Shown: in pieces, positions 1-60,557 of the stretch | Layout: each line of letters opens with the position of its first letter | Numbering within the stretch: position 1 is the stretch's first letter | DNA from: an uncultured Anaerolineales bacterium | Lineage (GTDB): Bacteria; Chloroflexota; Anaerolineae; Anaerolineales; E44-bin32 | Length of the DNA stretch: 60,557 nucleotides | Direction of reading: 5' to 3' | Assembly: GCA_965603565.1 (NCBI GenBank) | Contig: CBFDDM010000002.1 | Location: 1-60,557, forward strand | Program-made: the position numbers and the translations under genes | Notes under the pieces: generated by a model | The model's input: only the letters and a program-made list of their open reading frames with translations | Told to the model about the DNA's origin: nothing | Databases searched by the model: none

Positions 1-80
1 TAGATCCAGAAGCATGCAGCGCATGAAGATTCGGAGTCGGCAGGCGATATGCATGTCGTGAGAGTGAGGATGTACTTCAC

Positions 81-1502
81 ATGCAGCCCATTCTGCTAAA
101 AGGTGGCACGATTGTCACAGATGAGGAGATCCGCGAACAGGATCTCATGATCATTGGTGAGGAAATCGCTGATATCGGCGAGGAAATTTCCCCGGATGGT
201 GCTGAAATTGTTGATGTACACGGAAAATTGATCATGCCTGGGGGGATCGATCCGCATACGCATTTCGACCTGCCGATGTTCAATACGGTTTCTTCGGATG
301 ACCATTACACAGGGCATAAAGCCGCCGCGTTTGGCGGTACAACGACCGTGATGGATTTTGTGCCGCAGGATCATGAGAGTCTGGCAGATTCGATCAAAGT
401 GTGGAACGAGAAAGCCGTGCCGAAAGCGGCCATCGATTACAGTTTCCACATGAATATCACGCGTCTGGACGATCGAGTGCTTGAAGAGATCCCCACACTG
501 CTAGACAAAGGTATCAGCACGCTGAAGATGTTCACCGCGTACAACGGCCGCTTGCGACTGCAGGATGGGGAGATATTCAGGGTCATGCGCGTGGCGGCTG
601 AACACGGCATGCTTCCGATGGTACACGCGGAGAATGGCGACGTAATTGATATCCTGACCAGTGAAGCGCTGGTTGAAGGGAAGACCGATCCCGTATGGCA
701 CGCCTATACGCGCCCAGCCTGGGGCGCAGTGGAAGCGGTACTTCGCAGCGCGGCACTGGCTGCTCAAGCAGGTTCTGCGCTTTACGTCGTGCATGTCAAC
801 ACGGCTGGCGGCCTCGCTCAAATCCAATATGCACGTGAACAGGGATTGCCAGTGATGGGTGAGACCTGCCCGCAGTACCTGTTCTTCACGGTTGAACACC
901 TCATGCGCCCTGATGGATCCAAATGGATATGCTCGCCGCCGATGCGAACAGAGGACGACAACGAAGCGCTCTGGCAGGGACTTTCAAGCGATATGCTGCA
1001 GGTTATGGGAACGGACCACTGCCCGTTCTTCTTTGATGGAAGGACACCGATCGAGTACGAAGGCGAAAAGGTGGCCATACCAGGTAAAGAATTGGGAGCG
1101 GATGACTTTACCCGGATCCCTAACGGCTTGCCAGGGGTTGGCGACCGAATGCCAATTCTGTGGTCATACGGTGTAGGGCAAGGCCGCATCACGATGCGCC
1201 AATTTGTCGCTATGACGAGTACGAATCCAGCTAAAATCTTCGGCCTGTATCCAAAGAAGGGCGCGCTGCTGCCAGGTTCAGATGCTGATATCGTCGTCTG
1301 GGATCCTGAGCGAGAGTTGACTTATGGTGTTGGACATGCGCGCCACCGGACGGATTACAACCTGTATGAAGGCTGGGAACTCAAGGGTTACCCCGAAAAG
1401 GTTTACTTGCGCGGACACCTGATCGTCGATGGGGAGCATTGGTTGGGGGAGCGCGGCATGGGACGGTTTCTGAAGCGTAAACCAGGCGCACCCGTACTGT
1501 AG
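81..1502 (+). CDS. Dihydropyrimidinase / D-hydantoinase (cyclic amidohydrolase)
   Basis: 473-aa ORF. Metal-site motif GGIDPHTHFDLP plus VHAENGD and MGTDHCPF are typical of the hydantoinase/dihydropyrimidinase family. GAGGA lies upstream of ATG 81. Confidence 0.88.
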   Translation: MQPILLKGGTIVTDEEIREQDLMIIGEEIADIGEEISPDGAEIVDVHGKLIMPGGIDPHTHFDLPMFNTVSSDDHYTGHKAAAFGGTTTVMDFVPQDHESLADSIKVWNEKAVPKAAIDYSFHMNITRLDDRVLEEIPTLLDKGISTLKMFTAYNGRLRLQDGEIFRVMRVAAEHGMLPMVHAENGDVIDILTSEALVEGKTDPVWHAYTRPAWGAVEAVLRSAALAAQAGSALYVVHVNTAGGLAQIQYAREQGLPVMGETCPQYLFFTVEHLMRPDGSKWICSPPMRTEDDNEALWQGLSSDMLQVMGTDHCPFFFDGRTPIEYEGEKVAIPGKELGADDFTRIPNGLPGVGDRMPILWSYGVGQGRITMRQFVAMTSTNPAKIFGLYPKKGALLPGSDADIVVWDPERELTYGVGHARHRTDYNLYEGWELKGYPEKVYLRGHLIVDGEHWLGERGMGRFLKRKPGAPVL

Positions 1503-1651
1503 ATATCTTGCTGATGAATAGGTGGGGTGCTAGAATCTAGATTACCCCGAGCTGGTGGTCGCCTCGAGCATACAGTTGGGCGGCGTCGGGCAGCCTCGTC
1601 CGTCGAAAAGTGCCAGTTAGCTCATATATGTAAGGCTAGTGAGCGAAACAT

Positions 1652-2530
1652 ATGAGCTTATGGAAGAACTACTTGATCCCGACTTCAATTGAAGATGCGG
1701 TGAACACTTTAAAGAGGGCTAACGGCCCGGTGGCTATCATCGCGGGTGGCACGGACTTGCTTCTGGACCTGGAGCAGGGGCGCCATTCGCCGGTAGACAC
1801 GCTTGTCGACATCACCCGGATCGAAGAATTCCGGCAGGTGCGAGTTGATCCTGAGGGCATCTTCATCGGCTCCGCCGTAACTCATAATGACATTATCCAC
1901 AACCCCATATTGAAAGACCATGCACAGTGCCTGGTGGAGGGCTGTGGACTCATCGGTGGTCCTCAGGTTCGAAATGTTGCCACGATCGGTGGCAACGTCG
2001 CCCATGCCCTTCCGGCGGGTGACGGCACCATCGCGCTTGTCGCGCTTGATGCAGATGCATGCATCGTGAACTCGGACGGTGAAACATGGCAGCCGATCGG
2101 CGAACTGTTTGCCGGTCCAGGCAAAACCAGATTTGACCGCACACAAGAAATCATCAAGGGGTTTCGAATCCAGCCCAAACACGAAAACGAAGCGTCTGCG
2201 TTCGACCGAGTCATGCGGCCGCAGGGTGTGGCGATCGCGATCCTCAACATGGCGGTTTGGATGCGGCTCGGCGCGGATCGCAATATCGAGCAGATCCGCA
2301 TCGCGGTTGGCCCGGGCGGACCGATACCATTCCGGGCTTATGAGCTTGAGGATTTTATGTGCGGCCAAAAGGCTGATGCGAACACGCTGCAGGATGCGGC
2401 CCAGGCGCTCTTGAACGAGATCCAATTGCGTACCAGCCCTTACAGGGCGACCGAGGCTTACCGCAAGCACCTGATCGCCACTCTGCTTCAGAGAACTGCT
2501 GACCGCATAGCGGAACGGGTCGGAGTGTAA
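1652..2530 (+). CDS. Mo-hydroxylase FAD-binding (medium) subunit, CoxM/XdhB/YgfM-like (set 1)
   Basis: 292 aa. Has the IIAGGTDLLLDL and IGGNVAHALPAGDG motifs of the FAD_binding_5 / CO-dehydrogenase flavoprotein family. Confidence 0.85.
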   Translation: MSLWKNYLIPTSIEDAVNTLKRANGPVAIIAGGTDLLLDLEQGRHSPVDTLVDITRIEEFRQVRVDPEGIFIGSAVTHNDIIHNPILKDHAQCLVEGCGLIGGPQVRNVATIGGNVAHALPAGDGTIALVALDADACIVNSDGETWQPIGELFAGPGKTRFDRTQEIIKGFRIQPKHENEASAFDRVMRPQGVAIAILNMAVWMRLGADRNIEQIRIAVGPGGPIPFRAYELEDFMCGQKADANTLQDAAQALLNEIQLRTSPYRATEAYRKHLIATLLQRTADRIAERVGV

Positions 2531-2567
2531 TCGAATTTGTTGTGTGTTGGTTTATGGAGAATATGTA

Positions 2568-5354
2568 ATGGCAGATCGAATGATCTTAACGGTGAATGGT
2601 AGAGAACACGAGCTCGAGGTTGGGCCCGGCGATATGCTCTCTGACGTGCTGCGTTATCGCCTCGGTTTGACGGGAACGAAGATCGCTTGCGCGGAAGCAG
2701 AATGCGGTTCCTGCACGGTGCTCATGGATGGTCAGACGGTGCTGGCTTGCACACTGCCGGCGATGAAAGCCTCCGGTAAGGAAGTCATGACCATCGAGGG
2801 ACTTCGTGAAAATGGAAATTTGCATCCGATTCAGGATGCCTTTGTAAAGCATGGTGCCGTCCAGTGTGGTTTTTGCATCCCCGGTCAGATCATGACCATT
2901 TACGCTCTCCTGACTAAGAATCCCGAGCCATCCGAAGGCGATATTCGCTATGCGCTGAAAGATACCCTCTGCCGCTGTGGCGCCTATCCGCGCATCGTCT
3001 CCGCCGTTCAAGCGGCAGGGGAGAGCTTGAGAACCGGTCAGCCAGTGACCGAGCCAGATTTATCCATATCCGGCGACGAACGGCTGGTCGGGGGTTACGC
3101 CTGGCGCCCGGACGCCATCGCAAAAGTGGATGGTACCGCCATGTACAGCGATGATTATGAATTTGCCGGCATGCTGCATGCTGCCGTGCTGCGTGCCGGA
3201 ATCCCGCATGGGGTCGTACGCAGGATCGATTTTGATCGTGCCCGGGAGATGGAGGGCGTACATGCCGTCCTAACGGCAGCGGACATTCCGGGGCGCGTGA
3301 ATCACGGGGTTGTCTATCATGACTGGCCGGCGCTCGTGGGTGTAGGTGAGAAAGTCCGCTACGTCGGGGACGCGCTCGCAATCGTCGTCGCCGAAAGCCG
3401 TAAGGTCGCTCAAAAAGCATTGGCCGAGATCGAGGTCCAGATCGAAGCCCTGCCAGTCGTCAGCGATCCGGTCGAGGCACACCAGCCGGAGGCGCCGGCA
3501 GTTCATGAAAATGGCAACCTGCTCAAGCACATCAAAGTACGTAAAGGTGATATTGATATAGGTTTCGAGCAGGCCGACGTGATCTTTGAGCAGGTATATA
3601 CGACTCCCGCCATGGACCATGTCTTCATGGAGCCGGAGTGCAGCATTGCGCGTGTTACCGATGATGGACGCGTTGAGGTGTACGTAGGTTCGCAGATCCC
3701 ATACGAAGACCGTGAGCAGATTGCCGCTGCTCTGGGGATTGAGGAAAGCCGGGTGCGCGTGATCGGTACGCTGATCGGCGGCGGCTTCGGCGGTAAGGAA
3801 GACATTGCCGGGCAGATTCACGCGGCGTTAGCCGCTTACCATACCGGGAGACCGGTTAAAATCCTCTTCGATCGCAACGAGAGTCTAATCGTGCACCCCA
3901 AGCGCCATGCAACTCAAATAAGAGTGCGTCTTGGCGCCAAGAAGGATGGCGCGCTCGTCGCGGTGCAGACGGAACTTTATGGCGATACGGGTGCATACGC
4001 ATCACTGGGTGACAAGGTCATGGGTCGAGCGACGACTCATTCGGCCGGTCCCTACATCATCCCACACGTGAAATCAGACTGCTACGCAATGTACACCAAT
4101 AACCCACCGGCAGGCGCTTTCCGCGGATTTGGCGCGCTGCAGTCCATTTTCGCCATCGAGACAGCCATGGATGAATTGTCCGAAGTGCTGGACATCGATC
4201 CAGTCGAGCTGCGGCGCATGAACGCCCTTAAGGAAGGATCGATAACAAACACAGGACAGATGCTGAGCGAGAGTGTCGGGCTTCTGGAGTGCATCGATCA
4301 CGTGCATACACGTCTGAAAGAAATTGCCGGTGATGATCCGTTTTCGCCTCAAGAGGTTGAAGGAATGCCGCACCTGCGGAGGGCGTGGGGGCTCACGCTG
4401 GCATTCAAGAACACCGGTTTGGGAGAAGGTGCGCCAGATCGCGCCACGGCTGAGATCGAATTATTTACCGATGGCACGGTCGAGGCGCGCACCTCCTCGG
4501 CGGAAATCGGACAGGGACTTGTGACCGTCTTACAGTTGGTGGCGGCTGAAGAGCTTGGTATGCCGCTCGACAAGGTGCGCGTGCTGCTCTCCGATACCGA
4601 TCTCACACCGGATGGTGGTCCCACCACCGGATCCCGCCAGACCTACATAAGCGGCAACGCAGTGAGGTACGCTGCAGGCGCGCTGCGTGAAGCGATATCC
4701 GCGACGCTCGCCGAGAAATACGATGTGCCGCCCGAATCGATCCGCTATGTGGAAGGCTTGGCGCAGGTTGATGGACACGAGATCAGCATGGGCCAGGCTG
4801 CTTCAATCATGAACGAGGAAGGCCGCAAACCGCTCGTTTCTTACGAGTACTGGGCTCCAGAAACCTACCCGTTGGAAACGGAGGGCGACAAACACTTCGC
4901 ATTTTCGTTCGCGGCTCAGGCAGCGCAGATTGAGATCGACCTGCTCACCGGACAGGTGAAAGTTCTGCGGGTAATCGCAGCCAATGATGTTGGACGTGCG
5001 ATCAACCCGCTCGGGTTGCTTGGACAGGTGGAGGGCGGTGTGATCATGGGCGTAGGCCACGCGCTCACCGAAGAATTCATCCTCGAGAGCGGTCTTGTCT
5101 GGACGGATCAGCTTGCGCGCTACCGTATGCCCTCGATCGAGCAAACGCCCGAGATCGAATCCATCGTGGTTGAGCATCCGACCGCAGAAGGCCCTTACGG
5201 AGCCAAGGGAGTCGGTGAAATTTCGACGATGCCGACCATCCCGGCGATCACAAATGCGGTCTACAATGCCTGCGGCGTGCGTCTTCGCACGATCCCAATA
5301 GACCAGGATTGGCTCGCTCTGGAGATCGCCCGGAAGGGGAACGATGGGCCCTGA
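2568..5354 (+). CDS. Fused [2Fe-2S] + molybdopterin-binding subunit of xanthine dehydrogenase family (XdhD-like, set 1)
   Basis: N-terminal FeS motifs CAEAECGSCTV, QCGFCIPG and CRCGAY are followed by Mo-binding domains (LIGGGFGGKED). GGAG lies 8 nt before ATG 2568. The track ORF begins at GTG 2544. Confidence 0.88.
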   Translation: MADRMILTVNGREHELEVGPGDMLSDVLRYRLGLTGTKIACAEAECGSCTVLMDGQTVLACTLPAMKASGKEVMTIEGLRENGNLHPIQDAFVKHGAVQCGFCIPGQIMTIYALLTKNPEPSEGDIRYALKDTLCRCGAYPRIVSAVQAAGESLRTGQPVTEPDLSISGDERLVGGYAWRPDAIAKVDGTAMYSDDYEFAGMLHAAVLRAGIPHGVVRRIDFDRAREMEGVHAVLTAADIPGRVNHGVVYHDWPALVGVGEKVRYVGDALAIVVAESRKVAQKALAEIEVQIEALPVVSDPVEAHQPEAPAVHENGNLLKHIKVRKGDIDIGFEQADVIFEQVYTTPAMDHVFMEPECSIARVTDDGRVEVYVGSQIPYEDREQIAAALGIEESRVRVIGTLIGGGFGGKEDIAGQIHAALAAYHTGRPVKILFDRNESLIVHPKRHATQIRVRLGAKKDGALVAVQTELYGDTGAYASLGDKVMGRATTHSAGPYIIPHVKSDCYAMYTNNPPAGAFRGFGALQSIFAIETAMDELSEVLDIDPVELRRMNALKEGSITNTGQMLSESVGLLECIDHVHTRLKEIAGDDPFSPQEVEGMPHLRRAWGLTLAFKNTGLGEGAPDRATAEIELFTDGTVEARTSSAEIGQGLVTVLQLVAAEELGMPLDKVRVLLSDTDLTPDGGPTTGSRQTYISGNAVRYAAGALREAISATLAEKYDVPPESIRYVEGLAQVDGHEISMGQAASIMNEEGRKPLVSYEYWAPETYPLETEGDKHFAFSFAAQAAQIEIDLLTGQVKVLRVIAANDVGRAINPLGLLGQVEGGVIMGVGHALTEEFILESGLVWTDQLARYRMPSIEQTPEIESIVVEHPTAEGPYGAKGVGEISTMPTIPAITNAVYNACGVRLRTIPIDQDWLALEIARKGNDGP

Positions 5355-5976
5355 GCGCGGCGATCGTTGGCTTCATTGGGCGCGTGAGATTCAGGCGCTG
5401 GCCAAAACCGGTCAGCATTACGCTCGCAACGCATTTGAGGAGGAGCGGGCGGAGAGGTTGATCGAAATCGCGGCCGAGATGATCGCCGCGAACAGCAACC
5501 TTTCATTGGATCAACTGAACCTCGCATTTGAGCAGCAGCCAGGCTATGTCACACCAAAGGTGGACGTGCGTGGCGCAGTTTTTAATCAGGGCAAATTGCT
5601 GATGGTTCGGGAGGTGATGGACGGGGGTTGGACGCTTCCGGGGGGATGGGCGGATGTCGGCGAGCCACCTGCGCTGGCGACGGAGCGTGAAGTGCTTGAA
5701 GAAGCCGGCCTTGAGGTAAAGGCAATGCGGCTGGTCGGTGTCTACGATGCCAACCGCGTGCCCGGATCGCTGGACCTCTTCCATGCTTATAAGTTAATTT
5801 TCATGTGTGATTTGATCGGTGGTGAGATCAGCACGAGCCACGAGACCTCCGCTGGCGGCTTCTTCACACCGGACAAGCTGCCCGAGCCACTTTCCGGATT
5901 CCGCACGACGCGTCGGCATCTTGAGGATATTTTCCGGGCGTATGAGCATGAAAACATGCCGACGGTTTTTGATTGA
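5344..5976 (+). CDS. Nudix hydrolase with Nudix N-terminal helical domain
   Basis: Nudix box GGWADVGEPPALATEREVLEEAGLEV. Overlaps the upstream hydroxylase gene by 11 nt. Confidence 0.85.
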   Translation: MGPERGDRWLHWAREIQALAKTGQHYARNAFEEERAERLIEIAAEMIAANSNLSLDQLNLAFEQQPGYVTPKVDVRGAVFNQGKLLMVREVMDGGWTLPGGWADVGEPPALATEREVLEEAGLEVKAMRLVGVYDANRVPGSLDLFHAYKLIFMCDLIGGEISTSHETSAGGFFTPDKLPEPLSGFRTTRRHLEDIFRAYEHENMPTVFD

Positions 5977-5990
5977 AAGGGAAACCGCTG

Positions 5991-7346
5991 ATGTTAATCA
6001 CAAATGCCAGGGTTATCACATGGACAGGTGAAGAAATACTTGAAGATCACGCGGTGCTCATCAAGGATGGGAAGATCGCTGCAATCGGGCCCACCAAAAA
6101 ACTGGGCGAGAAGCATCAGGACGAGGAGCGCTTGGACGCTGATGGCAAATTCTGCATGCCCGGCAATATATGCGCCCACACCCATTTCTACGGCGCGTTT
6201 GCACGCGGCATGGCTATCCCGGGCAGAGCGCCAAAGGATTTTCCCGAGATCCTGAACAAGCTATGGTGGCCGCTGGATAAGGCGCTGCGTGAGGAAGATG
6301 TACGCTACTCGGCGCTGGTTTGTTTGGTCGATGCCATCAAGCATGGGACAACGACATTGATCGATCATCACGCTTCACCTAACGCCATTTCTGGCTCACT
6401 GGATGTCATCGCGGATGCAGTTGATCGGTCCGGCTTGCGAGCCGTGCTGTGTTATGAGGTCACCGACCGCGATGGAGATGAGAAAGCGCTCGCGGGGATC
6501 AAAGAGAACGTGCGTTTTATCCAGCGTTCAGCGGGTGGGAACGTCGCGGGAGGCCGAGTACGCGGCACGTTTGGGCTGCATGCCAGCCTGACATTGTCGG
6601 ACGAGACGCTGGAAGCCTGCCGCAATGCGGCGCCGGAGGGGACGGGGTTCCATATCCATGTGGCTGAGCACGAATCCGATGAATACGACAGCCTTGCGAA
6701 AGCGGGCACCAGGGTGGTAGATCGGCTGCTTGATCATGGTATTCTAGGAGCGCACACGATCGTCGCTCATGCCATCCACGTGGATGCGCGTGAGGTGGAG
6801 ATCCTTGCGGAAACGGGTACCTGGGTCACACACCAGCCGCGGTCGAATATGAACAACGGGGTAGGCGCCGCAGCGGTTGAATCGATGTTGAGAGCCGGGA
6901 TCCCGGTGTGTCTGGGCAACGATGGTTTCTCCAATGCGATGTGGGCGGAATGGAAGACAGCTTATCTGCTGCATAAGGTCTGGCACCGCGATCCGCGCCG
7001 TATGCAGGGTGATACGGTTGTTGAACTTGCGGTTGAAAATAACGCGGCCCTCGCCGGTGTCTTCTTCCCTGACATGCCACCTGGCAAAGTCGAAGTAGGT
7101 GCGGCTGCCGACCTGATCCTGGTTGATTACCACCCAACCACGCCGCTCACGATCGGAAATTTGCCCTGGCACATCCAGTTTGGGTTCCATGAGTCAATGA
7201 TCAAGACAACGATCGTGGCCGGTGAAGTACTGATGCACGAAGGCGAGCTGCTGACGTTGGATGAAGAAGAGATCACCGAACGTGCCCGCGCCCTCGTCCC
7301 GGATGTATGGGAGCGCTACCGGACGTTCGTACCAGCCGACGAATAA
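5991..7346 (+). CDS. ssnA: SsnA-like aminohydrolase (chlorohydrolase/guanine-deaminase-type amidohydrolase)
   Basis: MLITNARVITW... N-terminus with PGNICAHTHFYGAFARGM and HVAEHESD motifs of the amidohydrolase superfamily, SsnA-like. ATG 5991 has AAGGGA upstream. The track start is TTG 5973. Confidence 0.7.
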   Translation: MLITNARVITWTGEEILEDHAVLIKDGKIAAIGPTKKLGEKHQDEERLDADGKFCMPGNICAHTHFYGAFARGMAIPGRAPKDFPEILNKLWWPLDKALREEDVRYSALVCLVDAIKHGTTTLIDHHASPNAISGSLDVIADAVDRSGLRAVLCYEVTDRDGDEKALAGIKENVRFIQRSAGGNVAGGRVRGTFGLHASLTLSDETLEACRNAAPEGTGFHIHVAEHESDEYDSLAKAGTRVVDRLLDHGILGAHTIVAHAIHVDAREVEILAETGTWVTHQPRSNMNNGVGAAAVESMLRAGIPVCLGNDGFSNAMWAEWKTAYLLHKVWHRDPRRMQGDTVVELAVENNAALAGVFFPDMPPGKVEVGAAADLILVDYHPTTPLTIGNLPWHIQFGFHESMIKTTIVAGEVLMHEGELLTLDEEEITERARALVPDVWERYRTFVPADE

Positions 7347-7369
7347 ATGAGCAATGATTGGGAGAAAAT

Positions 7370-8032
7370 ATGTCAGATAAATTAATCCTCACACTAGCAC
7401 TGGTCGGCGGAACAGGAAAAATTGGCCCCGGGCTGGCGATGCGTTGGGCACAGGCTGGCTATCGCGTCATCATCGGGTCGCGGCAGACTGAGAAAGCCCA
7501 GGGCGTCGCCGATAAACTCAATGAGCAGCTCGGCATCGAATCGATTCAGGGGATGGAAAACAGCGCGGCGGTTTCAAACGCCGATATCGCTGTGCTGACC
7601 GTCAAGCAGGATGCGCATGCGGCGACGGTAACTGCGCTGAAAGATGTCTTGAAAGGCAAGATCGTGGTCGACACGACCGCCCGCGTCGATTTTCGAGATC
7701 CTGCTCCGCCGGAGCCGCCAGCCGCGCCGCGCTACGCGCAAGAGGAGATCGGTCCGGAGGCGCGTGTTGTGGCTGCATTTCAGACCGTACCCGCTCACCG
7801 ACTGAAAGAAAACCTCGATGAGCCGCTTGATATGGACGTGCTTGTATGTGCGGATGATGTTGGAGCGGCGGAGGAAGTCATCAAGCTTGTCGAAGGTGCA
7901 GGACTGAATGGATATTATGCCGGCAACCTGGATAACGCCGTCGTGGTCGAAGGACTTACGGCCATTTTGATCGCGATGAACAAGCACTACGGCACGAAGA
8001 AAGCCAGTGTTCGCGTCACCGGCGTGAGATAG
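7370..8032 (+). CDS. npdG: NADPH-dependent F420 reductase (Fno/NpdG)
   Basis: LALVGGTGKIGPGLAMRWAQAGYRVIIGSR dinucleotide fold, and the size (about 220 aa) is typical. GGAG lies 5 nt before ATG 7370. Confidence 0.8.
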   Translation: MSDKLILTLALVGGTGKIGPGLAMRWAQAGYRVIIGSRQTEKAQGVADKLNEQLGIESIQGMENSAAVSNADIAVLTVKQDAHAATVTALKDVLKGKIVVDTTARVDFRDPAPPEPPAAPRYAQEEIGPEARVVAAFQTVPAHRLKENLDEPLDMDVLVCADDVGAAEEVIKLVEGAGLNGYYAGNLDNAVVVEGLTAILIAMNKHYGTKKASVRVTGVR

Positions 8033-8034
8033 GA

Positions 8035-8811
8035 ATGCAAGCCAAACAGCTCATCTTCACCGCTCTGCCGGGTCTTCCATTAATCGAGGCAGGCGACGAT
8101 CTTGTACGCTTGATACTCGAGGGCATGCAAAAAGCCGAACTCGAGATCGAGAATGGTGATGTTTTCATCCTCGCTCAAAAGATTGTCTCAAAATCTGAAG
8201 GTCGCTTAACCTACCTGCCTGATGTCGAACCCTCTTCAGAAGCGCTCCAGCTAGCCGAAGAAACTGGCAAAGACCCACGCATCCTGGAGGTCATATTAGC
8301 AGAAAGCCACTCCATCCTACGGCAGCGAGAAGGGTTGATCGTCGTAGAGCATCGCCTGGGATTTGTCTGCGCCAATGCAGGCGTAGACCGCTCCAATGTA
8401 CGTGGCGAGTACGGGGAAGATGAAGATTGGGTCCTGTTGTTGCCCGAGGATCCTGAACGATCAGCACATGAACTGAAAGATGAATTGGAGCGCACCTCAG
8501 GCAAGCAGCTCGCTGTGTTGATTATCGATTCACACGGACGCGCCTGGCGTATGGGAACAGCGGGAGTGTGTATCGGAGCGGCAGGCTTTCCTGCGTTGCT
8601 CGATCTTCGCGGCGAGCCGGATCTCTTCGATGTCACGCTAAAGAGCACGGAGGTGGGGTTGGCTGATGAGATCGCTTCAGGTGCATCCGCATTGATGGGT
8701 CAGGCGGACGAAGGCCGCCCTGTTATCCACCTGCGTGGACTGCCCTATCCATTACGCGATGGATCCTGTAAGGAAATTATCAGGCCCAAGGAGCAGGATC
8801 TTTTCCGCTGA
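8035..8811 (+). CDS. cofE: Coenzyme F420-0:L-glutamate ligase (CofE / FbiB N-domain)
   Basis: 258 aa. Has AQKIVSKSEGRL, ANAGVDRSNV and IIDSHGRAWRMGTAGVCIG, which are characteristic of CofE. Confidence 0.85.
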   Translation: MQAKQLIFTALPGLPLIEAGDDLVRLILEGMQKAELEIENGDVFILAQKIVSKSEGRLTYLPDVEPSSEALQLAEETGKDPRILEVILAESHSILRQREGLIVVEHRLGFVCANAGVDRSNVRGEYGEDEDWVLLLPEDPERSAHELKDELERTSGKQLAVLIIDSHGRAWRMGTAGVCIGAAGFPALLDLRGEPDLFDVTLKSTEVGLADEIASGASALMGQADEGRPVIHLRGLPYPLRDGSCKEIIRPKEQDLFR

Positions 8812-8856
8812 TCAGATATGATCTTGAGTAGAGAGGATAGACAAAAGGGATTCAAC

Positions 8857-9258
8857 ATGACAGTCGATTATCCAGAATCGCACAAAGATTTACTCAAAGA
8901 TGAAACCAAAGCGTTCGCGGTCCTCGCCACGCTGATGGATGACGGGACGCCACAGGCAACGCCGATCTGGTTCGATTACGTCGATGGCAAAATCATGTTC
9001 AACACGGCGCGCGGTCGTGTTAAAGAGCAGAATCTGGCCAGGCGGCAAGAAATTGCGCTCGTGATCCTTGACCCTGATGACCCTTACCGCTACATGCAAG
9101 TGCGCGGCAGGGTTGTGGATGAGACGGAGGAAAGTGCCCGGGAGCATATTGATGAACTCGCCGGAAAGTATACGGGTGAAGCGGATTATAAGAATTACCG
9201 TGGCGAAACACGCGTGAAATACACGGTCGAACCACAGTCGACCAGCGCAATGGGATGA
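8857..9258 (+). CDS. PPOX-class (pyridoxamine 5'-phosphate oxidase fold) probable F420-dependent enzyme
   Basis: Small split-barrel protein with FAVLATLMDDGTPQATPIWF motif. AAGGGA lies before ATG 8857. An alternative ATG exists at 8818. Confidence 0.65.
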   Translation: MTVDYPESHKDLLKDETKAFAVLATLMDDGTPQATPIWFDYVDGKIMFNTARGRVKEQNLARRQEIALVILDPDDPYRYMQVRGRVVDETEESAREHIDELAGKYTGEADYKNYRGETRVKYTVEPQSTSAMG

Positions 9259-9869
9259 GTGCAGTAGCCGATTCGTTCCATGCCCTTGTGCATGATCGCC
9301 GTTCCATCCGGCGTTTCAAGGATACACCGGTCTCAGAAGCTGTGATCAAACGCGTGCTGGAGGCCGGCATTCAAGCGCCTTCGGCACACAACCGTCAGCC
9401 CTGGCGATTCGTCGTGTTGAGAGCTCCAGAAGCGACAGAGTCCCTTGCTCGCAAAATGGGCGCACGACTGCGGGCTGATCTCGAGAAGGACGGCCTGGAA
9501 CCCGCAGCGATCGAGAAAGATGTCTCGCGCTCCTATGCGCGCATAACCGGCGCACCGGCCGCTGTGGTGATCTGCATGGATGAAGCGACGTTGGATGAAT
9601 ATCCTGACGAGGAGCGCAGCCGCGCTGAATTTCTGATGGGAGTCCAGGGCGTCGCGATGGCCGGTGAGAATATCCTGCTGGCAGCGCATGCCGAAGGGTT
9701 AGGCGGCTGCTGGATCTGCGCGCCTTTGTTCGTGCCGGAACTGGTGCAAGAGGAACTTGGCTTGCTACCCGGTTGGATCCCGCTGGGGTTGATCCTGCTT
9801 GGCTATCCGGTCGGTACCGGGAGGATACGTGGTCGCAAGCCGCTCGAGGAGGTCACTCTCTGGAAATGA
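9255..9869 (+). CDS. Nitroreductase-family protein, FbiB C-terminal-domain-like (candidate dehydro-F420-0 reductase)
   Basis: 204 aa. Has RRSIRRF and SAHNRQPWRFVVL nitroreductase motifs. ATGA overlaps on both sides, and it sits between cofE and cofD. Confidence 0.65.
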   Translation: MSAVADSFHALVHDRRSIRRFKDTPVSEAVIKRVLEAGIQAPSAHNRQPWRFVVLRAPEATESLARKMGARLRADLEKDGLEPAAIEKDVSRSYARITGAPAAVVICMDEATLDEYPDEERSRAEFLMGVQGVAMAGENILLAAHAEGLGGCWICAPLFVPELVQEELGLLPGWIPLGLILLGYPVGTGRIRGRKPLEEVTLWK

Positions 9870-10813
9870 AAATCGCGGCCTTAGCCGGAGGTGTAGGAGG
9901 GGCGAAGCTGGCTCATGGATTAGATAAGGTGCTGCCGGCTGGCTCACTTACGGTGATCGTGAACACCGCCGATGACTTTGACCATCTCGGGCTGAGAATC
10001 TCGCCCGATGTGGACACCGTGACCTACACGCTCGCCGACCTGGCCGATGCGCAGAGAGGTTGGGGCCGTGCCGATGAGACCTGGAACTGTCTCGATACAC
10101 TCGAGCGGTTGGGAGGGCCCACGTGGTTTCGCCTGGGTGATCGTGATCTGGGTCTTCACCTCGAACGTACGCGCAGGATGAAAGAGGGCGAACCGCTTTC
10201 ATCGATCACTCGGGAGATCTGCGCATCATTTGGCATTCAATCCGAGATCCTGCCGATGAGCGACGATCGCGTTGCTACGAGAGTGCAGACGGAAGAAGCC
10301 GAGCTTGCTTTCCAGACTTACTTCGTAGCGCTGCGCTGCGAACCCGAGGTGCGCGGTTTCCGGTTTGAAGGGATCGAGGAGGCGAAGCCAGCGCCAGGTG
10401 TGCTGGAAGCGATCGGCGAGGCGGATTTTATTGTGTTCTGCCCTTCGAATCCCTGGGTCAGCATAGACCCTATCCTTGGAGTGGCCGGCATCGCGGATGC
10501 AGTTAAGCAGAAAACGGTTGTAGGGATCTCGCCAATCATCGGCGGACGTGCGCTTAAAGGGCCCGCGGCCAGGATGTACCGACAGCTTGGATTTGAAGCC
10601 TCCGCTGCTAGCGCTGCAAAACATTACCAAGCCTATCTTGATGGTTTTGTGCTGGACCAGGCAGATCTTGAATTAGAATCGGTGGTGCAGGAATTAGGAA
10701 TGCGCGTACGCGTAGCGCAAACCGTTATGCAGAGCATTGAAGACCGAAAGACCTTAGCAGAAATAACAATAGAGTTCGCATTGCAGACCTTAGAAAGGAT
10801 GCGATCCACATGA
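9866..10813 (+). CDS. cofD: 2-phospho-L-lactate (or EPPG) transferase CofD/FbiA
   Basis: MKIAALAGGVGGAKLAHGL and VIVNTADDFDHLGLRISPDVDTVTYTLA motifs. ATG 9866 overlaps the upstream stop (ATGA). The track ORF starts earlier at 9773. Confidence 0.88.
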   Translation: MKIAALAGGVGGAKLAHGLDKVLPAGSLTVIVNTADDFDHLGLRISPDVDTVTYTLADLADAQRGWGRADETWNCLDTLERLGGPTWFRLGDRDLGLHLERTRRMKEGEPLSSITREICASFGIQSEILPMSDDRVATRVQTEEAELAFQTYFVALRCEPEVRGFRFEGIEEAKPAPGVLEAIGEADFIVFCPSNPWVSIDPILGVAGIADAVKQKTVVGISPIIGGRALKGPAARMYRQLGFEASAASAAKHYQAYLDGFVLDQADLELESVVQELGMRVRVAQTVMQSIEDRKTLAEITIEFALQTLERMRST

Positions 10814-11439
10814 CATACTGGGCGATCGTCCCCATCAAGCCACTGAGGCGGTCAAAATCGCGACTGTCCGGGGTGCTGACGGGTGAGGAACGTGCCGAGT
10901 TGAGCCGCAAGATGCTTGTACACACACTGAATACGCTCAGCGGTGTACAGGAGATCGAGCATACCCTCGTAGTGAGCAGGGACACGCAGGCATTATCCAT
11001 CGCGCGCCAGCATGGCGCTCGTACGGTTGCGGAGCGGGGATCGCCGAAGCTCAATCAAGCGCTTGTGAGGGCGACAATTGTCGCCCAGGGCTACGGCGTT
11101 TCTGGCGTTCTTGTGCTGCCAGCCGATCTGCCATTGATCAGTGTTGAAGATATCCAGATGTTGATCGATAAAGCCAAGAATCCACCGGTTGTTGTAATTG
11201 CTCCGGATCGCCACGGCAGCGGGACAAACGCATTGTTGGCATCGCCGCCCGGATTGATCGATTACGATTTTGGTCCGGACAGTTTTGAGCATCACATCAA
11301 GCGCGCAGAGGAGGCAGGTGCGCGTGTTGAGATTTGCGAGATTTCCTCGTTGGGTCTCGATCTGGACCTGCCTGAGGATCTCGAAGTTCTGCAAGATGGA
11401 TTAGAAACCAATTTAACCGTGCAGGAAGGTGAAGGATGA
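10810..11439 (+). CDS. cofC: 2-phospho-L-lactate / PEP guanylyltransferase CofC/FbiD
   Basis: 209 aa with [15 protein letters not shown]-terminus typical of CofC. 4-nt overlaps with both neighbours. Confidence 0.82.
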
Positions 11440-12440
11440 GTCTCAAACGAGTGGCGTTATATCTTCAGGATGCGCATGATCTCAGGGATGGGCTGGACTA
11501 TGTCCGCTATGCCGAGGAGAAAGGCTTTGAGGCTGTGTGGCAGGCAGAATCCAGGCTGGTCCGCGACGCGATTGTGCCTATGGCTGCCTACGCAGCCGTG
11601 ACTGAACGAATTAAAGTTGGCTCGGGCGTGATCAACAACTGGACGCGCAACATTGGTCTCCTGGCGGCAACTTTTCTCACATTAGACGATCTCGCGCCTG
11701 ACCGGATCATCTGTGGGATCGGCGCCTGGTGGGATCCGCTTGCCAAGAATGTGGGCATCGATCGGCGCAAGCCGCTGACCGCCATGCGCGAAACCGTGGA
11801 AGTTCTCCGGCGGTTGCTGAATATGGAGCAGGTAACTTTCCACGGCGAATTCCACCATGTCGAGGGAGTTGAGCTCGATGTTGTGCACGGACGCAAAGAA
11901 CCGCGCAATGTGCCTATCTACATCGGTGCCACCGGACCGAAGATGATGGAACTGACAGGCGAGATCGCCGACGGTGTCGTGTTGAATTACTGTGTGCCGC
12001 CGAGCTATAACGAGATGGCAATGGAGCGACTGGAAATCGGCGCCAGGAGTGCTGGGCGAAGCCTCGATGATATCGATCGCCCACAGTTGGTGGTGTGCTC
12101 GGTCGATGAGGACGAAGAGCAGGCGCTGGACACCAGCCGCGAACTGCTCACCCAGTACCTTGCCCAGCAGCCGCATATCGCTAAGGCCAGTGAGGTTGAC
12201 CAGAGCATTGTCGATGAGATTCAGTCAATCCTTGGTTGGCCGGCCACGCATGAGCAGATTCAGGAAGCCAAGCACCTTGTGCCGGACGAATTAGTCAAAC
12301 GCATCACCGCTTCTGGCACCCCGGATCAGGCGCGTGCGAAGGTGCAGGAGTATATCGATAACGGTGCTACCGCTCCAATTCTTTACCCTGTTGGCGGAGA
12401 CGTGAAACTGCTCGTGGACACCTTCAGCCCGCAGAACTAA
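11436..12440 (+). CDS. LLM-class (luciferase-like) F420-dependent oxidoreductase
   Basis: 334 aa TIM-barrel LLM signature ([12 protein letters not shown]..., [19 protein letters not shown]). Translationally coupled to cofC. Confidence 0.75.
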
Positions 12441-12486
12441 TTGCGAGCGGCACGGGGCACAACATAGCATTCAAGGAGTCTGGCCT

Positions 12487-13014
12487 GTGAAAGATGAAGC
12501 CACAGATCGCCCCGATGGTTCAGGTATTGTGAAGCAGCCTAATTCCAGGCACTGCTTCGTTTGCGGTGTTGAGAATCGAACAGGCTTGGGGTTGGAATTT
12601 TTTGAAAATGGTGATGGCCGCGTGGTCGCTGAGCCGTGCCTGCCCGAGGCGTATCAGGGCTACCCTGGCATCGTACATGGCGGAATCGTGGCTTCGATGC
12701 TCGATGAAATAGCCGGACGGGCGGCAATGATAGGCGATCACACCCATTTCCGTCTGACGGCAAAATTAAACATCCGCTATCGACGGCCAGTACCCGTTGG
12801 AGAGACGATCCGCCTTATTGGCTGGATTGTTGATGATCGAGGCAGGCTGGCGACAGCACGCGCCGAGATCCGGCTTGCCGATGGCGCCCTGGCGGCTGAG
12901 GCCGAAGCGATCCTGGCGGATCTCCCGGACGCGCCTGAGAGGGAAGAAGTTCTGGCCGAGCTGGGTTGGAAGGTCTATCCCGACGCCAGCTCTGAACGAG
13001 GAAGTGAAACATGA
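12487..13014 (+). CDS. PaaI/4HBT hot-dog fold thioesterase
   Basis: 175 aa with CFVCGVEN and GIVHGGIVASMLDE motifs. GTG start has AAGGAG 8 nt upstream. The stop overlaps the next gene (ATGA). Confidence 0.75.
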   Translation: MKDEATDRPDGSGIVKQPNSRHCFVCGVENRTGLGLEFFENGDGRVVAEPCLPEAYQGYPGIVHGGIVASMLDEIAGRAAMIGDHTHFRLTAKLNIRYRRPVPVGETIRLIGWIVDDRGRLATARAEIRLADGALAAEAEAILADLPDAPEREEVLAELGWKVYPDASSERGSET

Positions 13015-13760
13015 AATACTACCGACCGGAGACGATCGAAGAAGCGATCAAGCTGCTCTCAGACGGCGTACCCCTGGCAGGTGGTACCAGCCTGGCCCCC
13101 AGGCGACGGTCGCTGGAGGCCGTGATCGACCTTGACCGGCTGGGGATGGATCAAATCAGCGTCGAAGATAACCGCGTTCAAATTGGAGCAGCAGCAAAGC
13201 TGCAGGATTTGGTCGATCTCAGAACCGATTTACCTGCTGATCTCGTAAAAGCCTGCCGACTGGAAGCGGCCTGGAACCTACGGAATATGGCAACCTTCGG
13301 CGGGACGATTGTGTCCGCTGAGGCGCGTTCGCCGCTGTTGGTTGTGCTGTTGGCGCTTGGCACGCAAGTTTCGGTGCACGCTGAGGTTTCAACTATTTCG
13401 CTGAATGAAATATTGGATCGGCGTGGAGAGATTGACAAACCGTTTCTTGTCGAGCAGATTTCGTTTGACCTGCCCGAGGCGCTCAGCTATGAGTTTGTCG
13501 CCCGGGCACCGACCGATCGACCTCTGGTCAGCGCTGCTGCAGCGTTCTTCCCGGAGGGTAAATTGCCATTCGTGGCCATAGGCGGTTTCGGCGAACGTCC
13601 GCTGCTGCTGCAGCCCGGGATGGGCACTACTTCAGCAGAATGGAAGCAGCTGGCCGCTGAAAAGTATGCTGGGGCAGGCGATGCCTTCGCGAGTGCTGAG
13701 TACCGGTCGGAAATTGTTGCGACCCTGGTTGCGCGTGTTGTGGAAGAGGTGCAAAGCTGA
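13011..13760 (+). CDS. Mo-hydroxylase FAD-binding subunit (short CoxM-like, set 2)
   Basis: 249 aa with PLAGGTSL and FGGTIV motifs. Overlaps both neighbours. Confidence 0.75.
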   Translation: MKYYRPETIEEAIKLLSDGVPLAGGTSLAPRRRSLEAVIDLDRLGMDQISVEDNRVQIGAAAKLQDLVDLRTDLPADLVKACRLEAAWNLRNMATFGGTIVSAEARSPLLVVLLALGTQVSVHAEVSTISLNEILDRRGEIDKPFLVEQISFDLPEALSYEFVARAPTDRPLVSAAAAFFPEGKLPFVAIGGFGERPLLLQPGMGTTSAEWKQLAAEKYAGAGDAFASAEYRSEIVATLVARVVEEVQS

Positions 13761-16753
13761 TGCACATCCGTTTTGAATTGAACGTAGAACCTGTTGAGAT
13801 TGATGTCGCTGAAGATGCGCTTTTGCTCGATGTACTGCGTGAGGAATTCGGTCTCTTCGGCGTAAAGCATGGCTGTGAGACGGGTGAGTGCGGCGCGTGC
13901 ACGGTGCTGCTCGATGGCAAGCCGGTGAACAGCTGCGTGATGCTGGCTGCACAAGTCGAGGGTCATGCGATCACGACGATCGAATCTGTAGGGGAGTACC
14001 CGGATCAGGGCTGGCGTAAAGGTGTCGGCCTGGACGCAGTCCAGCAGGCGTTTGTCGAGACCGGCGCGATCCAGTGTGGGTTCTGTACGCCTGCGATGAT
14101 ATTGGCGGCACGCTCGCTTTTGGCCAGCAACGCGAATCCCACAGAAGCAGACGTGCGTGAAGCATTATCTGGTGTGTTGTGCCGCTGCACTGGCTACGTT
14201 AAGCCGGTCCAGGCGATCCTGCGCGCCGCAGCGGTGCTCAGAGGGGATCAAGTCGAGCCGATTGAGGGACCGATTCCCGCGCCGCAGGACCTGATCACAC
14301 CGCCACCGGAGGTTGAAGAGACTCAGACCTGGGATACGGGCGATGTGCAGGTTTCGACAGAGACATCCGTAATGCCCCGCATCCAGATTGCCCAGCATCC
14401 GGAACCTCTCCATACGGTCGGTCACCCTGAGCCGAAAGTGGATGCGATCAAGCTCGCCCAAGGAAAGCCTGCGTTCACCGCTGACATCGAGATGCGCGGC
14501 ATGCTCGTCGCTAAAGTGTTGCACAGCCCGGTGGCGCATGCCCGTATCAAACACATCGACGCATCCAAAGCAAGGGCGCTGGAGGGCGTCGCAGCGGTAC
14601 TTACGTGGAAGGATGTGCCCCGTGTGGCTTACTCGACCGCCGGTCAGTCGCATCCGATCCCTGGGCCGCTGGACAGTTTTTCGCTGGATAATAAAGTCCG
14701 ATTTGTCGGTGACCGGGTGGCGTTCGTCGCTGCTGAGAATGAAGCCATCGCCGAGAAGGCGCTCGAGTTGATCGAGGTTGAATATGAACGGTTGCCGGTG
14801 ATCATCGATCCGGAAAAGGCACTGGAAGATGACGCCGTCCAGATCCACGACGAGCCGGAATATGTGAATTTCGATCATTCCGATCCCGAGCGCAACCTGG
14901 CGGCTCAGATCCGCATCGATATCGGCGATGTCGAGAATGGATTCGACGATGCCGATCGTATTTTTGAGGGGACTTATGAGGTCCCCAAGGTGCAGCAGGC
15001 GCACATCGAACCGCACGTGACGGTTACATACTGGGATGAAGATGATCGCCTGGTTATCCGCACCAGCACGCAGGTGCCGTTCCATGTCCGCCGTCAGCTT
15101 TCGCCGGTGCTCGGTTTGCCGGCGAAGCGCATTCGAGTGATCAAGCCGCGCATCGGCGGCGGGTTCGGCGGCAAGCAGGAAGTGCTCATCGAGGATGTCG
15201 CCGCGCACCTTACCATCGCTACCGGGCGGCCCGTGCGTTTTGAGTACACACGCGCCGAGGAGTTCTTTGCATCAAGATCCAGGCATCCGATGCGGATCAA
15301 GATGAAGACCGGCGTCAAGAGAGACGGCACGATCACGGCCAATGAGATGTACGCGTTGAGCGACACTGGCGCCTATGGATGTCACGCGCTGACCGTCACG
15401 GGCAACACCGGGCACAAAGCGATGGCGCTGTACGTCGGTGATGACAAGTATCGCGAGAGCCCAAACATCCGTTTTTACGCGGATATCGTCTACACAAACA
15501 CGCCGCCATCCGGGGCGTACCGCGGCTACGGCGTGCCGCAGGGCTACTGGGCGGTCGAGCGCCACATGGAGCGCATCGTGCGTGAAATGGAATTGGACCC
15601 GCTTGAATTTCGGCTGAAGAACACGCTCAGGGCAGGCGAGATCCACCCCTTCAGCACAGCATGGTCAGAGGGACGTGAACCCAGGCCGGAGACGATCAAC
15701 ACCTGTGGCCTGGAAGACTGCACCAAACAAGGCGCATTAGCGATCGATTGGACAGCCAAATATGGTAAGCAGGAGTGGAATCGGGTTGAGGGCAAGCCGT
15801 ATCTGCGCAAAGGCATAGGCGTTGCGCTGGTGATGCAGGGCACCGCCATCCCTTACCTGGACATGGGCGGGGCGAGCATAAAAATCAATGACGACGGATC
15901 GTTTAACCTTCTGATCGGTGCCACTGATCTGGGGACAGGCTCAGACACCGTGCTTGCTCAGCAGGCGGCCGAGGTGCTTGGTGTCTCCATTGATGACATC
16001 ATTGTTTATTCCTCGGATACAGATTTCACCCCGTTTGATAAAGGCGCTTACGCCTCCAGCACGACTTATATCTCAGGTGCTGCCGTCGTGCGCGCTGCCG
16101 AACAGGTCGCCGAACGCATCCGCTTGCGCGCGGCGAAGATGCTCTCGGAGGAAGGCGAGAACGTTCGACCCGACAACATCCGCCTGGCAGAGAAGCAGGC
16201 CTGGGCGCCCGATGGGCGCTCGGTTTCGCTTGCTGAGGTGGCACTACACTCGCTGCATGAAGAGGATCAGGAGCAGATCATGGCGGTTGGTTCATATATG
16301 TCGCCGGTCTCTCCCCCGCCTTTTGCGGCGCAGTTCGCCGAAGTCACCGTAGATGTTGAGACCGGGCAGGTCGTCGTTGACAAACTGGTCATGGCGGTCG
16401 ATTCTGGTGTGATCGTAAACCCGCTCACGGCTTCCGGCCAGGTCGAGGGCGGCATGACTCAGGCGCTGGGTTATGCGGTCTGCGAAGAGATGCTGTACGA
16501 TGACGAAGGTCGTGCAAGAGAGGTAGACTTTACAGATTATCATATCTTTGCCGCGCACGAGATGCCTGAACTGCAGACGATCTTCGTCGAGACGGTCGAA
16601 CCCTCGCACCCTTTCGGCGTCAAGGCGGTCGCTGAAATCCCGATGGATGGGGTCGCTCCGGCAGTGGCGAACGCAGTGATGGATGCCTGTGGCGCGGATG
16701 TGCTGACCGCGCCGGTCACACCCGAACGGGTCTGGAAAGCACTGGGCGGCTGA
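13760..16753 (+). CDS. Fused [2Fe-2S] + molybdopterin-binding subunit, xanthine dehydrogenase family (set 2)
   Basis: FeS motifs CETGECGACTV, QCGFCTPA and CRCTGY are followed by Mo domains with RIGGGFGGKQE. 997 aa. Confidence 0.88.
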   Translation: MHIRFELNVEPVEIDVAEDALLLDVLREEFGLFGVKHGCETGECGACTVLLDGKPVNSCVMLAAQVEGHAITTIESVGEYPDQGWRKGVGLDAVQQAFVETGAIQCGFCTPAMILAARSLLASNANPTEADVREALSGVLCRCTGYVKPVQAILRAAAVLRGDQVEPIEGPIPAPQDLITPPPEVEETQTWDTGDVQVSTETSVMPRIQIAQHPEPLHTVGHPEPKVDAIKLAQGKPAFTADIEMRGMLVAKVLHSPVAHARIKHIDASKARALEGVAAVLTWKDVPRVAYSTAGQSHPIPGPLDSFSLDNKVRFVGDRVAFVAAENEAIAEKALELIEVEYERLPVIIDPEKALEDDAVQIHDEPEYVNFDHSDPERNLAAQIRIDIGDVENGFDDADRIFEGTYEVPKVQQAHIEPHVTVTYWDEDDRLVIRTSTQVPFHVRRQLSPVLGLPAKRIRVIKPRIGGGFGGKQEVLIEDVAAHLTIATGRPVRFEYTRAEEFFASRSRHPMRIKMKTGVKRDGTITANEMYALSDTGAYGCHALTVTGNTGHKAMALYVGDDKYRESPNIRFYADIVYTNTPPSGAYRGYGVPQGYWAVERHMERIVREMELDPLEFRLKNTLRAGEIHPFSTAWSEGREPRPETINTCGLEDCTKQGALAIDWTAKYGKQEWNRVEGKPYLRKGIGVALVMQGTAIPYLDMGGASIKINDDGSFNLLIGATDLGTGSDTVLAQQAAEVLGVSIDDIIVYSSDTDFTPFDKGAYASSTTYISGAAVVRAAEQVAERIRLRAAKMLSEEGENVRPDNIRLAEKQAWAPDGRSVSLAEVALHSLHEEDQEQIMAVGSYMSPVSPPPFAAQFAEVTVDVETGQVVVDKLVMAVDSGVIVNPLTASGQVEGGMTQALGYAVCEEMLYDDEGRAREVDFTDYHIFAAHEMPELQTIFVETVEPSHPFGVKAVAEIPMDGVAPAVANAVMDACGADVLTAPVTPERVWKALGG

Positions 16754-16784
16754 GCGTACCAGTTTGAGCGAACAGCGAGTATCG

Positions 16785-18131
16785 ATGGCGAATATTTACG
16801 TTGTAGGACATGTCAACCCAGATACGGACGCCATCGCTTCGGCGATGGGCTATGCCTGGTATCGGGACCAGGATTCGGATGAGGAGGTTATCGCGGCGCG
16901 TGGTGGAGCGATTAATGCCCAGACGGCCTGGGTGCTCAACCGCCTGAATCTCGGCGCTCCCGAGCTGCTGACCGATGCCTCCCCGCGGTTCGAATCGGTG
17001 ACGCTGCGATTTGACACGGTTACACCAGACCGGCCGCTGCGGGATGCCTGGGCGATTGCCAACCGCACCGGAACGGTTGCTCCAATCGTTGAAGCGGACA
17101 GAAAGCCGTACGGTCTCGTCACCGGGTTCAGCCTGTTCCGGTCTTTGAGCGATCTGGTCGGAGCGCATCCTGACCGGCAGGATATGAATCTGACCGATTT
17201 GTTCGACCTGCCCAGCAGCGAAGCGGCGGATACGAATGTCCCCAAGTTTCTGCTGGGCTCACGCATCCGCGATTCGCTACAACGGGTGCTGCGGGGCGAG
17301 CGTAATGAATTCTTCGTCGTCGACGAAAAAGATCGTTATGTAGGCGTTTGCCGGCAGCGTGATCTGCTCAATCCTCCACGCCTTCAGCTTATCCTCGTCG
17401 ATCACAATGAGGTTGGGCAGTCTATTCGCTCGTTGGATGAAGCTGATCTGCTGGAGGTTCTCGACCATCACCGCCTGAGTAATCCGCCGACACGCCTGCC
17501 GATCCGGTTCCGGGTCGACCCGGTTGGCAGCACGAGCACGCTTGTCTCCGAGAAGATTGAAGATGCCGGCATGGGTGCACCGCCGGAGCTGGCGGGTCTA
17601 CTGCTGGCAGGTGTGCTCTCGGATACGCTCCTGCTCAGCTCGCCGACTACCACCGATCGCGATCACCGCGCCGCCAAGCGGCTCGCCCGCTGGGCGTTCG
17701 TGGGTGGTTCACCCCTGGAAGGCGAGACGATCGAGTCCTTCGGCAGAGCGCTGCTGCAGGCTGGCGCAGGATTGGCGACGCGCGAACCGATGTCTGTGAT
17801 CACGAGCGACCTGAAAATTTACGACTCATCCGGGATGCATTTCGGCATATCGCAGGTGGAAGTGACGGATCTGGTTGAAGTCGAGGAGCATCTGGCCCCG
17901 TTAAGGGAGGCGCTGAAAGGGCTGATCGACCAGCGCGGTCTAGATTTCGCCATGCTGATGATCACCGACATCGTGGAAGGATCCAGCCGCATACTGATGC
18001 AATCGGCGCCGCCCGTTTTAGCCGAACTGCCTTACAAACGCTCGGAAGACGATGTGCTCGACGCCAGCGGAGTGGTTTCGAGGAAGAAACAGTTGCTGCC
18101 AGTCGTACTGGCGATGCTTGAGGAGCGTTAA
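16785..18131 (+). CDS. DHH-family (family II) inorganic pyrophosphatase with inserted CBS domains
   Basis: NIYVVGHVNPDTDAIASAMGYA DHH motif, central CBS-like insert, DHH/DHHA2 motifs LILVDHNE and VLDHHR. ATG 16785 is preferred over track start TTG 16764. Confidence 0.75.
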   Translation: MANIYVVGHVNPDTDAIASAMGYAWYRDQDSDEEVIAARGGAINAQTAWVLNRLNLGAPELLTDASPRFESVTLRFDTVTPDRPLRDAWAIANRTGTVAPIVEADRKPYGLVTGFSLFRSLSDLVGAHPDRQDMNLTDLFDLPSSEAADTNVPKFLLGSRIRDSLQRVLRGERNEFFVVDEKDRYVGVCRQRDLLNPPRLQLILVDHNEVGQSIRSLDEADLLEVLDHHRLSNPPTRLPIRFRVDPVGSTSTLVSEKIEDAGMGAPPELAGLLLAGVLSDTLLLSSPTTTDRDHRAAKRLARWAFVGGSPLEGETIESFGRALLQAGAGLATREPMSVITSDLKIYDSSGMHFGISQVEVTDLVEVEEHLAPLREALKGLIDQRGLDFAMLMITDIVEGSSRILMQSAPPVLAELPYKRSEDDVLDASGVVSRKKQLLPVVLAMLEER

Positions 18132-18934
18132 TGAGTCTGTACCGCCGCATCTCCGAGCTCGAGGGTCGTGGGGAGCAGGCTGCGCTTGCAACCGTGATCC
18201 GCACACAGGGGTCGGTACCGCGCCACGCCGGGAGCAAGATGATCGTCTACGCCAACGGTACGGCAGAAGGAACGATCGGCGGCGGCGAGATGGAAAGCCG
18301 GGTGATTCAGGTGGGGATCGAGGCGATCGAAGAAGGCAGCACGAAATTGCTGCATTACGATTTCCGCGATCCCTCCGAAGGCGATGTGGGCGTGTGCGGT
18401 GGTGAGATGGAGGTTTTCGTGGAACCGATAAAGATTCCACCTAAATTGGTTGTCGTCGGCGCCGGCCATGTTGGACAGTCACTCGTTCACCTCGGTCACT
18501 GGCTTGGCTATCACGTCGTCGCCTGTGATGACCGTGAGGAATTCGCCTCAAAGACCTATATCCCGGAGGCGGATGAAGTCATACACTGTGAACTCAAGCA
18601 GTTGAGTGAGCACATCGAGGTCCACGCTAATACATTTATCGTTTTCACGACGCGCGGGGTCGATATCGATGTTGAGGCATTACCGGCGTTGCTGAAATCG
18701 CCGGCTGCTTATATCGGGGTGATCGGTTCCCGACGTAGGTGGGAGACGACCGCGAACGCGCTCAGGGAGTCAGGCGTGGCCGAAGAGTCCATCCGCAATG
18801 TCACCTCACCAATGGGCCTGGAGATCAACGCTGAGACCCCGGAGGAGATTGCGGTGAGCATATTCGCTGAAATTATCAAGGTGCAGAAGGGCGGGACGGG
18901 TCGTTCGATGGGCCACGACCCTAAGATGGAATAA
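18131..18934 (+). CDS. xdhC: XdhC/CoxI-family Mo-cofactor insertion chaperone
   Basis: ALATVIRTQGSVPRHAGSKMIV...GTIGGGEME N-domain plus Rossmann-type VVVGAGHVGQ C-domain. Confidence 0.85.
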   Translation: MSLYRRISELEGRGEQAALATVIRTQGSVPRHAGSKMIVYANGTAEGTIGGGEMESRVIQVGIEAIEEGSTKLLHYDFRDPSEGDVGVCGGEMEVFVEPIKIPPKLVVVGAGHVGQSLVHLGHWLGYHVVACDDREEFASKTYIPEADEVIHCELKQLSEHIEVHANTFIVFTTRGVDIDVEALPALLKSPAAYIGVIGSRRRWETTANALRESGVAEESIRNVTSPMGLEINAETPEEIAVSIFAEIIKVQKGGTGRSMGHDPKME

Positions 18935-18955
18935 GGGTTCAAGAGGGAGCCGTAC

Positions 18956-20383
18956 ATGTGGAAACGTTATTACACTCCAAATAACCTCGATCAGGCGCTT
19001 GAACTGCTCGCCGATGCGAGCCCGAAGGCGCGCATCATGGCCGGTGCGACCGATCTCATCCTGGAACTCGAACGCGGGATTCGGCCGGATGTGGATACCG
19101 TGATCGACATCACACGCATCCCGGGGCTGGATTCGATCGTCCTCGAGGATGGTTGGATCCAGCTTGGACCGCTGGTAACCCATAATCACTGCGCAGGATC
19201 CAATTTGATCCGCGATCACGCGTTCGCGCTCGCTCATGCGTGCTGGGAAGTTGGCGCTCCGCAGATTCGCAATCGCGGGACGATCGCTGGCAACCTGATC
19301 ACCGCTTCGCCCGCAAACGATTCGATCACACCGCTGATGGCGTTGGGCGCGCAAGTCACGCTCCGCTCCAAGGAAGGCAAGCGGGTCGTGCAGCTCAGCG
19401 AATTTTATGAAGGCGTGCGCAAAACCGTGATGAAACCCGATGAGGTCATGGTGGCTATCGCCTTCCCGGTTCCTTCAGAGGCGACGCAAACTGCTTTCTA
19501 CAAACTCGGACTGAGAAAGGCTCAGGCGATTTCGGTGGTCAACGCCGCTGCGCTGGTAGAACTCTCCGATGGAAAGGTGCAGATGGCGCGCATAACGCTT
19601 GGTTCGGTCGCGCCCAAGATCATCCATGCCACCGCGGCGGAGGATTACCTGATAGGCAAAGACTTCTCCGACGAGGTCATCGAAGAGGCGGCACGCCTGG
19701 CGATGGATGCCGCCACACCGATCGATGACATTCGCGGGTCGGCCGACTACCGGCGCTACATGGTTGAGGTTTGCGTACGCAGGTCGTTGAAACGTATCGC
19801 AACCGGCGAAGAGCGGGAAGTTATCCCCGAGCATCCCGTCATGCTGTGGGGACCAAAAGAAGCGATCGTGAGAACCACACTGGAGGTGCCATTCGAACAC
19901 GATGGTGATACTGTGATCGAGACGACGATTAACGGCAAGCCCTACCGGTTCGAGAGCGGATATGAGAAGACATTGCTGAGGCTGTTGCGTGAAGAAGGAC
20001 ACCTCACCGGAACGAAGGAAGGCTGCGCCGAGGGCGAGTGTGGGGCCTGCACCGTATTCCTGGACGGCGCGGCTGTGATGGCATGTATGGTGCCTGCGCC
20101 TAGAGCGCACAGGGCTGAGATCGTCACAATTGAGGGTCTCGCCAGCGGGGAGCAGCTGCATCCGATCCAGCAGGGTTTCATCGAGGAAGGCGCTGTGCAG
20201 TGCGGCTACTGCACGCCGGGTTTCCTCATGTCTGGCGCCAAACTGCTCGAAGAACGGCCGACTCCGGATGTCGATGAAATCAAGCAATCGATCACCGGCA
20301 ACCTGTGTCGATGTACTGGCTATTACAAAATTGTGGCTGCTTTTGAGCGAGCAGCCGCACTACTTGAGGAACAGCAGGCTTAA
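18956..20383 (+). CDS. Fused FAD-binding + [2Fe-2S] subunit of Mo hydroxylase (set 3)
   Basis: N-terminal half has MAGATDLILELE and GTIAGNL (FAD). C-terminal half has CAEGECGACTV, QCGYCTPG and CRCTGY (FeS). GAGGGAG RBS. Confidence 0.85.
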   Translation: MWKRYYTPNNLDQALELLADASPKARIMAGATDLILELERGIRPDVDTVIDITRIPGLDSIVLEDGWIQLGPLVTHNHCAGSNLIRDHAFALAHACWEVGAPQIRNRGTIAGNLITASPANDSITPLMALGAQVTLRSKEGKRVVQLSEFYEGVRKTVMKPDEVMVAIAFPVPSEATQTAFYKLGLRKAQAISVVNAAALVELSDGKVQMARITLGSVAPKIIHATAAEDYLIGKDFSDEVIEEAARLAMDAATPIDDIRGSADYRRYMVEVCVRRSLKRIATGEEREVIPEHPVMLWGPKEAIVRTTLEVPFEHDGDTVIETTINGKPYRFESGYEKTLLRLLREEGHLTGTKEGCAEGECGACTVFLDGAAVMACMVPAPRAHRAEIVTIEGLASGEQLHPIQQGFIEEGAVQCGYCTPGFLMSGAKLLEERPTPDVDEIKQSITGNLCRCTGYYKIVAAFERAAALLEEQQA

Positions 20384-20436
20384 CCTTCTTAGCAGACAAT
20401 TTACGCCGAACTGCGATCAGATCGCGGGAGTTAATT

Positions 20437-20817
20437 ATGGGACGAGATACCTTTCGATTCCGGCAGTTGGATAAGGAGCGCGAATCGCGCGGCGAGATTG
20501 ACCCCATCTGGCGAGGGGTCGGATGCCTGATCATCTCCGGCTTTGCGACCGCCGGTTACTTCTTCGCTAATTGGTTTGTGCGTGCCAATGCCGTCAACGG
20601 GTGGATTTACATTCCCCGGGAGGCTTACTATCCATCGTTCGCCCCATTTCTGGGTGATGGACTGCTCATCAAACTTGTGGTCGCGCTGCTCTTCTTATTG
20701 CTCAGCTATGGGCTGATGTCCTTTATCTATGCGGTGTTTTTCCCGATTAAACCGAAGGAAGAGGACGCCCAACCCCCAAGGCGCAGACCGAAGCGGCAGA
20801 AGCGGCGGAAGACCTAG
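20437..20817 (+). CDS. Small membrane protein (2 predicted TM helices, Arg/Lys-rich tail), unknown function
   Basis: 126 aa with two hydrophobic stretches and a C-terminal PPRRRPKRQKRRKT tail. GGGAG RBS. The stop lies 2 nt before the next ATG. Confidence 0.55.
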   Translation: MGRDTFRFRQLDKERESRGEIDPIWRGVGCLIISGFATAGYFFANWFVRANAVNGWIYIPREAYYPSFAPFLGDGLLIKLVVALLFLLLSYGLMSFIYAVFFPIKPKEEDAQPPRRRPKRQKRRKT

Positions 20818-20819
20818 AG

Positions 20820-22526
20820 ATGGATCGACAAGTCCCCCGGACCGGCTCAGAAGAGATCGAGCTTTATATCCGCACGTACTATTCACTGCTGCGCTCGACG
20901 ACCGATGTGCGTGTGCGTTCGCTGGAGGAAGTGCACACCAACATGGGATCTTCGCTTCATCTTGAAGCGCGCTCGATGAAGCTGGACGTCTCAGCGCTGA
21001 TTTACAGCTCACTGCGCTTGCCGGATTGCATCGTCGATGTCAAACGGGTTGTGCTTGGCCAGAGCCTGCGCGCTTTCATCAAGCGCGGCATCGGCAACAT
21101 CGAGACGTGGGAGATGGCGACGGCCAAGGCGCGTCGACGGCGCTCTTTCTTCGACGGTGATTCGACCCTGGCTTGCTATATCGGCAGCCGTTCTGATATC
21201 GATGATATGGTCCCGATCCTGACCGCCTATCAGATCGAGTGGAACAAGCTCCATCGATTACTGCAAGGTGAGCAGGTAAGGAAATTTCTCGAAGCACCAC
21301 TTGATTCGGAGGAGGGGTTGGCGGTGCTTGCCACCGGGATAGGCGTCGAGACGGAGGAGATTCTACGGCTGCGTACGGTCTGGGAAGATGACTTCTGGTC
21401 GACACTGAAGGCAATATCCGAGGATGAGAAAAACCTGAGCATTCGATTGCTGGCCGGGTCTTTGATGGACTACCGTCAGGCGACACAGAGCTGGTGGGAG
21501 CGTGTGGAAGAGATGGTGCCATCGGTGCTGGATCGACCAGTGTACTTTGTCTCCAGCAATGCACACAGCATTGTCAACCTGATTTCGGGCTATGCGTTGA
21601 GGCACGAGGACGAACTCGTCCGCTACCTGGAATATCCAGAGTGCTCCGACCTACTTATGGAGTGGGAGGACATCAAAGCACGCGAAGTGCCCTCGAGTCG
21701 TGAGAATTTTCTTTACTACGTGCTTAAGAAATATGTGCGGTCTGAAGCCGGAAAACAAGCGCGCATAGACCGAGCCCAGACGGAGATGGGCTCCGGGATA
21801 ACGCGCGTCGAAAGCCTGACGGGCTTTGACGTCCAGGTCCAGGTTTTCTCACTGCGCGACATGATTCCCGATCAGATTGACCCCCGGCTTCAAGTGTCTG
21901 GTTATCAGGACCTGAAGGACAGCGATGCGCTCATCGTCAACATCGATTACCCGCTCGGGATGTCCGCATACGTCATCCTTTCGCACATCGCCACCCGCTT
22001 CGGCGAACTGCGCGGTGCGTACATCATGGGCAAGGCCGCGACACTGAACGGAGTCCTCGGTGACGTTATGATCCCTTCCGTCGTCCATGATGAGCACTCG
22101 CAGAACACATATCTGTTCGAGAACTGCTTCAGCGCAGCCGATATCCATGACGAATTGGTGTATGGAACCGTGCTCGATAACCAGAAGGCCGTCAGTGTGC
22201 GTGGCACCTTCCTGCAAACACCGCAGTACATGGACGTCTTCTACCGTGAGGGTTACACCGATATCGAGATGGAGGCTGGCCCATACCTTTCGAGCGTGTA
22301 TGAGTTATTCCGGCCTAAACGCTACCCGACGGACGAAATTGTAAACATGTATGGCCTTCCGTATGATTTGGGAATACTGCATTACGCCTCGGACACGCCG
22401 CTTACGCAGGGACTCAACCTGGGCGCCGGATCGCTTTCTTATTTCGGTATGGATCCGACGTATGCTACGAGTGTGGCGATCCTGCGGCGCATATTTGATC
22501 TGGAAATCGAGCAATTACGTACATGA
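20820..22526 (+). CDS. AMP-nucleosidase-like protein: unrecognised ~380-aa N-terminal region + nucleoside phosphorylase (PNP/UDP-1) fold C-domain
   Basis: The C-terminal part (IVNIDYPLGMSAYVILSHI..., IMGKAATLNGVLGDVMIPSVVHDEH, TDIEMEAGPYL, ILHYASDTPL) parallels the catalytic domain of AMP nucleosidase and uridine phosphorylase. I recognise no family for the N-terminal part. Confidence 0.55.
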   Translation: MDRQVPRTGSEEIELYIRTYYSLLRSTTDVRVRSLEEVHTNMGSSLHLEARSMKLDVSALIYSSLRLPDCIVDVKRVVLGQSLRAFIKRGIGNIETWEMATAKARRRRSFFDGDSTLACYIGSRSDIDDMVPILTAYQIEWNKLHRLLQGEQVRKFLEAPLDSEEGLAVLATGIGVETEEILRLRTVWEDDFWSTLKAISEDEKNLSIRLLAGSLMDYRQATQSWWERVEEMVPSVLDRPVYFVSSNAHSIVNLISGYALRHEDELVRYLEYPECSDLLMEWEDIKAREVPSSRENFLYYVLKKYVRSEAGKQARIDRAQTEMGSGITRVESLTGFDVQVQVFSLRDMIPDQIDPRLQVSGYQDLKDSDALIVNIDYPLGMSAYVILSHIATRFGELRGAYIMGKAATLNGVLGDVMIPSVVHDEHSQNTYLFENCFSAADIHDELVYGTVLDNQKAVSVRGTFLQTPQYMDVFYREGYTDIEMEAGPYLSSVYELFRPKRYPTDEIVNMYGLPYDLGILHYASDTPLTQGLNLGAGSLSYFGMDPTYATSVAILRRIFDLEIEQLRT

Positions 22527-22574
22527 CGAAAGTGGGCTCGCTGCCCTTTGATTGGTGAAACACAGGAGCATGCA

Positions 22575-24794
22575 ATGACGCTGATTGGCGAATCTTCACT
22601 CCGGGTTGACGCTTACGGTAAGGTGATCGGAGAGACGCTCTACCCGGGCGATATCGACCGACCTAACCAGGCCTATATGAAGATTCTCTTTGCGGGGCGC
22701 CCGCATGCCCGCATCACCCATCTCGACGTCTCCAGTGCGGAAGCCATGGAAGGTGTGCTGGGTGTTTTCACCGCACGGGATGTGCCCAATAACGAGTACG
22801 GCTTGATCATGCCTGACCAGCCCGTGCTGTGCGGGCCTGGTTCTGAAAAACCATATGCCGACCATGTGCGTTTCGTAGGGGATCAGATCGCGGTTGTGGT
22901 TGCGGAGAGCGAGGTTATCGCCGAGAGGGCGATCGCCGAAATCATGGTGGAATTTGAAGAACTGCCCGTGGTTCTCGATCCGGTCGCAGCGATGAAAGAT
23001 GAAAGCGATCTCGTCCATCCAGACAAGGGCACCAACATATTCTGTCACTACCGCATTCGCAAAGGTGAGCTTGAGGATGCATTCGAAGAAGCTGCCGCCG
23101 TGGTTGAGGCGGAATATCACACCCCGGCGCAGGAACATGCGTACCTCCAGCCGGAGGCGGGTCTGGCGTATATCGATGAAGAGGGGCGCATAACTATCGA
23201 GGTCGCCGGGCAATGGACGCACGAAGACCAGGAGCAGGTCGCGCACGCGCTGGATGTTCCACTGGAGAAGGTGCGCATTGTCTACCCGGCTATCGGCGGC
23301 GCATTCGGTGGTCGCGAGGACATGTCGGTGCAGATCGTGCTTGCGCTGGCGGTCATGCGACTGCACGAACGAGGTATCGACCGTCCGATTAAGATCATCT
23401 GGTCGCGAGAAGAATCGATCTTCGGGCATCATAAACGACATCCATTTGTGCTGCGTGCCAGGTGGGCTGCCGATGAAGAAGGTCATGTGACTGCTGCCCA
23501 TATGGAAGTGATCCAGGACGGTGGGGCGTACGCGTACACTTCAACGAAGGTATTGGGCAACGCTACCTTGATGTGCACCGGGCCTTACGAGATCCCCAAT
23601 GTGCATGTCGATGCCTTCTCGGTCTACACAAATCACGTTCCAGGAGGCGCGTTCCGTGGTTTTGGTGGTCCGCAGGGTTGCTTCGCCGCCGAAGCGCAGA
23701 TGGACAAAATCGCAGAGGCGCTGGGCATGGACCCGGTTGAGATCCGCACTCGAAATCTGCTTAAAGAAGGATCGCTGCTATCGGTGATGACCCCGCTGCC
23801 TGAAGGCGTCAGCATCGGTCAGGTCGTCGAGGCGGCCGCATTGAAAGGCGGGTGGACAAAGGGAGAGCGAGGTTGGGTGAAACCGTCTGACAAAGAAGCG
23901 GGCGTTCTCGACCGGGGACCGCGTAAGCGGGGCGTCGGGTTTTCTTGTGGTTTCAAGAACGTCGGCTTCTCATTCGGTGCACCGGAGCGGGCTTTCGCCG
24001 AGATCGAACTGCACGGGGGCATTGAGATCGAAGAGGTTGTGCTGCATCACGCCGGTGCCGATGTCGGGCAGGGAGCGCATACTGTCTTCGCCCAGATGGC
24101 AGCCGAGGCCGTAGGCGTGCCGCTTGAAAAAGTGCGGCTGGACGTCTCTGACACAGCGACGACAAGCGATTCGGGTTCCGCCTCCGCCTCCCGAATGACC
24201 TTCATGGCGGGCAATGCCATCCGCGGTGCGGCAGAAGCTGCCCTGGCAAAGTGGCGCAGCGAGGAGCGACCGGCAATCGCACGGTTTGAATACAAACCGC
24301 CGGCGACGACGCCTCTCGATGATCAGACCGGTGAATCTAACCCCAATTTTGCCTACGGCTATGTGGCACAGGCGGTGAGCGTGGAGGTGGACACCGAAAC
24401 GGGTGAACTGACCATCCTGGATGTTGTTTCGGCCAATGACGTCGGCAAGGCGATCAACCCTCAGCAGGTGGAAGGCCAGATCGAGGGCGGCGTGGTTCAA
24501 GCCGCGGGCTACGCGGTGCTTGAGGATTTCAAACAGGAAGACGGGTACGTACAAACCGACCAGATGTCGACCTACTTGATCCCGACGATCCTCGATATCC
24601 CCGATCGTGTGCAATCAGTTATATTAGAAGTGGAAGACCCGCTCGGACCCTGGGGGGCGCGCGGTATGGCAGAGATGCCATTCATCCCGTTCGCGCCGGC
24701 GATCGTCGCGGCGGTGCACGATGCGGTAGGCGTATGGTACGACGAATTCCCGCTCACACCAGAGCGTATCCTGCGCGGGTTGGGAAAACTATAA
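22575..24794 (+). CDS. Molybdopterin-binding large subunit, xanthine dehydrogenase family (set 3)
   Basis: About 740 aa with AIGGAFGGREDMS, GAFRGFGGPQ and MAEMPFIP motifs. GGAG lies 7 nt before ATG 22575. The track start is TTG 22548. Confidence 0.88.
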   Translation: MTLIGESSLRVDAYGKVIGETLYPGDIDRPNQAYMKILFAGRPHARITHLDVSSAEAMEGVLGVFTARDVPNNEYGLIMPDQPVLCGPGSEKPYADHVRFVGDQIAVVVAESEVIAERAIAEIMVEFEELPVVLDPVAAMKDESDLVHPDKGTNIFCHYRIRKGELEDAFEEAAAVVEAEYHTPAQEHAYLQPEAGLAYIDEEGRITIEVAGQWTHEDQEQVAHALDVPLEKVRIVYPAIGGAFGGREDMSVQIVLALAVMRLHERGIDRPIKIIWSREESIFGHHKRHPFVLRARWAADEEGHVTAAHMEVIQDGGAYAYTSTKVLGNATLMCTGPYEIPNVHVDAFSVYTNHVPGGAFRGFGGPQGCFAAEAQMDKIAEALGMDPVEIRTRNLLKEGSLLSVMTPLPEGVSIGQVVEAAALKGGWTKGERGWVKPSDKEAGVLDRGPRKRGVGFSCGFKNVGFSFGAPERAFAEIELHGGIEIEEVVLHHAGADVGQGAHTVFAQMAAEAVGVPLEKVRLDVSDTATTSDSGSASASRMTFMAGNAIRGAAEAALAKWRSEERPAIARFEYKPPATTPLDDQTGESNPNFAYGYVAQAVSVEVDTETGELTILDVVSANDVGKAINPQQVEGQIEGGVVQAAGYAVLEDFKQEDGYVQTDQMSTYLIPTILDIPDRVQSVILEVEDPLGPWGARGMAEMPFIPFAPAIVAAVHDAVGVWYDEFPLTPERILRGLGKL

Positions 24795-24798
24795 ATTG

Positions 24799-25617
24799 AT
24801 GGATCAAAAAAGACCGCTCGTGTTGATTCGCGGGGGCGGCGATCTGGCCAGCGGCGTTGCGCTGCGGCTGCACCGTTCCGGGTTTGGGGTGCTCATCACC
24901 GAAGTCGAGCAACCACTCGCGGTGCGGCGAGCGGTGGCGTTCGCCGAGGCGATCTACACCGGCGAGATGCAGATTGAGGAAGTGACCGGCCGCCGCGTTC
25001 AAGACATTAAAGAGACAGCCAGCGCAGTACGCGAGCGGGTTATCCCCGTTATTATCGATCCACAAGCGCAGATTCGAGAAGAATTGAAGCCTGCCGCAAT
25101 CATCGACGCGCGCATGCGCAAGAGCGCGCCCGAACTGGCGATCGCAGCCGATGAAGTTGTCATCGGTTTGGGACCGGGCTTCACTGCCGGCCTCGATTGT
25201 CATGCCGTGATCGAAACCAATCGCGGTCATGCAATGGGGCGTGTGATCTGGGATGGTTCCGCGCAGAAGAATACCGGCGTCCCTGAGGCGGTGCAGGGTT
25301 ATGACGTCGACCGTGTATTGAGGGCGCCTGCACACGGCGTTCTCACGGAAGGACTCGATATCGGGACAGTAGTTGAAGAGGGCGATGTATTGGCGCGTGT
25401 GGGTGATCACCCGGTTCAGGCGACTTTCAACGGCGTGCTGCGCGGAATGGTCCATGATGGACTGGAGGTCAACGAAGGAATGAAGATCGGTGATCTGGAC
25501 CCACGCGGTATCGTCGAGCACTGTTTTACCGTGTCGGATAAGGCTCTGGCGATAGGGGGCGGTGTCCTCGAAGCGCTGCTCTCGTTCGATGCGATCCGGA
25601 ATGCTTTAGGTAATTGA
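24799..25617 (+). CDS. yqeB: YqeB-family selenium-dependent molybdenum hydroxylase system protein
   Basis: LVLIRGGGDLASGVALRLHRSGFGVLITEVEQPLAVRRAVAFAEAIYTGE matches my memory of the YqeB/EF2563 family N-terminus. Length is about 270 aa. Confidence 0.7.
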   Translation: MDQKRPLVLIRGGGDLASGVALRLHRSGFGVLITEVEQPLAVRRAVAFAEAIYTGEMQIEEVTGRRVQDIKETASAVRERVIPVIIDPQAQIREELKPAAIIDARMRKSAPELAIAADEVVIGLGPGFTAGLDCHAVIETNRGHAMGRVIWDGSAQKNTGVPEAVQGYDVDRVLRAPAHGVLTEGLDIGTVVEEGDVLARVGDHPVQATFNGVLRGMVHDGLEVNEGMKIGDLDPRGIVEHCFTVSDKALAIGGGVLEALLSFDAIRNALGN

Positions 25618-25618
25618 G

Positions 25619-26950
25619 ATGAAACTTTCGAAGGCATTGCGGGTCGAAGCGGGCCATGTTATTGCATTCGTCGGTGCGGGCGGCAAGACCAGCGCCATTC
25701 GCCAGCTTGTCCAGGAACTTGCTGGCAAGTTCCCTGTGCTGGTCACGACCTCCACCAAAATGGCGCTGGATGAGAAAGATCTCACCGACGAGCATAAGGT
25801 GATCGAGGACGCTGGTGGTTTGCTCTCAGTACTATCAGATTGGGATCGGGAAAGTACATTGCTGCTGACCGCGCCGCAGTTTCCAGATGAGCTAAAGTGG
25901 GATGGTCTGCCGCTCGCGCAGCTTCAGGACGTGATCGAGTTCAGCCGGGAGAAGAAGGTCGTCCTCCTCATCGAAGCGGATGGCGCTGCAGGACGCTCAT
26001 TGAAAGCACCGGCGGAGCATGAGCCGGCCTTGCCACACAACCTGGACTTGCTGGTTCCAGTTGTGGGGATTGATGCTGTCGGTGAAAGCGTCGACGGCGA
26101 TCTTGTCCATCGCTCGGAGCGGTTGCGCGCACTTCTGAATATTGATTCGGGGACAGAGTTGACGGTCGAACATGTCGCAAGGTTGCTCAGGCATCCCTCG
26201 GGTGGCTTGAAAGCGTTGCCTCTGCATGCTGTATTGAGGGTACTCATTAACAAAGTCACCACGAAGGATAGGCTTAAGACCGCCCAACAAATTTCCGAAC
26301 TCGCCCTGGAAGAGCCGAAGATCAAGAGCGTGATAATCGGCGCCATGCAGAAGAGAGAGCCGGTGCGGGAGGCGCGCAGCCGGGTGGCTGCGGTCGTGCT
26401 TGCGGCCGGGGAGTCGAAACGGTTTAAAAGCAATAAGATGCTGCGGAAATGGCACGGCAAACCCTTGCTTGAACATGTTCTCGATGCCGTGAGGGCGAGC
26501 AAGGTGCACCAGAAAGTTCTGGTCCTCGGCCACGAACAAGAAAAGGTCCTGGCAACCGTTAACCACGAGGGTTTCCAGATCGTTCAAAACCAGGACTGGA
26601 AAGAAGGGCAGAGCACATCCGTTCAGGTGGGGCTGGAGGCGGTCATCGATGATGTCGAAGCGGCAATTTTCCCGCTTGGCGATATGCCTAAGGTCGACTC
26701 CGGGCTGATAGACACATTGATCGATCGACACGCCGAGACACTTGCGCCGATCGTCGCACCGCAGGTGGAGGGAGAGTGGGGCAACCCCGTGCTGTTTGAC
26801 AGTGTCACCTTCCCCGTTTTCTCAGAGTTGACCGGCGATCGGGGGGCGAAGAAACTCTTTGCTCAATTTGACGTTGAAGCTGTAAGGTCGGATCCAGCCG
26901 CCGGGTGGGATGTCGATCATCCTGAGGATTTACAGACGACGAGATCGTAA
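25619..26950 (+). CDS. Fusion of YqeC-like selenium-dependent hydroxylase accessory protein and MocA/YgfJ-type Mo-cofactor cytidylyltransferase
   Basis: N-terminal half has VIAFVGAGGKTSAI (YqeC P-loop). C-terminal half has VAAVVLAAGESKRFKSNKMLRKWHGKPLLEHVLD and PLGDMP (MobA-like NTP transferase). Confidence 0.72.
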   Translation: MKLSKALRVEAGHVIAFVGAGGKTSAIRQLVQELAGKFPVLVTTSTKMALDEKDLTDEHKVIEDAGGLLSVLSDWDRESTLLLTAPQFPDELKWDGLPLAQLQDVIEFSREKKVVLLIEADGAAGRSLKAPAEHEPALPHNLDLLVPVVGIDAVGESVDGDLVHRSERLRALLNIDSGTELTVEHVARLLRHPSGGLKALPLHAVLRVLINKVTTKDRLKTAQQISELALEEPKIKSVIIGAMQKREPVREARSRVAAVVLAAGESKRFKSNKMLRKWHGKPLLEHVLDAVRASKVHQKVLVLGHEQEKVLATVNHEGFQIVQNQDWKEGQSTSVQVGLEAVIDDVEAAIFPLGDMPKVDSGLIDTLIDRHAETLAPIVAPQVEGEWGNPVLFDSVTFPVFSELTGDRGAKKLFAQFDVEAVRSDPAAGWDVDHPEDLQTTRS

Positions 26951-27165
26951 CCCTGCGGGCTTGTACAAAATCAAACCCCTCATTTTCTTCCAACCCTGCA
27001 ATCGGTTGTATCGACCCTGACAGGCACTTCTATCGTTATTGGGTTTGTTTCCGAATCGTGCGATTGTCGCCGAAAAACCATTATCCGTTTGGGGCAGGTC
27101 GTCTCATATTGTGGGTTTCCACTTTCTGTGCGTGGACCTCAGCGTATTTCTTTTTAAAGCATGAT

Positions 27166-27468
27166 CTATTCATGCTCGTCGGCTGAACTAATCGGGGGGA
27201 GGATGAAATCCATCGAAAGTGGGATGAGTGAGGAGAAAAAACCCCCGTCGTCGATGGAGGCAATCACGCGCAGGTCCCCGCCCGGTTGGCGCGGGTCATC
27301 CCAGAAGGCTTGAATTTCGATCTGATATTCTTCGCCGCTCGGTGCGGTGATTTGGTACGCTTTCGGCGAACCGATCAGGTCGAGAAGTTCTTCATAGCGT
27401 TGCGTGCCAAGACCTTCGAGCTCCTTCTGGAGCATCTTGCCAGCTTCCACTTTGTCCATAGGCTCCAC
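27166..27468 (-). CDS. Hypothetical protein (100 aa)
   Basis: ORF with GGAG RBS. No recognisable motifs. Confidence 0.4.
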   Translation of the reverse strand: MEPMDKVEAGKMLQKELEGLGTQRYEELLDLIGSPKAYQITAPSGEEYQIEIQAFWDDPRQPGGDLRVIASIDDGGFFSSLIPLSMDFILPPISSADEHE

Positions 27469-27557
27469 GCTTCTCCTGTGGTGAATTAGCCTTCAGCGGT
27501 TTCGCAGCCTGCCGACTTCAAGCAGCAGATGATCGTCCTCTCTAAGATAGAGTGCCT

Positions 27558-28001
27558 TTATATATATCTTCGGACCTTATTGCAATACTCATCATATTGT
27601 TCGGCAAATTTCTTCCGGAGGGTTTCTTCCTCCGCCCGAATTCCAAAGAAGTGGATATAGGCAAAAGCAACCGGAAGGAAAACGAGGGACCATATTGAGT
27701 TCAAGATGAGGCTGTATCCAAAATAAATCAGCGCCCAGCCAAGGTACATCGGATTTCTGCTGTACGCATACGGACCCGTAGTGATGAGCTCGTCAGGTGA
27801 GGCGATGCTCATCTCCCCGGCCTCAGAGGCGGCCCATAGGGAGAGAAGGATGCCTGGCATGGCCAGCGGCCAACCAAGTAGATGTCCTATCCAATGCAGG
27901 CTGAAAATCCGAAGGGGGAAGAACAGCTGCAGGATCAGGCTGAGTGCGATGGCCAGGAGATAGGCCTCTGGCACAGGAATGTTTTTAAGCTTGAGCTGCA
28001 T
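27558..28001 (-). CDS. Isoprenylcysteine carboxyl / phospholipid methyltransferase-family membrane protein
   Basis: Multi-TM protein with GPYAYSRNPMYLGWALIYFG motif typical of the ICMT/PEMT family. Confidence 0.75.
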   Translation of the reverse strand: MQLKLKNIPVPEAYLLAIALSLILQLFFPLRIFSLHWIGHLLGWPLAMPGILLSLWAASEAGEMSIASPDELITTGPYAYSRNPMYLGWALIYFGYSLILNSIWSLVFLPVAFAYIHFFGIRAEEETLRKKFAEQYDEYCNKVRRYI

Positions 28002-28059
28002 GTGGATTCATTGGGTAGCTGCCAAGGATGAGTAGCCGGTGATCTGCGTATGTGTCCGT

Positions 28060-28932
28060 TTACAACTCAGGAATGCAAGTGCGTGTGAGCTCCATGAGCT
28101 GGTGAATATGATCTGCGCTGGCAGCCCATTTACCTGAGCTAACCTCTCGTCGCTTCTCATCAAAGTACTTTCCGGAAACATTTGATAACTCAGGATCTAA
28201 AGATAGCCAAACGTAGATTTCAGCCATTTCTTCTGGGGAAATAGAAAATCGGCTCTTGATCGAGTAAAGCCACTTTTGAACATTTGAAAGATTAGGGTAT
28301 CTCTCAAGATCAATTTTCACATTCGTAACTCGAATACAGTTAGCTGTCTTGGCAGAACCGAGGTACTCACCGGCCAGCCAGAATATATACATGACCTGCG
28401 CCAGTTTCGATTGATAATATGCTCGATCAACCCTGAATCCTCCTCGAGTGAACTCTGGATCGGCAAAATCCACCCGTAGAGTTGGATGCATAACCAATCC
28501 CTGGGATGATACCGTGATTACACGCGCCTGGCTGCTCGCGGATAACTCGGGATCAAGCAGCTTCGTCAGAAGAACCGGACCGAGATGGTTTGTAGTCCAG
28601 ATCGATTCGATCCCATCCCCGGATAGCAGTGGTTCCTTCCGACTGATATCAAAATCAGCGGCATTATGTATGAGCATATCCAGGTGTGCGCAGCCAGACG
28701 ATCTGATCGCATCACAACCCTGGAGAATGGACGATCGTGAGGAGAGATCCATCACAATAAGCGTCACCGCATGATTTCCCGATTGAGCTTTAATCTCGGC
28801 CGCAGCGATCTCTCCGCGTTGCTTGTCGCGGCAAGCTATGATCACCTCGACATTCTTTTTGGCAAGCTGTATTGCGGCTGCTTTTCCGATCCCTGCGTTG
28901 GCCCCCGTGATGAAAGCGATCTTTTTTCCCAT
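28060..28932 (-). CDS. SDR-family oxidoreductase
   Basis: MGKKIAFITGANAGIGKAAA Rossmann motif and YYQSK catalytic motif. The start is taken at the internal ATG (track 28950). Confidence 0.85.
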   Translation of the reverse strand: MGKKIAFITGANAGIGKAAAIQLAKKNVEVIIACRDKQRGEIAAAEIKAQSGNHAVTLIVMDLSSRSSILQGCDAIRSSGCAHLDMLIHNAADFDISRKEPLLSGDGIESIWTTNHLGPVLLTKLLDPELSASSQARVITVSSQGLVMHPTLRVDFADPEFTRGGFRVDRAYYQSKLAQVMYIFWLAGEYLGSAKTANCIRVTNVKIDLERYPNLSNVQKWLYSIKSRFSISPEEMAEIYVWLSLDPELSNVSGKYFDEKRREVSSGKWAASADHIHQLMELTRTCIPEL

Positions 28933-29245
28933 CTTCGTCCCTCGATACAATCATTGAATCGATTGATTGACTGTAGCATCTAGCGACCTTGAGTTTTAAC
29001 AAAACAATCTGAGGCAAGGTCGAGTGGAGAGGTGCCTGGCATCGCTCCGCACATTCACGCTGATGGCTCCCTCACCGGCTCATAAACCGATCCGAGAGAG
29101 AATCTTATATTATCTTATCTCTTTCATAAACCCTGTTTCGAATGCATGGAACATCCGGCTCCATGGTGCGGATGCTGGATGTGGTCAGCTCGGTCTCCAT
29201 CCTCAGCTAGAACAATCCAGTTTCCCTCACTCCAGCTAACTCGCT

Positions 29246-30208
29246 TTACACAGCTCGCGCCAGGCTGCGCAGGCTGGGGATCGCCGTCCTCGCAATCCGC
29301 TCAAGCGTTTCCTCATCCTGCACGTGCCGGATCGGCGCCACCTGGCCTATATCTGCTGGATGCCAGTAGCCGATCATGAACTCGGTGAAACCAAGCTCGA
29401 TCAGCGGATAAAGGTATTCCTGGAACGTCCCCGGGCTTTTATATAGATCATCCATAGTCCAGCCCAGGCAGAATGAGCGCCGAATGGTGTCGGGTTTGCG
29501 CCCGGCTGCCACGGCGCTCTCAGTCAGGGTGTGGATCGCCTCCGCCGCCCGGGCGACGCACGCATCATGGGAGTGCTGCAGACCCCCGAGCATGTTCCAA
29601 GTGTCCGCGTACCGACCGGCAATCTTGAGCATCCGCCGCCCCTGGCAGCCGATCAGCAGCGGAGGGCGCGGCCGCTGTACCGGCCCTGGCCGCATGACCG
29701 CGCCCTCAACACAGTAGTATTCCCCTGCGAACGTCGTCTCGGTTTGGCGCAGCATCTGGTCGATGATCTCCACGCCTTCTTCGAAACGGCCAACCCGCTC
29801 GCTGTTTTGCCAGGCCGGGACGCCGACCATTGCATGCGCCGGGTCCTTGGCCGAACCGGCTCCCAGACCCAGCGTCAGCCGGCCGCCCGAGATGTGGTCT
29901 AGCGTCATCGCCTGCCTGGCAAGCAGCGCCGGGTTGTGGTAGATCAGCGTGCTCACCAGCGAGCCCACCCGGATGCGATCTGTGCTGGCGGCGATTCCCG
30001 CTAGCAAGGACCAGGCCTCCATCCAGGAGGTACGGGAGTCGAACGGATTGGCGAAGTGATCCACCATCCAGATCGAGTCGAATCCGAGTTCCTCGACTCT
30101 TCGGGCGCGACTGCGGATTACCGGCCAGTTCGGGAAAGGCGGGAGCCAGACACCAAATCGAAGGTGTCCATCCGAACTGCGCATTTCGTGAGACGCTTTT
30201 AGGCTCAT
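29246..30208 (-). CDS. LLM-class F420-dependent (luciferase-like) oxidoreductase
   Basis: GFDSIWMVDH, GGRLTLGLGAG and LLIGCQGRRMLKIAGRYAD motifs. The ATG 30208 start avoids overlap with the upstream gene ending at 30216. Confidence 0.72.
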   Translation of the reverse strand: MSLKASHEMRSSDGHLRFGVWLPPFPNWPVIRSRARRVEELGFDSIWMVDHFANPFDSRTSWMEAWSLLAGIAASTDRIRVGSLVSTLIYHNPALLARQAMTLDHISGGRLTLGLGAGSAKDPAHAMVGVPAWQNSERVGRFEEGVEIIDQMLRQTETTFAGEYYCVEGAVMRPGPVQRPRPPLLIGCQGRRMLKIAGRYADTWNMLGGLQHSHDACVARAAEAIHTLTESAVAAGRKPDTIRRSFCLGWTMDDLYKSPGTFQEYLYPLIELGFTEFMIGYWHPADIGQVAPIRHVQDEETLERIARTAIPSLRSLARAV

Positions 30209-30215
30209 CCTATCT

Positions 30216-30617
30216 TCATGTCTCCATCCGTGCCGGAGCGGCAGCTTCCCTCCCCTGCAGCAGTAAATACCCCGCAGCGACCGTGATGAACAGGTATACA
30301 GCGACGATGCCCCAACCAAGGAAGTTCAACACACCGGACAACGTGGTGATTGTCGTAACCACAAAGCCGATTGCATCGTAGACGAATAGATACATCAAGA
30401 TCGGCTGGCGTGCGCGCGTATCCCCAAGGTCTCGCGCAAACCACATCAAAATCAGTGTCCCGAGCATGTTCGCCCCGTACTCGCGGCCAAGAAAGACTCC
30501 CGGCGCGGTGAGCGATGCACCGAGGATCCCAAGCAAAAAGCTCGGGAAGAAGAGCAGCAGCACGCCGAATGTCAGGCAGACCACCGCTTTGATGAGCAAA
30601 AGCATTCTGAATGTCAT
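30216..30617 (-). CDS. Small integral membrane protein (about 4 TM), unknown function
   Basis: Hydrophobic 133-aa ORF. AGGAGG lies 6 nt upstream of ATG 30617. Confidence 0.55.
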   Translation of the reverse strand: MTFRMLLLIKAVVCLTFGVLLLFFPSFLLGILGASLTAPGVFLGREYGANMLGTLILMWFARDLGDTRARQPILMYLFVYDAIGFVVTTITTLSGVLNFLGWGIVAVYLFITVAAGYLLLQGREAAAPARMET

Positions 30618-30763
30618 CTCATACCTCCTACTGGTGAATGACGGGTGCAATTTCATCGGTTTGACGCTATGATAAGGAAACCACGCGACGCGAACGCTAA
30701 AAAATCGTTAAACATCGCGAGCCACTCTCGCGATTTGCCATATAGGCGAGGAAAGTACCTGCC

Positions 30764-33700
30764 ATGCTGGAGCTTCGAACGCTCGGTGATCTCCGCATTA
30801 CGGTCGATGGCCGCCCTGCGGCATTGCACTCGCACAAGGCGCAAGCCTTGCTGGTCTATCTGGCGATCGAAGGCGAACCGCAGCCTCGCTCATCGCTAGC
30901 CGCCTTGCTCTGGCCGGAAAGTGATCAAGAGCACGCCAATACCAGCCTGCGCGTCGCCCTCACGACACTCAATAAATCCTGCCGCGATTACCTCAACTGC
31001 AACCGCCAGCGAATAGGCATCGACTGGGATAAACCGGTATGTGCCGACTTGAACGAATTACTGCATTGTGCCGAGAAGGCGGAAGATGATCGCGCCCAGG
31101 AATTCTACAAAGGACCCTTCCTTGCCGGCTTTCATATTCGCGATTCGGAAGCCTTCGAAACCTGGCGCACATGGCAGAATGAACGCTTGATGCGCGTGAT
31201 CACCCGATCCTTTCAGCGCACCATCGATCGTACTTTACGAGGCGATGTCAGCCGCGATCCGGTCGCTCTCTCACAGCAACTCCTGAAGATCGAACCGTTG
31301 GACGAGAGCGCACACCGCGCCATCATGATCACCCACTGGCGAAATGGGAATCACGCAGCAGCGATCGAACAATACCAGGCATGCCTCAACCTGCTACAAA
31401 ACGAGCTGGCCGCCGAGCCTTCGGATCAGACCCGTTCCCTTTATGAGCGCATCCAACGCGGCGACGCCCCGACAACACAGCATCTGCCTTCTGATCGGTC
31501 GACGATACCCCAGAAGCGTCGGCTGATTGGGCGGGAGGAAGAATTGAGCGCCTTGCTCGAGCGAATCGACTCCGAGCAATACCGGCTTGTGACGCTTCTT
31601 GGACCGGGAGGAATCGGGAAAAGTCGTCTGGCGATCGAAGCTGTGCGCAAGGCAGCAGACTGGTTTCCCGATGGCGCCTTCTTCTGCACGCTGGCTTCTG
31701 TTCCATCCCGCGAATTCCTGCTCCCTGCTGTGTCCAGCACCCTCGGCTTTTACGTCGATTCGTGGGTCACCATGCTGGACCCGAAATCCCAACTGCTGGA
31801 TTTCCTCTCCACCCGGAAGATCCTGCTGGCGCTCGATGGATTCGAGCATCTCACCGGATGCGCTGATTTGCTTGCGGATTTCCTGGCGCATGCCCCGCAC
31901 TTGATGCTTCTCGTCACCTCCCGCGAGCGCCTTAAATTAAGCGACGAGTGGGAAATGCCTCTGGAGGGGTTGCATGTCCATAAGGATGAGAAACCGGGAG
32001 TTGATCCCCGCTCTCCCGCCTTCGAGCTCTTCGAACTGCGAATGGCACAGGCGAGCGGCGATCGGCAGCTGGATGGCCCCGAGCGCACAGCCGCGCAGGA
32101 GATCTGTTCGTTAGTCGAGGGAAATCCGCTGGCGATTGAACTAGCGGCGGCATGGAGCGGCGCGCTAGCGCCTTCCAAGATTCTCAACCAGATGCAGGTC
32201 AGCCTGGATGTCCTCACTACCCGCCACCGAGATCTCCCCGAGCAGCATCGCAGCCTGCGAGCGGTGTTCGACCACTCCTGGGACCTGCTGCCGGATCATT
32301 TGCAAAGTACCCTAACCGCAATAGCGGTCTTTCGTGGAACCTTTATCCCTGAAGCAGCCGAAGCCGTGGCGGGAGCCACATGGGTGGACCTCACCGCGCT
32401 TGCTGATCGGAGCCTGGTGCGGTGCAACCCGCTCGGCCGGTATGAACTGCATGCTTTACTGAAGGAATACGCCGTCGAAAAACTGCTCCAGGATGCCCGT
32501 GCCACTGAGCGGGTGCAAAGCGCCCACGCCCGCTATTATCTGGAACTTCTAAGCAGGACAGCGCCGGAGTTTCTCTCGACCGGCATGCTGGCTGCGAGAG
32601 AAGGGGTCGCCAAGGAATTGGCCAACATCTGGCTTGCCCTGGAGTGGGCGATCCAGCACTTCGACGACGAGTGTGTGTATCAAGCCATGGACGATCTTTT
32701 CTCATTTTATGTCGTGCATGGATGGCAGGAGGGCGCCGTGGCGCTCGAATACCTCGTGGGCAGGATCAGTGCATCTCGTGCCGGCGAGAATCAGCAGCAG
32801 TATTGGTCCCGTCCTCTCTATCGAGCGGCGATTGCCAGGCAAGCATGGTTCCTGGCCCATCTCGGCCGGACGGAGGAATGTCAATCCCTTTCGGAGCGCT
32901 GCCTGGCGTGGATGTCGACAGATGACATTCCGGATGATCGCTCGATCTGTTTGAACAATCTGGGGATCTGCGCCTGCCTGCTGGGTCAGTCCGATAAGGG
33001 TATCGAATATCTCGAGCAGGCTATCGCTGTTGGGCAGGGGTATGCCAGGCCGGTCTTCCCCTCGTACTATCTGTGGCTCGGGTATATCCGTTTCCTCCAG
33101 GGCTTATACGCGGAGAGCATGACCGAGTACCAGATCTGCTACGATCTCTTCGAAACACAAGGAAACCAGCCAGGAATGGCGTTTGCCCTGAGCAAGATGG
33201 GGCTGAGCGCCGATGGTATGGGCTCTTATGATCAAGGCCTGGTTTATCACCGCCGTGCGCTTGAAATCTTCCGGGCGACGAACCATCTTTCCGGACAGGC
33301 CTATACCTACAGCCGGATGAGTGTGGATGCTTACGGCTTGGGTGATTACGGCCAGTCTGTGGAATGGGCAGAGCAGGGACTCAAGCGTTTTGACGCGCTC
33401 GGCCATCGCTGGGGCATATCCAGCTCCCGCTGTCGTCTTGCCTTTGCTGAGATCGGTTTAGGCAAGCTCGAGCAGGCGAACGGGCATCTTCTCGATGCGC
33501 TCAGCCGGGCCCAAGAACATCAAATGACGCCTTTGATGCTGTATGCGATCCTTGGGCTTGCCTGCGTACTCCTCCTCGAAGGTGAGCTCGAGCGGGCAAG
33601 GGAGCTGCACTACACCGTCGCGGCCAACCCGCAAACGCCGAAGATCTACCTCGATCTAGCAGCGCGCTGGCTGGATGAGCCGCGTCACATCGGCACGGAG

Positions 33701-33826
33701 ACAGCCCCGGTCGTGGTGCCCACCTTCGAAGTCATGCAGACATCGCCTCCACATTCGGATCTGGATGCGCTCGCCTCGCAGCTGCTCGAGCAGTCGCGCT
33801 CCCAAACTTCGAAGTCGTGGGGTTAA
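30764..33826 (+). CDS. AfsR/SARP-like regulator: winged-helix/BTAD + NB-ARC P-loop NTPase + TPR repeats
   Basis: 1020 aa. The N-terminus LRTLGDLRITVDGRPA...KAQALLVYLA plus a BTAD-type helical region is followed by LLGPGGIGKSRLA (Walker A) and C-terminal TPR-like repeats. Confidence 0.8.
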   Translation: MLELRTLGDLRITVDGRPAALHSHKAQALLVYLAIEGEPQPRSSLAALLWPESDQEHANTSLRVALTTLNKSCRDYLNCNRQRIGIDWDKPVCADLNELLHCAEKAEDDRAQEFYKGPFLAGFHIRDSEAFETWRTWQNERLMRVITRSFQRTIDRTLRGDVSRDPVALSQQLLKIEPLDESAHRAIMITHWRNGNHAAAIEQYQACLNLLQNELAAEPSDQTRSLYERIQRGDAPTTQHLPSDRSTIPQKRRLIGREEELSALLERIDSEQYRLVTLLGPGGIGKSRLAIEAVRKAADWFPDGAFFCTLASVPSREFLLPAVSSTLGFYVDSWVTMLDPKSQLLDFLSTRKILLALDGFEHLTGCADLLADFLAHAPHLMLLVTSRERLKLSDEWEMPLEGLHVHKDEKPGVDPRSPAFELFELRMAQASGDRQLDGPERTAAQEICSLVEGNPLAIELAAAWSGALAPSKILNQMQVSLDVLTTRHRDLPEQHRSLRAVFDHSWDLLPDHLQSTLTAIAVFRGTFIPEAAEAVAGATWVDLTALADRSLVRCNPLGRYELHALLKEYAVEKLLQDARATERVQSAHARYYLELLSRTAPEFLSTGMLAAREGVAKELANIWLALEWAIQHFDDECVYQAMDDLFSFYVVHGWQEGAVALEYLVGRISASRAGENQQQYWSRPLYRAAIARQAWFLAHLGRTEECQSLSERCLAWMSTDDIPDDRSICLNNLGICACLLGQSDKGIEYLEQAIAVGQGYARPVFPSYYLWLGYIRFLQGLYAESMTEYQICYDLFETQGNQPGMAFALSKMGLSADGMGSYDQGLVYHRRALEIFRATNHLSGQAYTYSRMSVDAYGLGDYGQSVEWAEQGLKRFDALGHRWGISSSRCRLAFAEIGLGKLEQANGHLLDALSRAQEHQMTPLMLYAILGLACVLLLEGELERARELHYTVAANPQTPKIYLDLAARWLDEPRHIGTETAPVVVPTFEVMQTSPPHSDLDALASQLLEQSRSQTSKSWG

Positions 33827-34128
33827 TCTTCTAAACCAGTCCAGAGCTTGTGCTGCACGTGAAGGATGCGGAGGGCGTACTCGTGATGAATGGATCCTCC
33901 GGGCTCCGAAGAGCAGCCTCGCGCTCTGCGGAGCACAGTTCGTCCTCCCTCAGCTCCTCGCGATGATGAGCTTGACGGGGTCTCGCATCGAAGTCTGGAG
34001 GGGCGATGTCCCGCATTATGCAGAGCATCCCCGGAGCGAAGCGGAGTGGTAGGGGCTGTCTTTCAAGGATCCAGCGTTCTTTGCAGGGCAGCGAGCTGTC
34101 GTGCTGCCGCTGGATTCCGCAGGAGCAA

Positions 34129-34626
34129 TTACGTACGGATGAATGCGGACGCCCGCCCTGCTATGGCTTGCATTTCCTCGCGTGAAAATGAAACCCCTGC
34201 TTTTAGTTTGGTCCCATCTACCAGGCTGGCTACAATCGAATACGTCGGTTCCCCTTCGCTCCATTCACGTTCTTCGACGTCAATTGACCTGATGGCGCTG
34301 AGGGGGTACTGCCTTGTTTGCCAAGGCAGGATTGGGGCGTTGATCGAATGGAACGCGGTTTGTGAGATGCGATCCAGTCTCAATCTGGAGTTTAATCCGG
34401 CTATGGCTCCCCAAAAGAGGAGCGCACTCACCAGAAGAGCTCCGATAGAGACGATCAAGACGAAGAAGAAAGGTATGTTGAGATAACCTTGCCAATTCGG
34501 CCGGATGATGAGCTCGTAGGGTGCCAGGAGCGGGATCAAGCCGGCAAGGACGAATAAGATGCGCTTGCCAATCGGTAAAGTCGATCGAATCTCAAAGAAA
34601 CCTCGCTCTTCCAGAACGCTGATCAT
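34129..34626 (-). CDS. Hypothetical membrane protein (2 TM + soluble C-domain)
   Basis: 165-aa ORF with two hydrophobic helices. No known motif recognised. Confidence 0.45.
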   Translation of the reverse strand: MISVLEERGFFEIRSTLPIGKRILFVLAGLIPLLAPYELIIRPNWQGYLNIPFFFVLIVSIGALLVSALLFWGAIAGLNSRLRLDRISQTAFHSINAPILPWQTRQYPLSAIRSIDVEEREWSEGEPTYSIVASLVDGTKLKAGVSFSREEMQAIAGRASAFIRT

Positions 34627-35000
34627 CTTATGCCCCTTGACTGGATCTGCTCATGTGGGATCCTCCACTGACGCGAATACTGACCTGGTGTGACGGACGG
34701 TTGGCCAGTAAAAGAATCTCTCTGCAGCAGCCCAACTATATCGTATCCCAGATAACCGACGTGTATCCATCCGGGCACCCGGTTTATTGCATTCCTCTAT
34801 ATCGTCTCGCATCAACGATCCCCAAATTATGAGGGCAAGATTGGGTGAGAATCAACCTATTCTCCAGCATACGTAGAAAGTCTCGATGCGGTGCCTGGTG
34901 ACTAAGCGCCTGGGTTGTTGCACCCGGCGCGGCGCGATCGCCGGGTGATGTGAGGTCCTCGCTCTTTGCGGGGCAGCGAGTTGTTGGGCGGGCTAGCATG

Positions 35001-35489
35001 CTATCGCAAAGCATCCGAGGTTTTCTTAATCTGTTTGAAGTGTGATTTTTCGTGATTTGCCAACCATTGAGCGTAGGTGTAGACGGTGCGCTCGCGTGGC
35101 CTCCCCGCGCCGGTGACCGTTGCGCTGCGCTCCCAGTCCTCCGGTGCCAACGGTGTCAACACGCCAATCAGCTCGGTCCGTTGGGTTGAGTACGCATGGA
35201 ATGAAGGCTCGAAGGGCAAATCTTGATAATTAGTCTGCTTGATCCAGGTTGTGGGATTGACAGCCTTGAAGGTCGGGTGATCCTCGCTGAGTATCAGGAG
35301 GATGTATTTACCCCACATATCGGAGCAGGATCTTAGGTGGGCAATGATATCCCTCAAAGACCATGCATCTGGCTCGGGAGGGGTCAACAACTCAGGCAGT
35401 GTCAAATCCTCAATCAGTTCAGCAATGTGCGACGGTGCGCTGGCAAGCATTGAGATAAGCTCATCTTTGGACCGTGGTGTATCGTACAT
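35001..35489 (-). CDS. DinB-family protein
   Basis: WSLRDIIAHL...HEKSHFKQI histidine pattern of DinB/YfiT-like four-helix bundles. GAGGAG lies before ATG 35489. The track ORF is extended to 35762. Confidence 0.7.
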   Translation of the reverse strand: MYDTPRSKDELISMLASAPSHIAELIEDLTLPELLTPPEPDAWSLRDIIAHLRSCSDMWGKYILLILSEDHPTFKAVNPTTWIKQTNYQDLPFEPSFHAYSTQRTELIGVLTPLAPEDWERSATVTGAGRPRERTVYTYAQWLANHEKSHFKQIKKTSDALR

Positions 35490-35497
35490 CTTGCTCC

Positions 35498-35737
35498 TCA
35501 TCCATCCTTTGGTCCAAAGTCCGTCACCCTGACAATCTCCCCATCTCGATCGTAGGTTGTCCACTCTCCGACCTGCTCGCCTTCTGAAAACGAACCCGAC
35601 CGCATGAGGCTGCCATCTTTGCGAAACCATTCCCAATATCCGGTTTGTTCGCCATCGAGCATCTGGCCTTTTGCCCAAAGGCTGCCGTCCTTGTGATACT
35701 TGATATACTCCTCGGATTTCATATTTTTCTTCGGCAT
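35498..35737 (-). CDS. MORN-repeat (YwqK-like) small protein
   Basis: 79 aa with repeated G-x-W-x-x-Y/F-x-x-dG units (DGSLWAKGQ, GYWEWFRKDGSL, GEWTTYDRDGEI). Confidence 0.6.
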   Translation of the reverse strand: MPKKNMKSEEYIKYHKDGSLWAKGQMLDGEQTGYWEWFRKDGSLMRSGSFSEGEQVGEWTTYDRDGEIVRVTDFGPKDG

Positions 35738-35898
35738 GATAGCTCCTCTTCTTAACCCCCATCTAAGCAGAAAGTTAAAGATATCGTGTGACTATTGCAA
35801 GATGCAGTTTATCGCTCGAGAGCTGAGCGGCCGGGGGAATCTGGTCCAGACACATTCTGCGAGATCCAACCTGCCGGTCGCCGAGTCGAGCGGAAATA

Positions 35899-36342
35899 TC
35901 ATTTCTTGCGCTCGAGGTTCATGGCCACAGCCTCCTGGATGAGCATCTTCAGGGCGGGTCCGTCGATCTCATCACCTTCATAGAGGTCGATGGCGCGCCG
36001 GACCTTGCCCCCGAGGCTGGCGTTGAACAGCCCTTTGGGATCCTTCAAGGAAGCGCCCTTAAAGAAGGTCAGTTTGACCTTTTCCTTGTAAGTCTCGCCG
36101 GTGCAGATGCCGCCGCTGCGAGACCAGACCGGCGTCCCCGGGCTGCTGGGTTTCTGCCACTTCCACTCTTCGACGATCTCCGGGTCTGCCTCCAATATAA
36201 CCTGGCGCACCTCCCCCAGCCTCTCGCCGCGCCAATCGCCCAGTTCCTTAATCTTGGTGCTGATCATTTCAGAAGCTGTTTTCTCCTGGCTTGAGGATGG
36301 ACTCATCTTAGATATCTCCTTCTTCTCCATTGATAAATTCAC
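35899..36342 (-). CDS. DUF1801 (YdhG-like) domain protein
   Basis: EWKWQKPSSPGTPVW...KVKLTFFKGASLKDP pattern typical of DUF1801. Confidence 0.65.
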   Translation of the reverse strand: MNLSMEKKEISKMSPSSSQEKTASEMISTKIKELGDWRGERLGEVRQVILEADPEIVEEWKWQKPSSPGTPVWSRSGGICTGETYKEKVKLTFFKGASLKDPKGLFNASLGGKVRRAIDLYEGDEIDGPALKMLIQEAVAMNLERKK

Positions 36343-36384
36343 GCGCTGTGCGGCTTCGTGCAGTGACGGGCTTTCCCACCGGGA

Positions 36385-36810
36385 CTAGGGGACCCATCCG
36401 GGAAGATCCGCTGCCTGCCGGATCCAGCCCCTGAGGAGTTCCTCGTCGATCTGCTCGTCCTCATGGATGTGCGGGTAGCGCACTTCATCGTGCTCAGACT
36501 CGATGGGGGGAACCGGCTTCAGGGATGTGCCGCGGAAAAAAGTCACTTTGACGTAGTTCGTAAAGCAGTGGTAGCTGAGGAACCAGCCCTGACCCTCGAT
36601 GCCATAGAAGGGCGAGTTCCACATCACGGCTTTGCGCACTTCGGGCACGGTGCGCTCCATGAGCGTGTCAAGGCGGCGCCCAGCGTCGCCTTTCCAGCCC
36701 GGCATTGCCGCAATATAGGCTTGCACGGGCGCATCGCCGTCACCCTTGGGAATCTAGGGGTTGCCGCCGGCGAGCAGCGTTGGCTTGGTCTCGTTCTGCT
36801 CTGATTTCAT
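36385..36810 (-). pseudogene. DUF1801 domain gene interrupted by in-frame TAG (codon 19)
   Basis: The minus-strand frame from ATG 36810 reads MKSEQNETKPTLLAGGNP*IPKGDGDAPVQAYIAAMPGWKGD... TAG at 36756-36754 sits where family members I recall have Gln (GGNPQI.KGDGDAPVQAYI). The track ORF only starts at GTG 36726. Confidence 0.6.
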
Positions 36811-36948
36811 TTTAACGTCCTTTGAGCATGATCATGCTGCTTTCGCGTTTATTTGTGTTCGACCCCGGCATCACGGAGCCTCTTCTCGGAACACGCAGAT
36901 CCTCATTTTCAAACCTGTTGAAAGCGCGTTCATATAATCTTGCTGTCT

Positions 36949-37488
36949 TTAACCGCCCGCCATCTCAAGGATCTTCTGCACCGAGCGCCAGTTGCGGGCG
37001 GTGGCGCTTACACCCAGAGCGCGCTCAACCCCCGCTGCCAGTCTCGACCTGCCGATCCCGTCCGGCGCGTGCAGATAAAAGACAGCTCCTTCCAACCGGA
37101 AACTCTCGCTCTCCGCTCGAGCCTCCTCAAGCGCCTGCATGTCCGGGTCCGGTGGCTTGAAAGCCAGGAAGAACACGTGCAGCGATTTTGGTTTGTCCTC
37201 AGCTTCAGGAAAGGGGTTCCGGACTGCCGAATGTTCGAGCCGATCGAGCGTGAGCACGAGCACCTGAGGTGCGAAACCCTTTCGTAATTCGATCACCTCG
37301 GCGAGCCGTGCTGAAAAACCGCCTGGCAGGTTTCCGGCATACTCGAATGCGGCATTGCCGCTCTGAATATAGGTGCGTACGTTCTCCGCTCCCAGATCCT
37401 GCATCGCTTCGACAAGATCGTCCATCGGCAGGCGGTTGCGACCGCCGACGTTGATCCCTCTCAGAAGCGCGATGTACGTCTGGTTCAC
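36949..37488 (-). CDS. DUF1697 domain protein
   Basis: N-terminus YIALLRGINVGGRNRLPM is diagnostic for DUF1697. Confidence 0.75.
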   Translation of the reverse strand: MNQTYIALLRGINVGGRNRLPMDDLVEAMQDLGAENVRTYIQSGNAAFEYAGNLPGGFSARLAEVIELRKGFAPQVLVLTLDRLEHSAVRNPFPEAEDKPKSLHVFFLAFKPPDPDMQALEEARAESESFRLEGAVFYLHAPDGIGRSRLAAGVERALGVSATARNWRSVQKILEMAGG

Positions 37489-37495
37489 CGGATGA

Positions 37496-38395
37496 CTAGC
37501 CGCCCTCGTACGCCGCTTCCAGCGCGGCGATATCGAATTTCTTCATCTGCAACATGACGTCCATCACTGGTCCGGATTTCTCGGGATCGGGGTCGCTCAG
37601 CATCTCGCCCAGCTGAACCGGCACGATCTGCCAGGACACGCCGTACTTGTCCTTCAACCAGCCGCACTGCTCAGCCTCCGGGACCGCCGAGAGCGCCTCC
37701 CAGTATTGGTCGACTTCTTGCTGGGTCTCGCATTCGACATAAAACGAAACCGCTTCGTTGAAACCGAATTCGTGGCGCTGGGCGCTGTCCATTGCCGCGA
37801 ACATCTGATTTTCCAACTCGAAGCTGGCGTGAGCGATCGTGCCCTCCTGATCAGGTTCCTGCCCGGGTCCGTAGCGGCTGATGTCGCCGATCGATGTTCC
37901 ACCGAAGACCCGGGTGTATAACTCGATCGCCTGTTCAGCATGACCGGCCTGGTCCCCCACGAACAAAAGCGAAGGCACGATCTTCTGCGCTGCCGGTGCC
38001 AGGATCAGCTGCCATGAAATGCCGAAGCGGTCCTGGATCCATCCATACCGGGGGTTGAACGGGTACTCGGCCAGCGGCATCAGCGCCTCACCGCCTTCTG
38101 AGAACGCTTCCCAGAATGAATCCACCTGCTCCTTCGTGCCGCAGTGGACGAAAAACGAGATCGACGGGTTGAACTTGAAGATTGGACCGCCGTCGAGCGC
38201 CATGAAGCGCTGACCTTCAAGCTCGAAGTTGGCATTAAGCAATTTACCCTGCATGCCTTCCATCAGGCCTGGTGGTGGATCGTCGGGATAACGTTGTAGC
38301 TGTATGAGCCTCGAATCGGCGAAGACCGAGGTGTAGAACGTCACTGCCTTCTCAGTCTGGTCATCGAACCATAAACAAGGGGTGATCTTCTGCAT
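37496..38395 (-). CDS. Tandem PhnB-like / VOC (3-demethylubiquinone-9 3-methyltransferase-domain) protein
   Basis: Two repeats of the ITPCLWFDDQ.../GWLKDKYGVSWQI type. GGAGG lies before ATG 38395. The track ORF extends to 38485. Confidence 0.7.
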   Translation of the reverse strand: MQKITPCLWFDDQTEKAVTFYTSVFADSRLIQLQRYPDDPPPGLMEGMQGKLLNANFELEGQRFMALDGGPIFKFNPSISFFVHCGTKEQVDSFWEAFSEGGEALMPLAEYPFNPRYGWIQDRFGISWQLILAPAAQKIVPSLLFVGDQAGHAEQAIELYTRVFGGTSIGDISRYGPGQEPDQEGTIAHASFELENQMFAAMDSAQRHEFGFNEAVSFYVECETQQEVDQYWEALSAVPEAEQCGWLKDKYGVSWQIVPVQLGEMLSDPDPEKSGPVMDVMLQMKKFDIAALEAAYEGG

Positions 38396-38533
38396 CGATT
38401 GGTCCTCCAAGCAACCCTGGATCGCATGTCGATCTGTCAGCGCGGGTGAACCTTTGTGTGTCAGGTCGGTATCCATTTGAAACATAACTTATTTGGACAA
38501 TATTTGTCAAGTTATAGCTGGGGATTCAATTCG

Positions 38534-38563
38534 TTGACCATGTTCCTCATCAAATGCTATAAT
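38534..38563 (+). promoter_or_regulatory. Sigma70-type promoter of aspS leader
   Basis: TTGACC (38534-38539), 18-nt spacer, TGcTATAAT (extended -10, hexamer 38558-38563). Confidence 0.55.
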
Positions 38564-38569
38564 CGATGC

Positions 38570-38702
38570 ATGTTATTTCGAGCGCTGATCGCACAGGACG
38601 CTAATCCCATCTCCCATCGGGTGCGGTGTCCGCGCGCTGATTAAGTACGGTCAGGTCGATCTCGCCGCCGCCCGATGGCAACAAGTCGGGCGGCGTGTTT
38701 TT
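38570..38702 (+). promoter_or_regulatory. aspS 5' leader with terminator/antiterminator alternative (T-box-like, class uncertain)
   Basis: Intrinsic terminator CGCCGCCCGA(38666-38675)/TCGGGCGGCG(38686-38695) followed by UGUUUUU. Upstream CCAUCGGG (38614-38621) can pair with CCCGAUGG (38671-38678), excluding the terminator. GGGUGCGGUGUCCGCG resembles the T-box motif but needs indels. Confidence 0.5.
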
Positions 38703-38720
38703 ATGAAGGATGGAGGCATC

Positions 38721-40493
38721 ATGTTGAAAACGCATGCTTGCGGCGAATTAAGGGCCGAACACGAAGGCCAGACCGTTACGCTGGCGGGATGGGTCAACCG
38801 GCGACGTGACCACGGCGGCGTGACTTTCCTCGACCTGCGCGATCGTTCCGGCCTCGTCCAGGTCGTCGCCAACCCGGAGATTTCCGGAGAAGCCCACCTG
38901 GCCGCCACCGATGTGCGCAACGAATGGGTGGTGCGCATCGAGGGCACCGTACAGGTGCGCCCGGAGGGGATGCGCAACCCGGACCTGCCCACCGGTGAGA
39001 TCGAGGTCATGATCGATAGACTCTGGGTGCTTAACCCGGCCAACACGCCGCCGTTTCCGATCAATGAGGAGACCGAGGTGGATGAGAACGTCCGCCTCAA
39101 ATACCGCTACCTCGACCTGCGCCGCGATCGCATGCAGTCCAATCTGAAACTGCGCCACCAGGTCGTCAAATACATCCGCGATTACCTCGACGAGCGTGGC
39201 TTCTGGGAGGTCGAGACGCCGATCCTGTTCAAGACCACGCCTGAAGGTGCCCGCGACTACCTGGTGCCCTCACGTGTTCACCCCGGCGAGTTCTACGCGC
39301 TGCCGCAGTCGCCGCAGCAGCTCAAACAGCTGCTCATGGTCGCCGGTGTCGAGCGCTACTTCCAGATCGCACGCTGTTTCCGCGATGAGGACCAGCGCGG
39401 CGACCGCCAGCCGGAGTTCACCCAGCTCGACCTCGAGATGTCGTTCGTCGAGCGCGAGGATATCATGACGATCACCGAAGATCTCTTCACGACGATGGTC
39501 GAGAAACTGCTGCCTCAGAAGAAACTAATTAACAAGCCCTGGCAGCGGCTAACTTACCAGGAAGCGATGGACCGCTTCGGTCGCGACGATCCCGACATCC
39601 GCTTCAACCTCGAGCTCGTGGACATCGGTGAACTGGCGGAAGGGTCCGGCTTCAAGGTGTTTGAAAGCATCTTGGAGAAGGGTGGTGATGTTCGTGGGAT
39701 AAATGCAAAAGGCTGCGGCGATTTCAGCCGCAAGGACATCGACGAATTGACCGAGTATGTCAAGCAATTCGGTGCCAAGGGCCTCGCCTACCTGGCGGTC
39801 TCCGAGGATGGCGAGCACCGCTCCTCGTTTGCCAAGTTCATCGAAGAAGAGCGCCTCGAAAACATGATCAAAGCGATGCAAGCCGAACCGGGCGACCTGC
39901 TCCTATTCGTCGCCGATCAGCCGGCGGTCGTCTATGAGGCCCTCGGCAGGCTGCGTCTGCACCTCGGCGACCGCCTGGGTCTGCGTGATCCCTCCGTGCT
40001 GGCGTTCCTGTGGGTGATCGATTTCCCGTTTGTCACCTGGAACGAGGAAGAGAAGCGCTGGGATCCTTCCCACCATCTCTTCACCGCGCCGATGCCGGAG
40101 GACGTCCCGCTGCTGGACAGCGACCCGGGAAAGGCGCGCGGACAGCAATACGACATGGTGCTCAACGGCCTGGAGACGGGCGGTGGCAGCATCAGGATCC
40201 ACGACCGGGATCTGCAGGAGAAAGTCTTCAACTTGATCGGCCTTGAACCGGAAGTGGCGAAAGAACGCTTCGGGCACATGCTTGAGGCATTTGAGTTTGG
40301 CACGCCGCCGCACGGCGGCATCGCGCCGGGTATCGACCGGTTAGTGCGCATCTTCGCCGACGAGCAACACATTCGTGAGGTGATCGCCTTCCCGAAGAAC
40401 CAGGCGGCGCGTGATGTGATGGCTGGAGCGCCCTCGCCAGCCGAAGAAAGCCAGCTTGAAGAACTGCATTTAAAGGTCATCGAGAAGGACTGA
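38721..40493 (+). CDS. aspS: Aspartate--tRNA ligase
   Basis: [40 protein letters not shown] and GGGSIRIH class II aaRS motifs. GGAGG lies before ATG 38721. Confidence 0.93.
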
Positions 40494-40506
40494 TTCGCTG
40501 ATTCTA

Positions 40507-40535
40507 TTGCGACTCATTTGCTGTCGTGGTATAAG
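40507..40535 (+). promoter_or_regulatory. Sigma70-type promoter of ncRNA
   Basis: TTGCGA (40507-40512), 17-nt spacer, TGgTATAAG (extended -10, hexamer 40530-40535). Confidence 0.55.
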
Positions 40536-40540
40536 AGGAA

Positions 40541-40757
40541 ATGACCCTGCTGTGCTCGTGATGTAGTCACAGGTCTCGAGCCAACACTTATCGAACGGGG
40601 CTTGTCGTTCCGGATGTGCCGCGATAGGCTACGGCCAAGGCGAAGCATCTGGGCAGGGCCCCACCTGCGAATGCAGGTTCAAGATCGCGCTGCACACGGC
40701 ATGGCGGGGCGCTCTCTTTAAAGCAAGCCTGCGGGGGCAATCCTCGCAGGTTTTTTT
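40541..40757 (+). ncRNA. ssrS: Candidate 6S RNA (SsrS-like regulatory RNA)
   Basis: No credible ORF between a good promoter and the intrinsic terminator (CCTGCG.../...CGCAGG + T7 at 40728-40757). Hand folding gives a rod. The closing stem pairs 40545-40556 with 40698-40709, and a second helix pairs 40557-40562 with 40684-40689. A large central bubble follows, whose 3' strand carries the hairpin ACCUGC-GAAU-GCAGGU followed by UCAAG, as in E. coli 6S. Internal helices include CCGGAUG/CAUCUGG, and the apical hairpin is GGC-UACG-GCC. Confidence 0.5.
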
Positions 40758-40857
40758 ATTCCCTCGAATGGTCTGAGAAAGCGCCCAGGTTGCAGGCCTG
40801 GTCGTTCTGGATTACACTCCAGAATCTCTCAGAGTTAATCGAAAAGGTTTCATTTTT

Positions 40858-41892
40858 ATGAGTGAAGAACGCGAAAAGGCGCTCAACGCGGCGATGAAGG
40901 AGATCAAGAAACGCTACGGTGATGGTGCCGTGATGCGCCTGGGCGAAGCACGACATCTGGAGGTCGCCACGATCCCGACCGGTTCGCTTTCGTTGGACCT
41001 GGCGCTCGGCGTGGGTGGGATCCCGCGCGGCCGCGTGACTGAGATCTATGGTCCCGAGGCTTCCGGCAAGACGACCCTCGCACAGCACATCGTCGCCGAG
41101 GCACAAAAGATGGGCGGAGTGTGTGCGTTCATCGATATGGAGCACGCGCTCGACCCTGCCTACGCCGCTCGCTGCGGCGTCAATATCGAAGACCTTTATA
41201 TCTCTCAGCCCGATACCGGGGAACAGGCGCTCGAGATCGCCGAGACGCTCGTGCGCAGCGGCGCGGTTGATATTGTGGTCATCGACAGCGTTGCCGCGCT
41301 TGTGCCGCGCGCCGAGATTGAGGGCGAGATGGGCGACGCGCCGATGGGCATGCAGGCCCGACTGATGAGCCAGGCGCTGCGCAAGCTCAGCGGAGCGATC
41401 AAGCAGACTAACACCGCCGTCGTTTTCACCAACCAGCTGCGCATGAAGATCGGGGTTATGTTCGGTAACCCCGAGACCACCACAGGTGGCCGCGCGCTGA
41501 AATTTTACGCCTCTGTGCGATTGGACGTTCGTCGCATAGAGAGCATCAAGGTCGGGCAGGAAATCGTCGGCAACCGCGTGCGTGTGCGCGTGGTTAAAAA
41601 CAAAGTTGCCCCTCCCTTTAAAGTCGCAGAATTTGATATCATGTACAATGAAGGTATCTCCAAGCTGGGGGATATACTTGACCTTGGCGTCGAAATGGAT
41701 ATCATCGATCGCAGAGGCTCGTATTATTCCTACGGAGAGACCCGTCTGGGGCAAGGACGCGAGAATTCGAAAGAGTTCTTGCGTGAAAACCTGGATATAA
41801 CAGCTGAAATTGAGCAGGCGATCCGGCAGGAATCCGGTTTGTTCCCACTCGATGCCGTCGATGAAGTCCAGACGGAAGAATCGGAAGAATGA
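40858..41892 (+). CDS. recA: Recombinase RecA
   Basis: 344 aa with Walker [10 protein letters not shown] and canonical RecA sequence throughout. Confidence 0.97.
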
Positions 41893-42140
41893 CGATCGCA
41901 CCATTTTGAAGCCCTGGAACATCGTGGGGCGTGGCATAGAATTAGAGAACGATTTTTTGATCGAGATACGACACCGACAGATTTTGAAGTCATTGGTAGG
42001 GAAGCATAGCTTGAGAGGTGGCCCGCACGTAGGGCGAAAGCGTACATAACCTGCCAGCACTCACGGGTTTGCGCCCGTGTGTGCTGTTCGGCGTCGAGTG
42101 CTCGTTTCGAGATCGCACACGTTCTCGCAGACTTTCGTTT

Positions 42141-42174
42141 GCCGCGAACCCACACCGGGTTCGCGGTTTGTTGT
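42141..42174 (+). terminator. Intrinsic terminator/attenuator between recA and recX
   Basis: CCGCGAACCC (42141-42150) / GGGTTCGCGG (42156-42165) 10-bp stem followed by TTTGTTGTT. Confidence 0.6.
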
Positions 42175-42191
42175 TCATGGAAGTTGGCATT

Positions 42192-42842
42192 ATGGCGGGA
42201 AGAATCACCGCCCTGAAATTTCAAAAGAAGAACCCGAACCGGGTCAACGTCTTTATTAACGACATATTCGGTTTCGGTGTTCACAAAAGCCTGGCGGCAG
42301 AATTGCATGTCGGCCAGGTGCTCTCCCCTGAGCAGATCCAGGATCTCGAGCTTCGGGATGAAGAGGAACAGGCGTATCAGAGGGCGTTGGGCTACATAAG
42401 CAGACGCCCGCATGCTGAAAGAGAGATCCGGGACAAATTAACCAGAAAGCGTGTCCCTTCGGAAATTTGTGAGCGTGTTATCGATCGCCTGCGGAGTGCG
42501 TCGTTGGTAGACGACGCTGCCTTCGCAGAAGCCTGGGTCGAAAATCGACGTTTGTACCGCCCCAGAAGCGCCAGAGCGTTGCGACACGAACTGAAACAGA
42601 AGGGTGTCGGTTCCGCTGCGATTGAAGTCGCGCTGCGTGATTTTGATGATGAAGAAGCTGCCTGGCAGGCGGGCCGCAAAGCTGTCCGTCGCTACCAATC
42701 TCTGCCAGAGGATACTGCAGTCAAACGCATGCAGGGCTACCTGGCAAGGCGCGGCTTTTCTTATCGTATCACGCGCAAGATCGTAGACGCTTTACTCACC
42801 GAAGGGTCCGACTCTGAAGGTGAAAGTGAGGTAGTGACGTGA
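42192..42842 (+). CDS. recX: RecA regulator RecX
   Basis: RecX-type three-helix repeats, positioned after recA. ATG 42192 (MAGRITALKFQKKNPNRVNVFI...) is preferred over track start 42069. Confidence 0.8.
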   Translation: MAGRITALKFQKKNPNRVNVFINDIFGFGVHKSLAAELHVGQVLSPEQIQDLELRDEEEQAYQRALGYISRRPHAEREIRDKLTRKRVPSEICERVIDRLRSASLVDDAAFAEAWVENRRLYRPRSARALRHELKQKGVGSAAIEVALRDFDDEEAAWQAGRKAVRRYQSLPEDTAVKRMQGYLARRGFSYRITRKIVDALLTEGSDSEGESEVVT

Positions 42843-44374
42843 GCAATCCAACACTGATAACCGTGATCGGCGTTGTCGTGGCGCTCGCTGTGGGAGCAGT
42901 GACCGGTTACTTCCTGCGACAAATTCAACTGGAACGCATCCGCAAAGCACGGCGCGAAGAAGCCGATCGCATCCTTGAAGATGCGCGTGCCGAAGCTAAA
43001 GACATCGAGCTGAAAGCGCGCGATCAGTCTCTGCGCATCCGCGACGAAGCGGAGGAGGAGATTAAAAAGCGCCGCAATGAACTCAACCGCGAGGAAGAGC
43101 GCATCCAACAGCGGCGTTCCGAGCTAGACAATCGTTTTGAGAACCTCGAGCGGCGCGAGCAATCGCTCAGCAAGCGTCAGAGTTCGCTGGATAAGAAAGC
43201 CAATGAACTTGAAGAGCAGCATGCGGAAATTGTCTTCGAATTGGAAAAGGTATCGAGCATGACGCGTGAGGAAGCGAAAGGACAGCTTCTTGCTGAGGTC
43301 GAGAAGGAATCACGCGCGGACATGCTGCGCATCATCCGGCAGATTGAAGAAGAAGCGCAGATCGAAGGTGAGAGGCGCGCCCGTGAACTGATCGCCGATG
43401 CCATTCAGCGCGTCGCTTCGGAGCATGTCTCGGAGGTGACCGTCTCGGTGGTGCCTCTACCGTCGGATGACATGAAAGGGCGCATCATCGGTCGTAATGG
43501 TCGCAACATACGCGCCTTCGAGCATGTGGCCGGTGTGGACGTCGTCGTCGATGACACGCCAGAAGCGGTCACGATTTCGTGCTTCGACTCGGTGCGGAGA
43601 GAGGTCGCCCGTAGGGCCATGGAGAATCTGGTCCTGGACGGCCGTATCCATCCCTCACAGATTGAGAAAGTCGTCAATCAGCAGCGCGATGAAGTCGACC
43701 GGCTGATTGTGGAAGAGGGGGAAGAAGCAACCTACGAAGCCGGTGTGACCGGCCTGCACCCTGAGATCATCAAGAAACTTGGTCGCTTGAAATTCCGCAC
43801 CTCGTACGGGCAGAACCAGCTGGCGCACGCGGTCGAATCGGCGAAACTCGCCGGCGTCATCGCCGCTGAATTAGGCGCCAATGTGGATATCGCCAAGGCT
43901 GGCGCGCTGCTGCATGACATCGGCAAGGCGATGGACCATGAGGTCGAGGGAACGCACGCAGCGCTCGGCGGTGATTTCTGCCGGCGCTATGGTGTCAGGT
44001 CTGAGGTGATCAACTGCATTGAAAGCCACCACCATGAAGTCGAGCAGGACAGCGTGGAAGCCGTGATTGTAGAGTCAGCCGACGCGATAAGCGGCGCTCG
44101 TCCCGGTGCACGTCGTGAAAGCCTCGAGCAGTACATCAAGCGTGTGCGGGCACTCGAAGAAGTGGCGAACTCCTTCTCAGGTGTCAATAAAAGTTACGCG
44201 CTGCAGGCCGGTCGTGAGATCCGCGTGATCGTGCAGCCGGAGGATATTGATGACCTGGAGGCAACCCGATTGGCACGCGAGATTGCCAAGAAGATCGAAG
44301 AGGGCATGCAGTATCCGGGTCAGATCAAGGTGACCGTGATCCGCGAGACGCGTGCTGTGGATTACGCAAAATAA
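42839..44374 (+). CDS. rny: Ribonuclease Y
   Basis: N-terminal TM, long coiled coil, KH domain (GRIIGRNGRNIRAFE), HD domain (LLHDIGKA). 511 aa. Confidence 0.93.
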   Translation: MSNPTLITVIGVVVALAVGAVTGYFLRQIQLERIRKARREEADRILEDARAEAKDIELKARDQSLRIRDEAEEEIKKRRNELNREEERIQQRRSELDNRFENLERREQSLSKRQSSLDKKANELEEQHAEIVFELEKVSSMTREEAKGQLLAEVEKESRADMLRIIRQIEEEAQIEGERRARELIADAIQRVASEHVSEVTVSVVPLPSDDMKGRIIGRNGRNIRAFEHVAGVDVVVDDTPEAVTISCFDSVRREVARRAMENLVLDGRIHPSQIEKVVNQQRDEVDRLIVEEGEEATYEAGVTGLHPEIIKKLGRLKFRTSYGQNQLAHAVESAKLAGVIAAELGANVDIAKAGALLHDIGKAMDHEVEGTHAALGGDFCRRYGVRSEVINCIESHHHEVEQDSVEAVIVESADAISGARPGARRESLEQYIKRVRALEEVANSFSGVNKSYALQAGREIRVIVQPEDIDDLEATRLAREIAKKIEEGMQYPGQIKVTVIRETRAVDYAK

Positions 44375-44394
44375 GGTGCCAGTTAACCAAATCT

Positions 44395-44430
44395 AAACAA
44401 AACTGGACGCCGTTCGGCGTCCAGTTTTTA
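44395..44430. terminator. Bidirectional intrinsic terminator between convergent rny and 44432-45022
   Basis: CTGGACGCC-gttc-GGCGTCCAG stem-loop (44403-44424), flanked by an A-run upstream and TTTTT downstream. Confidence 0.75.
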
Positions 44431-44431
44431 T

Positions 44432-45022
44432 TTAACGCTGTGGTTTGGGTTTGCGGTAGAGGAAGAGAAAATCTTCAGGGAGATATACCGATCGCAGGGG
44501 TTCATCCCATACGAATTCGGCCGGGGCGGTGAGCGCCAGGGCACGGCTGTCTACCGCCTGTATCAGTTCGACCAATTCGTCGGGGATGACGCTGTCTCCG
44601 ATGTGCTCGCGCAGCAGAGCGAAACGCACGCGCTGCGTGACCTCCTGGTCGTAGTTCGCCTGACGTCCCTTGTTTTCTTCGAGGTCGGTAATGTATGCCT
44701 TCCACAGGTTCAAGCGTGCCCGCATCTCCCCGATTGATTTGGTCTCCACTGCGGTGCGCCATTTTGTGTGCAGCGCTTCCCACTTCGTTTGCAGACGGGT
44801 CGCACTGGTTTGTTGAGCGGCCGGTATTGTTCCTTCCAGCGCTTCCAACTCATATAGCGTGAGCAGCACGCTGGAGATCGTCAAGCGCGGGAAATCCGGG
44901 TTGACGTCGGGAGGGGTGGAAAGCGGCCAGAAAAGCTCGGTCTGTAGCAGGTAGGTCTCCATCTCCTCCAACGCGTTTTCCAGGAACGCCAGGTTGTATT
45001 CCGTTGAGTGCATTTGGGTCAC
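44432..45022 (-). CDS. Hypothetical protein co-transcribed with response regulator
   Basis: 196-aa ORF that overlaps the stop of the upstream receiver gene by 4 nt. No motif recognised. Confidence 0.5.
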   Translation of the reverse strand: MTQMHSTEYNLAFLENALEEMETYLLQTELFWPLSTPPDVNPDFPRLTISSVLLTLYELEALEGTIPAAQQTSATRLQTKWEALHTKWRTAVETKSIGEMRARLNLWKAYITDLEENKGRQANYDQEVTQRVRFALLREHIGDSVIPDELVELIQAVDSRALALTAPAEFVWDEPLRSVYLPEDFLFLYRKPKPQR

Positions 45023-45393
45023 TTTTCGTTTAATGACGCTTTGATCGCATCGAGCAGTTCGCCGCGTGTCGCTGGTTTCACCAGGTATCCGGCAGCACCA
45101 AGCGACTCGCCGCGTTCAACATCCACAAGACGACCCTTAGCCGTCAGGAAGAGAAATGGTGGAAGCGGGGTCGACTCATCCTGCAATTTCTCGATAACTT
45201 CAAAACCGTCCATATCCGGCATCATCACATCCAGCAAGAGCAGGTCAAACGATTCCGACCGGATGCGCTCCAACGCCTCCTCAGCATTGTATACTTTCTC
45301 GATCAGAAAGCCGGCCGGTTTGAGCGTGATTTCAATCAAGCCGGCCGTATCGGGTTCGTCGTCAAGGACCAGAATGCGGACAGGAAGTGTCAT
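45019..45393 (-). CDS. Single-domain response regulator (CheY-like receiver)
   Basis: ILVLDDEPD...DLLLLDVMMPDMDGFEV...LTAKG receiver motifs. Confidence 0.88.
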   Translation of the reverse strand: MTLPVRILVLDDEPDTAGLIEITLKPAGFLIEKVYNAEEALERIRSESFDLLLLDVMMPDMDGFEVIEKLQDESTPLPPFLFLTAKGRLVDVERGESLGAAGYLVKPATRGELLDAIKASLNEK

Positions 45394-45493
45394 GAGAGCG
45401 CCTTTTAGAATGCAGGCTGAAAGATGATTGCGGACATTCTACATTGGGAGGTAGCGCATAGACAAACCCGGAAATGCGTGTATAGAGAATCGC

Positions 45494-46780
45494 CTATATC
45501 AGAAGCAGGACCGGGTTTTCGATGTACTCGCGGAAAACCTGCAGCCAGCGGGCCGCTTCAGCCCCATCCGTGACGCGGTGGTCGGCGGAGAGAGTCACCT
45601 TAAGGCGACGCACGGGCTCGACCTCTCCATTGACGAAGGCAGGTTCTTCGCGCACGCTGCCGATCGCGAGGATCGCCGCTTCGGGCGGGTTGATGATGGC
45701 GATGAAGTGATCCACGTCGAACATTCCCAGGTTCGACACAGTGAAGGTCGAGCCTTCGACATCGTCCGGTCGCACTTTGCCTTCGCGTGTTCGTTCGACC
45801 ATGGCGCGGATTTCTTCGGATAGCGTTCTTAGAGGCTTCAGATCTGCATCGCGCGCTACGACGGTGAGCAGACCTTCATCGACAGCCACAGCGATACCGA
45901 CGTTGATCTCTCCATGCCGGACGATCTCATCGCCATCCAGAGATGCATTCAGGTTGGGAAACTCACGCAGCGCCAGTGCGGACGCTTTCACGATGTAGTC
46001 GTTAACCGAGGTCTTCTCTTCTTCCGGCAAGGCCGCGTTGATCTGCTTGCGTAGATCCATGACGGGACCTGCCTCGACGTCGATGGTCACGTAGAAGTGA
46101 GGTAGTTCCTGTTTGGCGCGGCTCATTCGGCTGCCGATCGTCTTGCGCAGCTTACTGACCGGCACGCGTTCGGTTTCGCGGCGTTCTCCGCTCGGGACAG
46201 AAACGGCCGGACGACGTTCAGGTGCATCCTTCTCGGTTGAGACGCCGCGTTCAAGGGCCTTTTCCACATCGGCTTTGACAATGCGCCCACCCGGGCCGGA
46301 CCCCGATATCGATTGGAGATCGAGACTCTTTTCTTCGGCAATACGGCGTGCCACAGGTGTGGCTTTTACACCGCCCGGGTATTCGGCTTCACCGGATGGC
46401 TCTTCGGCCTTTGCGGGTTCCCGTTCAGGTTTTTCAGCCCCGGCTTCTGTTTTGCGCTCTTCTTCAGCTTGCTCGGGCTCTTTCTGTTCTGCTTGCGCAG
46501 GTTCCCCGCCACCCAACTCCTCGAGGTCGACTTCTTCACCGGCTTCACCGATCACGGCGATCGGCTCGCCCACCGGTACGGGTGTGCCCTCCTGGACGAT
46601 GTGCTTGAGCACGGTGCCGCCTACGGAAGCTTCGACCTCGACGGTGGCCTTGTCCGTCTCGATCTCGGCGAGTACCTCACCTTTCTCGACGGGCTCATCC
46701 TCGCCAATCACCCAGCGAATGAGCACCCCCTCCGCCATGTCAAAACCGAGCTTGGGCATATTGACAATGTCAGCCATCAC
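45494..46780 (-). CDS. pdhC: 2-oxo acid dehydrogenase E2 (dihydrolipoamide acyltransferase, PDH-type)
   Basis: Lipoyl domain (EIETDKATVEVEA), Ala/Pro/Glu linker, E3-binding domain, catalytic DHRVTDGA motif. Confidence 0.88.
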   Translation of the reverse strand: MMADIVNMPKLGFDMAEGVLIRWVIGEDEPVEKGEVLAEIETDKATVEVEASVGGTVLKHIVQEGTPVPVGEPIAVIGEAGEEVDLEELGGGEPAQAEQKEPEQAEEERKTEAGAEKPEREPAKAEEPSGEAEYPGGVKATPVARRIAEEKSLDLQSISGSGPGGRIVKADVEKALERGVSTEKDAPERRPAVSVPSGERRETERVPVSKLRKTIGSRMSRAKQELPHFYVTIDVEAGPVMDLRKQINAALPEEEKTSVNDYIVKASALALREFPNLNASLDGDEIVRHGEINVGIAVAVDEGLLTVVARDADLKPLRTLSEEIRAMVERTREGKVRPDDVEGSTFTVSNLGMFDVDHFIAIINPPEAAILAIGSVREEPAFVNGEVEPVRRLKVTLSADHRVTDGAEAARWLQVFREYIENPVLLLI

Positions 46781-47748
46781 ACAATCCCTTTCACAGCTTC
46801 GACGATGTCCTCCCGTTGGGGAAGTGCCATTTGCTCGAGCGCCTGGTTGTATGGAAGCGGCACCTCTTTCTGAGCGACACGGCGAATTGGCGCGTCGATG
46901 TAGTCGAATGCTTCCTCATACAGTCGGGCGGCGACTTCCGCGCCAACCCCGTATGAGCGCCAGCCTTCCTCGACGATAACCGCACGGTTCGTGCGTTTGA
47001 ACGATTCAATTACTGGCTCCATGTTCAGCGGTCGCAGTGTGCGCAGGTCTACGATCTCCGCCTCGATGCCGTCCTCGGCCAATTCCTCCGCAGCGTCGAG
47101 GGAGTACTGCAGCATCTTGGAGTAGGTGACGATGGTTACATCATCACCTTCGCGTTGAACCTTTGAGACGCCGATCGGCTCGAGGTAATCCTCTTCAGGA
47201 ACTTCACCGCGAACCTGGTAGAGTGTAGCGTTCTCGATAAACATGATTGGATCATCGCTGCGGATCGCTGATTTGAGCAGCCCTTTTGCGTCATAAGGGG
47301 TTCCCGGAGCGACAACTTTCAAACCGGGAAAATGCGCAAAGATCGCATCGGGCGTTTGTGAATGGGTGGCTGCCAACTGGCGTCCACCGCCGCTCACCGC
47401 GCGGATCACGAGCGGTAGCGTAAACTGTCCGCCAAACATGCTGCGCAGTTTGGCGGCCTGGTTGACAATCTGGTCCATGGCCACGAAGGCGAAGTTGATC
47501 GTCATGAGCTCGGCGACCGGTCGCAGGCCAACCATGGCGGCACCGTTCGCCGCACCGACGATGACCATCTCGGCGATGGGCGTATCACGCACACGTTTCT
47601 CACCGAAATGGTCGTAGAAACCACGTGTCACCGCATATGTCCCGCCCCAGACGCCAACCTCTTCACCCATGATGAAGACGTTTTCATCGCGTTCCATTTC
47701 CTCCCACAGGGCCTGGGAGATCGCTTCTCTCATCGTTATCTCGGCCAT
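46777..47748 (-). CDS. pdhB: 2-oxo acid dehydrogenase E1 beta subunit
   Basis: 323 aa with transketolase-like pyrimidine-binding and C-terminal domains (VFIMGEEVG..., DTPIAE). Confidence 0.9.
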   Translation of the reverse strand: MAEITMREAISQALWEEMERDENVFIMGEEVGVWGGTYAVTRGFYDHFGEKRVRDTPIAEMVIVGAANGAAMVGLRPVAELMTINFAFVAMDQIVNQAAKLRSMFGGQFTLPLVIRAVSGGGRQLAATHSQTPDAIFAHFPGLKVVAPGTPYDAKGLLKSAIRSDDPIMFIENATLYQVRGEVPEEDYLEPIGVSKVQREGDDVTIVTYSKMLQYSLDAAEELAEDGIEAEIVDLRTLRPLNMEPVIESFKRTNRAVIVEEGWRSYGVGAEVAARLYEEAFDYIDAPIRRVAQKEVPLPYNQALEQMALPQREDIVEAVKGIV

Positions 47749-48716
47749 GTTTCATCCCTGTATTCTTCAACGTAAACAGTGTCAATCAGGTCTTCCCAGG
47801 TTGGATCGGGGCTCTCTTCTGCAAACTCGACCGCTTCCTGGACCTCATCGGCGACGCTTTCCTCTATCTTGTTGAGCTCTTCTTCATCTGCGTGACCTTC
47901 GTCCAGCAGGTATGTCCGGAATATGCCGATGGGATCATTCTCCTCCCACTCGCCGACCTCGTCTTTGGAGCGATATCGTTCCGGATCGCCCATCGAGTGG
48001 CCTTCATAGCGATAGGTCAGGATTTCCAGGAAGTAGGGGCCTTCTGCGCGGACGTGGTCGATGGCTTCTTTTGCCGCCTCGTGAACTTTCATCACGTCCA
48101 TGCCCTCAACGCGGCTGTTCGGAATTCCGTAGCCATCCGCTTTCTTGTGGATTTCCTCCAGCGCAGAGGCGCGCTCGACAGCGGTCCCCATACCATACTG
48201 GTTGTTTTCACAAACCCAGAGGACGGGCAGATCCCATACAGCGGAGAGGTTCAGCGCTTCGTGAAAGAAGCCAATATTTGTAGCACCGTCACCGAAGAAG
48301 CAGATCGTGATGTTGTCCTCTTCGCGGTATTGATCTGCAAATGCCATTCCGGTTGCGAAGGGCAAATGTGATCCGACGATAGCGTGACCGCCCCAGTAAT
48401 TCTTATCGACGTCAGCCATGTGCATCGAGCCGCCGAAACCCAGCGACGTGCCGGTCTTCTTTCCGAGCAGCTCGGCCATGACGACCTTGGCTTCGATGCC
48501 AGACGCGATGGCCACGCCATGGTCGCGGTAGGCGGTCAGGATGCGATCACGCGGTTCACGTGCCGCGATGACTCCACTGGCCACCGCCTCCTGTCCGATA
48601 TAGAGATGGAGGAAGCCGCCGATTTTACCTTCCTGGTAAAGTTCTGCGGCACGTTCCTCGATACGGCGAATCAACACCATCTCGTGAAATAGGTCCTGCA
48701 ATTTTTCTTTGTCCAT
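47736..48716 (-). CDS. pdhA: 2-oxo acid dehydrogenase E1 alpha subunit (ThDP-binding)
   Basis: GFLHLYIGQEA, FFGDGATNIG and YRYEGHSMGD motifs. Confidence 0.9.
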   Translation of the reverse strand: MDKEKLQDLFHEMVLIRRIEERAAELYQEGKIGGFLHLYIGQEAVASGVIAAREPRDRILTAYRDHGVAIASGIEAKVVMAELLGKKTGTSLGFGGSMHMADVDKNYWGGHAIVGSHLPFATGMAFADQYREEDNITICFFGDGATNIGFFHEALNLSAVWDLPVLWVCENNQYGMGTAVERASALEEIHKKADGYGIPNSRVEGMDVMKVHEAAKEAIDHVRAEGPYFLEILTYRYEGHSMGDPERYRSKDEVGEWEENDPIGIFRTYLLDEGHADEEELNKIEESVADEVQEAVEFAEESPDPTWEDLIDTVYVEEYRDETWPR

Positions 48717-48804
48717 GGAGACTCCTCACCTGAGGTCGTGCTGAGCCAGCCGATCTTGAATAGCCGAGCTGCCGTAAGGATCAGCCGGTTGTTCATAACG
48801 CGTA

Positions 48805-50238
48805 CTAAAACCCCGGAGTGCCGGGGTCTCTGAAATTATACCAAACGGGAAAATCGTTCTCAGATATTTCTCGCGCTGTTTCCGTCCTCCTGACGCCGAG
48901 CGCGGTAAGGTCAAATTCCAATGCCGTCGGGTCGAGTCCGGCGGGTATACGAAGGGACAGCGTGAACTCAAGCGAATCGCCGGTTGGGATCGTCTCGGCT
49001 GCCAATTCACTGTTTGCGGATATCACCTCGGCGGATGCGGTGCGCAGTGTGGCGAAGACGACCGGATCGGCTAGATCCATATCGGTCGGGTTGCTTAGTG
49101 TTCCTTGCAGATATAACGATCCGCCGATCGTCTCGATGCCATCAATCTCTAATTCGAGATTCACCAAATCAGCACTGACGCCCTGCGTCTTGAGCGGGTC
49201 GAGAGTCACAGTGGCGATCAATTCGTTCATCCCGGCTGCGTCTTTTCGCAGTCGTACGGGAAGCGCCAGGCCGGGTTCAAGCGTGAAATACCAGCTACTT
49301 TGAGCCTTGATCGGTATTGGAGAGTGTACGGGCAGGATACCCTGCAGTTCAATACCCTCGGTCATCGTGAGGATGCCCTCGAAGTCCTGAGGTGCAAAGG
49401 CGGTGTTCTTTATCTCGACCAGGTAGTAGGGGATGCCCTGGGAGGTGAAGAACAAGCGTGGTTCGCTCACCGTCCAAAGCGGGGAAGTCCGGTTTGGATT
49501 TTCGGAGGGGATTGCGTCGACATAGAAAACCGGCCAGGCATCTCCATACTCTTCGAAGAAATCGACCCGGAACGGCACTTCGCTGCGCGGTTCGACGCTG
49601 GTAGTCGTGAGGATGAAGTCGGCGGAGTCGATTGGTTTGTCGTCCTCATCGATCATAAACGCCTCGACGTTGCGCAGCTCGCCGTACTCGGGCTGTGCGT
49701 TTGAAAAATAGCCGAGGTACGTCGTGCCGCCTTCGAAATTCGGGCGCGCTGAGCCCCGATCTACCGTGATCTGCAGCGAGGTGATGGTGCTGAGCTGAAA
49801 CGAAGCCAACTCGACAAGCACCATTTCTGGCTCCAACACGAAATCAATCCGATCGAATTCAGCCTTGAAAGCCGTTGTGGCGCCTGGCGAGATTTGCCGC
49901 AATGCCGGGAGGACAGTGGTCTGTGCCTGCAGATTGCCTTCCGGGTCGAAGACAGAGACGGCCAACTCGAGTTCGGTGAGACCGTCGTCGGTGATGTTCA
50001 GGATGACCCCGAAAACCTCCAGGTATCCCTGGTGCTCACCTTGCCGCACGGTGATGTTGGAGACCTCGATCACCGGGACCGGGGTTGGTGTGTTGGTTGC
50101 AGGCGGAGCTGTGTTGGTTGGCTGGCGTGATAGTCCGGGCTCGCGGGAAAGCGCTGCGCAGCCGGGGATAAAGATGATCGCAAGCAGGCAGCAAGCGGCT
50201 AACATCGATGGACGGCAGTTGGATAAGTCAGTATTCAT
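48805..50238 (-). CDS. Putative lipoprotein with repeated beta-rich domains, unknown function
   Basis: Signal peptide with lipobox-like FIPGC, then a Thr/Pro linker. The start is uncertain (an alternative Met lies 11 codons in). Confidence 0.55.
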   Translation of the reverse strand: MNTDLSNCRPSMLAACCLLAIIFIPGCAALSREPGLSRQPTNTAPPATNTPTPVPVIEVSNITVRQGEHQGYLEVFGVILNITDDGLTELELAVSVFDPEGNLQAQTTVLPALRQISPGATTAFKAEFDRIDFVLEPEMVLVELASFQLSTITSLQITVDRGSARPNFEGGTTYLGYFSNAQPEYGELRNVEAFMIDEDDKPIDSADFILTTTSVEPRSEVPFRVDFFEEYGDAWPVFYVDAIPSENPNRTSPLWTVSEPRLFFTSQGIPYYLVEIKNTAFAPQDFEGILTMTEGIELQGILPVHSPIPIKAQSSWYFTLEPGLALPVRLRKDAAGMNELIATVTLDPLKTQGVSADLVNLELEIDGIETIGGSLYLQGTLSNPTDMDLADPVVFATLRTASAEVISANSELAAETIPTGDSLEFTLSLRIPAGLDPTALEFDLTALGVRRTETAREISENDFPVWYNFRDPGTPGF

Positions 50239-50377
50239 AGGCTCATCAGGATGTTTGCTAAAGGTGAGTACGTCCTCTGGCGAGCGCTTGTCTTTTCATC
50301 CGTGCACATGTTTATTTTAACCCTTTCGATAGCACAAGTTATGAGTATGAAGGCTCTTCTTGCTGGATTTTCATGGA

Positions 50378-50417
50378 ACCCGCACCCCGACCGCTCTCAC
50401 CTTAGGGAGAGGGGCTG
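50378..50417. repeat. ~40-nt GC-rich repeat unit (left copy of inverted pair)
   Basis: AACCCGCACCCCGACCGCTCTCACCTTAGGGAGAGGGGCTG. Its reverse complement matches 52559-52596 at roughly 80 percent by hand alignment. Confidence 0.6.
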
Positions 50418-50500
50418 AGATAAGCAGTCTGTATAGATAACCTCCCTTGGAGTTGACCCGGTTATGTGGACGCCTTTATGCTATGTGAAAGGAGTTCATA

Positions 50501-50764
50501 ATGCCGAGAATACGACCTCCCTATCCAGAGGAATATCGACGGAAGATCGTTGAATTGGTGCTAAGCAGTCGCAGTCTCTACGAGCTCGCCAAAGAGTTTG
50601 AGCCAACGTCTGTCACTATCAACAGTTGGGTGAAGCAGGCTGCTCTTGTCTGTCGGCCGAACGACCGCATCCAGCTCGCGGTGAAGGACGGGCGGCTGCG
50701 CTTCGCCGAACGCATCAAGAGCATCAACGTACTGAAGTGCGAAGAAGGCACCGAGAGCGGCTGA
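50501..50764 (+). mobile_element. IS3-family OrfA (transposase HTH) remnant, no OrfB
   Basis: 87 aa. PYPEEYRRKIVELV...LAKEFEPTSVTINSWVKQA resembles IS3/IS911 OrfA. The C-terminal leucine-zipper part looks degenerate, and no DDE-domain ORF follows. Confidence 0.5.
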
Positions 50765-50836
50765 ACACGGGCCAGGATACTTGTCTAATATTTGGGAGCG
50801 CGAAACGGGAGGGTTTTACATGGCTAGGGACCATCG

Positions 50837-52471
50837 ATGAACGCAAGTATACGCAAGGCATTCAACCTGCGCGGGCTCGTACTGCACCCATTCTTGCTGG
50901 CGATGTATGTCGTCCTGGCGCCGGTGGCCGAGAACATCGACATCGTGGGGCTGCAAGCCATCCGCTCTCTGCTGGTGGCGATTGCGGCCGTCTTCCTGAT
51001 CTCGCTGGTCCTGCGCCTCATCCTGGGCGATCCGATCCGCGCCGGCCTGCTGACCAGCGGGTTGGTGCTCTGGCTCGGGAGCTACGGGCACGTGGCTGAA
51101 TGGCTTGGACGATGGATCAGCTTTCCCGGGCTCTCCCCCGTGCTGCTGATCCTGGGACTGGGAGCTGCAGCCGCCTGGGGCTACTGGGTCGTGCGCCGGC
51201 TGGACGACCCGGCGCCGCTCAACACCTATCTAAACCTGGTCAGCGTGATCGCCCTGGTGTTCCCCTTGTGGACGATCGTGGCTTATCGATCCGTCTCCCC
51301 CCAAATTGATCAGCGAGTGGAAGCTTTGCGCCAGGAGCTGCCGCTGTCGGCCAGCGACCTGACAGCGCAGGCAAGCGCACAGGACGAGCCGCATCCCGAT
51401 ATCTACTACGTAGTGCTGGATGGGTACGCGCGGCAGGATGTGCTGCAGGAGCTGTATGGTTTTGACAACAGCCCGTTCATCGACGACTTGCGCCAGCTGG
51501 GGTTCTACGTCCCCGGGCAAGCCCAGGCCAACTACCATGAGACCGCTTATTCGATCGCCTCATCGCTCAACATGGCTCACCTCGAGGCGGCGCCGGGCAT
51601 CCTGTTGGAGGATGTCGGGGGCAGTCCGGGAGCCGTGCTGCGGGAAGGTCTGGCCAGCCTGATTCACCGCAGCACCCTGTCCGGCTTCCTTCGCCAGCAG
51701 GGCTACCAGGTGATCGCTTTCGACTCCGGCTATGATGAGACCGCCATGCAGGATATTGACGAGTTCGCCCGCTCGCCGGAGGTGCCGCGCTTCAACGCCG
51801 ATGCCGCCTTCGAGCTGATGCTGATGGACACCACCGTCGGCAAGTTCTTCCTGGAATTGCGGGGGAAGGATTTTGAACCGCTGCAGTCGCTGTTCGACGA
51901 CCATCGGGCGCGTGTGCGATACGGCATCCGCGAGCTGTCGGCTTATGCCGACCAGCCCGGCCCGCAGTTCGTTTTCTCCCACGTGATTTCACCGCATTCA
52001 CCTTATGTCTTCGGTCCGAATGGTGAGCCGAGGTATGGGGTTGACCCGTTTACACTGTGGGGTGAGACAGCCGCGCAGGAATGGACCCCGGAGCTGTATA
52101 CGGATCAGGTGCAGTACATCAACTCCCTGGTATTGGCCGAAGTGAGAGAGATCCTGGCAACCAGTGAGCCAGACCCGATCATCATCCTGCAGGCCGATCA
52201 TAGTAGCCGTGCCTGGGGAGTGCCCGATCCCGAGCCCGAGACACACCAGAAGTTGCTGTTCCCCATCATGTTGGCTATGTACCTGCCACCTTCCGAGGGT
52301 GATGTCCAGCCGTACGAAACGATTTCGCCGGTCAACATCTTCCGCCTAATACTGAACGCCTATTTTGGAACAGACCTGGCCTTCTTGCCCGATACCCGTT
52401 TCACACTGGCTGAAACAGACGAGGGCCATCGATTTGTCAATGCATGCGAGCGGATCGGCGGCTGTCCATAG
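50837..52471 (+). CDS. Membrane-anchored sulfatase/alkaline-phosphatase-superfamily protein
   Basis: About 5 N-terminal TM helices, then DIYYVVLDGYARQD, SPHSPYVF and ILQADHS motifs reminiscent of LTA-synthase/sulfatase-like enzymes. Confidence 0.5.
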   Translation: MNASIRKAFNLRGLVLHPFLLAMYVVLAPVAENIDIVGLQAIRSLLVAIAAVFLISLVLRLILGDPIRAGLLTSGLVLWLGSYGHVAEWLGRWISFPGLSPVLLILGLGAAAAWGYWVVRRLDDPAPLNTYLNLVSVIALVFPLWTIVAYRSVSPQIDQRVEALRQELPLSASDLTAQASAQDEPHPDIYYVVLDGYARQDVLQELYGFDNSPFIDDLRQLGFYVPGQAQANYHETAYSIASSLNMAHLEAAPGILLEDVGGSPGAVLREGLASLIHRSTLSGFLRQQGYQVIAFDSGYDETAMQDIDEFARSPEVPRFNADAAFELMLMDTTVGKFFLELRGKDFEPLQSLFDDHRARVRYGIRELSAYADQPGPQFVFSHVISPHSPYVFGPNGEPRYGVDPFTLWGETAAQEWTPELYTDQVQYINSLVLAEVREILATSEPDPIIILQADHSSRAWGVPDPEPETHQKLLFPIMLAMYLPPSEGDVQPYETISPVNIFRLILNAYFGTDLAFLPDTRFTLAETDEGHRFVNACERIGGCP

Positions 52472-52558
52472 CAGTGAAGCAAAAAAGCAGCCGACAGCCA
52501 ACTTCCCTCTCACCTAAAGAGATTGTGAGCTATAAGAAAGTAGATCAAATCGAAGTAT

Positions 52559-52596
52559 CACCTCTCCCCTTGGGTGACAGAGTCGGGGTGAGGGGT
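52559..52596. repeat. ~40-nt GC-rich repeat unit (right, inverted copy)
   Basis: CACCTCTCCCCTTGGGTGACAGAGTCGGGGTGAGGGGT, which aligns to the reverse complement of 50378-50417. Confidence 0.6.
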
Positions 52597-52660
52597 ATTC
52601 TGAAGAGCCATTTCCCAACCGTTCCAGTCTCTTCTTTAAATGTATCCATAGTTAAAAGTC

Positions 52661-52768
52661 GTAGCCGCAGGCTTAAGCCTGCGCGTGGATGGTTCGAAGG
52701 AAAGGAACTTCCTTTGGAGCAAAAGCCTCACTACTCCAATTCCAGCACGGGCTGAAGCCCGTGGCTAC
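52661..52768. repeat. Pair of inverted REP-like hairpin units (GTAGCCRCRGGCTTMAGCCYGYG)
   Basis: GTAGCCGCAGGCTTAAGCCTGCGC at 52661-52684. The reverse complement of 52744-52768 reads GTAGCCACGGGCTTCAGCCCGTGCT. Each unit folds into a 7-bp hairpin. Confidence 0.55.
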
Positions 52769-52882
52769 ATCTGCTTGACGAAGGGATAGGCACGGACAAT
52801 GACATGAATAAGAACGAAGGTCCTAGATATCCATAGGGGAAATTAATGAAGTTCCCCTACGGAGAAGGATTGGTTTAAATGG

Positions 52883-52910
52883 GTAGGGGCGACTGGTTGA
52901 TCGCCCCTAC
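52883..52910. terminator. Stem-loop terminator between convergent genes
   Basis: GTAGGGGCGA-ctggttga-TCGCCCCTAC 10-bp stem lying 24 nt downstream of the trpB2 stop. The U-tracts are weak. Confidence 0.5.
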
Positions 52911-52933
52911 CTTATTTGGAGGAGAGGGATGAC

Positions 52934-54301
52934 TCAGGCAGGCACTTTCGGCAGGGAAGCCATGGCGGCCCGGATATTTTCCTCAGGGTACTCGTAATTG
53001 ACAAGTTCACTCTTCAGGAAGGAGTCATAAGCAGAGAGATCGAAGTGTCCGTGACCGGAGAGGTTGAATACGATCACCTCTTCTGACCCTTCTCGTTTGC
53101 AGCGCAGTGCCTCATCCAGTGCAACACGGATTGCATGCGATGACTCAGGCGCCGGCAGGATCCCTTCAGTCTGGGCAAAGGTGATGGCCGCTTCAAAGGT
53201 TTCGATCTGACCGACCGCAGTCGCTTCGATCTCGCCGGCGTCATAGAGCGCAGAAATGTGTGGCGCCATGCCATGGTAGCGCAAGCCACCGGCGTGGATG
53301 CCCGGCGGGACAAAGCTGTGCCCGAGCGTGTGCATCTTCACGATTGGTGCCATCTGGGCTGCGTCACCGAAGTCGTAAGTGTAGGTGCCTTTAGTCAACG
53401 TCGGGCAGGCAGTCGGCTCAACCGCGAGGATGCGTGAGCGTTTGCCGTTTCTGAGATTTTCCCGCACAAAGGGGAAAGCCAGGCCGGCAAAATTGCTGCC
53501 GCCGCCGACACAGCCGATAACCACATCGGGATACTCATCGGCTTTGTCGAACTGCTTCAGAGCCTCTTCTCCGATGATCGTCTGGTGCATCAGGACCGGA
53601 CCGAGTACCGAACCCAACGAGTACTTCATTTCGCCGTTCGAGGTTGCGGCGCGCTCGACCGCCTCCGAAATGGCGATGCCAAGCGATCCGGGGCTCTCCG
53701 GATCCTGCTCAAGCAATGAGCGGCCAAAAGCCGTCCTCGATGAAGGGCTTGGTGTGACGCTCGCACCGTACGTCTCCATGATTATGCGCCGGTACGGTTT
53801 TTGCTGGTAGGAGACGTTCACCATGTAGACTTCACATTCCAGGTCGAACATCTGGCAAGCCATGGCGAGCGCCGATCCCCACTGTCCTGCGCCGGTCTCC
53901 GTTGTGAAACCGCGCACGCCCTCCTGGCTGGCGTAGAACGCCTGCGGGATCGCTGTGTTGGGCTTATGGGAGCCGACGGGTGAGACACCCTCGTACTTGT
54001 AGTAGATGTGCGCCGGTGTGTCGAGCGCTTTCTCAAGCTGGCGTGCCCGGAATAATGGGGTGGGTCGCCAGAGTCTGTAGATTTCGAGGACCTCTTCCGG
54101 GATCTCAATTTCGGCATCCTGGCTAACTGCCTCCTGGATGAAGCGCATCGGGAAGAGCTGCGCCAGGAAATCCGGTGTGACCGGTTCTTTGGTCCCGGGA
54201 TGGAGCACAGGACCGGGTGAGACGGGCATATCCGGGTTGATGTTGTACCAGGTCTTCGGGATCTCGTTCTCTTCCAACAAATACTTCACAATGGAATTCA
54301 T
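52934..54301 (-). CDS. trpB2: TrpB2-type tryptophan synthase beta-like PLP enzyme
   Basis: [21 protein letters not shown]... N-terminus with HKPNT (PLP lysine region) and GGGSNFAG motifs of TrpB-like group 2. GGAGG lies 6 nt before ATG 54301. Confidence 0.85.
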
Positions 54302-54330
54302 TTGACACCTCCGTAGTGTGGCGGGCCTGT

Positions 54331-54672
54331 TGGATAACAAAACGCCCGTCCTCGATCATGAGGACGGGCGTCTGAACCCGTGGTGCCACCTCGCTTAGGC
54401 TGGTCGAAATAAAAAAAATCCCGTCGTGATGCGACGGGATGCGTCTGGCCAGCCTCACTCAGTAAGGGTACGGCATGTGAATTGCGATACCCCTTGCCCA
54501 GATAACGGTGGCAGCTCCGGCAGGTACTACTCGGTCGGATGACCTTTTGTGCTGCGGCTCCGGGGGCCATTCGGCGTCTGCGCTCGGGCAGGCTCTCACC
54601 ATCTTCCTGCTCTCTGTGCCGCCGCTTCGACGCGTACTCTTCCCCATCCAAGCCTTTGGCCCTTTTAGATTT
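54331..54672 (-). promoter_or_regulatory. T-box riboswitch leader, Trp (UGG) specifier
   Basis: Stem I elements on the minus strand: S-turn AGAGUA (54640-54635), AG-bay AGAGAG (54615-54610), distal-loop GGUGAGAG (54600-54593), and specifier GAA-UGG (UGG = 54569-54567). Expression platform: T-box motif GGUGGCACCACGGG (54390-54377), then a 12-bp terminator (54371-54342) followed by UUUUGUU. Confidence 0.8.
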
Positions 54673-54678
54673 CGGGGG

Positions 54679-54707
54679 AGTATAGGGAAATGGATCAGAT
54701 TTGTCAA
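54679..54707 (-). promoter_or_regulatory. Sigma70-type promoter of T-box/trpB2 transcript
   Basis: Minus strand: TTGACA (54707-54702), 17-nt spacer, TATACT (54684-54679). Confidence 0.6.
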
Positions 54708-54919
54708 GGAAATTAGGGATTTGGAATTGGTGATTTGGCGGGAAGGGATTAGGTGTTCTGGCACCCGGTCAATCAGTCACCGGGGAAATCTCACTGTGGG
54801 AGGCCAAGGGCACGGCGTCGCCGAGTCCCTACGCTAAATCTGATCGAGGAGTGATCTGTTACGCTCATGCTAGACTGCGTTACCGCATCCTCAATCCCGA
54901 TCTATGATCACAAATCCTT

Positions 54920-54941
54920 GAGCGCACGCCTGCGTGCGCTC
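54920..54941 (-). terminator. Hairpin terminator after moeZ
   Basis: Perfect palindrome GAGCGCACGC-ct-GCGTGCGCTC immediately 3' of the moeZ stop. The U-tract is modest. Confidence 0.5.
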
Positions 54942-54944
54942 CCA

Positions 54945-56123
54945 CTAATACACCGGCAGCTTTGGATCGACATCGCGCGCCCAGGCGTTGATGCCGCCGC
55001 GCAGATTCTTCAATTTTCGGAATCCGGCACCTGCCAGCAATTCCAATGCGCGTGCCGAGCGTGTCCCCGACTTGCAAAAGAGCACGATCTCATCGGCGCT
55101 ATCCAGCGTGTGCATCTTGGCGGCCAGCGATCCGAGCGGGATCACCTGCGCCTCAGGGAGGGCGGAGATCGCCAGCTCGTGCGGTTCGCGCACGTCAATC
55201 AGGTGGACGCGGTCGCCGCTTTTTAGCTTCGAAGCTAATTCACGTGGTTCAATCTCCCATTCCGAATCCAGTCGTCCTTCTTCATGGTCGTGGCTGGGCA
55301 CGCCGCAGAAAGCCTCATAGTCGATCAGTTCGGTCACTTCGGCCTCAGGTGAGCATACCTTGCACTGGGGATTCTTCTTCAACTTCACCCGGTCGAAACG
55401 CAGGTCGAGCGCATCGTAAAGCAGCAGCGTGCCGATCATCGGCTCGCCGATACCGAGCAGGATCTTGATCGTTTCCGTCGCCTGCAGTGTGCCGATCGTT
55501 CCAGGGAGCACGCCAAACACTCCACCCTCAGCACATGATGGCACCAGGCCTGGAGGAGGCGGCTCAGGGAAGATGCAGCGGTAGCAAGGACCTTGCTCTG
55601 CCCAGAACACGCTCACCTGACCCTCGAAGCGGAAGATCGATCCGTACACATTCGGCTTGCCGGTAAACACGGACACATCATTGATTAGATAGCGTGTTGG
55701 AAAATTGTCGGTGCCATCGATGATCACGTCGTACGCTTCGGCGATGCGCAGCGCATTTTCGCTCGTGAAGGGTTCGTCGTAGGTGACGACCTCGATATCC
55801 GGGTTGATGTCCAACAAACGCTCGCGGGCCGAGGCGACTTTGCGTTCGCCGATGCTGTGTGTGCCATGCACGATCTGGCGCTGCAGGTTGGTGAAATCGA
55901 CGACGTCGTAATCGACGAGACCGATCTTGCCCACACCCGCCGCAGCCAGGTACATCGCCACCGGCGAACCAAGCCCTCCGGTTCCGACGATCAGGACCGA
56001 GCTCTGCTTGAGCTTTTCCTGACCCTCCAGCCCAACCTCCGGCATCAGCAAATGGCGAGAATACCGCAGTATCTCACCATGGCTCAGGCTCACGCTTCCG
56101 ATTTGGTTTCCGTTATCACTCAT
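54945..56123 (-). CDS. moeZ: MoeB/ThiF-type adenylyltransferase fused to rhodanese domain (MoeZ/MoeZR-like sulfur-carrier activator)
   Basis: GTGGLGSP nucleotide loop, CxxC pairs (CYRC, CKVC), and a C-terminal rhodanese active-site loop CKSGTRS. Confidence 0.85.
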   Translation of the reverse strand: MSDNGNQIGSVSLSHGEILRYSRHLLMPEVGLEGQEKLKQSSVLIVGTGGLGSPVAMYLAAAGVGKIGLVDYDVVDFTNLQRQIVHGTHSIGERKVASARERLLDINPDIEVVTYDEPFTSENALRIAEAYDVIIDGTDNFPTRYLINDVSVFTGKPNVYGSIFRFEGQVSVFWAEQGPCYRCIFPEPPPPGLVPSCAEGGVFGVLPGTIGTLQATETIKILLGIGEPMIGTLLLYDALDLRFDRVKLKKNPQCKVCSPEAEVTELIDYEAFCGVPSHDHEEGRLDSEWEIEPRELASKLKSGDRVHLIDVREPHELAISALPEAQVIPLGSLAAKMHTLDSADEIVLFCKSGTRSARALELLAGAGFRKLKNLRGGINAWARDVDPKLPVY

Positions 56124-56156
56124 GGTTGCTCTCTTTTCTTGACGCTGGCGATTAAG

Positions 56157-56609
56157 TTATTCGGTCACGCTCAGCGGTTGTTTATCTCTCTGAGTCATTG
56201 TTTCGGGAAGGTCTGCAATTTCTTGTAGTTGTGCGATCAGCTTGTCGCTCGTCGTGGCGCGGTTGTTGATCTTGCGCGGCCGGCCGAGCGGGTCGATCAG
56301 GAAGGTCGTCGGCACGCTCAATACCGCCCACTGGTTGGCCAGGCGTGTGTTCTCGGTTGCGTCGAACTCGAAGATCTGCACGCTGTCCCTGAATTGTTCG
56401 CGGATTTTTTCAAGCGCAGGGCGCTGGATTGTCTTGCATGGCACACATCCGGGTGCAGTGAAAAACAGAACCGCCGGCCGGCCGGGTTCAAATCCTTCAA
56501 ATCCCAGGCCGCGCCGGGTGCGCCGACGCAGCAGCACACGCTGCCCGACCAGATAGAGGGCGGCGGTACTCAGGATAATGATAATGAGAACTGCAATTCG
56601 TTCCAACAT
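56157..56609 (-). CDS. Membrane-anchored thioredoxin-fold protein
   Basis: N-terminal TM helix, then FFTAPGCVPCK (CxxC) thioredoxin motif. Confidence 0.75.
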   Translation of the reverse strand: MLERIAVLIIIILSTAALYLVGQRVLLRRRTRRGLGFEGFEPGRPAVLFFTAPGCVPCKTIQRPALEKIREQFRDSVQIFEFDATENTRLANQWAVLSVPTTFLIDPLGRPRKINNRATTSDKLIAQLQEIADLPETMTQRDKQPLSVTE

Positions 56610-56615
56610 TTTGCC

Positions 56616-57074
56616 TTACCTGGCTCTTTCAATCGGGGTTTTGTCGAATCCGGGCACACCCCACCGTGCCAACCAGTAATAGAGCGTGCAGCCCATGCAG
56701 AATCCAAGGAAGAGATTCAGGCCTGCCAGAAAGATCACGATCATCGTAAATATCCAACCGAAGGCGTTCACATTCAATAGAAAACCTAGCGAACCGGCAA
56801 GCAGCATAATCGCTCCCAAAAGTTGAGCGAAGCGGTGGGGTTCATGATGATCCGGCTGCGGATCTGGTCGGATCAGCCCGATGGCTTGCAGTAGACGGTA
56901 GATCGGTAGGAAAGCTGGCTTGCCAATCAATGCCCCGATCATCATCGGTGCCCCGCAGATGAAAACCAGCAATGGTAGATCACCAGTGTACGCTGTCACC
57001 AGGGCGGCGATGATAACAGCCTGGTTTGTACGCAGGGCGTTGTGATCCACGTGCTCGACTTGTGCCTGCTTCAT
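56616..57074 (-). CDS. DUF4395-like integral membrane protein
   Basis: 152 aa with 4 TM. LRTNQAVIIAAL... and GFCMGCTLYYWL features resemble DUF4395. Confidence 0.55.
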   Translation of the reverse strand: MKQAQVEHVDHNALRTNQAVIIAALVTAYTGDLPLLVFICGAPMMIGALIGKPAFLPIYRLLQAIGLIRPDPQPDHHEPHRFAQLLGAIMLLAGSLGFLLNVNAFGWIFTMIVIFLAGLNLFLGFCMGCTLYYWLARWGVPGFDKTPIERAR

Positions 57075-57113
57075 TACCTTGCCGCCTTTCTCAGCGAGAT
57101 ACAGAGCTTGATA

Positions 57114-57395
57114 TTAAGATGTTGAACCGCCAGCGATGCTGGGGATGATCATCAAGCGATCCCCGTCACTGATCGGGGTTTCTTCTCCCTCCAGGTTGCG
57201 CACATCTTCATCGTTTAAAAACACGTTGACATAGGAACGCAGCTGCTCACCCTCATCGAAGAGATGCGTTTGTACGGAGGGGAACTGGCGGGCGAGTTCG
57301 CGCATGGCCTCGCCGACCGTATCACCTGAAACCTGGACTTCTTTCTCGCCTCCAGTGTAGGTTCGCAGTGGAGTAGGGATGCGAATATTGTTCAT
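57114..57395 (-). CDS. cysO: MoaD/ThiS-family sulfur carrier protein (CysO-like) with GG-STS C-terminal extension
   Basis: 93-aa beta-grasp protein ending ...IIPSIAGGSTS. Located between the JAMM protease and moeZ genes. Confidence 0.8.
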   Translation of the reverse strand: MNNIRIPTPLRTYTGGEKEVQVSGDTVGEAMRELARQFPSVQTHLFDEGEQLRSYVNVFLNDEDVRNLEGEETPISDGDRLMIIPSIAGGSTS

Positions 57396-57429
57396 TCTGT
57401 TGGCTCCTCAACGTTCGTTAGAACGGATC

Positions 57430-57852
57430 TCAATAGTGTCGATCTTCTTCAATAAAACCTGTGCGGTCATCGTTCAACCGCCAGCAGCGTGATTCAACCG
57501 CTTCGCCGTTCTGTACGCTTATGATCAAATATGAGAACCACGGAAGCGCCCACTCCAGATCGAAGCTGGAGGGTACCGGCGGGTGGTTCGGGTGCGAATG
57601 AAAGATTCCGAGGATGTCAAAACCGTGCTCATCAGCATATTCCTCGGCTGCGAGCATATCCCCAGGCTCAATCATGTAACGTCGCAGGCGTTGGTCGGCA
57701 TCGAATTCGTTCGACTGGGGCAGCGCAGCCTCGATGATGCGCACCTGACCTTGCTCACGGCCAAGCAGAAAGCCGGCGCCCTCTTCCGGGTAGGCGTTCT
57801 GAGTATGGGCGCGTATATCAGCGGAAGCGCGTTCAGACAGCCGGATCGTCAT
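57430..57852 (-). CDS. mec: JAMM/MPN+ metalloprotease (Mec-like)
   Basis: YPEEGAGFL (E site) and HSHPNHPPVPSSFD (JAMM motif HxHx7Sx2D). Overlaps the cysM stop by 4 nt. Confidence 0.85.
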   Translation of the reverse strand: MTIRLSERASADIRAHTQNAYPEEGAGFLLGREQGQVRIIEAALPQSNEFDADQRLRRYMIEPGDMLAAEEYADEHGFDILGIFHSHPNHPPVPSSFDLEWALPWFSYLIISVQNGEAVESRCWRLNDDRTGFIEEDRHY

Positions 57853-58802
57853 TCCGCCCTCCAGAAAGGCTGGGATAGATATTTTATCCCCGAGTCAGGC
57901 AGGAGCACGACAAGCACGCCACTCTTCAAGTCCACCGCGATTTCGTATGCAGCCAGCACGGCCGCGGCAGCAGAGACGCCGACAAATAGACCTTCCTTCT
58001 GGGTGAGCTGCTTGAGCATGTCATAGGTCGGCTCGGTGGCGATATCCCGCACCTCATCGACTACACCGGGGTCATAAATCTGGGGCACATCTACCGAGGG
58101 CAAGTGCTTCAAGCCCTCCAGGCCATGGAATGGACCATCCGGTTGTACACCGATGATCTCGATCCCGGGATTGCGCTGCTTGAGGTACCGGCCTGTCCCG
58201 GTGATTGTGCCGGTCGTGCCCATGCCGGCGATGAAATGCGTGACAGTTCCGTGAGTCTGCTCGTAGACCTCCGGACCGGTCGTATCAAAATGTGCCTGCC
58301 AGTTGGCGGGATTGCTGTACTGGTCTGCGTAGTAATATCGGTCGGCGTGAGTGTGGGCGATCTCAAGCGCAGTTTCGTGTGCACCTTCTGATCCTTCTAA
58401 TGGGTCGGTCAGCGTAAGGTGGGCACCGAGGCTGCGCAGGATCGCCAGCCTCTCAGGTGTGGCATTTTCCGGGATGGCTAACTCGATTGGTACGCCGAGC
58501 GCTGCACCGAGTGTTGCGTAAGCAATGCCCATATTTCCGGAAGTCGAATCGAGAAGGATCATGCCTTCGGACAGATACCCGTTTCTCAAGGCACGGTCAA
58601 GGATCGCCACCGCAGGTCGGTCCTTGACCGATCCGCTGGGGTTGAACCACTCAGCCTTGGCGAGTATCCTGACTTCGTCCCGAAGGCGACCAGCGAAGAG
58701 ATTGTCTAAAGGCACCAGTGGGGTCTTGCCGACAAGGTCCCAGATTCTGGGACGGCCCTTGGTGCGAATATTCAATTTTGCTGTACCTTCGATGTAGGTC
58801 AT
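57849..58802 (-). CDS. cysM: Cysteine synthase CysM-type PLP enzyme (CysO-thiocarboxylate/O-phosphoserine-type by context)
   Basis: NPSGSVKDRPA (PLP lysine), SSGNMGIA and GTTGTITG motifs. GGAG lies before ATG 58802. The track ORF extends to 58868. Confidence 0.85.
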   Translation of the reverse strand: MTYIEGTAKLNIRTKGRPRIWDLVGKTPLVPLDNLFAGRLRDEVRILAKAEWFNPSGSVKDRPAVAILDRALRNGYLSEGMILLDSTSGNMGIAYATLGAALGVPIELAIPENATPERLAILRSLGAHLTLTDPLEGSEGAHETALEIAHTHADRYYYADQYSNPANWQAHFDTTGPEVYEQTHGTVTHFIAGMGTTGTITGTGRYLKQRNPGIEIIGVQPDGPFHGLEGLKHLPSVDVPQIYDPGVVDEVRDIATEPTYDMLKQLTQKEGLFVGVSAAAAVLAAYEIAVDLKSGVLVVLLPDSGIKYLSQPFWRAE

Positions 58803-59049
58803 GCTGAACTCCAATTGAAACAAAACAACAGACGGTCGTGACAACGGGGGAAGCGCGTTGAAAAGCACTTCCGGGCACGCATATGGCAGCGCGGGAGCAT
58901 GTCACGGCTCGTCTGTTGTCGTAATTAATGGAGAAAAAGGATCTTGCTAGATTTCTGGAACAAGAGACGAGGTGATCAGCGCCCCCGCCTCGAACATGTG
59001 CAGTGATCCATAACGGTACCTACCCACTAGAATATATATGAATATCTTG
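58803..59049 (-). promoter_or_regulatory. Long structured 5' leader of the cysM operon (unclassified attenuator/riboswitch candidate)
   Basis: About 245 nt between the predicted TSS and ATG. GACAACAGACGAGCCGUGAC (58920-58901) pairs with GUCACGACCGUCUGUUGU (58841-58824), then UUUGUUU follows just before the RBS. Contains the mini-ORF MDHCTCSRRGR (59011-58976). Confidence 0.45.
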
Positions 59050-59055
59050 ATGAAT

Positions 59056-59083
59056 ATTATACAATTTAAGTGGTATGTGTCAA
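59056..59083 (-). promoter_or_regulatory. Consensus sigma70 promoter of cysM operon
   Basis: Minus strand: TTGACA (59083-59078), 16-nt spacer, TATAAT (59061-59056). Confidence 0.65.
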
Positions 59084-59184
59084 GTTGTGCGGCAAATCAC
59101 AGCAAGGACATAGGTCACATGGTCTGCCATTCGAAAGCACTGCTATAATGGCAGCCCAAGCTTGAAAGGATATGGTGAGAGAGC

Positions 59185-59997
59185 ATGCAGCAGGATTTTG
59201 GACAGCGGAAGATGCGACCGAAATCAGAACCAGCTGGAAAGGAAGTCCTGCGCCATCTTAGCGCGACGCTCATCGTCGCCGCGGTCCTGGCGACCGTTTT
59301 CACCGCCTGGACGCCGGCGAGCCTGAGTCCGGGAGAGATCGCCAGCCAGCTCGCAGCGGCGCTGGAATCCGATCCTGCTGATCCGCTAGTTCCCGCCGTT
59401 GCGCCGGCCCAGTCCATTGAGGACCGCGCCTTACGAGTGGGTATTGTCATCGGACACCTGGGACCCAACCCCTCAACCGGCGCGGATGATCCAGGCAGCA
59501 TCTGTGCAGATGGCTTAACCGAGCTAGAGGTCAATCGGGAGATCGGCATGCGCACGGCGCGTGCGCTGGAAGCAGCGGGGTTCGAAGTTGACGTGCTCGA
59601 GGAATTTGACGAACGGCTCTTTGAGTACCGTGCTGTTGCAATGGTATCTATCCACGCCGACTCATGCCTGCCGATCAACGAATTCGCGACTGGATATAAA
59701 GTCGCCAGCGCGCTCGACACGGTCGTGCCGGACCGAGCCCAGCGTCTCGTCGATTGCGTCGTCGATCGCTATGCCAAGGCGACCGGCATGACATTTCATG
59801 CGGGCAGCATAACGCGCGATATGACCGAGTATCACACTTTCCGTGAAATCCACAGTCAGACACCTGCCGCGATCATCGAGACTGGCTTCCTATACCTAGA
59901 TCGCGACTTCCTGCTTTCGAACCCTGAAAAAGCCGCCCGCGGGATCGCTGATGGTGTGCTTTGCTATGTGAACAACGAACCGGCCAATGTGCCGTAA
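59185..59997 (+). CDS. N-acetylmuramoyl-L-alanine amidase (Amidase_3) with N-terminal TM anchor
   Basis: VGIVIGH, E(L)EVN...ARAL and SIHADS motifs of AmiA/B/C-type amidases. Confidence 0.8.
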   Translation: MQQDFGQRKMRPKSEPAGKEVLRHLSATLIVAAVLATVFTAWTPASLSPGEIASQLAAALESDPADPLVPAVAPAQSIEDRALRVGIVIGHLGPNPSTGADDPGSICADGLTELEVNREIGMRTARALEAAGFEVDVLEEFDERLFEYRAVAMVSIHADSCLPINEFATGYKVASALDTVVPDRAQRLVDCVVDRYAKATGMTFHAGSITRDMTEYHTFREIHSQTPAAIIETGFLYLDRDFLLSNPEKAARGIADGVLCYVNNEPANVP

Positions 59998-60008
59998 GGT
60001 AGTGTTTT

Positions 60009-60557
60009 GTGAATTCTGATCCGCGCACGGATGAATATTTCCGTCACTCGTTGAGCGCCGCCAAGCAGGCGCTGCGTAATGGCGATACCTGGTCTGCCCG
60101 CAAGCACGCGCGCGAAGCCGTTAGATTCAACCCGCGGTCAGAAAAAGCCTGGTTGATACTTGCTGGCGTATCCGATCCACGTTCGGGACTGGCGTATGCT
60201 GCCCGGGCGCTGGAGATCAACCCACGTAGCGAGAGCGCTCGTCAAGCCATACGTTACCTGGCGCGCTTGCTGCCAGCTCATGACCGGCGCGAAGCGCTCC
60301 GCGAGGCGAGCATCCCCGAAGGACTGGTTCCAGACATCATCCCGGCAGATCACATCGCACACCGCCGCGTGCTGCCGTTAAGGGTGCTGGTGGCGGCACT
60401 GCTGCTGGCAGGCGCGGTCGGCCTATACTTTGGGCGTAAACCAGCCGCAGCGCTGCAGCCACAGACCGTCGGCAACCCGGTGGAGAAAGCGACGATGACC
60501 GCGACGCCAACGTCCACATCCACCCCGACGCCAACACCAACGCCTACGCCTACGCCT
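60009..60557 (+). CDS. TPR-like/TM protein with Thr-Pro repeat linker (3' truncated by window end)
   Basis: The frame is open from GTG 60009 to the window end and is absent from the track because it has no stop. Reads ...NPRSEKAWLILAGVS...ALEINPRSESARQAI, then TM VLVAALLLAGAVGLYF, then TPTSTSTPTPTPTPTPTP. Confidence 0.55.
   Translation, partial: MNSDPRTDEYFRHSLSAAKQALRNGDTWSARKHAREAVRFNPRSEKAWLILAGVSDPRSGLAYAARALEINPRSESARQAIRYLARLLPAHDRREALREASIPEGLVPDIIPADHIAHRRVLPLRVLVAALLLAGAVGLYFGRKPAAALQPQTVGNPVEKATMTATPTSTSTPTPTPTPTPTP

Follow-up and report, generated by a model that had tools for sequence, protein, structure and literature searches.

The Reductive Urate Pathway

The reductive urate pathway, which proceeds through 2,8-dioxopurine ("yanthine"), was described in 2025 in E. 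coli and Clostridia, and biochemical studies of the enzymes from the E. coli cluster have been published. Enzymes of the SsnA family open the reduced purine ring (Li et al. 2025). In that study, YgfK alone gave no detectable product and SsnA was required, a dependence that fits a thermodynamically difficult reduction. The ring hydride is delivered by YgfK in E. coli and by UacX in C. difficile, whereas a luciferase-like oxidoreductase (LLM) is proposed here for Anaerolineales. An F420 "luciferase-family" yanthine reductase had already been predicted in Chloroflexota by Li et al. (2025), in one sentence and as a bioinformatic remark only; that prediction came from an independent ssnA neighbourhood analysis, with the same outcome as ours. 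The statement of a first-pass annotation that no described pathway joins F420 to hydroxylases of this kind is thus out of date.

A Candidate Purine-Catabolic Cluster in Anaerolineales

The window, the whole stretch of Anaerolineales DNA analysed here, is 60,557 nt long, and the best matches in it of E. coli XdhD, YgfM, SsnA, HyuA, and YqeB/YqeC all lie in 81-26950. This region encodes SsnA, HyuA, a YgfM/XdhD-like pair, two more XDH-family sets, XdhC, YqeB, and YqeC-MocA; it lacks the dearomatising reductase YgfK/UacX and has a putatively F420-dependent LLM, together with F420 genes, in its place. Rather than the generic N-heterocycle super-operon first annotated, the cluster appears to encode a variant form of reductive urate breakdown via 2,8-dioxopurine, and probably (at roughly 60%) represents the front half of an anaerobic reductive purine/urate pathway in an F420-dependent version.

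The cluster comprises 23 ORFs, all on the plus strand, with a widest intergenic gap of 149 nt (1503-1651), in agreement with the limit of about 150 nt given earlier. The four 4-nt ATGA-type overlaps previously cited in the F420 block (9255, 9866, 10810, and 11436) were all confirmed. Beyond the block, overlaps of this kind lie at 5973 (nudix/ssnA) and 13011 (thioesterase/FAD subunit), and neighbouring genes share 1 nt at 13760 and at 18131; tight coupling therefore spans the whole cluster. The F420 block begins with the fno ATG at 7370, 23 nt past ssnA (11 nt if translation starts at the upstream TTG, 7358), and ends with the LLM gene, 46 nt before the thioesterase gene; its nesting within the cluster is real. 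Consensus scans detected no promoter- or terminator-like excess within the cluster, and Rfam no riboswitch. The region has the layout of one long operon-like cluster and is presumably co-transcribed. The family assignments of the first-pass annotation all hold by Pfam or NCBIfam profile HMMs.

The first gene (81-1502) encodes a D-hydantoinase/HyuA-like ring-opening amidohydrolase (TIGR02033, 530 bits vs. a cut-off of 393), which shares 39% identity with E. coli HyuA along its entire length. SsnA (5973-7346) exceeds two model cut-offs (NF005540, 504 vs. 444; TIGR03314, 478 vs. 455) and is 33% identical to E. coli SsnA. The nudix hydrolase upstream of it (5344-5976; Pfam Nudix_N and NUDIX), found in 11 related loci, may function in nucleotide trimming. 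The thioesterase gene encodes a hotdog-fold (4HBT/PaaI-like) protein (12487-13014; Pfam 4HBT, TIGR00369) with PDB matches to 2ov9 and THEM4-like entries, and sits between the LLM and YgfM-like genes in 55 of 68 XdhD-centred loci. A DHH-CBS-DHHA2 family II pyrophosphatase (16764-18131; Pfam DHH, CBS, and DHHA2), whose matches to PRK14869 models are all under their cut-offs, may exert a pull on the PPi-releasing CofC and MocA reactions. The translation at 20437-20817 is a small protein with two hydrophobic segments and a basic tail, its membrane character judged by eye; it has no Pfam or NCBIfam match, and homologous small ORFs occupy the equivalent position in related loci. The DUF6909 protein (20820-22526; PF21850, 750 bits) was modelled with AF2 (pLDDT 74, pTM 0.75), and its top 50 Foldseek matches in the PDB (best E 3.6e-5) consist entirely of MTAN, PNP, uridine phosphorylase, and AMP nucleosidase entries; its C-terminal half is predicted to adopt a nucleoside phosphorylase/nucleosidase fold.

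Molybdenum Hydroxylases and Cofactor Maturation

Three hydroxylase sets are encoded. Set 1 consists of an FAD subunit (1652-2530; Pfam FAD_binding_5 and CO_deh_flav_C; XdhB-like at 207 bits, under the cut-off) and a fused 2Fe-2S and molybdopterin subunit (2544-5354; Pfam Fer2, Fer2_2, Ald_Xan_dh_C, MoCoBD_1, and MoCoBD_2). The latter scores below the cut-off of the Se_dep_XDH model TIGR03311 (787 vs. 830), D. gigas aldehyde oxidoreductase comes nearest to it among solved structures, followed by 4-HBCR, nicotinate dehydrogenase, and XDH, and it is likely a xanthine or purine hydroxylase. The second set has a short YgfM-like FAD subunit (13011-13760), with FAD_binding_5 and no CO_deh_flav_C domain; nothing else in the window matches E. 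coli YgfM as well (27%, full length; TIGR03312, 66 vs. 241, under cut-off). Its partner is a fused 2Fe-2S and Mo subunit (13760-16753), to which E. coli XdhD aligns better than to any other protein of the window (572 bits, 36% over 1024 columns; TIGR03313, 681 vs. 1102, under cut-off) and which carries the XdhD-specific EG[KR]xP loop at E606. The nearest solved structure is the alpha subunit of 4-hydroxybenzoyl-CoA reductase, a reductive dehydroxylase, and the XdhD-like enzyme is proposed to dehydroxylate urate to 2,8-dioxopurine. Set 3 contains a fused FAD and 2Fe-2S subunit (18956-20383; Pfam FAD_binding_5, CO_deh_flav_C, Fer2, and Fer2_2) and a molybdopterin subunit (22548-24794; Pfam Ald_Xan_dh_C, MoCoBD_1, and MoCoBD_2; pucD-like, 571 vs. 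784). All three Mo subunits fall under the NCBIfam cut-offs, yet have the right top matches.

An XdhC-type Mo-cofactor insertion chaperone (18131-18934) is assigned by Pfam alone, at its gathering scores (XdhC_C, 139 vs. 29.7; XdhC_CoxI, 80 vs. 24.3), with TIGR02964 under the NCBIfam cut-off (123 vs. 162). It shares 34% identity with the N-terminal half of E. coli YqeB, and the cluster YqeB (24796-25617; TIGR03309, 350 vs. 220), a marker of selenium-dependent Mo-cofactor maturation, is 52% identical to the C-terminal half. The last gene encodes YqeC fused to a MocA-type cytidylyltransferase (25619-26950; TIGR03172, 151 vs. 73; Pfam YqeC and NTP_transf_3), the MocA domain of which passes NTP_transf_3 (123 vs. 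27) and lies below TIGR03310 (150.5 vs. 186).

The F420 Module and the LLM

Seven genes lie between ssnA and the YgfM/XdhD-like genes. The first encodes Fno/NpdG, an NADPH:F420 oxidoreductase (7358-8032, probable start ATG 7370; TIGR01915, 172 vs. 150; Pfam F420_oxidored), and is followed by CofE, the F420-0:gamma-glutamyl ligase (8035-8811; TIGR01916, 261 vs. 181), and a PPOX-class (FDOR-B-like) F420-dependent oxidoreductase (8818-9258; TIGR03618, 95 vs. 79), with 3f7e as best PDB match (E 1e-14) and Rv1155 also matched. A stand-alone nitroreductase resembling the FbiB C-domain (9255-9869) is under the TIGR03553 cut-off (140 vs. 250); its best PDB match is the C-terminal domain of M. tuberculosis FbiB (4xom, E 1e-28), and it is likely a dehydro-F420-0 reductase. 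CofD, of the 2-phospho-L-lactate transferase family (9866-10813; TIGR01819, 319 vs. 257), has an ATG that overlaps the preceding stop by 4 nt, and is followed by the CofC/FbiD guanylyltransferase (10810-11439; TIGR03552, 168 vs. 105). Searches that covered the window and the flanks of loci L001-L107 found no FO synthase gene.

The seventh gene encodes the Mer-like F420-type LLM (11436-12440; Pfam Bac_luciferase, 245 bits). Its top NCBIfam matches are all F420-type LLM models, each under its cut-off (Mer, 182 vs. 276), and in the PDB it matches Mer (1e-40), FGD1 (5e-18), and Adf (2e-11) ahead of every FMN enzyme, the FMN matches being much weaker, so that its nearest solved structures are all F420-dependent hydride transferases. 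Because every curated F420 LLM cut-off was missed, its use of F420 is assigned by similarity. In Mer-type LLMs, F420H2 serves as the hydride donor and an electrophilic carbon as the acceptor, and the LLM of the cluster is proposed to be an F420H2-dependent oxopurine (yanthine) reductase. The usual reductases YgfK, PreT, and PreA of E. coli have no tblastn match in the window (E <= 1e-3), as the earlier report of no dihydropyrimidine-dehydrogenase-type gene had stated, and none in 54 ssnA-centred loci.

Conservation in Anaerolineales and Acidimicrobiales

Well over 100 Anaerolineales assemblies show this arrangement. Among cultured strains, the cluster is carried by Levilinea saccharolytica KIBI-1, Bellilinea caldifistulae GOMI-1, and Anaerolinea thermophila. 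Among 54 ssnA-centred loci, the LLM is present in 52, and fno, cofE, cofD, and cofC in 53-54; ssnA lies upstream in 56 of 59 LLM-centred loci, and XdhD-like-centred loci contain the LLM in 62 of 68 and the YgfM-like gene in 67 of 68. Linkage to Mo genes is looser. In 35 of 37 full-flank ssnA-centred loci, no Mo-subunit gene was found within 10 kb; what is conserved is not cofCDE beside yqeB/yqeC, and the ssnA-centred loci without Mo genes have a TetR regulator and an NMT1/THI5-type ABC transporter as neighbours. The invariant unit is ssnA, fno/cof, and the LLM; the adjacency of Mo/Se genes varies. The LLM is the most conserved and slowest-evolving gene of the cluster (median identity 82% vs. 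46-57% for fno and the cof genes). In about 12 of the 68 close relatives, a fused PreT-PreA-type flavoenzyme and a second, genuine SsnA (541 bits; cut-off 444) adjoin the LLM, in the order ygfK-ssnA-ygfM-xdhD, as in E. coli; relatives that have both reductase/SsnA pairs may use the LLM/SsnA pair on another substrate.

In Acidimicrobiales MAGs, which belong to another phylum, a 58-68%-identical LLM adjoins ssnA and two XDH-family sets, in a different gene order. Adenine deaminase, carbamate kinase, a YgeW-like carbamoyltransferase, an 8-oxoguanine-deaminase-like gene, and YqeA are also present, and the context is unmistakably purine catabolism; no cof genes were found near the LLM/ssnA pair. 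The ssnA-linked LLMs of the two phyla share a median identity of 62%, compared to 55% with an ssnA-less Anaerolineae paralogue.

Alternative Explanations

The core of ssnA, F420 genes, and LLM might degrade another heterocycle (a different oxopurine, a pyrimidine, or a pterin-like compound), with the neighbouring XdhD-like gene reflecting clustered related catabolism, not consecutive steps. Loci of the core with regulator and transporter flanks and no nearby Mo-subunit gene would suit this reading, as would the second canonical reductase and SsnA pair directly upstream of YgfM/XdhD in the dozen or so relatives, and the pterin derivative used by Mer, the closest characterised enzyme. We consider it unlikely, since SsnA passes its curated model, the LLM and SsnA are the sole candidate reductase/hydrolase pair adjoining the XdhD-like enzyme in the window, and the Acidimicrobiales setting is purine-catabolic. 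The suggestion that the PPOX-class protein is the ring reductase, with the LLM acting elsewhere, for example in F420 reduction from another substrate, is very improbable: the PPOX protein passes a curated F420 family cut-off, and the 2021 F420 review describes FDOR enzymes as reducing activated C=C bonds of heterocyclic compounds, but its gene occurs in just 28 of 80 LLM-centred and 44 of 54 ssnA-centred loci, is replaced by an unrelated ~180-aa protein in 22 loci, and was not detected in the Acidimicrobiales clusters by the same tblastn scan, whereas the LLM occurs in nearly all loci and is much more strongly conserved.

The first-pass annotation had offered F420 either as hydroxylase acceptor or as donor for a reductive ring step. 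The donor role for the LLM fits, as the LLM accompanies ssnA in two phyla and its nearest structures are F420-dependent; the acceptor role found no support, given ordinary FAD and 2Fe-2S subunits throughout and an Fno that links F420 to NADP. Direct partnership with the Mo/Se enzymes, whether as acceptor for the oxidative ones or donor for the XdhD-like dehydroxylase, is suggested by the nesting of F420 genes among three hydroxylase sets and by the atypically short YgfM-like FAD subunit, whose donor is not predictable; donors vary within this enzyme family, because the clostridial DOPDH has been reported not to use NAD(H). Such a partnership is nonetheless improbable, as Fno and two direct F420-type hydride transferases explain the cofactor without Mo enzymes, the F420 module is kept where no Mo enzyme is nearby, and Acidimicrobiales Mo enzymes and LLM cluster without cof genes. 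We know of no XDH-family enzyme that uses a deazaflavin. Purine and xanthine are not mentioned in the 2021 F420 review. Finally, F420 could be a general cofactor whose genes were inherited beside ssnA by chance. All cof-adjacent loci are from Anaerolineae-class Chloroflexota, except one contig labelled Gammaproteobacteria, and common ancestry could keep the order; a second F420-type LLM at 29246-30319 lies outside the cluster, and F420 is therefore not exclusive to the 81-26950 operon. Yet gene order is kept across genera while cof proteins diverge to 46-57% identity and flanking genes change, the blocks are joined by overlapping start and stop codons, and the LLM-ssnA pair recurs in another phylum in a different order, which makes chance inheritance a remote prospect.

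A Proposed F420-Dependent Route

In the F420-dependent urate pathway favoured here, the XDH-family sets 1 and 3 would oxidise purine bases to urate, and the YgfM/XdhD-like pair (13011-16753) would dehydroxylate urate to 2,8-dioxopurine. The LLM would then reduce the purine ring by hydride transfer from F420H2, SsnA would at once hydrolyse the dearomatised ring, and the hydantoinase would open the remaining ring; no gene for the later enzymes YgeY, YgeW/UacY, YgeX, or YqeA lies in the window. XdhC, YqeB, and YqeC-MocA would mature the Mo/Se cofactor. The F420 tail would be built in-operon by CofC, CofD, CofE, and the stand-alone FbiB-C-like reductase, and F420 would be recharged from NADPH by Fno, giving the electron route NADPH to Fno to F420H2 to LLM. 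We infer F420H2 use, the LLM substrate, and the direction of electron flow; in Anaerolineales, an F420-type LLM would thus take the place of the usual ring-reducing flavoenzyme.

Relationship to the Reductive Urate Pathway

The E. coli/Clostridium cluster was shown to encode the reductive urate pathway (Li et al. 2025, PMC12507026; Liu et al. 2025, bioRxiv 10.1101/2025.04.24.650524), in which dehydroxylation of urate by XdhD-YgfM yields 2,8-dioxopurine (isoxanthine, "yanthine"), YgfK or the PydA-like UacX dearomatizes this product, SsnA and HyuA open the two rings, and YgeY, YgeW/UacY, and YgeX finish the pathway. The 2025 studies also found that the selenium-dependent Mo enzymes of the pathway need YqeBC and SelD. 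Compared with the E. coli cluster (ygeW-ygeX-ygeY-hyuA-yqeA-yqeB-yqeC-mocA-ygfK-ssnA-ygfM-xdhD), the window contains SsnA, HyuA, YgfM/XdhD-like proteins, YqeB, YqeC, MocA, and an XdhC-like domain, but lacks YgfK, YgeW, YgeX, YgeY, and YqeA, and carries as extras two XDH-family sets, a DUF6909 protein, a Nudix hydrolase, a CBS-pyrophosphatase, and a hotdog protein. Common to both clusters is the logic of Mo-dependent dehydroxylation, ring reduction, and two amidohydrolase ring openings.

The cluster is a putative new variant of the pathway described in 2025, with a predicted reductive step, the core notion of which has been published before as a prediction of a single line. [quoted passage not shown] 2025; bioRxiv May 2025; Life Metab.). 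The window exemplifies this remark, in gene family as well as in inference. The passages on F420 in that paper are silent on the nesting of fno and cofCDE and on the Acidimicrobiales clusters described below, and the loci that carry only the core genes, as well as those that carry both reductase types, are findings new to the present analysis. Full-text literature searches found no later characterization of an F420-dependent yanthine reductase, and a 2021 review of F420 lists no purine-related role. The statement in the first-pass annotation that no described pathway couples F420 to Se/Mo hydroxylases, thus, stands for experimental evidence but not for prediction, given that Li et al. 2025 is in print.

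Identities of the Purine and Mo/Se Genes

All gene assignments initially made by eye were confirmed by Pfam and NCBIfam profile searches. NCBIfam cut-offs were passed by the D-hydantoinase, SsnA, Fno, CofE, the PPOX F420 oxidoreductase, CofD, CofC, YqeB, and YqeC; XdhC was assigned by Pfam gathering scores only. SsnA scored 504 bits against a cut-off of 444 with NF005540 and 478 against 455 with TIGR03314, and the HyuA-type D-hydantoinase, which is 39% identical to E. coli HyuA, scored 530 against 393 (TIGR02033). The markers YqeB (TIGR03309, 350 vs 220) and YqeC (TIGR03172, 151 vs 73) both adjoin XDH-family genes, and YqeC is fused to a MocA-type transferase; SelD was not among the genes seen on the 60.5-kb contig. 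Three XDH-family sets are present, all on the plus strand: an FAD subunit with a fused FeS/Mo protein (1652-5354), a short FAD subunit with a fused FeS/Mo protein (13011-16753), and a fused FAD/FeS protein (18956-20383) with a separate Mo subunit (22548-24794). The Mo subunits of all three sets fall below the equivalog cut-offs.

When E. coli XdhD, YgfM, SsnA, HyuA, YqeB, and YqeC were compared with the window, the best match of each fell in the cluster. The fused FeS/Mo protein at 13760-16753 shows 36% full-length identity to E. coli XdhD (572 bits; TIGR03313, 681 vs 1102) and has the same architecture, with a short YgfM-like FAD partner immediately upstream (27% identity to E. coli YgfM; TIGR03312, 66 vs 241). 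An "EG[KR]xP" loop around XdhD Glu606 is common to E. coli XdhD and the XdhD-like protein, and is absent from XdhA. On these sequence features, the protein is the putative XdhD counterpart of the window.

The nearest solved structure of the XdhD-like Mo subunit is that of 4-hydroxybenzoyl-CoA reductase, an enzyme that also works in the reductive dehydroxylating direction. Because of this match, and because the neighbouring gene belongs to the 4HBT family, the thioesterase/FAD/Mo trio was considered as a 4-hydroxybenzoyl-CoA reductase-like system. This reading was rejected, as the corresponding equivalog scores only 560 bits against 995, with XdhA and XdhD-family models scoring higher, and the matches to E. 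coli XdhD/YgfM are reciprocal in architecture. The neighbouring gene itself (12487-13014) encodes a hotdog-fold (4HBT/PaaI-like) protein, and lies between the genes for the luciferase-like oxidoreductase (LLM) and the YgfM-like subunit in 55 of 68 loci of the XdhD-like-centred sample; a thioester is not expected in purine breakdown.

YgeY, YgeW/UacY, YgeX, and YqeA gave no match in the window, in 80 LLM-centred loci, or in 54 ssnA-centred loci, and these downstream enzymes may be encoded elsewhere in the genome. A gene for an M20 dipeptidase was observed in 14 loci of the Anaerolinea/Bellilinea group, divergent from ssnA and just upstream of it (in the related locus L023, 3289-4683, minus strand, and in 13 others). 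The protein matches PRK08201 with 504 bits, resembles YgeY weakly (25-29% over about 130 residues), and is a candidate for a ureido-cleaving step downstream in the pathway.

A Luciferase-Like Oxidoreductase in the Ring-Reductase Neighbourhood

In place of the E. coli order ygfK-ssnA-ygfM-xdhD, the window has ssnA-[fno-cofE-ppox-ntr-cofD-cofC]-LLM-thioesterase-ygfM-like-xdhD-like, such that the F420 genes and the LLM gene (11436-12440) occupy the neighbourhood expected for the ring reductase. The earlier observation that the window holds no dihydropyrimidine-dehydrogenase-type gene was borne out, with no tblastn match to YgfK, PreT, or PreA at E <= 1e-3. We propose that the slot of the missing YgfK/UacX is filled by the LLM. 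In the C. difficile variant, YgfK is replaced by UacX, which is of the PydA type and probably ferredoxin-linked (Li et al. 2025), indicating that the dearomatizing reductase is an exchangeable slot whose electron donor varies by lineage. Unlike UacX, the proposed replacement in the window has an unrelated fold, a luciferase-like TIM barrel, and would depend on a cofactor that is partly built by the operon.

The LLM belongs to the Bac_luciferase fold (PF00296, 245 bits). Its closest solved structure is Mer (PDB 8qq8, 1z69, 1ezw, 1f07; E 1e-40 over about 300 residues), followed by FGD1 (5e-18) and Adf (2e-11), compared with 4e-9 for the FMN enzyme SsuD. The top-scoring NCBIfam models are all F420 LLM models, with every score below its cut-off. 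Mer and the LLM have the same fold and presumably the same chemistry, in which F420H2 hands a hydride directly to a carbon adjoining ring nitrogens; however, the LLM falls under both Mer equivalog cut-offs (182 vs 276, its best score, and 174 vs 349), it comes from a bacterium, outside any context of methanogenesis, and its gene lies in a purine catabolic setting. The best 120 homologues of the LLM are all at least 85% identical to it, and its nearest 50%-identity representatives are full-length relatives with 43-53% identity. By sequence, the LLM constitutes an uncurated subfamily of its own.

Among the products of the neighbouring F420 genes, CofC (168 vs 105), CofD (319 vs 257), and CofE (261 vs 181) pass their equivalog cut-offs, as does Fno (TIGR01915, 172 vs 150). 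The nitroreductase (9255-9869) scores 140 against 250 with TIGR03553, and its best PDB match is the FbiB C-terminal domain (4xom, E 1e-28). Bacterial F420 biosynthesis was described to involve FbiD/CofC, FbiA/CofD, FbiB, which consists of CofE and a nitroreductase domain, and FbiC (Bashiri et al. 2019, PMC6450877). By comparison, FbiB is split into two genes in the window, with the PPOX gene (8818-9258) in between, and the genes form part of a catabolic operon instead of lying dispersed. In 22 loci without ppox and nitroreductase genes, Anaerolinea thermophila included, the slot between cofE and cofD holds a gene for a protein of about 180 aa (family F12; 7856-8404 in L023, and 21 other loci), with two HxT-type motifs reminiscent of 2H phosphoesterases and a weak match to PRK13679.

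No plausible FO synthase candidate was found in the window or in the flanks of the 106 related loci L001-L107 (with the E. coli locus, L081, excluded). The search scanned ORFs of at least 250 aa for CxxxCxxC, and matches were judged by reading the surrounding sequence, with no family search; five matches were obtained altogether, and the single match in the window lies inside the XdhD-like gene. Nothing useful on F420 in Anaerolineae or in Anaerolinea thermophila emerged from literature searches.

Conservation and Possible Displacement across Related Loci

In a one-genome-per-species collection, relatives of the LLM, SsnA, and the XdhD-like protein were found in Anaerolineales or Anaerolineae (Chloroflexota), including Anaerolinea thermophila, Bellilinea, Levilinea, Longilinea, Pelolinea, Ornatilinea, Brevefilum, and Ca. 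Villigracilis. The cultured carriers of the cluster are Anaerolinea thermophila, Levilinea saccharolytica, and Bellilinea caldifistulae. Among 80 LLM-centred loci, ssnA was present in 56 of the 59 with enough upstream flank and Mo hydroxylase genes in 49 of the 60 with enough downstream flank, and the cluster genes were all co-directional. A sample of 80 loci centred on ssnA, unbiased as to the LLM, was counted on the 54 loci with at least 6.5 kb downstream. The LLM was found in 52 of these and fno, cofE, cofD, and cofC in 53-54, and YgfK, PreT, and PreA in none. The XdhD-like-centred sample (80 loci) had an LLM upstream in 62/68 and a YgfM-like gene in 67/68.

The LLM is the slowest-evolving protein of the set, with a median identity of 82%, compared with 73% for the XdhD-like protein, 65% for SsnA, 46-57% for Fno and the Cof proteins, and 36% for the YgfM-like subunit. 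The possibility that this conservation is an artefact of picking loci by LLM identity was rejected by means of the ssnA- and XdhD-centred samples, in which the LLM is 77-84% identical in the loci listed, versus 44-60% for most fno and cof genes.

The Mo/Se genes are less constant companions. The adjacency of cofCDE and yqeB/yqeC had been put forward as a feature that might recur in related genomes, and it proved variable: 35 of 37 full-flank ssnA-centred loci have no Mo-subunit gene within 10 kb. This core-only population (L118, L145, L148, L164, L175, L181, L188, and about 28 further ssnA-centred loci, including Ca. Villigracilis) has the order ssnA-fno-cofE-(ppox)-ntr-cofD-cofC-LLM. Genes for beta-lactamase-like, CT398-like coiled-coil/zinc-ribbon, and ~850-aa NACHT+HEAT proteins lie upstream of the core in 54-60 of the 80 ssnA-centred loci, and a TetR regulator and an NMT1/THI5-type ABC transporter lie downstream in some.

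A further group of loci carries both reductase types. A PreT-PreA-type flavoenzyme is encoded beside the LLM in about 12 of 68 XdhD-centred loci, some of the closest relatives included, and most loci of this type also carry a second SsnA (L193, 2441-6441; L191, L195, L199-L201, L208, L214, L228, L233, L251, and L261; also L017 and L069). In L193, PreT-PreA is a single fused ORF of 834 aa, after which comes another, bona fide SsnA (541 bits vs 444), and the pair lies directly 5′ of the YgfM/XdhD-like genes, which is the E. coli order ygfK-ssnA-ygfM-xdhD. In L200, the PreT-PreA/SsnA pair occurs with cof genes and without the LLM. The core-only and double-reductase loci fit a non-orthologous displacement of the reductase slot, and they also leave room for an LLM/SsnA pair that acts on a different oxopurine.

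Linkage of the LLM to SsnA beyond Chloroflexota

Through one relative from the search of 50%-identity representatives, an LLM with 63-68% identity to the window protein (tblastn best segment) was located in 22 Acidimicrobiales (Actinomycetota) MAGs. Its gene has an XDH FAD/FeS/Mo set on one side and a convergent ssnA on the other, and is surrounded by genes for adenine deaminase, a second FeS/Mo enzyme, a YqeA-like carbamate kinase, an 8-oxoguanine-deaminase-like protein, and YgeW-like and OTCase-like carbamoyltransferases. No cof genes were found near the LLM in these clusters. The ssnA-linked LLMs of the two phyla share a median identity of 62% (pairwise blastp), versus 55% to an Anaerolineae/Aggregatilineales paralogue that has cof genes and a Mo hydroxylase set nearby and no ssnA. 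The pairing without cof genes and the closer LLM identity indicate a tie of the LLM to SsnA and to purine catabolism that does not rest on the cofactor genes.

The Aggregatilineales-type cluster in L084 has the order fno-cofE-ntr-cofD-cofC-LLM, then xdhC-FAD/FeS-DUF6909-Mo, without ssnA. After its LLM gene comes one for a protein of 852 aa (L084:11109-13667) that matches nothing in Pfam or NCBIfam, together with genes for a metallophosphoesterase and a HEAT-repeat protein; similar genes occur in L082.

Accessory Genes, Cluster Architecture, and Setting

DUF6909 (20820-22526) is encoded between the FAD/FeS and Mo subunits of the third set. Its AF2 model (pLDDT 74) was compared with the PDB, and the best 50 fold matches all belong to the nucleoside phosphorylase-I superfamily, being MTAN, PNP, uridine phosphorylase, or AMP nucleosidase structures, with a best E of 3.6e-5 and a target TM of about 0.5. 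The sequence contains a PNP-like "DIEMEAGPY" motif; a phmmer search against PDB sequences gave no meaningful match, and the fold comparison alone was informative. The best 120 homologues are unnamed proteins, with labelled sources all of the Anaerolineae class. The predicted nucleoside phosphorylase/nucleosidase fold would fit the release of purine bases, which is probably the function of DUF6909. The gene just before DUF6909, after that of the FAD/FeS subunit, encodes a 126-aa protein (20437-20817) with no family match, whose sequence suggests a pair of hydrophobic segments and a strongly basic C-terminal end; counterpart small ORFs are found at the same place in related loci (e.g., L023:17001-17393).

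The co-directional run reported by the first-pass annotation was reproduced as 23 plus-strand ORFs within 81-26950, with a widest intergenic gap of 149 nt (1503-1651), and the four 4-nt overlaps in the F420 block (9255, 9866, 10810, 11436) are all present. Comparable overlaps are found outside the block, at nudix/ssnA (5973) and thioesterase/FAD subunit (13011), together with 1-nt overlaps at 13760 and 18131. Tight spacing thus characterizes the cluster throughout and is not confined to the F420 block. Promoter and terminator consensus scans showed no excess over the shuffled expectation, with no plus-strand site in the intergenic gaps, and Rfam detected no riboswitch, leader, or other regulatory RNA inside the cluster. 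The contig starts just 80 nt 5′ of the first gene, that of the hydantoinase, and the operon may therefore extend further upstream.

The remainder of the window is ordinary chromosome, with aspS, 6S RNA, recA, recX, rny, and a 2-oxoacid dehydrogenase complex. The 6S RNA (40541-40713, plus strand, 69 bits) lies between aspS and recA, and a T-box leader (54357-54659, minus strand, 101 bits) lies upstream of a gene for a TrpB-like PLP enzyme (52934-54340). Just 3′ of the cluster is an SDR gene (28060-28950, minus strand), and a gene for a large BTAD/NB-ARC/TPR regulator (30764-33826, plus strand) follows a second F420-type LLM gene (29246-30319, minus strand; TIGR03560, 188 vs 231 bits). With this second LLM encoded 2.3 kb beyond the 3′ end of the cluster, on the other strand, the operon is probably not alone in using F420.

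Proposed Mechanism and Implications

F420H2 is an obligate hydride donor, with a potential slightly lower than that of NAD(P)H (review, PMC8498797). In the proposed mechanism, Fno would reduce F420 with NADPH, and the LLM would transfer the hydride of F420H2 to an electrophilic ring carbon of 2,8-dioxopurine. The reduced product would be hydrolysed at once by SsnA, and the hydantoinase would open the second ring. YgfK alone yielded no detectable product, and SsnA was required (Li et al. 2025), which suggests that ring reduction is uphill. The cofactor tail would be supplied by CofC, CofD, CofE, and the FbiB-C-like reductase, and the CBS-pyrophosphatase may draw forward the reactions of CofC and MocA, both of which release PPi.

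The first-pass annotation had envisaged F420 either as an acceptor for the hydroxylases or as a donor for a reductive ring step. The donor role is retained for the ring reduction by the LLM, and the partnership with the Mo enzymes is not. A broader scheme, in which F420 is the hydride currency of the whole pathway, appears improbable: the hydroxylases would reduce F420, through their FAD subunits directly or through Fno, F420H2 would serve both dehydroxylation by the XdhD-like enzyme and dearomatization by the LLM, and FO would be scavenged from neighbours such as methanogens, a step included because the operon carries tail-assembly genes only. If true, no earlier case of molybdenum hydroxylases coupled to a deazaflavin would exist, and the scheme would imply a cross-feeding dependence for a catabolic cofactor.

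The value of the favoured reading, in which the LLM is an F420H2-dependent oxopurine reductase, is tempered by the central idea being already printed as a prediction. The idea is directly testable, as three cultured carriers exist and the substrates and products are purchasable, as used by Li et al. (2025). The operon is also an example of a catabolic route equipped with genes for assembling and recharging its own cofactor. If the LLM is such a reductase, F420 would have a role in primary catabolism, namely purine fermentation, in strictly anaerobic Chloroflexota, which are abundant in digesters, sediments, and activated sludge, and F420 would join NAD(P)H and ferredoxin as a third, unrelated solution to the most difficult step of reductive urate degradation.

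Follow-up and report, generated by a model that had tools for sequence, protein, structure and literature searches.

YqeB and a YqeC::MocA-like fusion protein at the end of a molybdenum hydroxylase operon in an uncultured Anaerolineales bacterium

The operon and its YqeB protein

The window, by which we mean the whole stretch of DNA analysed, is one complete 60.5 kb metagenome contig of an uncultured Anaerolineales bacterium (Chloroflexota). It carries an operon that encodes, in this order, a pyrophosphatase, XdhC, an FAD/FeS subunit, a DUF6909 protein, a Mo subunit, YqeB and YqeC::MocA, the last two closing it (Table 1). All the listed genes between 16764 and 26950 lie on the + strand, and yqeC::mocA is the last gene of this + strand run. 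Around the operon, SsnA, a hydantoinase and two additional XDH-family enzymes form a supercluster. An operon ending in yqeB and yqeC::mocA is conserved in relatives.

Table 1. Coordinates of the operon genes and of the domains and motifs of the fusion protein (positions in the window)
Feature	Position	Strand	Evidence and remarks
Inorganic pyrophosphatase-like DHH-CBS-DHHA2 protein (Mn-dependent type)	16764..18131	+	DHH, CBS, DHHA2
XdhC-family Moco chaperone, 267 aa, own gene	18131..18934	+	XdhC_CoxI, XdhC_C
FAD + 2x[2Fe-2S] subunit, 475 aa, same enzyme as Mo subunit	18956..20383	+	FAD_binding_5, CO_deh_flav_C, Fer2, Fer2_2
DUF6909 protein, 568 aa, between the two enzyme-subunit genes	20820..22526	+	PF21850, 750 bits, full length
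Molybdopterin-binding large subunit, XDH-family hydroxylase, 748 aa	22548..24794	+	Ald_Xan_dh_C, MoCoBD_1, MoCoBD_2
yqeB, 273 aa	24796..25617	+	TIGR03309; start TTG 24796 or ATG 24799; stop TGA 25615-25617
yqeC::mocA fusion gene, 443 aa	25619..26950	+	Single ORF; PF19842 and PF12804 on one polypeptide
YqeC domain, aa 1-250, P-loop NTPase-like fold (predicted)	25619..26368	+	TIGR03172, PF19842
P-loop G19-A-G-G-K23-T24	25673..25690	+	G19, G21, G22 and K23 invariant in 78/78 aligned fusion proteins, with T or S at position 24
E119-A-D121-G122 (Walker-B-like, with Glu), then K129-A-P-x-x-H-E135-P136	25973..26026	+	Conservation
MocA-like nucleotidyltransferase domain, aa 254-443	26378..26947	+	PF12804, TIGR03310, PDB profile matches
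Nucleotide-binding motif L261-A-A-G-x-S-x-R268 ... K273	26399..26437	+	Aligned E. coli MocA sequence: TAAGLSSRMGQWK

The pyrophosphatase-like protein scored 321 bits against NF011443, slightly below the cutoff of 335; the stop codon of its gene overlaps the xdhC start, and the gene is kept upstream of xdhC in 15 sources. XdhC scored 123 bits against TIGR02964 and 240 bits against NF045664, both below the cutoffs, and its gene is kept in 25 sources, that of the FAD/FeS subunit in 35 and that of the DUF6909 protein in 15. The DUF6909 protein found no match among PDB sequences, and a first impression that its C-terminal end is nucleoside-phosphorylase-like was dropped as unsupported, there being no PDB sequence match. 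The top NCBIfam match of the Mo large subunit was PucD, with 570.7 bits against a cutoff of 783.65. Many related loci have an ortholog of this subunit (58-86% identity) upstream of yqeB, and the adjoining maturation genes probably have this subunit as their client.

The Mo-subunit gene ends with TAA at 24792-24794, and yqeB begins 2 to 5 bases past this stop codon, according to the start codon chosen; it thus sits within an extended molybdenum hydroxylase locus, with XdhC and the FAD/FeS subunit encoded in the same + strand run. The assignment of ORF 24799-25617 to YqeB, made in an earlier note written from the sequence, held: the protein matches TIGR03309 over its full length with 349.8 bits (cutoff 220), aa 9-263 covering model positions 1-255 of 256. 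It shares 51% identity with aa 259-524 of E. coli YqeB (E 4e-88), and by this alignment the YqeB of the window is a stand-alone form matching the C-terminal half of the E. coli protein. No Pfam family match and no PDB sequence relative was found for it. A paralogy between YqeB and the Rossmann domain of XdhC was also considered but found no support: when a 63-sequence YqeB alignment was compared with a 23-sequence XdhC alignment by hhalign, a local match of 25% probability was returned over 32 columns, covering the first beta-alpha-beta only.

The fusion protein and its relatives

The fusion ORF starts with ATG at 25619, one base after the yqeB stop, and runs without an internal stop to 26950. 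The earlier note had read it as a single polypeptide joining YqeC to a MocA/YgfJ-type domain, and had contrasted it with E. coli; both statements agree with our results, as the Pfam domains of both families lie on one ORF, whereas E. coli K-12 has a gene of its own for each of YqeB, YqeC and MocA, the three side by side and mocA read from the other strand. The AlphaFold2 model of the fusion has a pLDDT of 93.4 and a pTM of 0.92, with pLDDT 95-98 at the junction residues 241-260, and the joint between YqeC and MocA is accordingly modelled as rigid, without a flexible linker. The ...PV.E... strand is where stand-alone YqeC representatives stop and the fusion carries on.

Since the sequence comes from a metagenome assembly, two genes might have been merged there by a frameshift or the loss of a stop codon. 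This explanation, to which we assign next to no probability, is already refuted by independent assemblies and by conservation. The same 443-aa protein, identical throughout, is encoded on an independent 24-kb contig (ENA ERZ27241918, contig k141_505299), and the structure prediction is of high confidence across the junction. The YqeC and MocA domains occur together in one frame of one ORF in 80 of the 80 best GTDB species matches, all of them Chloroflexota, and the best 120 clusters at 90% identity all have both Pfam domains, which rules out an assembly or frameshift artefact. Near-complete genomes that carry the fusion include CP070764.1 and JAXLVS010000001.1. Among the nearest 150 YqeC representatives at 50% identity, 97 are at least 400 aa long. 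The fusion is therefore the standard architecture in Chloroflexota and not a rare one, and a YqeC(HP2)::MobA-related fusion was tabulated for Moorella thermoacetica as early as 2008 (Zhang et al. 2008, PMC2432076, Table 1); the rarity implied by the earlier note falls away on all these counts.

Among the 76 loci having enough upstream sequence, yqeB lies directly upstream of the fusion in 56, and in many yqeB-fusion loci orthologs of the Mo subunit, the FAD/FeS subunit and XdhC precede yqeB. In about 11 of the 76, the 10 kb around the fusion contain no yqeB. Four of these yqeB-less loci were scanned: in three (L059, L071, L075) the fusion lies amid unrelated housekeeping genes (MsrB, cupin, acyltransferase, Ppx/GppA, DAG kinase), and in the fourth (L018) it lies beside SsnA and a dihydroorotate-dehydrogenase-like Fe-S protein. 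Haloarchaea and Peptoclostridium have yqeC and mocA as separate neighbours in the same order, and the two genes are also neighbours in E. coli and C. difficile (PMC11448449); the pairing of YqeC with MocA is old and widespread.

In public annotation the same fusion architecture is named 'YqeC' or 'MocA' alone, both names being in use, and such proteins should be named bifunctional.

The YqeC domain scored 151.3 bits against TIGR03172 (cutoff 73.05, aa 14-228) and 115.9 bits against PF19842 (cutoff 27.6, aa 15-167); the earlier note had named the YqeC and YqeB family scores as one test of its reading, and both families scored above cutoff. Identity to E. coli YqeC is 29% (E 7e-20), with GAGGKTS, IEADG, KAPxEHEP and VHR all aligned, and the P-loop motif of the fusion is also found in the E. 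coli protein. The same is true of E119, D121, G122, K129, P131, E135 and P136, all invariant in 78/78 fusion proteins; the K-A-P-x-x-H-E-P and H164-R165 motifs are family-specific and invariant. Compared with the canonical GxxxxGK[ST], the P-loop, GxGGK[TS], is short, and both it and the Walker-B-like E-A-D-G are assigned by pattern alone. At positions 211-214 the majority of homologs have N-[QK]-x-[DE] (N in 71/78, D or E in 67/78), and this guanine-specificity-like NKxD position reads N-K-V-T in the window protein.

The model of the YqeC domain has a pLDDT of 95.0, and its top Foldseek matches were HypB, MeaB, IcmF, FlhF, SRP54/FtsY and UreG (E 8e-5 to 1e-3), with a probability of ~1.0 but a TM of only 0.40-0.51 and an rmsd of 6-10 A. 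The modelled domain thus comes closest to the SIMIBI-class cofactor and metal-insertion GTPases HypB, MeaB, IcmF and UreG, a likeness that we grade as weak. A profile search of PDB sequences with the YqeC domain gave nothing significant. An analogy with MobB was considered and set aside: MobB structures lie outside the top 50 Foldseek matches and there is no significant PDB sequence match, and therefore only a SIMIBI-like P-loop fold is retained for YqeC.

The C-terminal domain scored 123.1 bits against PF12804 NTP_transf_3 (cutoff 27, aa 258-416). Its top NCBIfam match, TIGR03310 MocA/YgfJ, reached 150.5 bits and missed the equivalog cutoff of 186.45; the domain is therefore filed as MocA-like, and its specificity for CTP is not certain. 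PDB profile matches were 3d5n (E 7e-35) and 2we9 Rv0371c (E 2e-33), and with Foldseek TM values of 0.85-0.91 against these two, normalised to the targets, the modelled fold matches MocA/MobA-type structures. The domain is 24% identical to E. coli MocA over the full length. L261, A262, G264, R268 and K273 are invariant in 78/78 fusion proteins, A263 is kept in 72/78, and D355-x-P357 and NPVLFD are invariant in 78/78; judged by these residues, the nucleotide- and metal-binding motifs are intact. The L-A-A-G and G-Q-S-T-S of the fusion align with the T-A-A-G and G-L-L-T-S of E. coli MocA. The regions equivalent to LAAG and GQSTS are said to have been identified by Neumann et al. in 2011 as setting CTP versus GTP specificity. 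The alignment with E. coli MocA is suggestive only as to CTP specificity.

Possible selenium use and the position of selD

A selenophosphate synthetase is absent from the window, as the earlier note had stated: Pfam scans of every ORF of at least 150 aa returned no AIRS/AIRS_C protein, and tblastn with E. coli SelD gave no window match at E <= 1e-5, while it found SelD in one related locus, L044. The weight given to this absence was misplaced and it carries no information, since no more than 5 of 32 organisms have selD in the vicinity of yqeB/yqeC (Zhang et al. 2008, PMC2432076), so that its absence from the window is expected, and 1 of the 80 related loci has it at a distance of up to 10 kb from the fusion. 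A selD missing near yqeB/yqeC markers says nothing on selenium use; of the earlier interpretation the gene identities stand, and neither the unusual nature of the fusion nor the meaning of the missing selD does. The one exception, L044 (a contig of 31,076 bp), carries a Sec-type selD on the same contig as the fusion of a fusion-bearing MAG. The two genes are 7 kb apart with genes for a UDP-glucose dehydrogenase, a UDP-GlcNAc 2-epimerase and a Band-7 protein between them; a functional linkage was rejected and the proximity is treated as coincidence, so that this locus shows only the co-occurrence of selD and the fusion in one genome. The window has no tRNA genes at all, hence no tRNA-Sec, and neither a Moco riboswitch nor another relevant RNA was found in it.

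The Se-cofactor trait is defined by SelD, YqeB and YqeC (Zhang 2008; Peng 2016), and the YqeB/YqeC pair is present in the window, adjacent. YqeC, SelD and YqeB co-occur in phylogenetic profiles (PMC2276186, PMC2432076), and the TIGR03309 YqeB family has been reported only in selD-positive genomes (PMC2276186). In the supercluster, SsnA scored above cutoff and an FeS/Mo protein scored 787, slightly below the Se-dependent XDH cutoff of 830; all three Mo subunits stayed below the cutoffs of known selenium-dependent equivalogs. The counterpart XDH and DOPDH of Clostridium sporogenes require SelD (bioRxiv 10.1101/2025.04.24.650524), and deleting yqeB in C. difficile gives a phenotype like that of selD mutants (PMC11448449), which speaks for a selenium step. 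Selenium dependence of the window hydroxylase is plausible.

The module could also be independent of selenium, YqeC::MocA being the general MCD (molybdopterin cytosine dinucleotide) synthase of the lineage, YqeB a second XdhC-like chaperone carrying sulfurated cofactor, and the enzymes using no selenium at all. We regard this as possible and not as the leading reading. It would fit with the loci that have no yqeB within 10 kb, with the three scanned ones that place the fusion among housekeeping genes and with the fourth beside SsnA, as well as with the XdhC encoded in the operon and the 79 of 80 loci in which selD is unlinked. HP1 and HP2 homologs, moreover, occur in organisms without SelD, HP2 in four (PMC2432076), a deletion of yqeC in C. 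difficile has no phenotype (PMC11448449), and E. coli YqeB was earlier seen simply as a second XdhC homologue (PMC2997495). However, YqeB of the window exceeds by 130 bits the TIGR03309 cutoff, which parts the selD-linked subfamily from distant homologs (PMC2276186), and SsnA, a hydantoinase and a Se-dependent-XDH-like protein share the cluster, enzymes of the kind whose C. sporogenes XDH/DOPDH counterparts depend on SelD. Moreover, at least one fusion-bearing species carries selD and the fusion on one contig, and public assemblies contain many SelD homologs of this type, one labelled Anaerolineales, the best 120 matches of that search all being close relatives of the query (68-100% identity).

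A further reading, in line with the physical coupling of cytidylylation to selenium delivery put forward in the earlier note, makes YqeC the selenium step itself, in which the P-loop would bind selenophosphate instead of an NTP and pass selenium to the MCD Mo centre on the fused MocA domain. Provided that YqeC does deliver selenium, it is reasonable to take the fusion as coupling cytidylylation to selenium delivery, and the joint phylogenetic profile with SelD and YqeB, the P-loop as a phosphate-binding element, the invariant K-A-P-x-x-H-E-P and H164-R165 motifs without an assigned role and the predicted rigid junction with MocA would all be in keeping with it. Nevertheless we consider it improbable. 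In C. difficile the yqeC deletion is silent where the selD and yqeB deletions are not, the yqeB deletion behaving like selD mutants (PMC11448449); HP2 is present in the four SelD-lacking organisms, some fusion loci have no neighbouring yqeB, and the nearest folds are NTP-dependent insertases.

A proposed maturation route and its known counterparts

Based on these findings, we favour, with somewhat better than even confidence, the explanation that yqeB and yqeC::mocA form the cofactor-maturation end of an XDH-family Mo hydroxylase operon. First, the MocA-like domain would transfer CMP from CTP onto Mo-molybdopterin, yielding MCD and pyrophosphate, and from its sequence this domain most likely makes the cytosine-dinucleotide cofactor. 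Next, nucleotide binding or hydrolysis by the rigidly joined, P-loop NTPase-like YqeC domain would control the release of the unstable MCD to the next carrier, the P-loop domain thereby probably coupling the hand-over to YqeB and XdhC. YqeB and the separate XdhC could then act as carriers that hold the cofactor during the terminal Mo ligand exchange, in which the incoming ligand would be selenium, supplied by selenophosphate, in a genome with SelD, and sulfur in one without, before they insert the cofactor into the apo large subunit. We infer this order because MocA makes MCD (PMC2997495) and the XdhC-type chaperone PaoD takes MCD from MocA, XdhC-type chaperones mediating sulfuration and insertion (PMC3909100). 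The classical XdhC of this operon points to a sulfur route for at least some of the maturation.

More tentatively, and with a probability that we put well short of even, the fusion could serve as a Rosetta stone, marking YqeC as the nucleotide-driven partner of MocA and not as a selenium carrier, a partner that gates the release of labile MCD to YqeB/XdhC and stands to MocA as MobB or the G3E insertases stand to their clients, with the whole maturation line placed in the operon of its client; the cluster around the operon may represent the selenium-dependent uric acid (2,8-dioxopurine) pathway in an F420-linked form. A silent yqeC deletion in C. difficile means that YqeC may be dispensable or redundant, and a role as release gate would explain why the yqeC deletion is silent there and the yqeB deletion is not. 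If this reading is true, the Anaerolineae maturation line (pyrophosphatase, XdhC, YqeB, YqeC::MocA) and its client enzyme share one operon. The loading of the selenium ligand onto the Mo cofactor is the least understood cellular use of selenium, and the YqeC-MocA fusion, predicted to be rigid and the norm across a phylum, offers a single soluble polypeptide for probing the putative NTPase of YqeC and the docking of YqeB/XdhC.

Earlier work had already described these families, the way they cluster and even the fusion, so the find is largely ordinary and changes no concept. The E. coli genes yqeB, yqeC and mocA (ygfJ; Haft and Self 2008) were proposed as accessory genes for selenium-dependent Mo hydroxylases, under TIGR03309, TIGR03172 and TIGR03310, and the same three families adjoin there, as in the window, inside a purine/hydantoin catabolism cluster with SsnA, hydantoinase and XDH-family enzymes. 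However, the window has YqeC and MocA fused and XdhC and YqeB split, whereas E. coli YqeB has an N-terminal XdhC-like half. In Moorella thermoacetica, likened here by its table entry, a gene of ~1.37 kb (1.33 kb in the window) was scored as HP2 plus COG2068 (MobA-related) in yqeB/xdhC/Mo-hydroxylase surroundings; Moorella, unlike the window organism, belongs to the Firmicutes, and the entry stands in a table only, without a mechanistic conclusion (PMC2432076).

The transfer from MocA to PaoD/XdhC described for E. coli and Rhodobacter by the Leimkuhler laboratory pairs a cytidylyltransferase with an XdhC-type chaperone, and the same components are encoded in the window operon. That system, in contrast, uses a cysteine desulfurase to install sulfur and lacks a P-loop partner of the YqeC kind, and neither a desulfurase nor SelD is present in the window. 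Finally, the pairing or fusion of a P-loop NTPase with a handler of a labile metal cofactor recalls MobA/MobB (bifunctional MobA-MobB, NF011056) and the G3E GTPases HypB, UreG and MeaB, the NTPase role of YqeC being a prediction. YqeC has a putative P-loop, a Glu-containing Walker-B-like motif and a modelled fold that comes nearest to HypB, MeaB and UreG, although it has no detectable sequence similarity to MobB/G3E proteins, the TM values stay at 0.40-0.51, and the order in the window protein is P-loop first and transferase second.

A genuine and lineage-typical YqeC-MocA fusion

The forward-strand genes run continuously from position 81 to 26950, and the final two encode YqeB and a polypeptide joining YqeC to a MocA-like domain (see table). 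The yqeB product scores 349.8 bits (cutoff 220; NCBIfam) over nearly the entire TIGR03309 model, titled 'selenium-dependent molybdenum cofactor biosynthesis protein YqeB'. Within the fusion protein, residues 14-228 are YqeC (TIGR03172, 151.3 bits, cutoff 73; PF19842, 115.9 bits), and residues 258-416 belong to the MobA-like NTP-transferases (PF12804, 123.1 bits; Pfam). MocA/YgfJ TIGR03310 is the top named family for the C-terminal domain, and, because its 150.5 bits lie below the equivalog cutoff of 186.45, we refer to this domain as MocA-like and not as MocA. The earlier note, which had read the two genes in this way and had stated that yqeB, yqeC, and mocA are three separate neighbouring genes in E. 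coli K-12, was right on every factual point and its family assignments are correct, with the MocA/YgfJ-type label standing as the closest named family, below equivalog level.

The fusion is genuine, because an identical 443-aa protein is encoded on an independent 24-kb contig (ENA assembly ERZ27241918), and the nearest NCBI genome, the Anaerolineales MAG GCA_029210945.1, carries the same gene at 79% identity in the same operon. It is also a common and lineage-typical architecture, not an unusual one. Among 5.8 billion proteins, 1146 matches were found; their 120 best 90%-identity clusters all contain both Pfam domains at a length of about 445 aa, the named entries being Anaerolineales or Anaerolineae MAGs and the public names being 'selenium cofactor biosynthesis protein YqeC' or 'molybdenum cofactor cytidylyltransferase'. 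A GTDB scan with one genome per species returned at least 586 confirmed stretches, of which the best 80 are all from Chloroflexota (Anaerolineales, Caldilineaceae, Ardenticatena, Thermoflexales, Herpetosiphon, and others) and all hold the YqeC and MocA parts in a single frame and a single ORF of 435-480 codons. When the YqeC domain alone was searched exhaustively with HMMER, 4084 representatives of 50%-identity clusters were obtained at E ≤ 0.001, and 97 of the best 150 are at least 400 aa long. A second, free-standing MocA paralog lies directly downstream of the fusion in about 35 of the best 80 GTDB loci (L004, L012, L019, L022, L023, L039, L044, and about 28 more), and one protein, the 672-aa P0016, is a YqeC-MocA-MocA polypeptide. 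The window has no second MocA-like copy, and its genes beyond 26950 run on the opposite strand.

Predicted structure and conserved motifs of the fusion protein

The AlphaFold2 model of the fusion, built on a 30-sequence alignment, has a pLDDT of 93.4 and a pTM of 0.92. Its confidence of 95-98 over residues 241-260 indicates a junction without a flexible linker, in which the last YqeC strand is predicted to lead directly into the transferase's first strand; the ...PV.E... strand at this junction is where stand-alone YqeC representatives stop. The C-terminal domain superposes on structures of the MocA/MobA type, namely 3d5n, Rv0371c (2we9/2wee), and E. coli MobA (1e5k), with target-normalised TM scores of 0.78-0.91 (Foldseek), and the motifs L-A-A-G-x-S-x-R...K, G-Q-S-x-S, D-x-P, N-P-V-L-F-D, and G-D-x-G are kept in all 78 aligned fusions.

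The YqeC domain had no significant PDB sequence match in a profile search. Modelled alone (pLDDT 95.0), it lies nearest to HypB, MeaB, IcmF, UreG, FlhF, SRP54/FtsY, and MinD (E 8e-5 to 4e-3; Foldseek), which are SIMIBI-class P-loop proteins acting as metal or cofactor inserters or as regulated dimers, at TM scores of only 0.40-0.51; MobB was absent among the top 50 structural matches. Invariant in the same 78 fusions are the P-loop G19-x-G-G-K23-[TS], E119-A-D121-G122, which resembles the Glu-containing Walker B of G3E GTPases, K129-A-P-x-x-H-E135-P136, and R165, and these YqeC motifs are common to E. coli YqeC at 29% identity. Residues 211-214 read N-[QK]-x-[DE] in most homologs and N-K-V-T in the window protein.

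The hydroxylase operon and the purine-type cluster

The yqeB gene and the fusion form the 3′ end of a conserved module. Of the 76 related loci with enough upstream sequence, 56 have yqeB directly ahead of the fusion, and in many of them the Mo subunit (58-86% identity), the FAD/FeS subunit, and XdhC have orthologs encoded before yqeB. In the window, the stop codon of the pyrophosphatase-like gene overlaps the xdhC start, and the DUF6909 gene separates two subunit genes of a single enzyme, FAD/FeS and Mo; each of these two genes keeps its position in 15 sources. The DUF6909 protein had neither an NCBIfam name nor a PDB sequence relative, and the 126-aa product is possibly a membrane protein, judged from its sequence. 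The pyrophosphatase-like protein could clear pyrophosphate from the cytidylyltransferase reaction.

Features of the window (coordinates on the forward strand)
Feature	Coordinates	Strand	Remarks
D-hydantoinase	81-1502	+	TIGR02033, 530 bits, cutoff 393
FAD subunit, then FeS/Mo protein	1652-5354 (FeS/Mo protein 2544-5354)	+	
SsnA	5973-7346	+	TIGR03314, 478 bits, cutoff 455.5
F420 block	7358-12440	+	Fno-like NADP oxidoreductase, CofE, nitroreductase (FbiB-C-like) domain, CofD, CofC, F420-type luciferase-like oxidoreductase
YgfM-like and XdhD-like pair	13011-16753	+	
CBS-DHH-DHHA2 pyrophosphatase-like gene	16764-18131	+	321 bits, cutoff 335, against Mn-dependent inorganic pyrophosphatase
xdhC	18131-18934	+	
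FAD and [2Fe-2S] subunit	18956-20383	+	
Conserved 126-aa ORF	20437-20817	+	just upstream of the DUF6909 gene
DUF6909 protein, 568 aa	20820-22526	+	PF21850, 750 bits
Mo (molybdopterin-binding) subunit	22548-24794	+	stop TAA 24792-24794
yqeB, 273 aa	start TTG 24796 or ATG 24799; stop TGA 25615-25617	+	
yqeC::mocA, 443 aa	ATG 25619 to 26950	+	begins one base past the yqeB stop
BTAD / NB-ARC / TPR (SARP/STAND-type) regulator, 1020 aa	30764-33826	+	about 4 kb downstream of the cluster
6S RNA gene	40541-40713	+	69 bits, cutoff 46.4; followed by recA (40858-41892), recX, and the RNase Y gene
PLP-dependent (PALP) enzyme, 468 aa	52934-54340	-	
T-box leader	54357-54659	-	100.7 bits, cutoff 93; directly upstream of the 468-aa PALP enzyme gene
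ThiF-rhodanese (MoeZ/MoeB-like) protein, thioredoxin-like protein, DUF4395, second PALP enzyme	54945-58868	-	grouped

Further upstream, the D-hydantoinase, the FAD subunit with the FeS/Mo protein, SsnA, and the YgfM-like and XdhD-like pair are additional members of a gene set known from the ygeV-ygfO island of E. coli and from the uric acid (2,8-dioxopurine) cluster of clostridia, and the FeS/Mo protein has the selenium-dependent XDH model as its top match (787 bits, below the cutoff of 830). In C. sporogenes and E. coli, the two rings of the reduced 2,8-dioxopurine are opened by SsnA and HyuA, and the C. sporogenes hydroxylases XDH and DOPDH need SelD (bioRxiv 10.1101/2025.04.24.650524). YgfK, YgeW, YgeY, and YgeX were not identified within the window. 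With YgfK (DOPOR) not identified there, an F420-dependent reductase might replace it in this cluster; the F420 block occupies a mid-position in the Mo-hydroxylase cluster, and two related loci have an ortholog of its luciferase-like (LLM) protein close to the fusion, at 77-81% identity. The ThiF-rhodanese group may be a sulfur-carrier-type cluster and appears unrelated to the Mo cluster.

Selenium, cofactor maturation, and known systems

As the earlier note had it, the window holds no selD: Pfam scans found no AIRS-family protein among ORFs of at least 150 aa, and tblastn with E. coli SelD returned nothing in the window, though it detected SelD in another locus. A missing nearby selD is normal for YqeB/YqeC loci, and this 60-kb window is the expected case, because selD lies near HP1 (YqeB) or HP2 (YqeC) in only 5 of 32 organisms (PMC2432076). 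In L044, a related Anaerolineales MAG, selD shares the contig with the fusion in a separate operon (coordinates for this observation, 14422-15465 and 4509-5426) and its catalytic codon is an in-frame TGA (C-A-G-U-A-S-K), which makes L044 SelD a selenoprotein. Among the 120 best SelD homologs, most have a called length of 316 aa, as though truncated at the same TGA codon by gene callers. A MOSC_N+MOSC protein precedes the L044 fusion in place of YqeB.

We propose, as the simplest and somewhat favoured reading, that XdhC, YqeB, YqeC, and MocA constitute one cofactor-maturation line. The MocA domain would make the molybdopterin cytosine dinucleotide cofactor (MCD), the P-loop YqeC domain would control its release, and YqeB together with XdhC would hold it during selenium or sulfur installation before inserting it into the large subunit, whose gene lies just upstream, while the pyrophosphatase-like gene beside xdhC could, speculatively, pull the PPi-releasing step forward. 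The putative selenium step draws on how strongly YqeB scores, on the TIGR03309 family being reported only from selD-positive genomes (PMC2276186), on SsnA, and on the near-cutoff selenium-dependent XDH match. In C. difficile, yqeB deletion resembles selD mutants and yqeC deletion is silent (PMC11448449), which is compatible with YqeB as the selenium-critical factor and YqeC as a helper. The main rival, to which we give a clearly smaller chance, would make the fusion a general MCD synthase in this lineage, with sulfur in the enzymes; it is favoured by about 11 of the 76 loci, where the fusion has no yqeB within 10 kb, by the unrelated housekeeping genes around the fusion in three of four scanned yqeB-less loci, and by SelD-lacking organisms with HP1/HP2 homologs (PMC2432076).

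The proposed single line can be set beside established biochemistry: MocA attaches CMP to Mo-MPT, which yields MCD (PMC2997495), and PaoD, an XdhC-type chaperone, receives MCD from MocA, such chaperones shielding the cofactor, mediating terminal-ligand exchange, and inserting it (PMC3909100). The fusion architecture was already tabulated in 2008: Zhang et al. described MobA-related and XdhC proteins as 'even fused with HP1 or HP2', and in their Table 1 a single gene of Moorella thermoacetica, at 2089404-2090771, counts both as HP2 and as MobA-related (COG2068), while HP1 is fused to a MobA-related protein in Carboxydothermus, Dorea, and two Ruminococcus species and to XdhC in E. coli, Aeromonas, and Haloarcula (PMC2432076). 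This work adds the scale of the YqeC-MocA fusion across Chloroflexota, its predicted rigid junction, the conserved P-loop, E-A-D-G, and K-A-P-x-x-H-E-P motifs, and a weak but consistent structural link from YqeC to cofactor-insertion NTPases. Across lineages, the XdhC, YqeB, YqeC, and MocA modules occur in three different fusion pairings, and haloarchaea, Peptoclostridium, C. difficile, and E. coli all have yqeC and mocA side by side in this order. The window YqeB shares 51% identity with the C-terminal half of E. coli YqeB, a protein whose N-terminal half is XdhC-like; the Chloroflexota locus, in contrast, keeps XdhC and YqeB separate and joins YqeC to MocA, which is the reverse of the E. coli arrangement.
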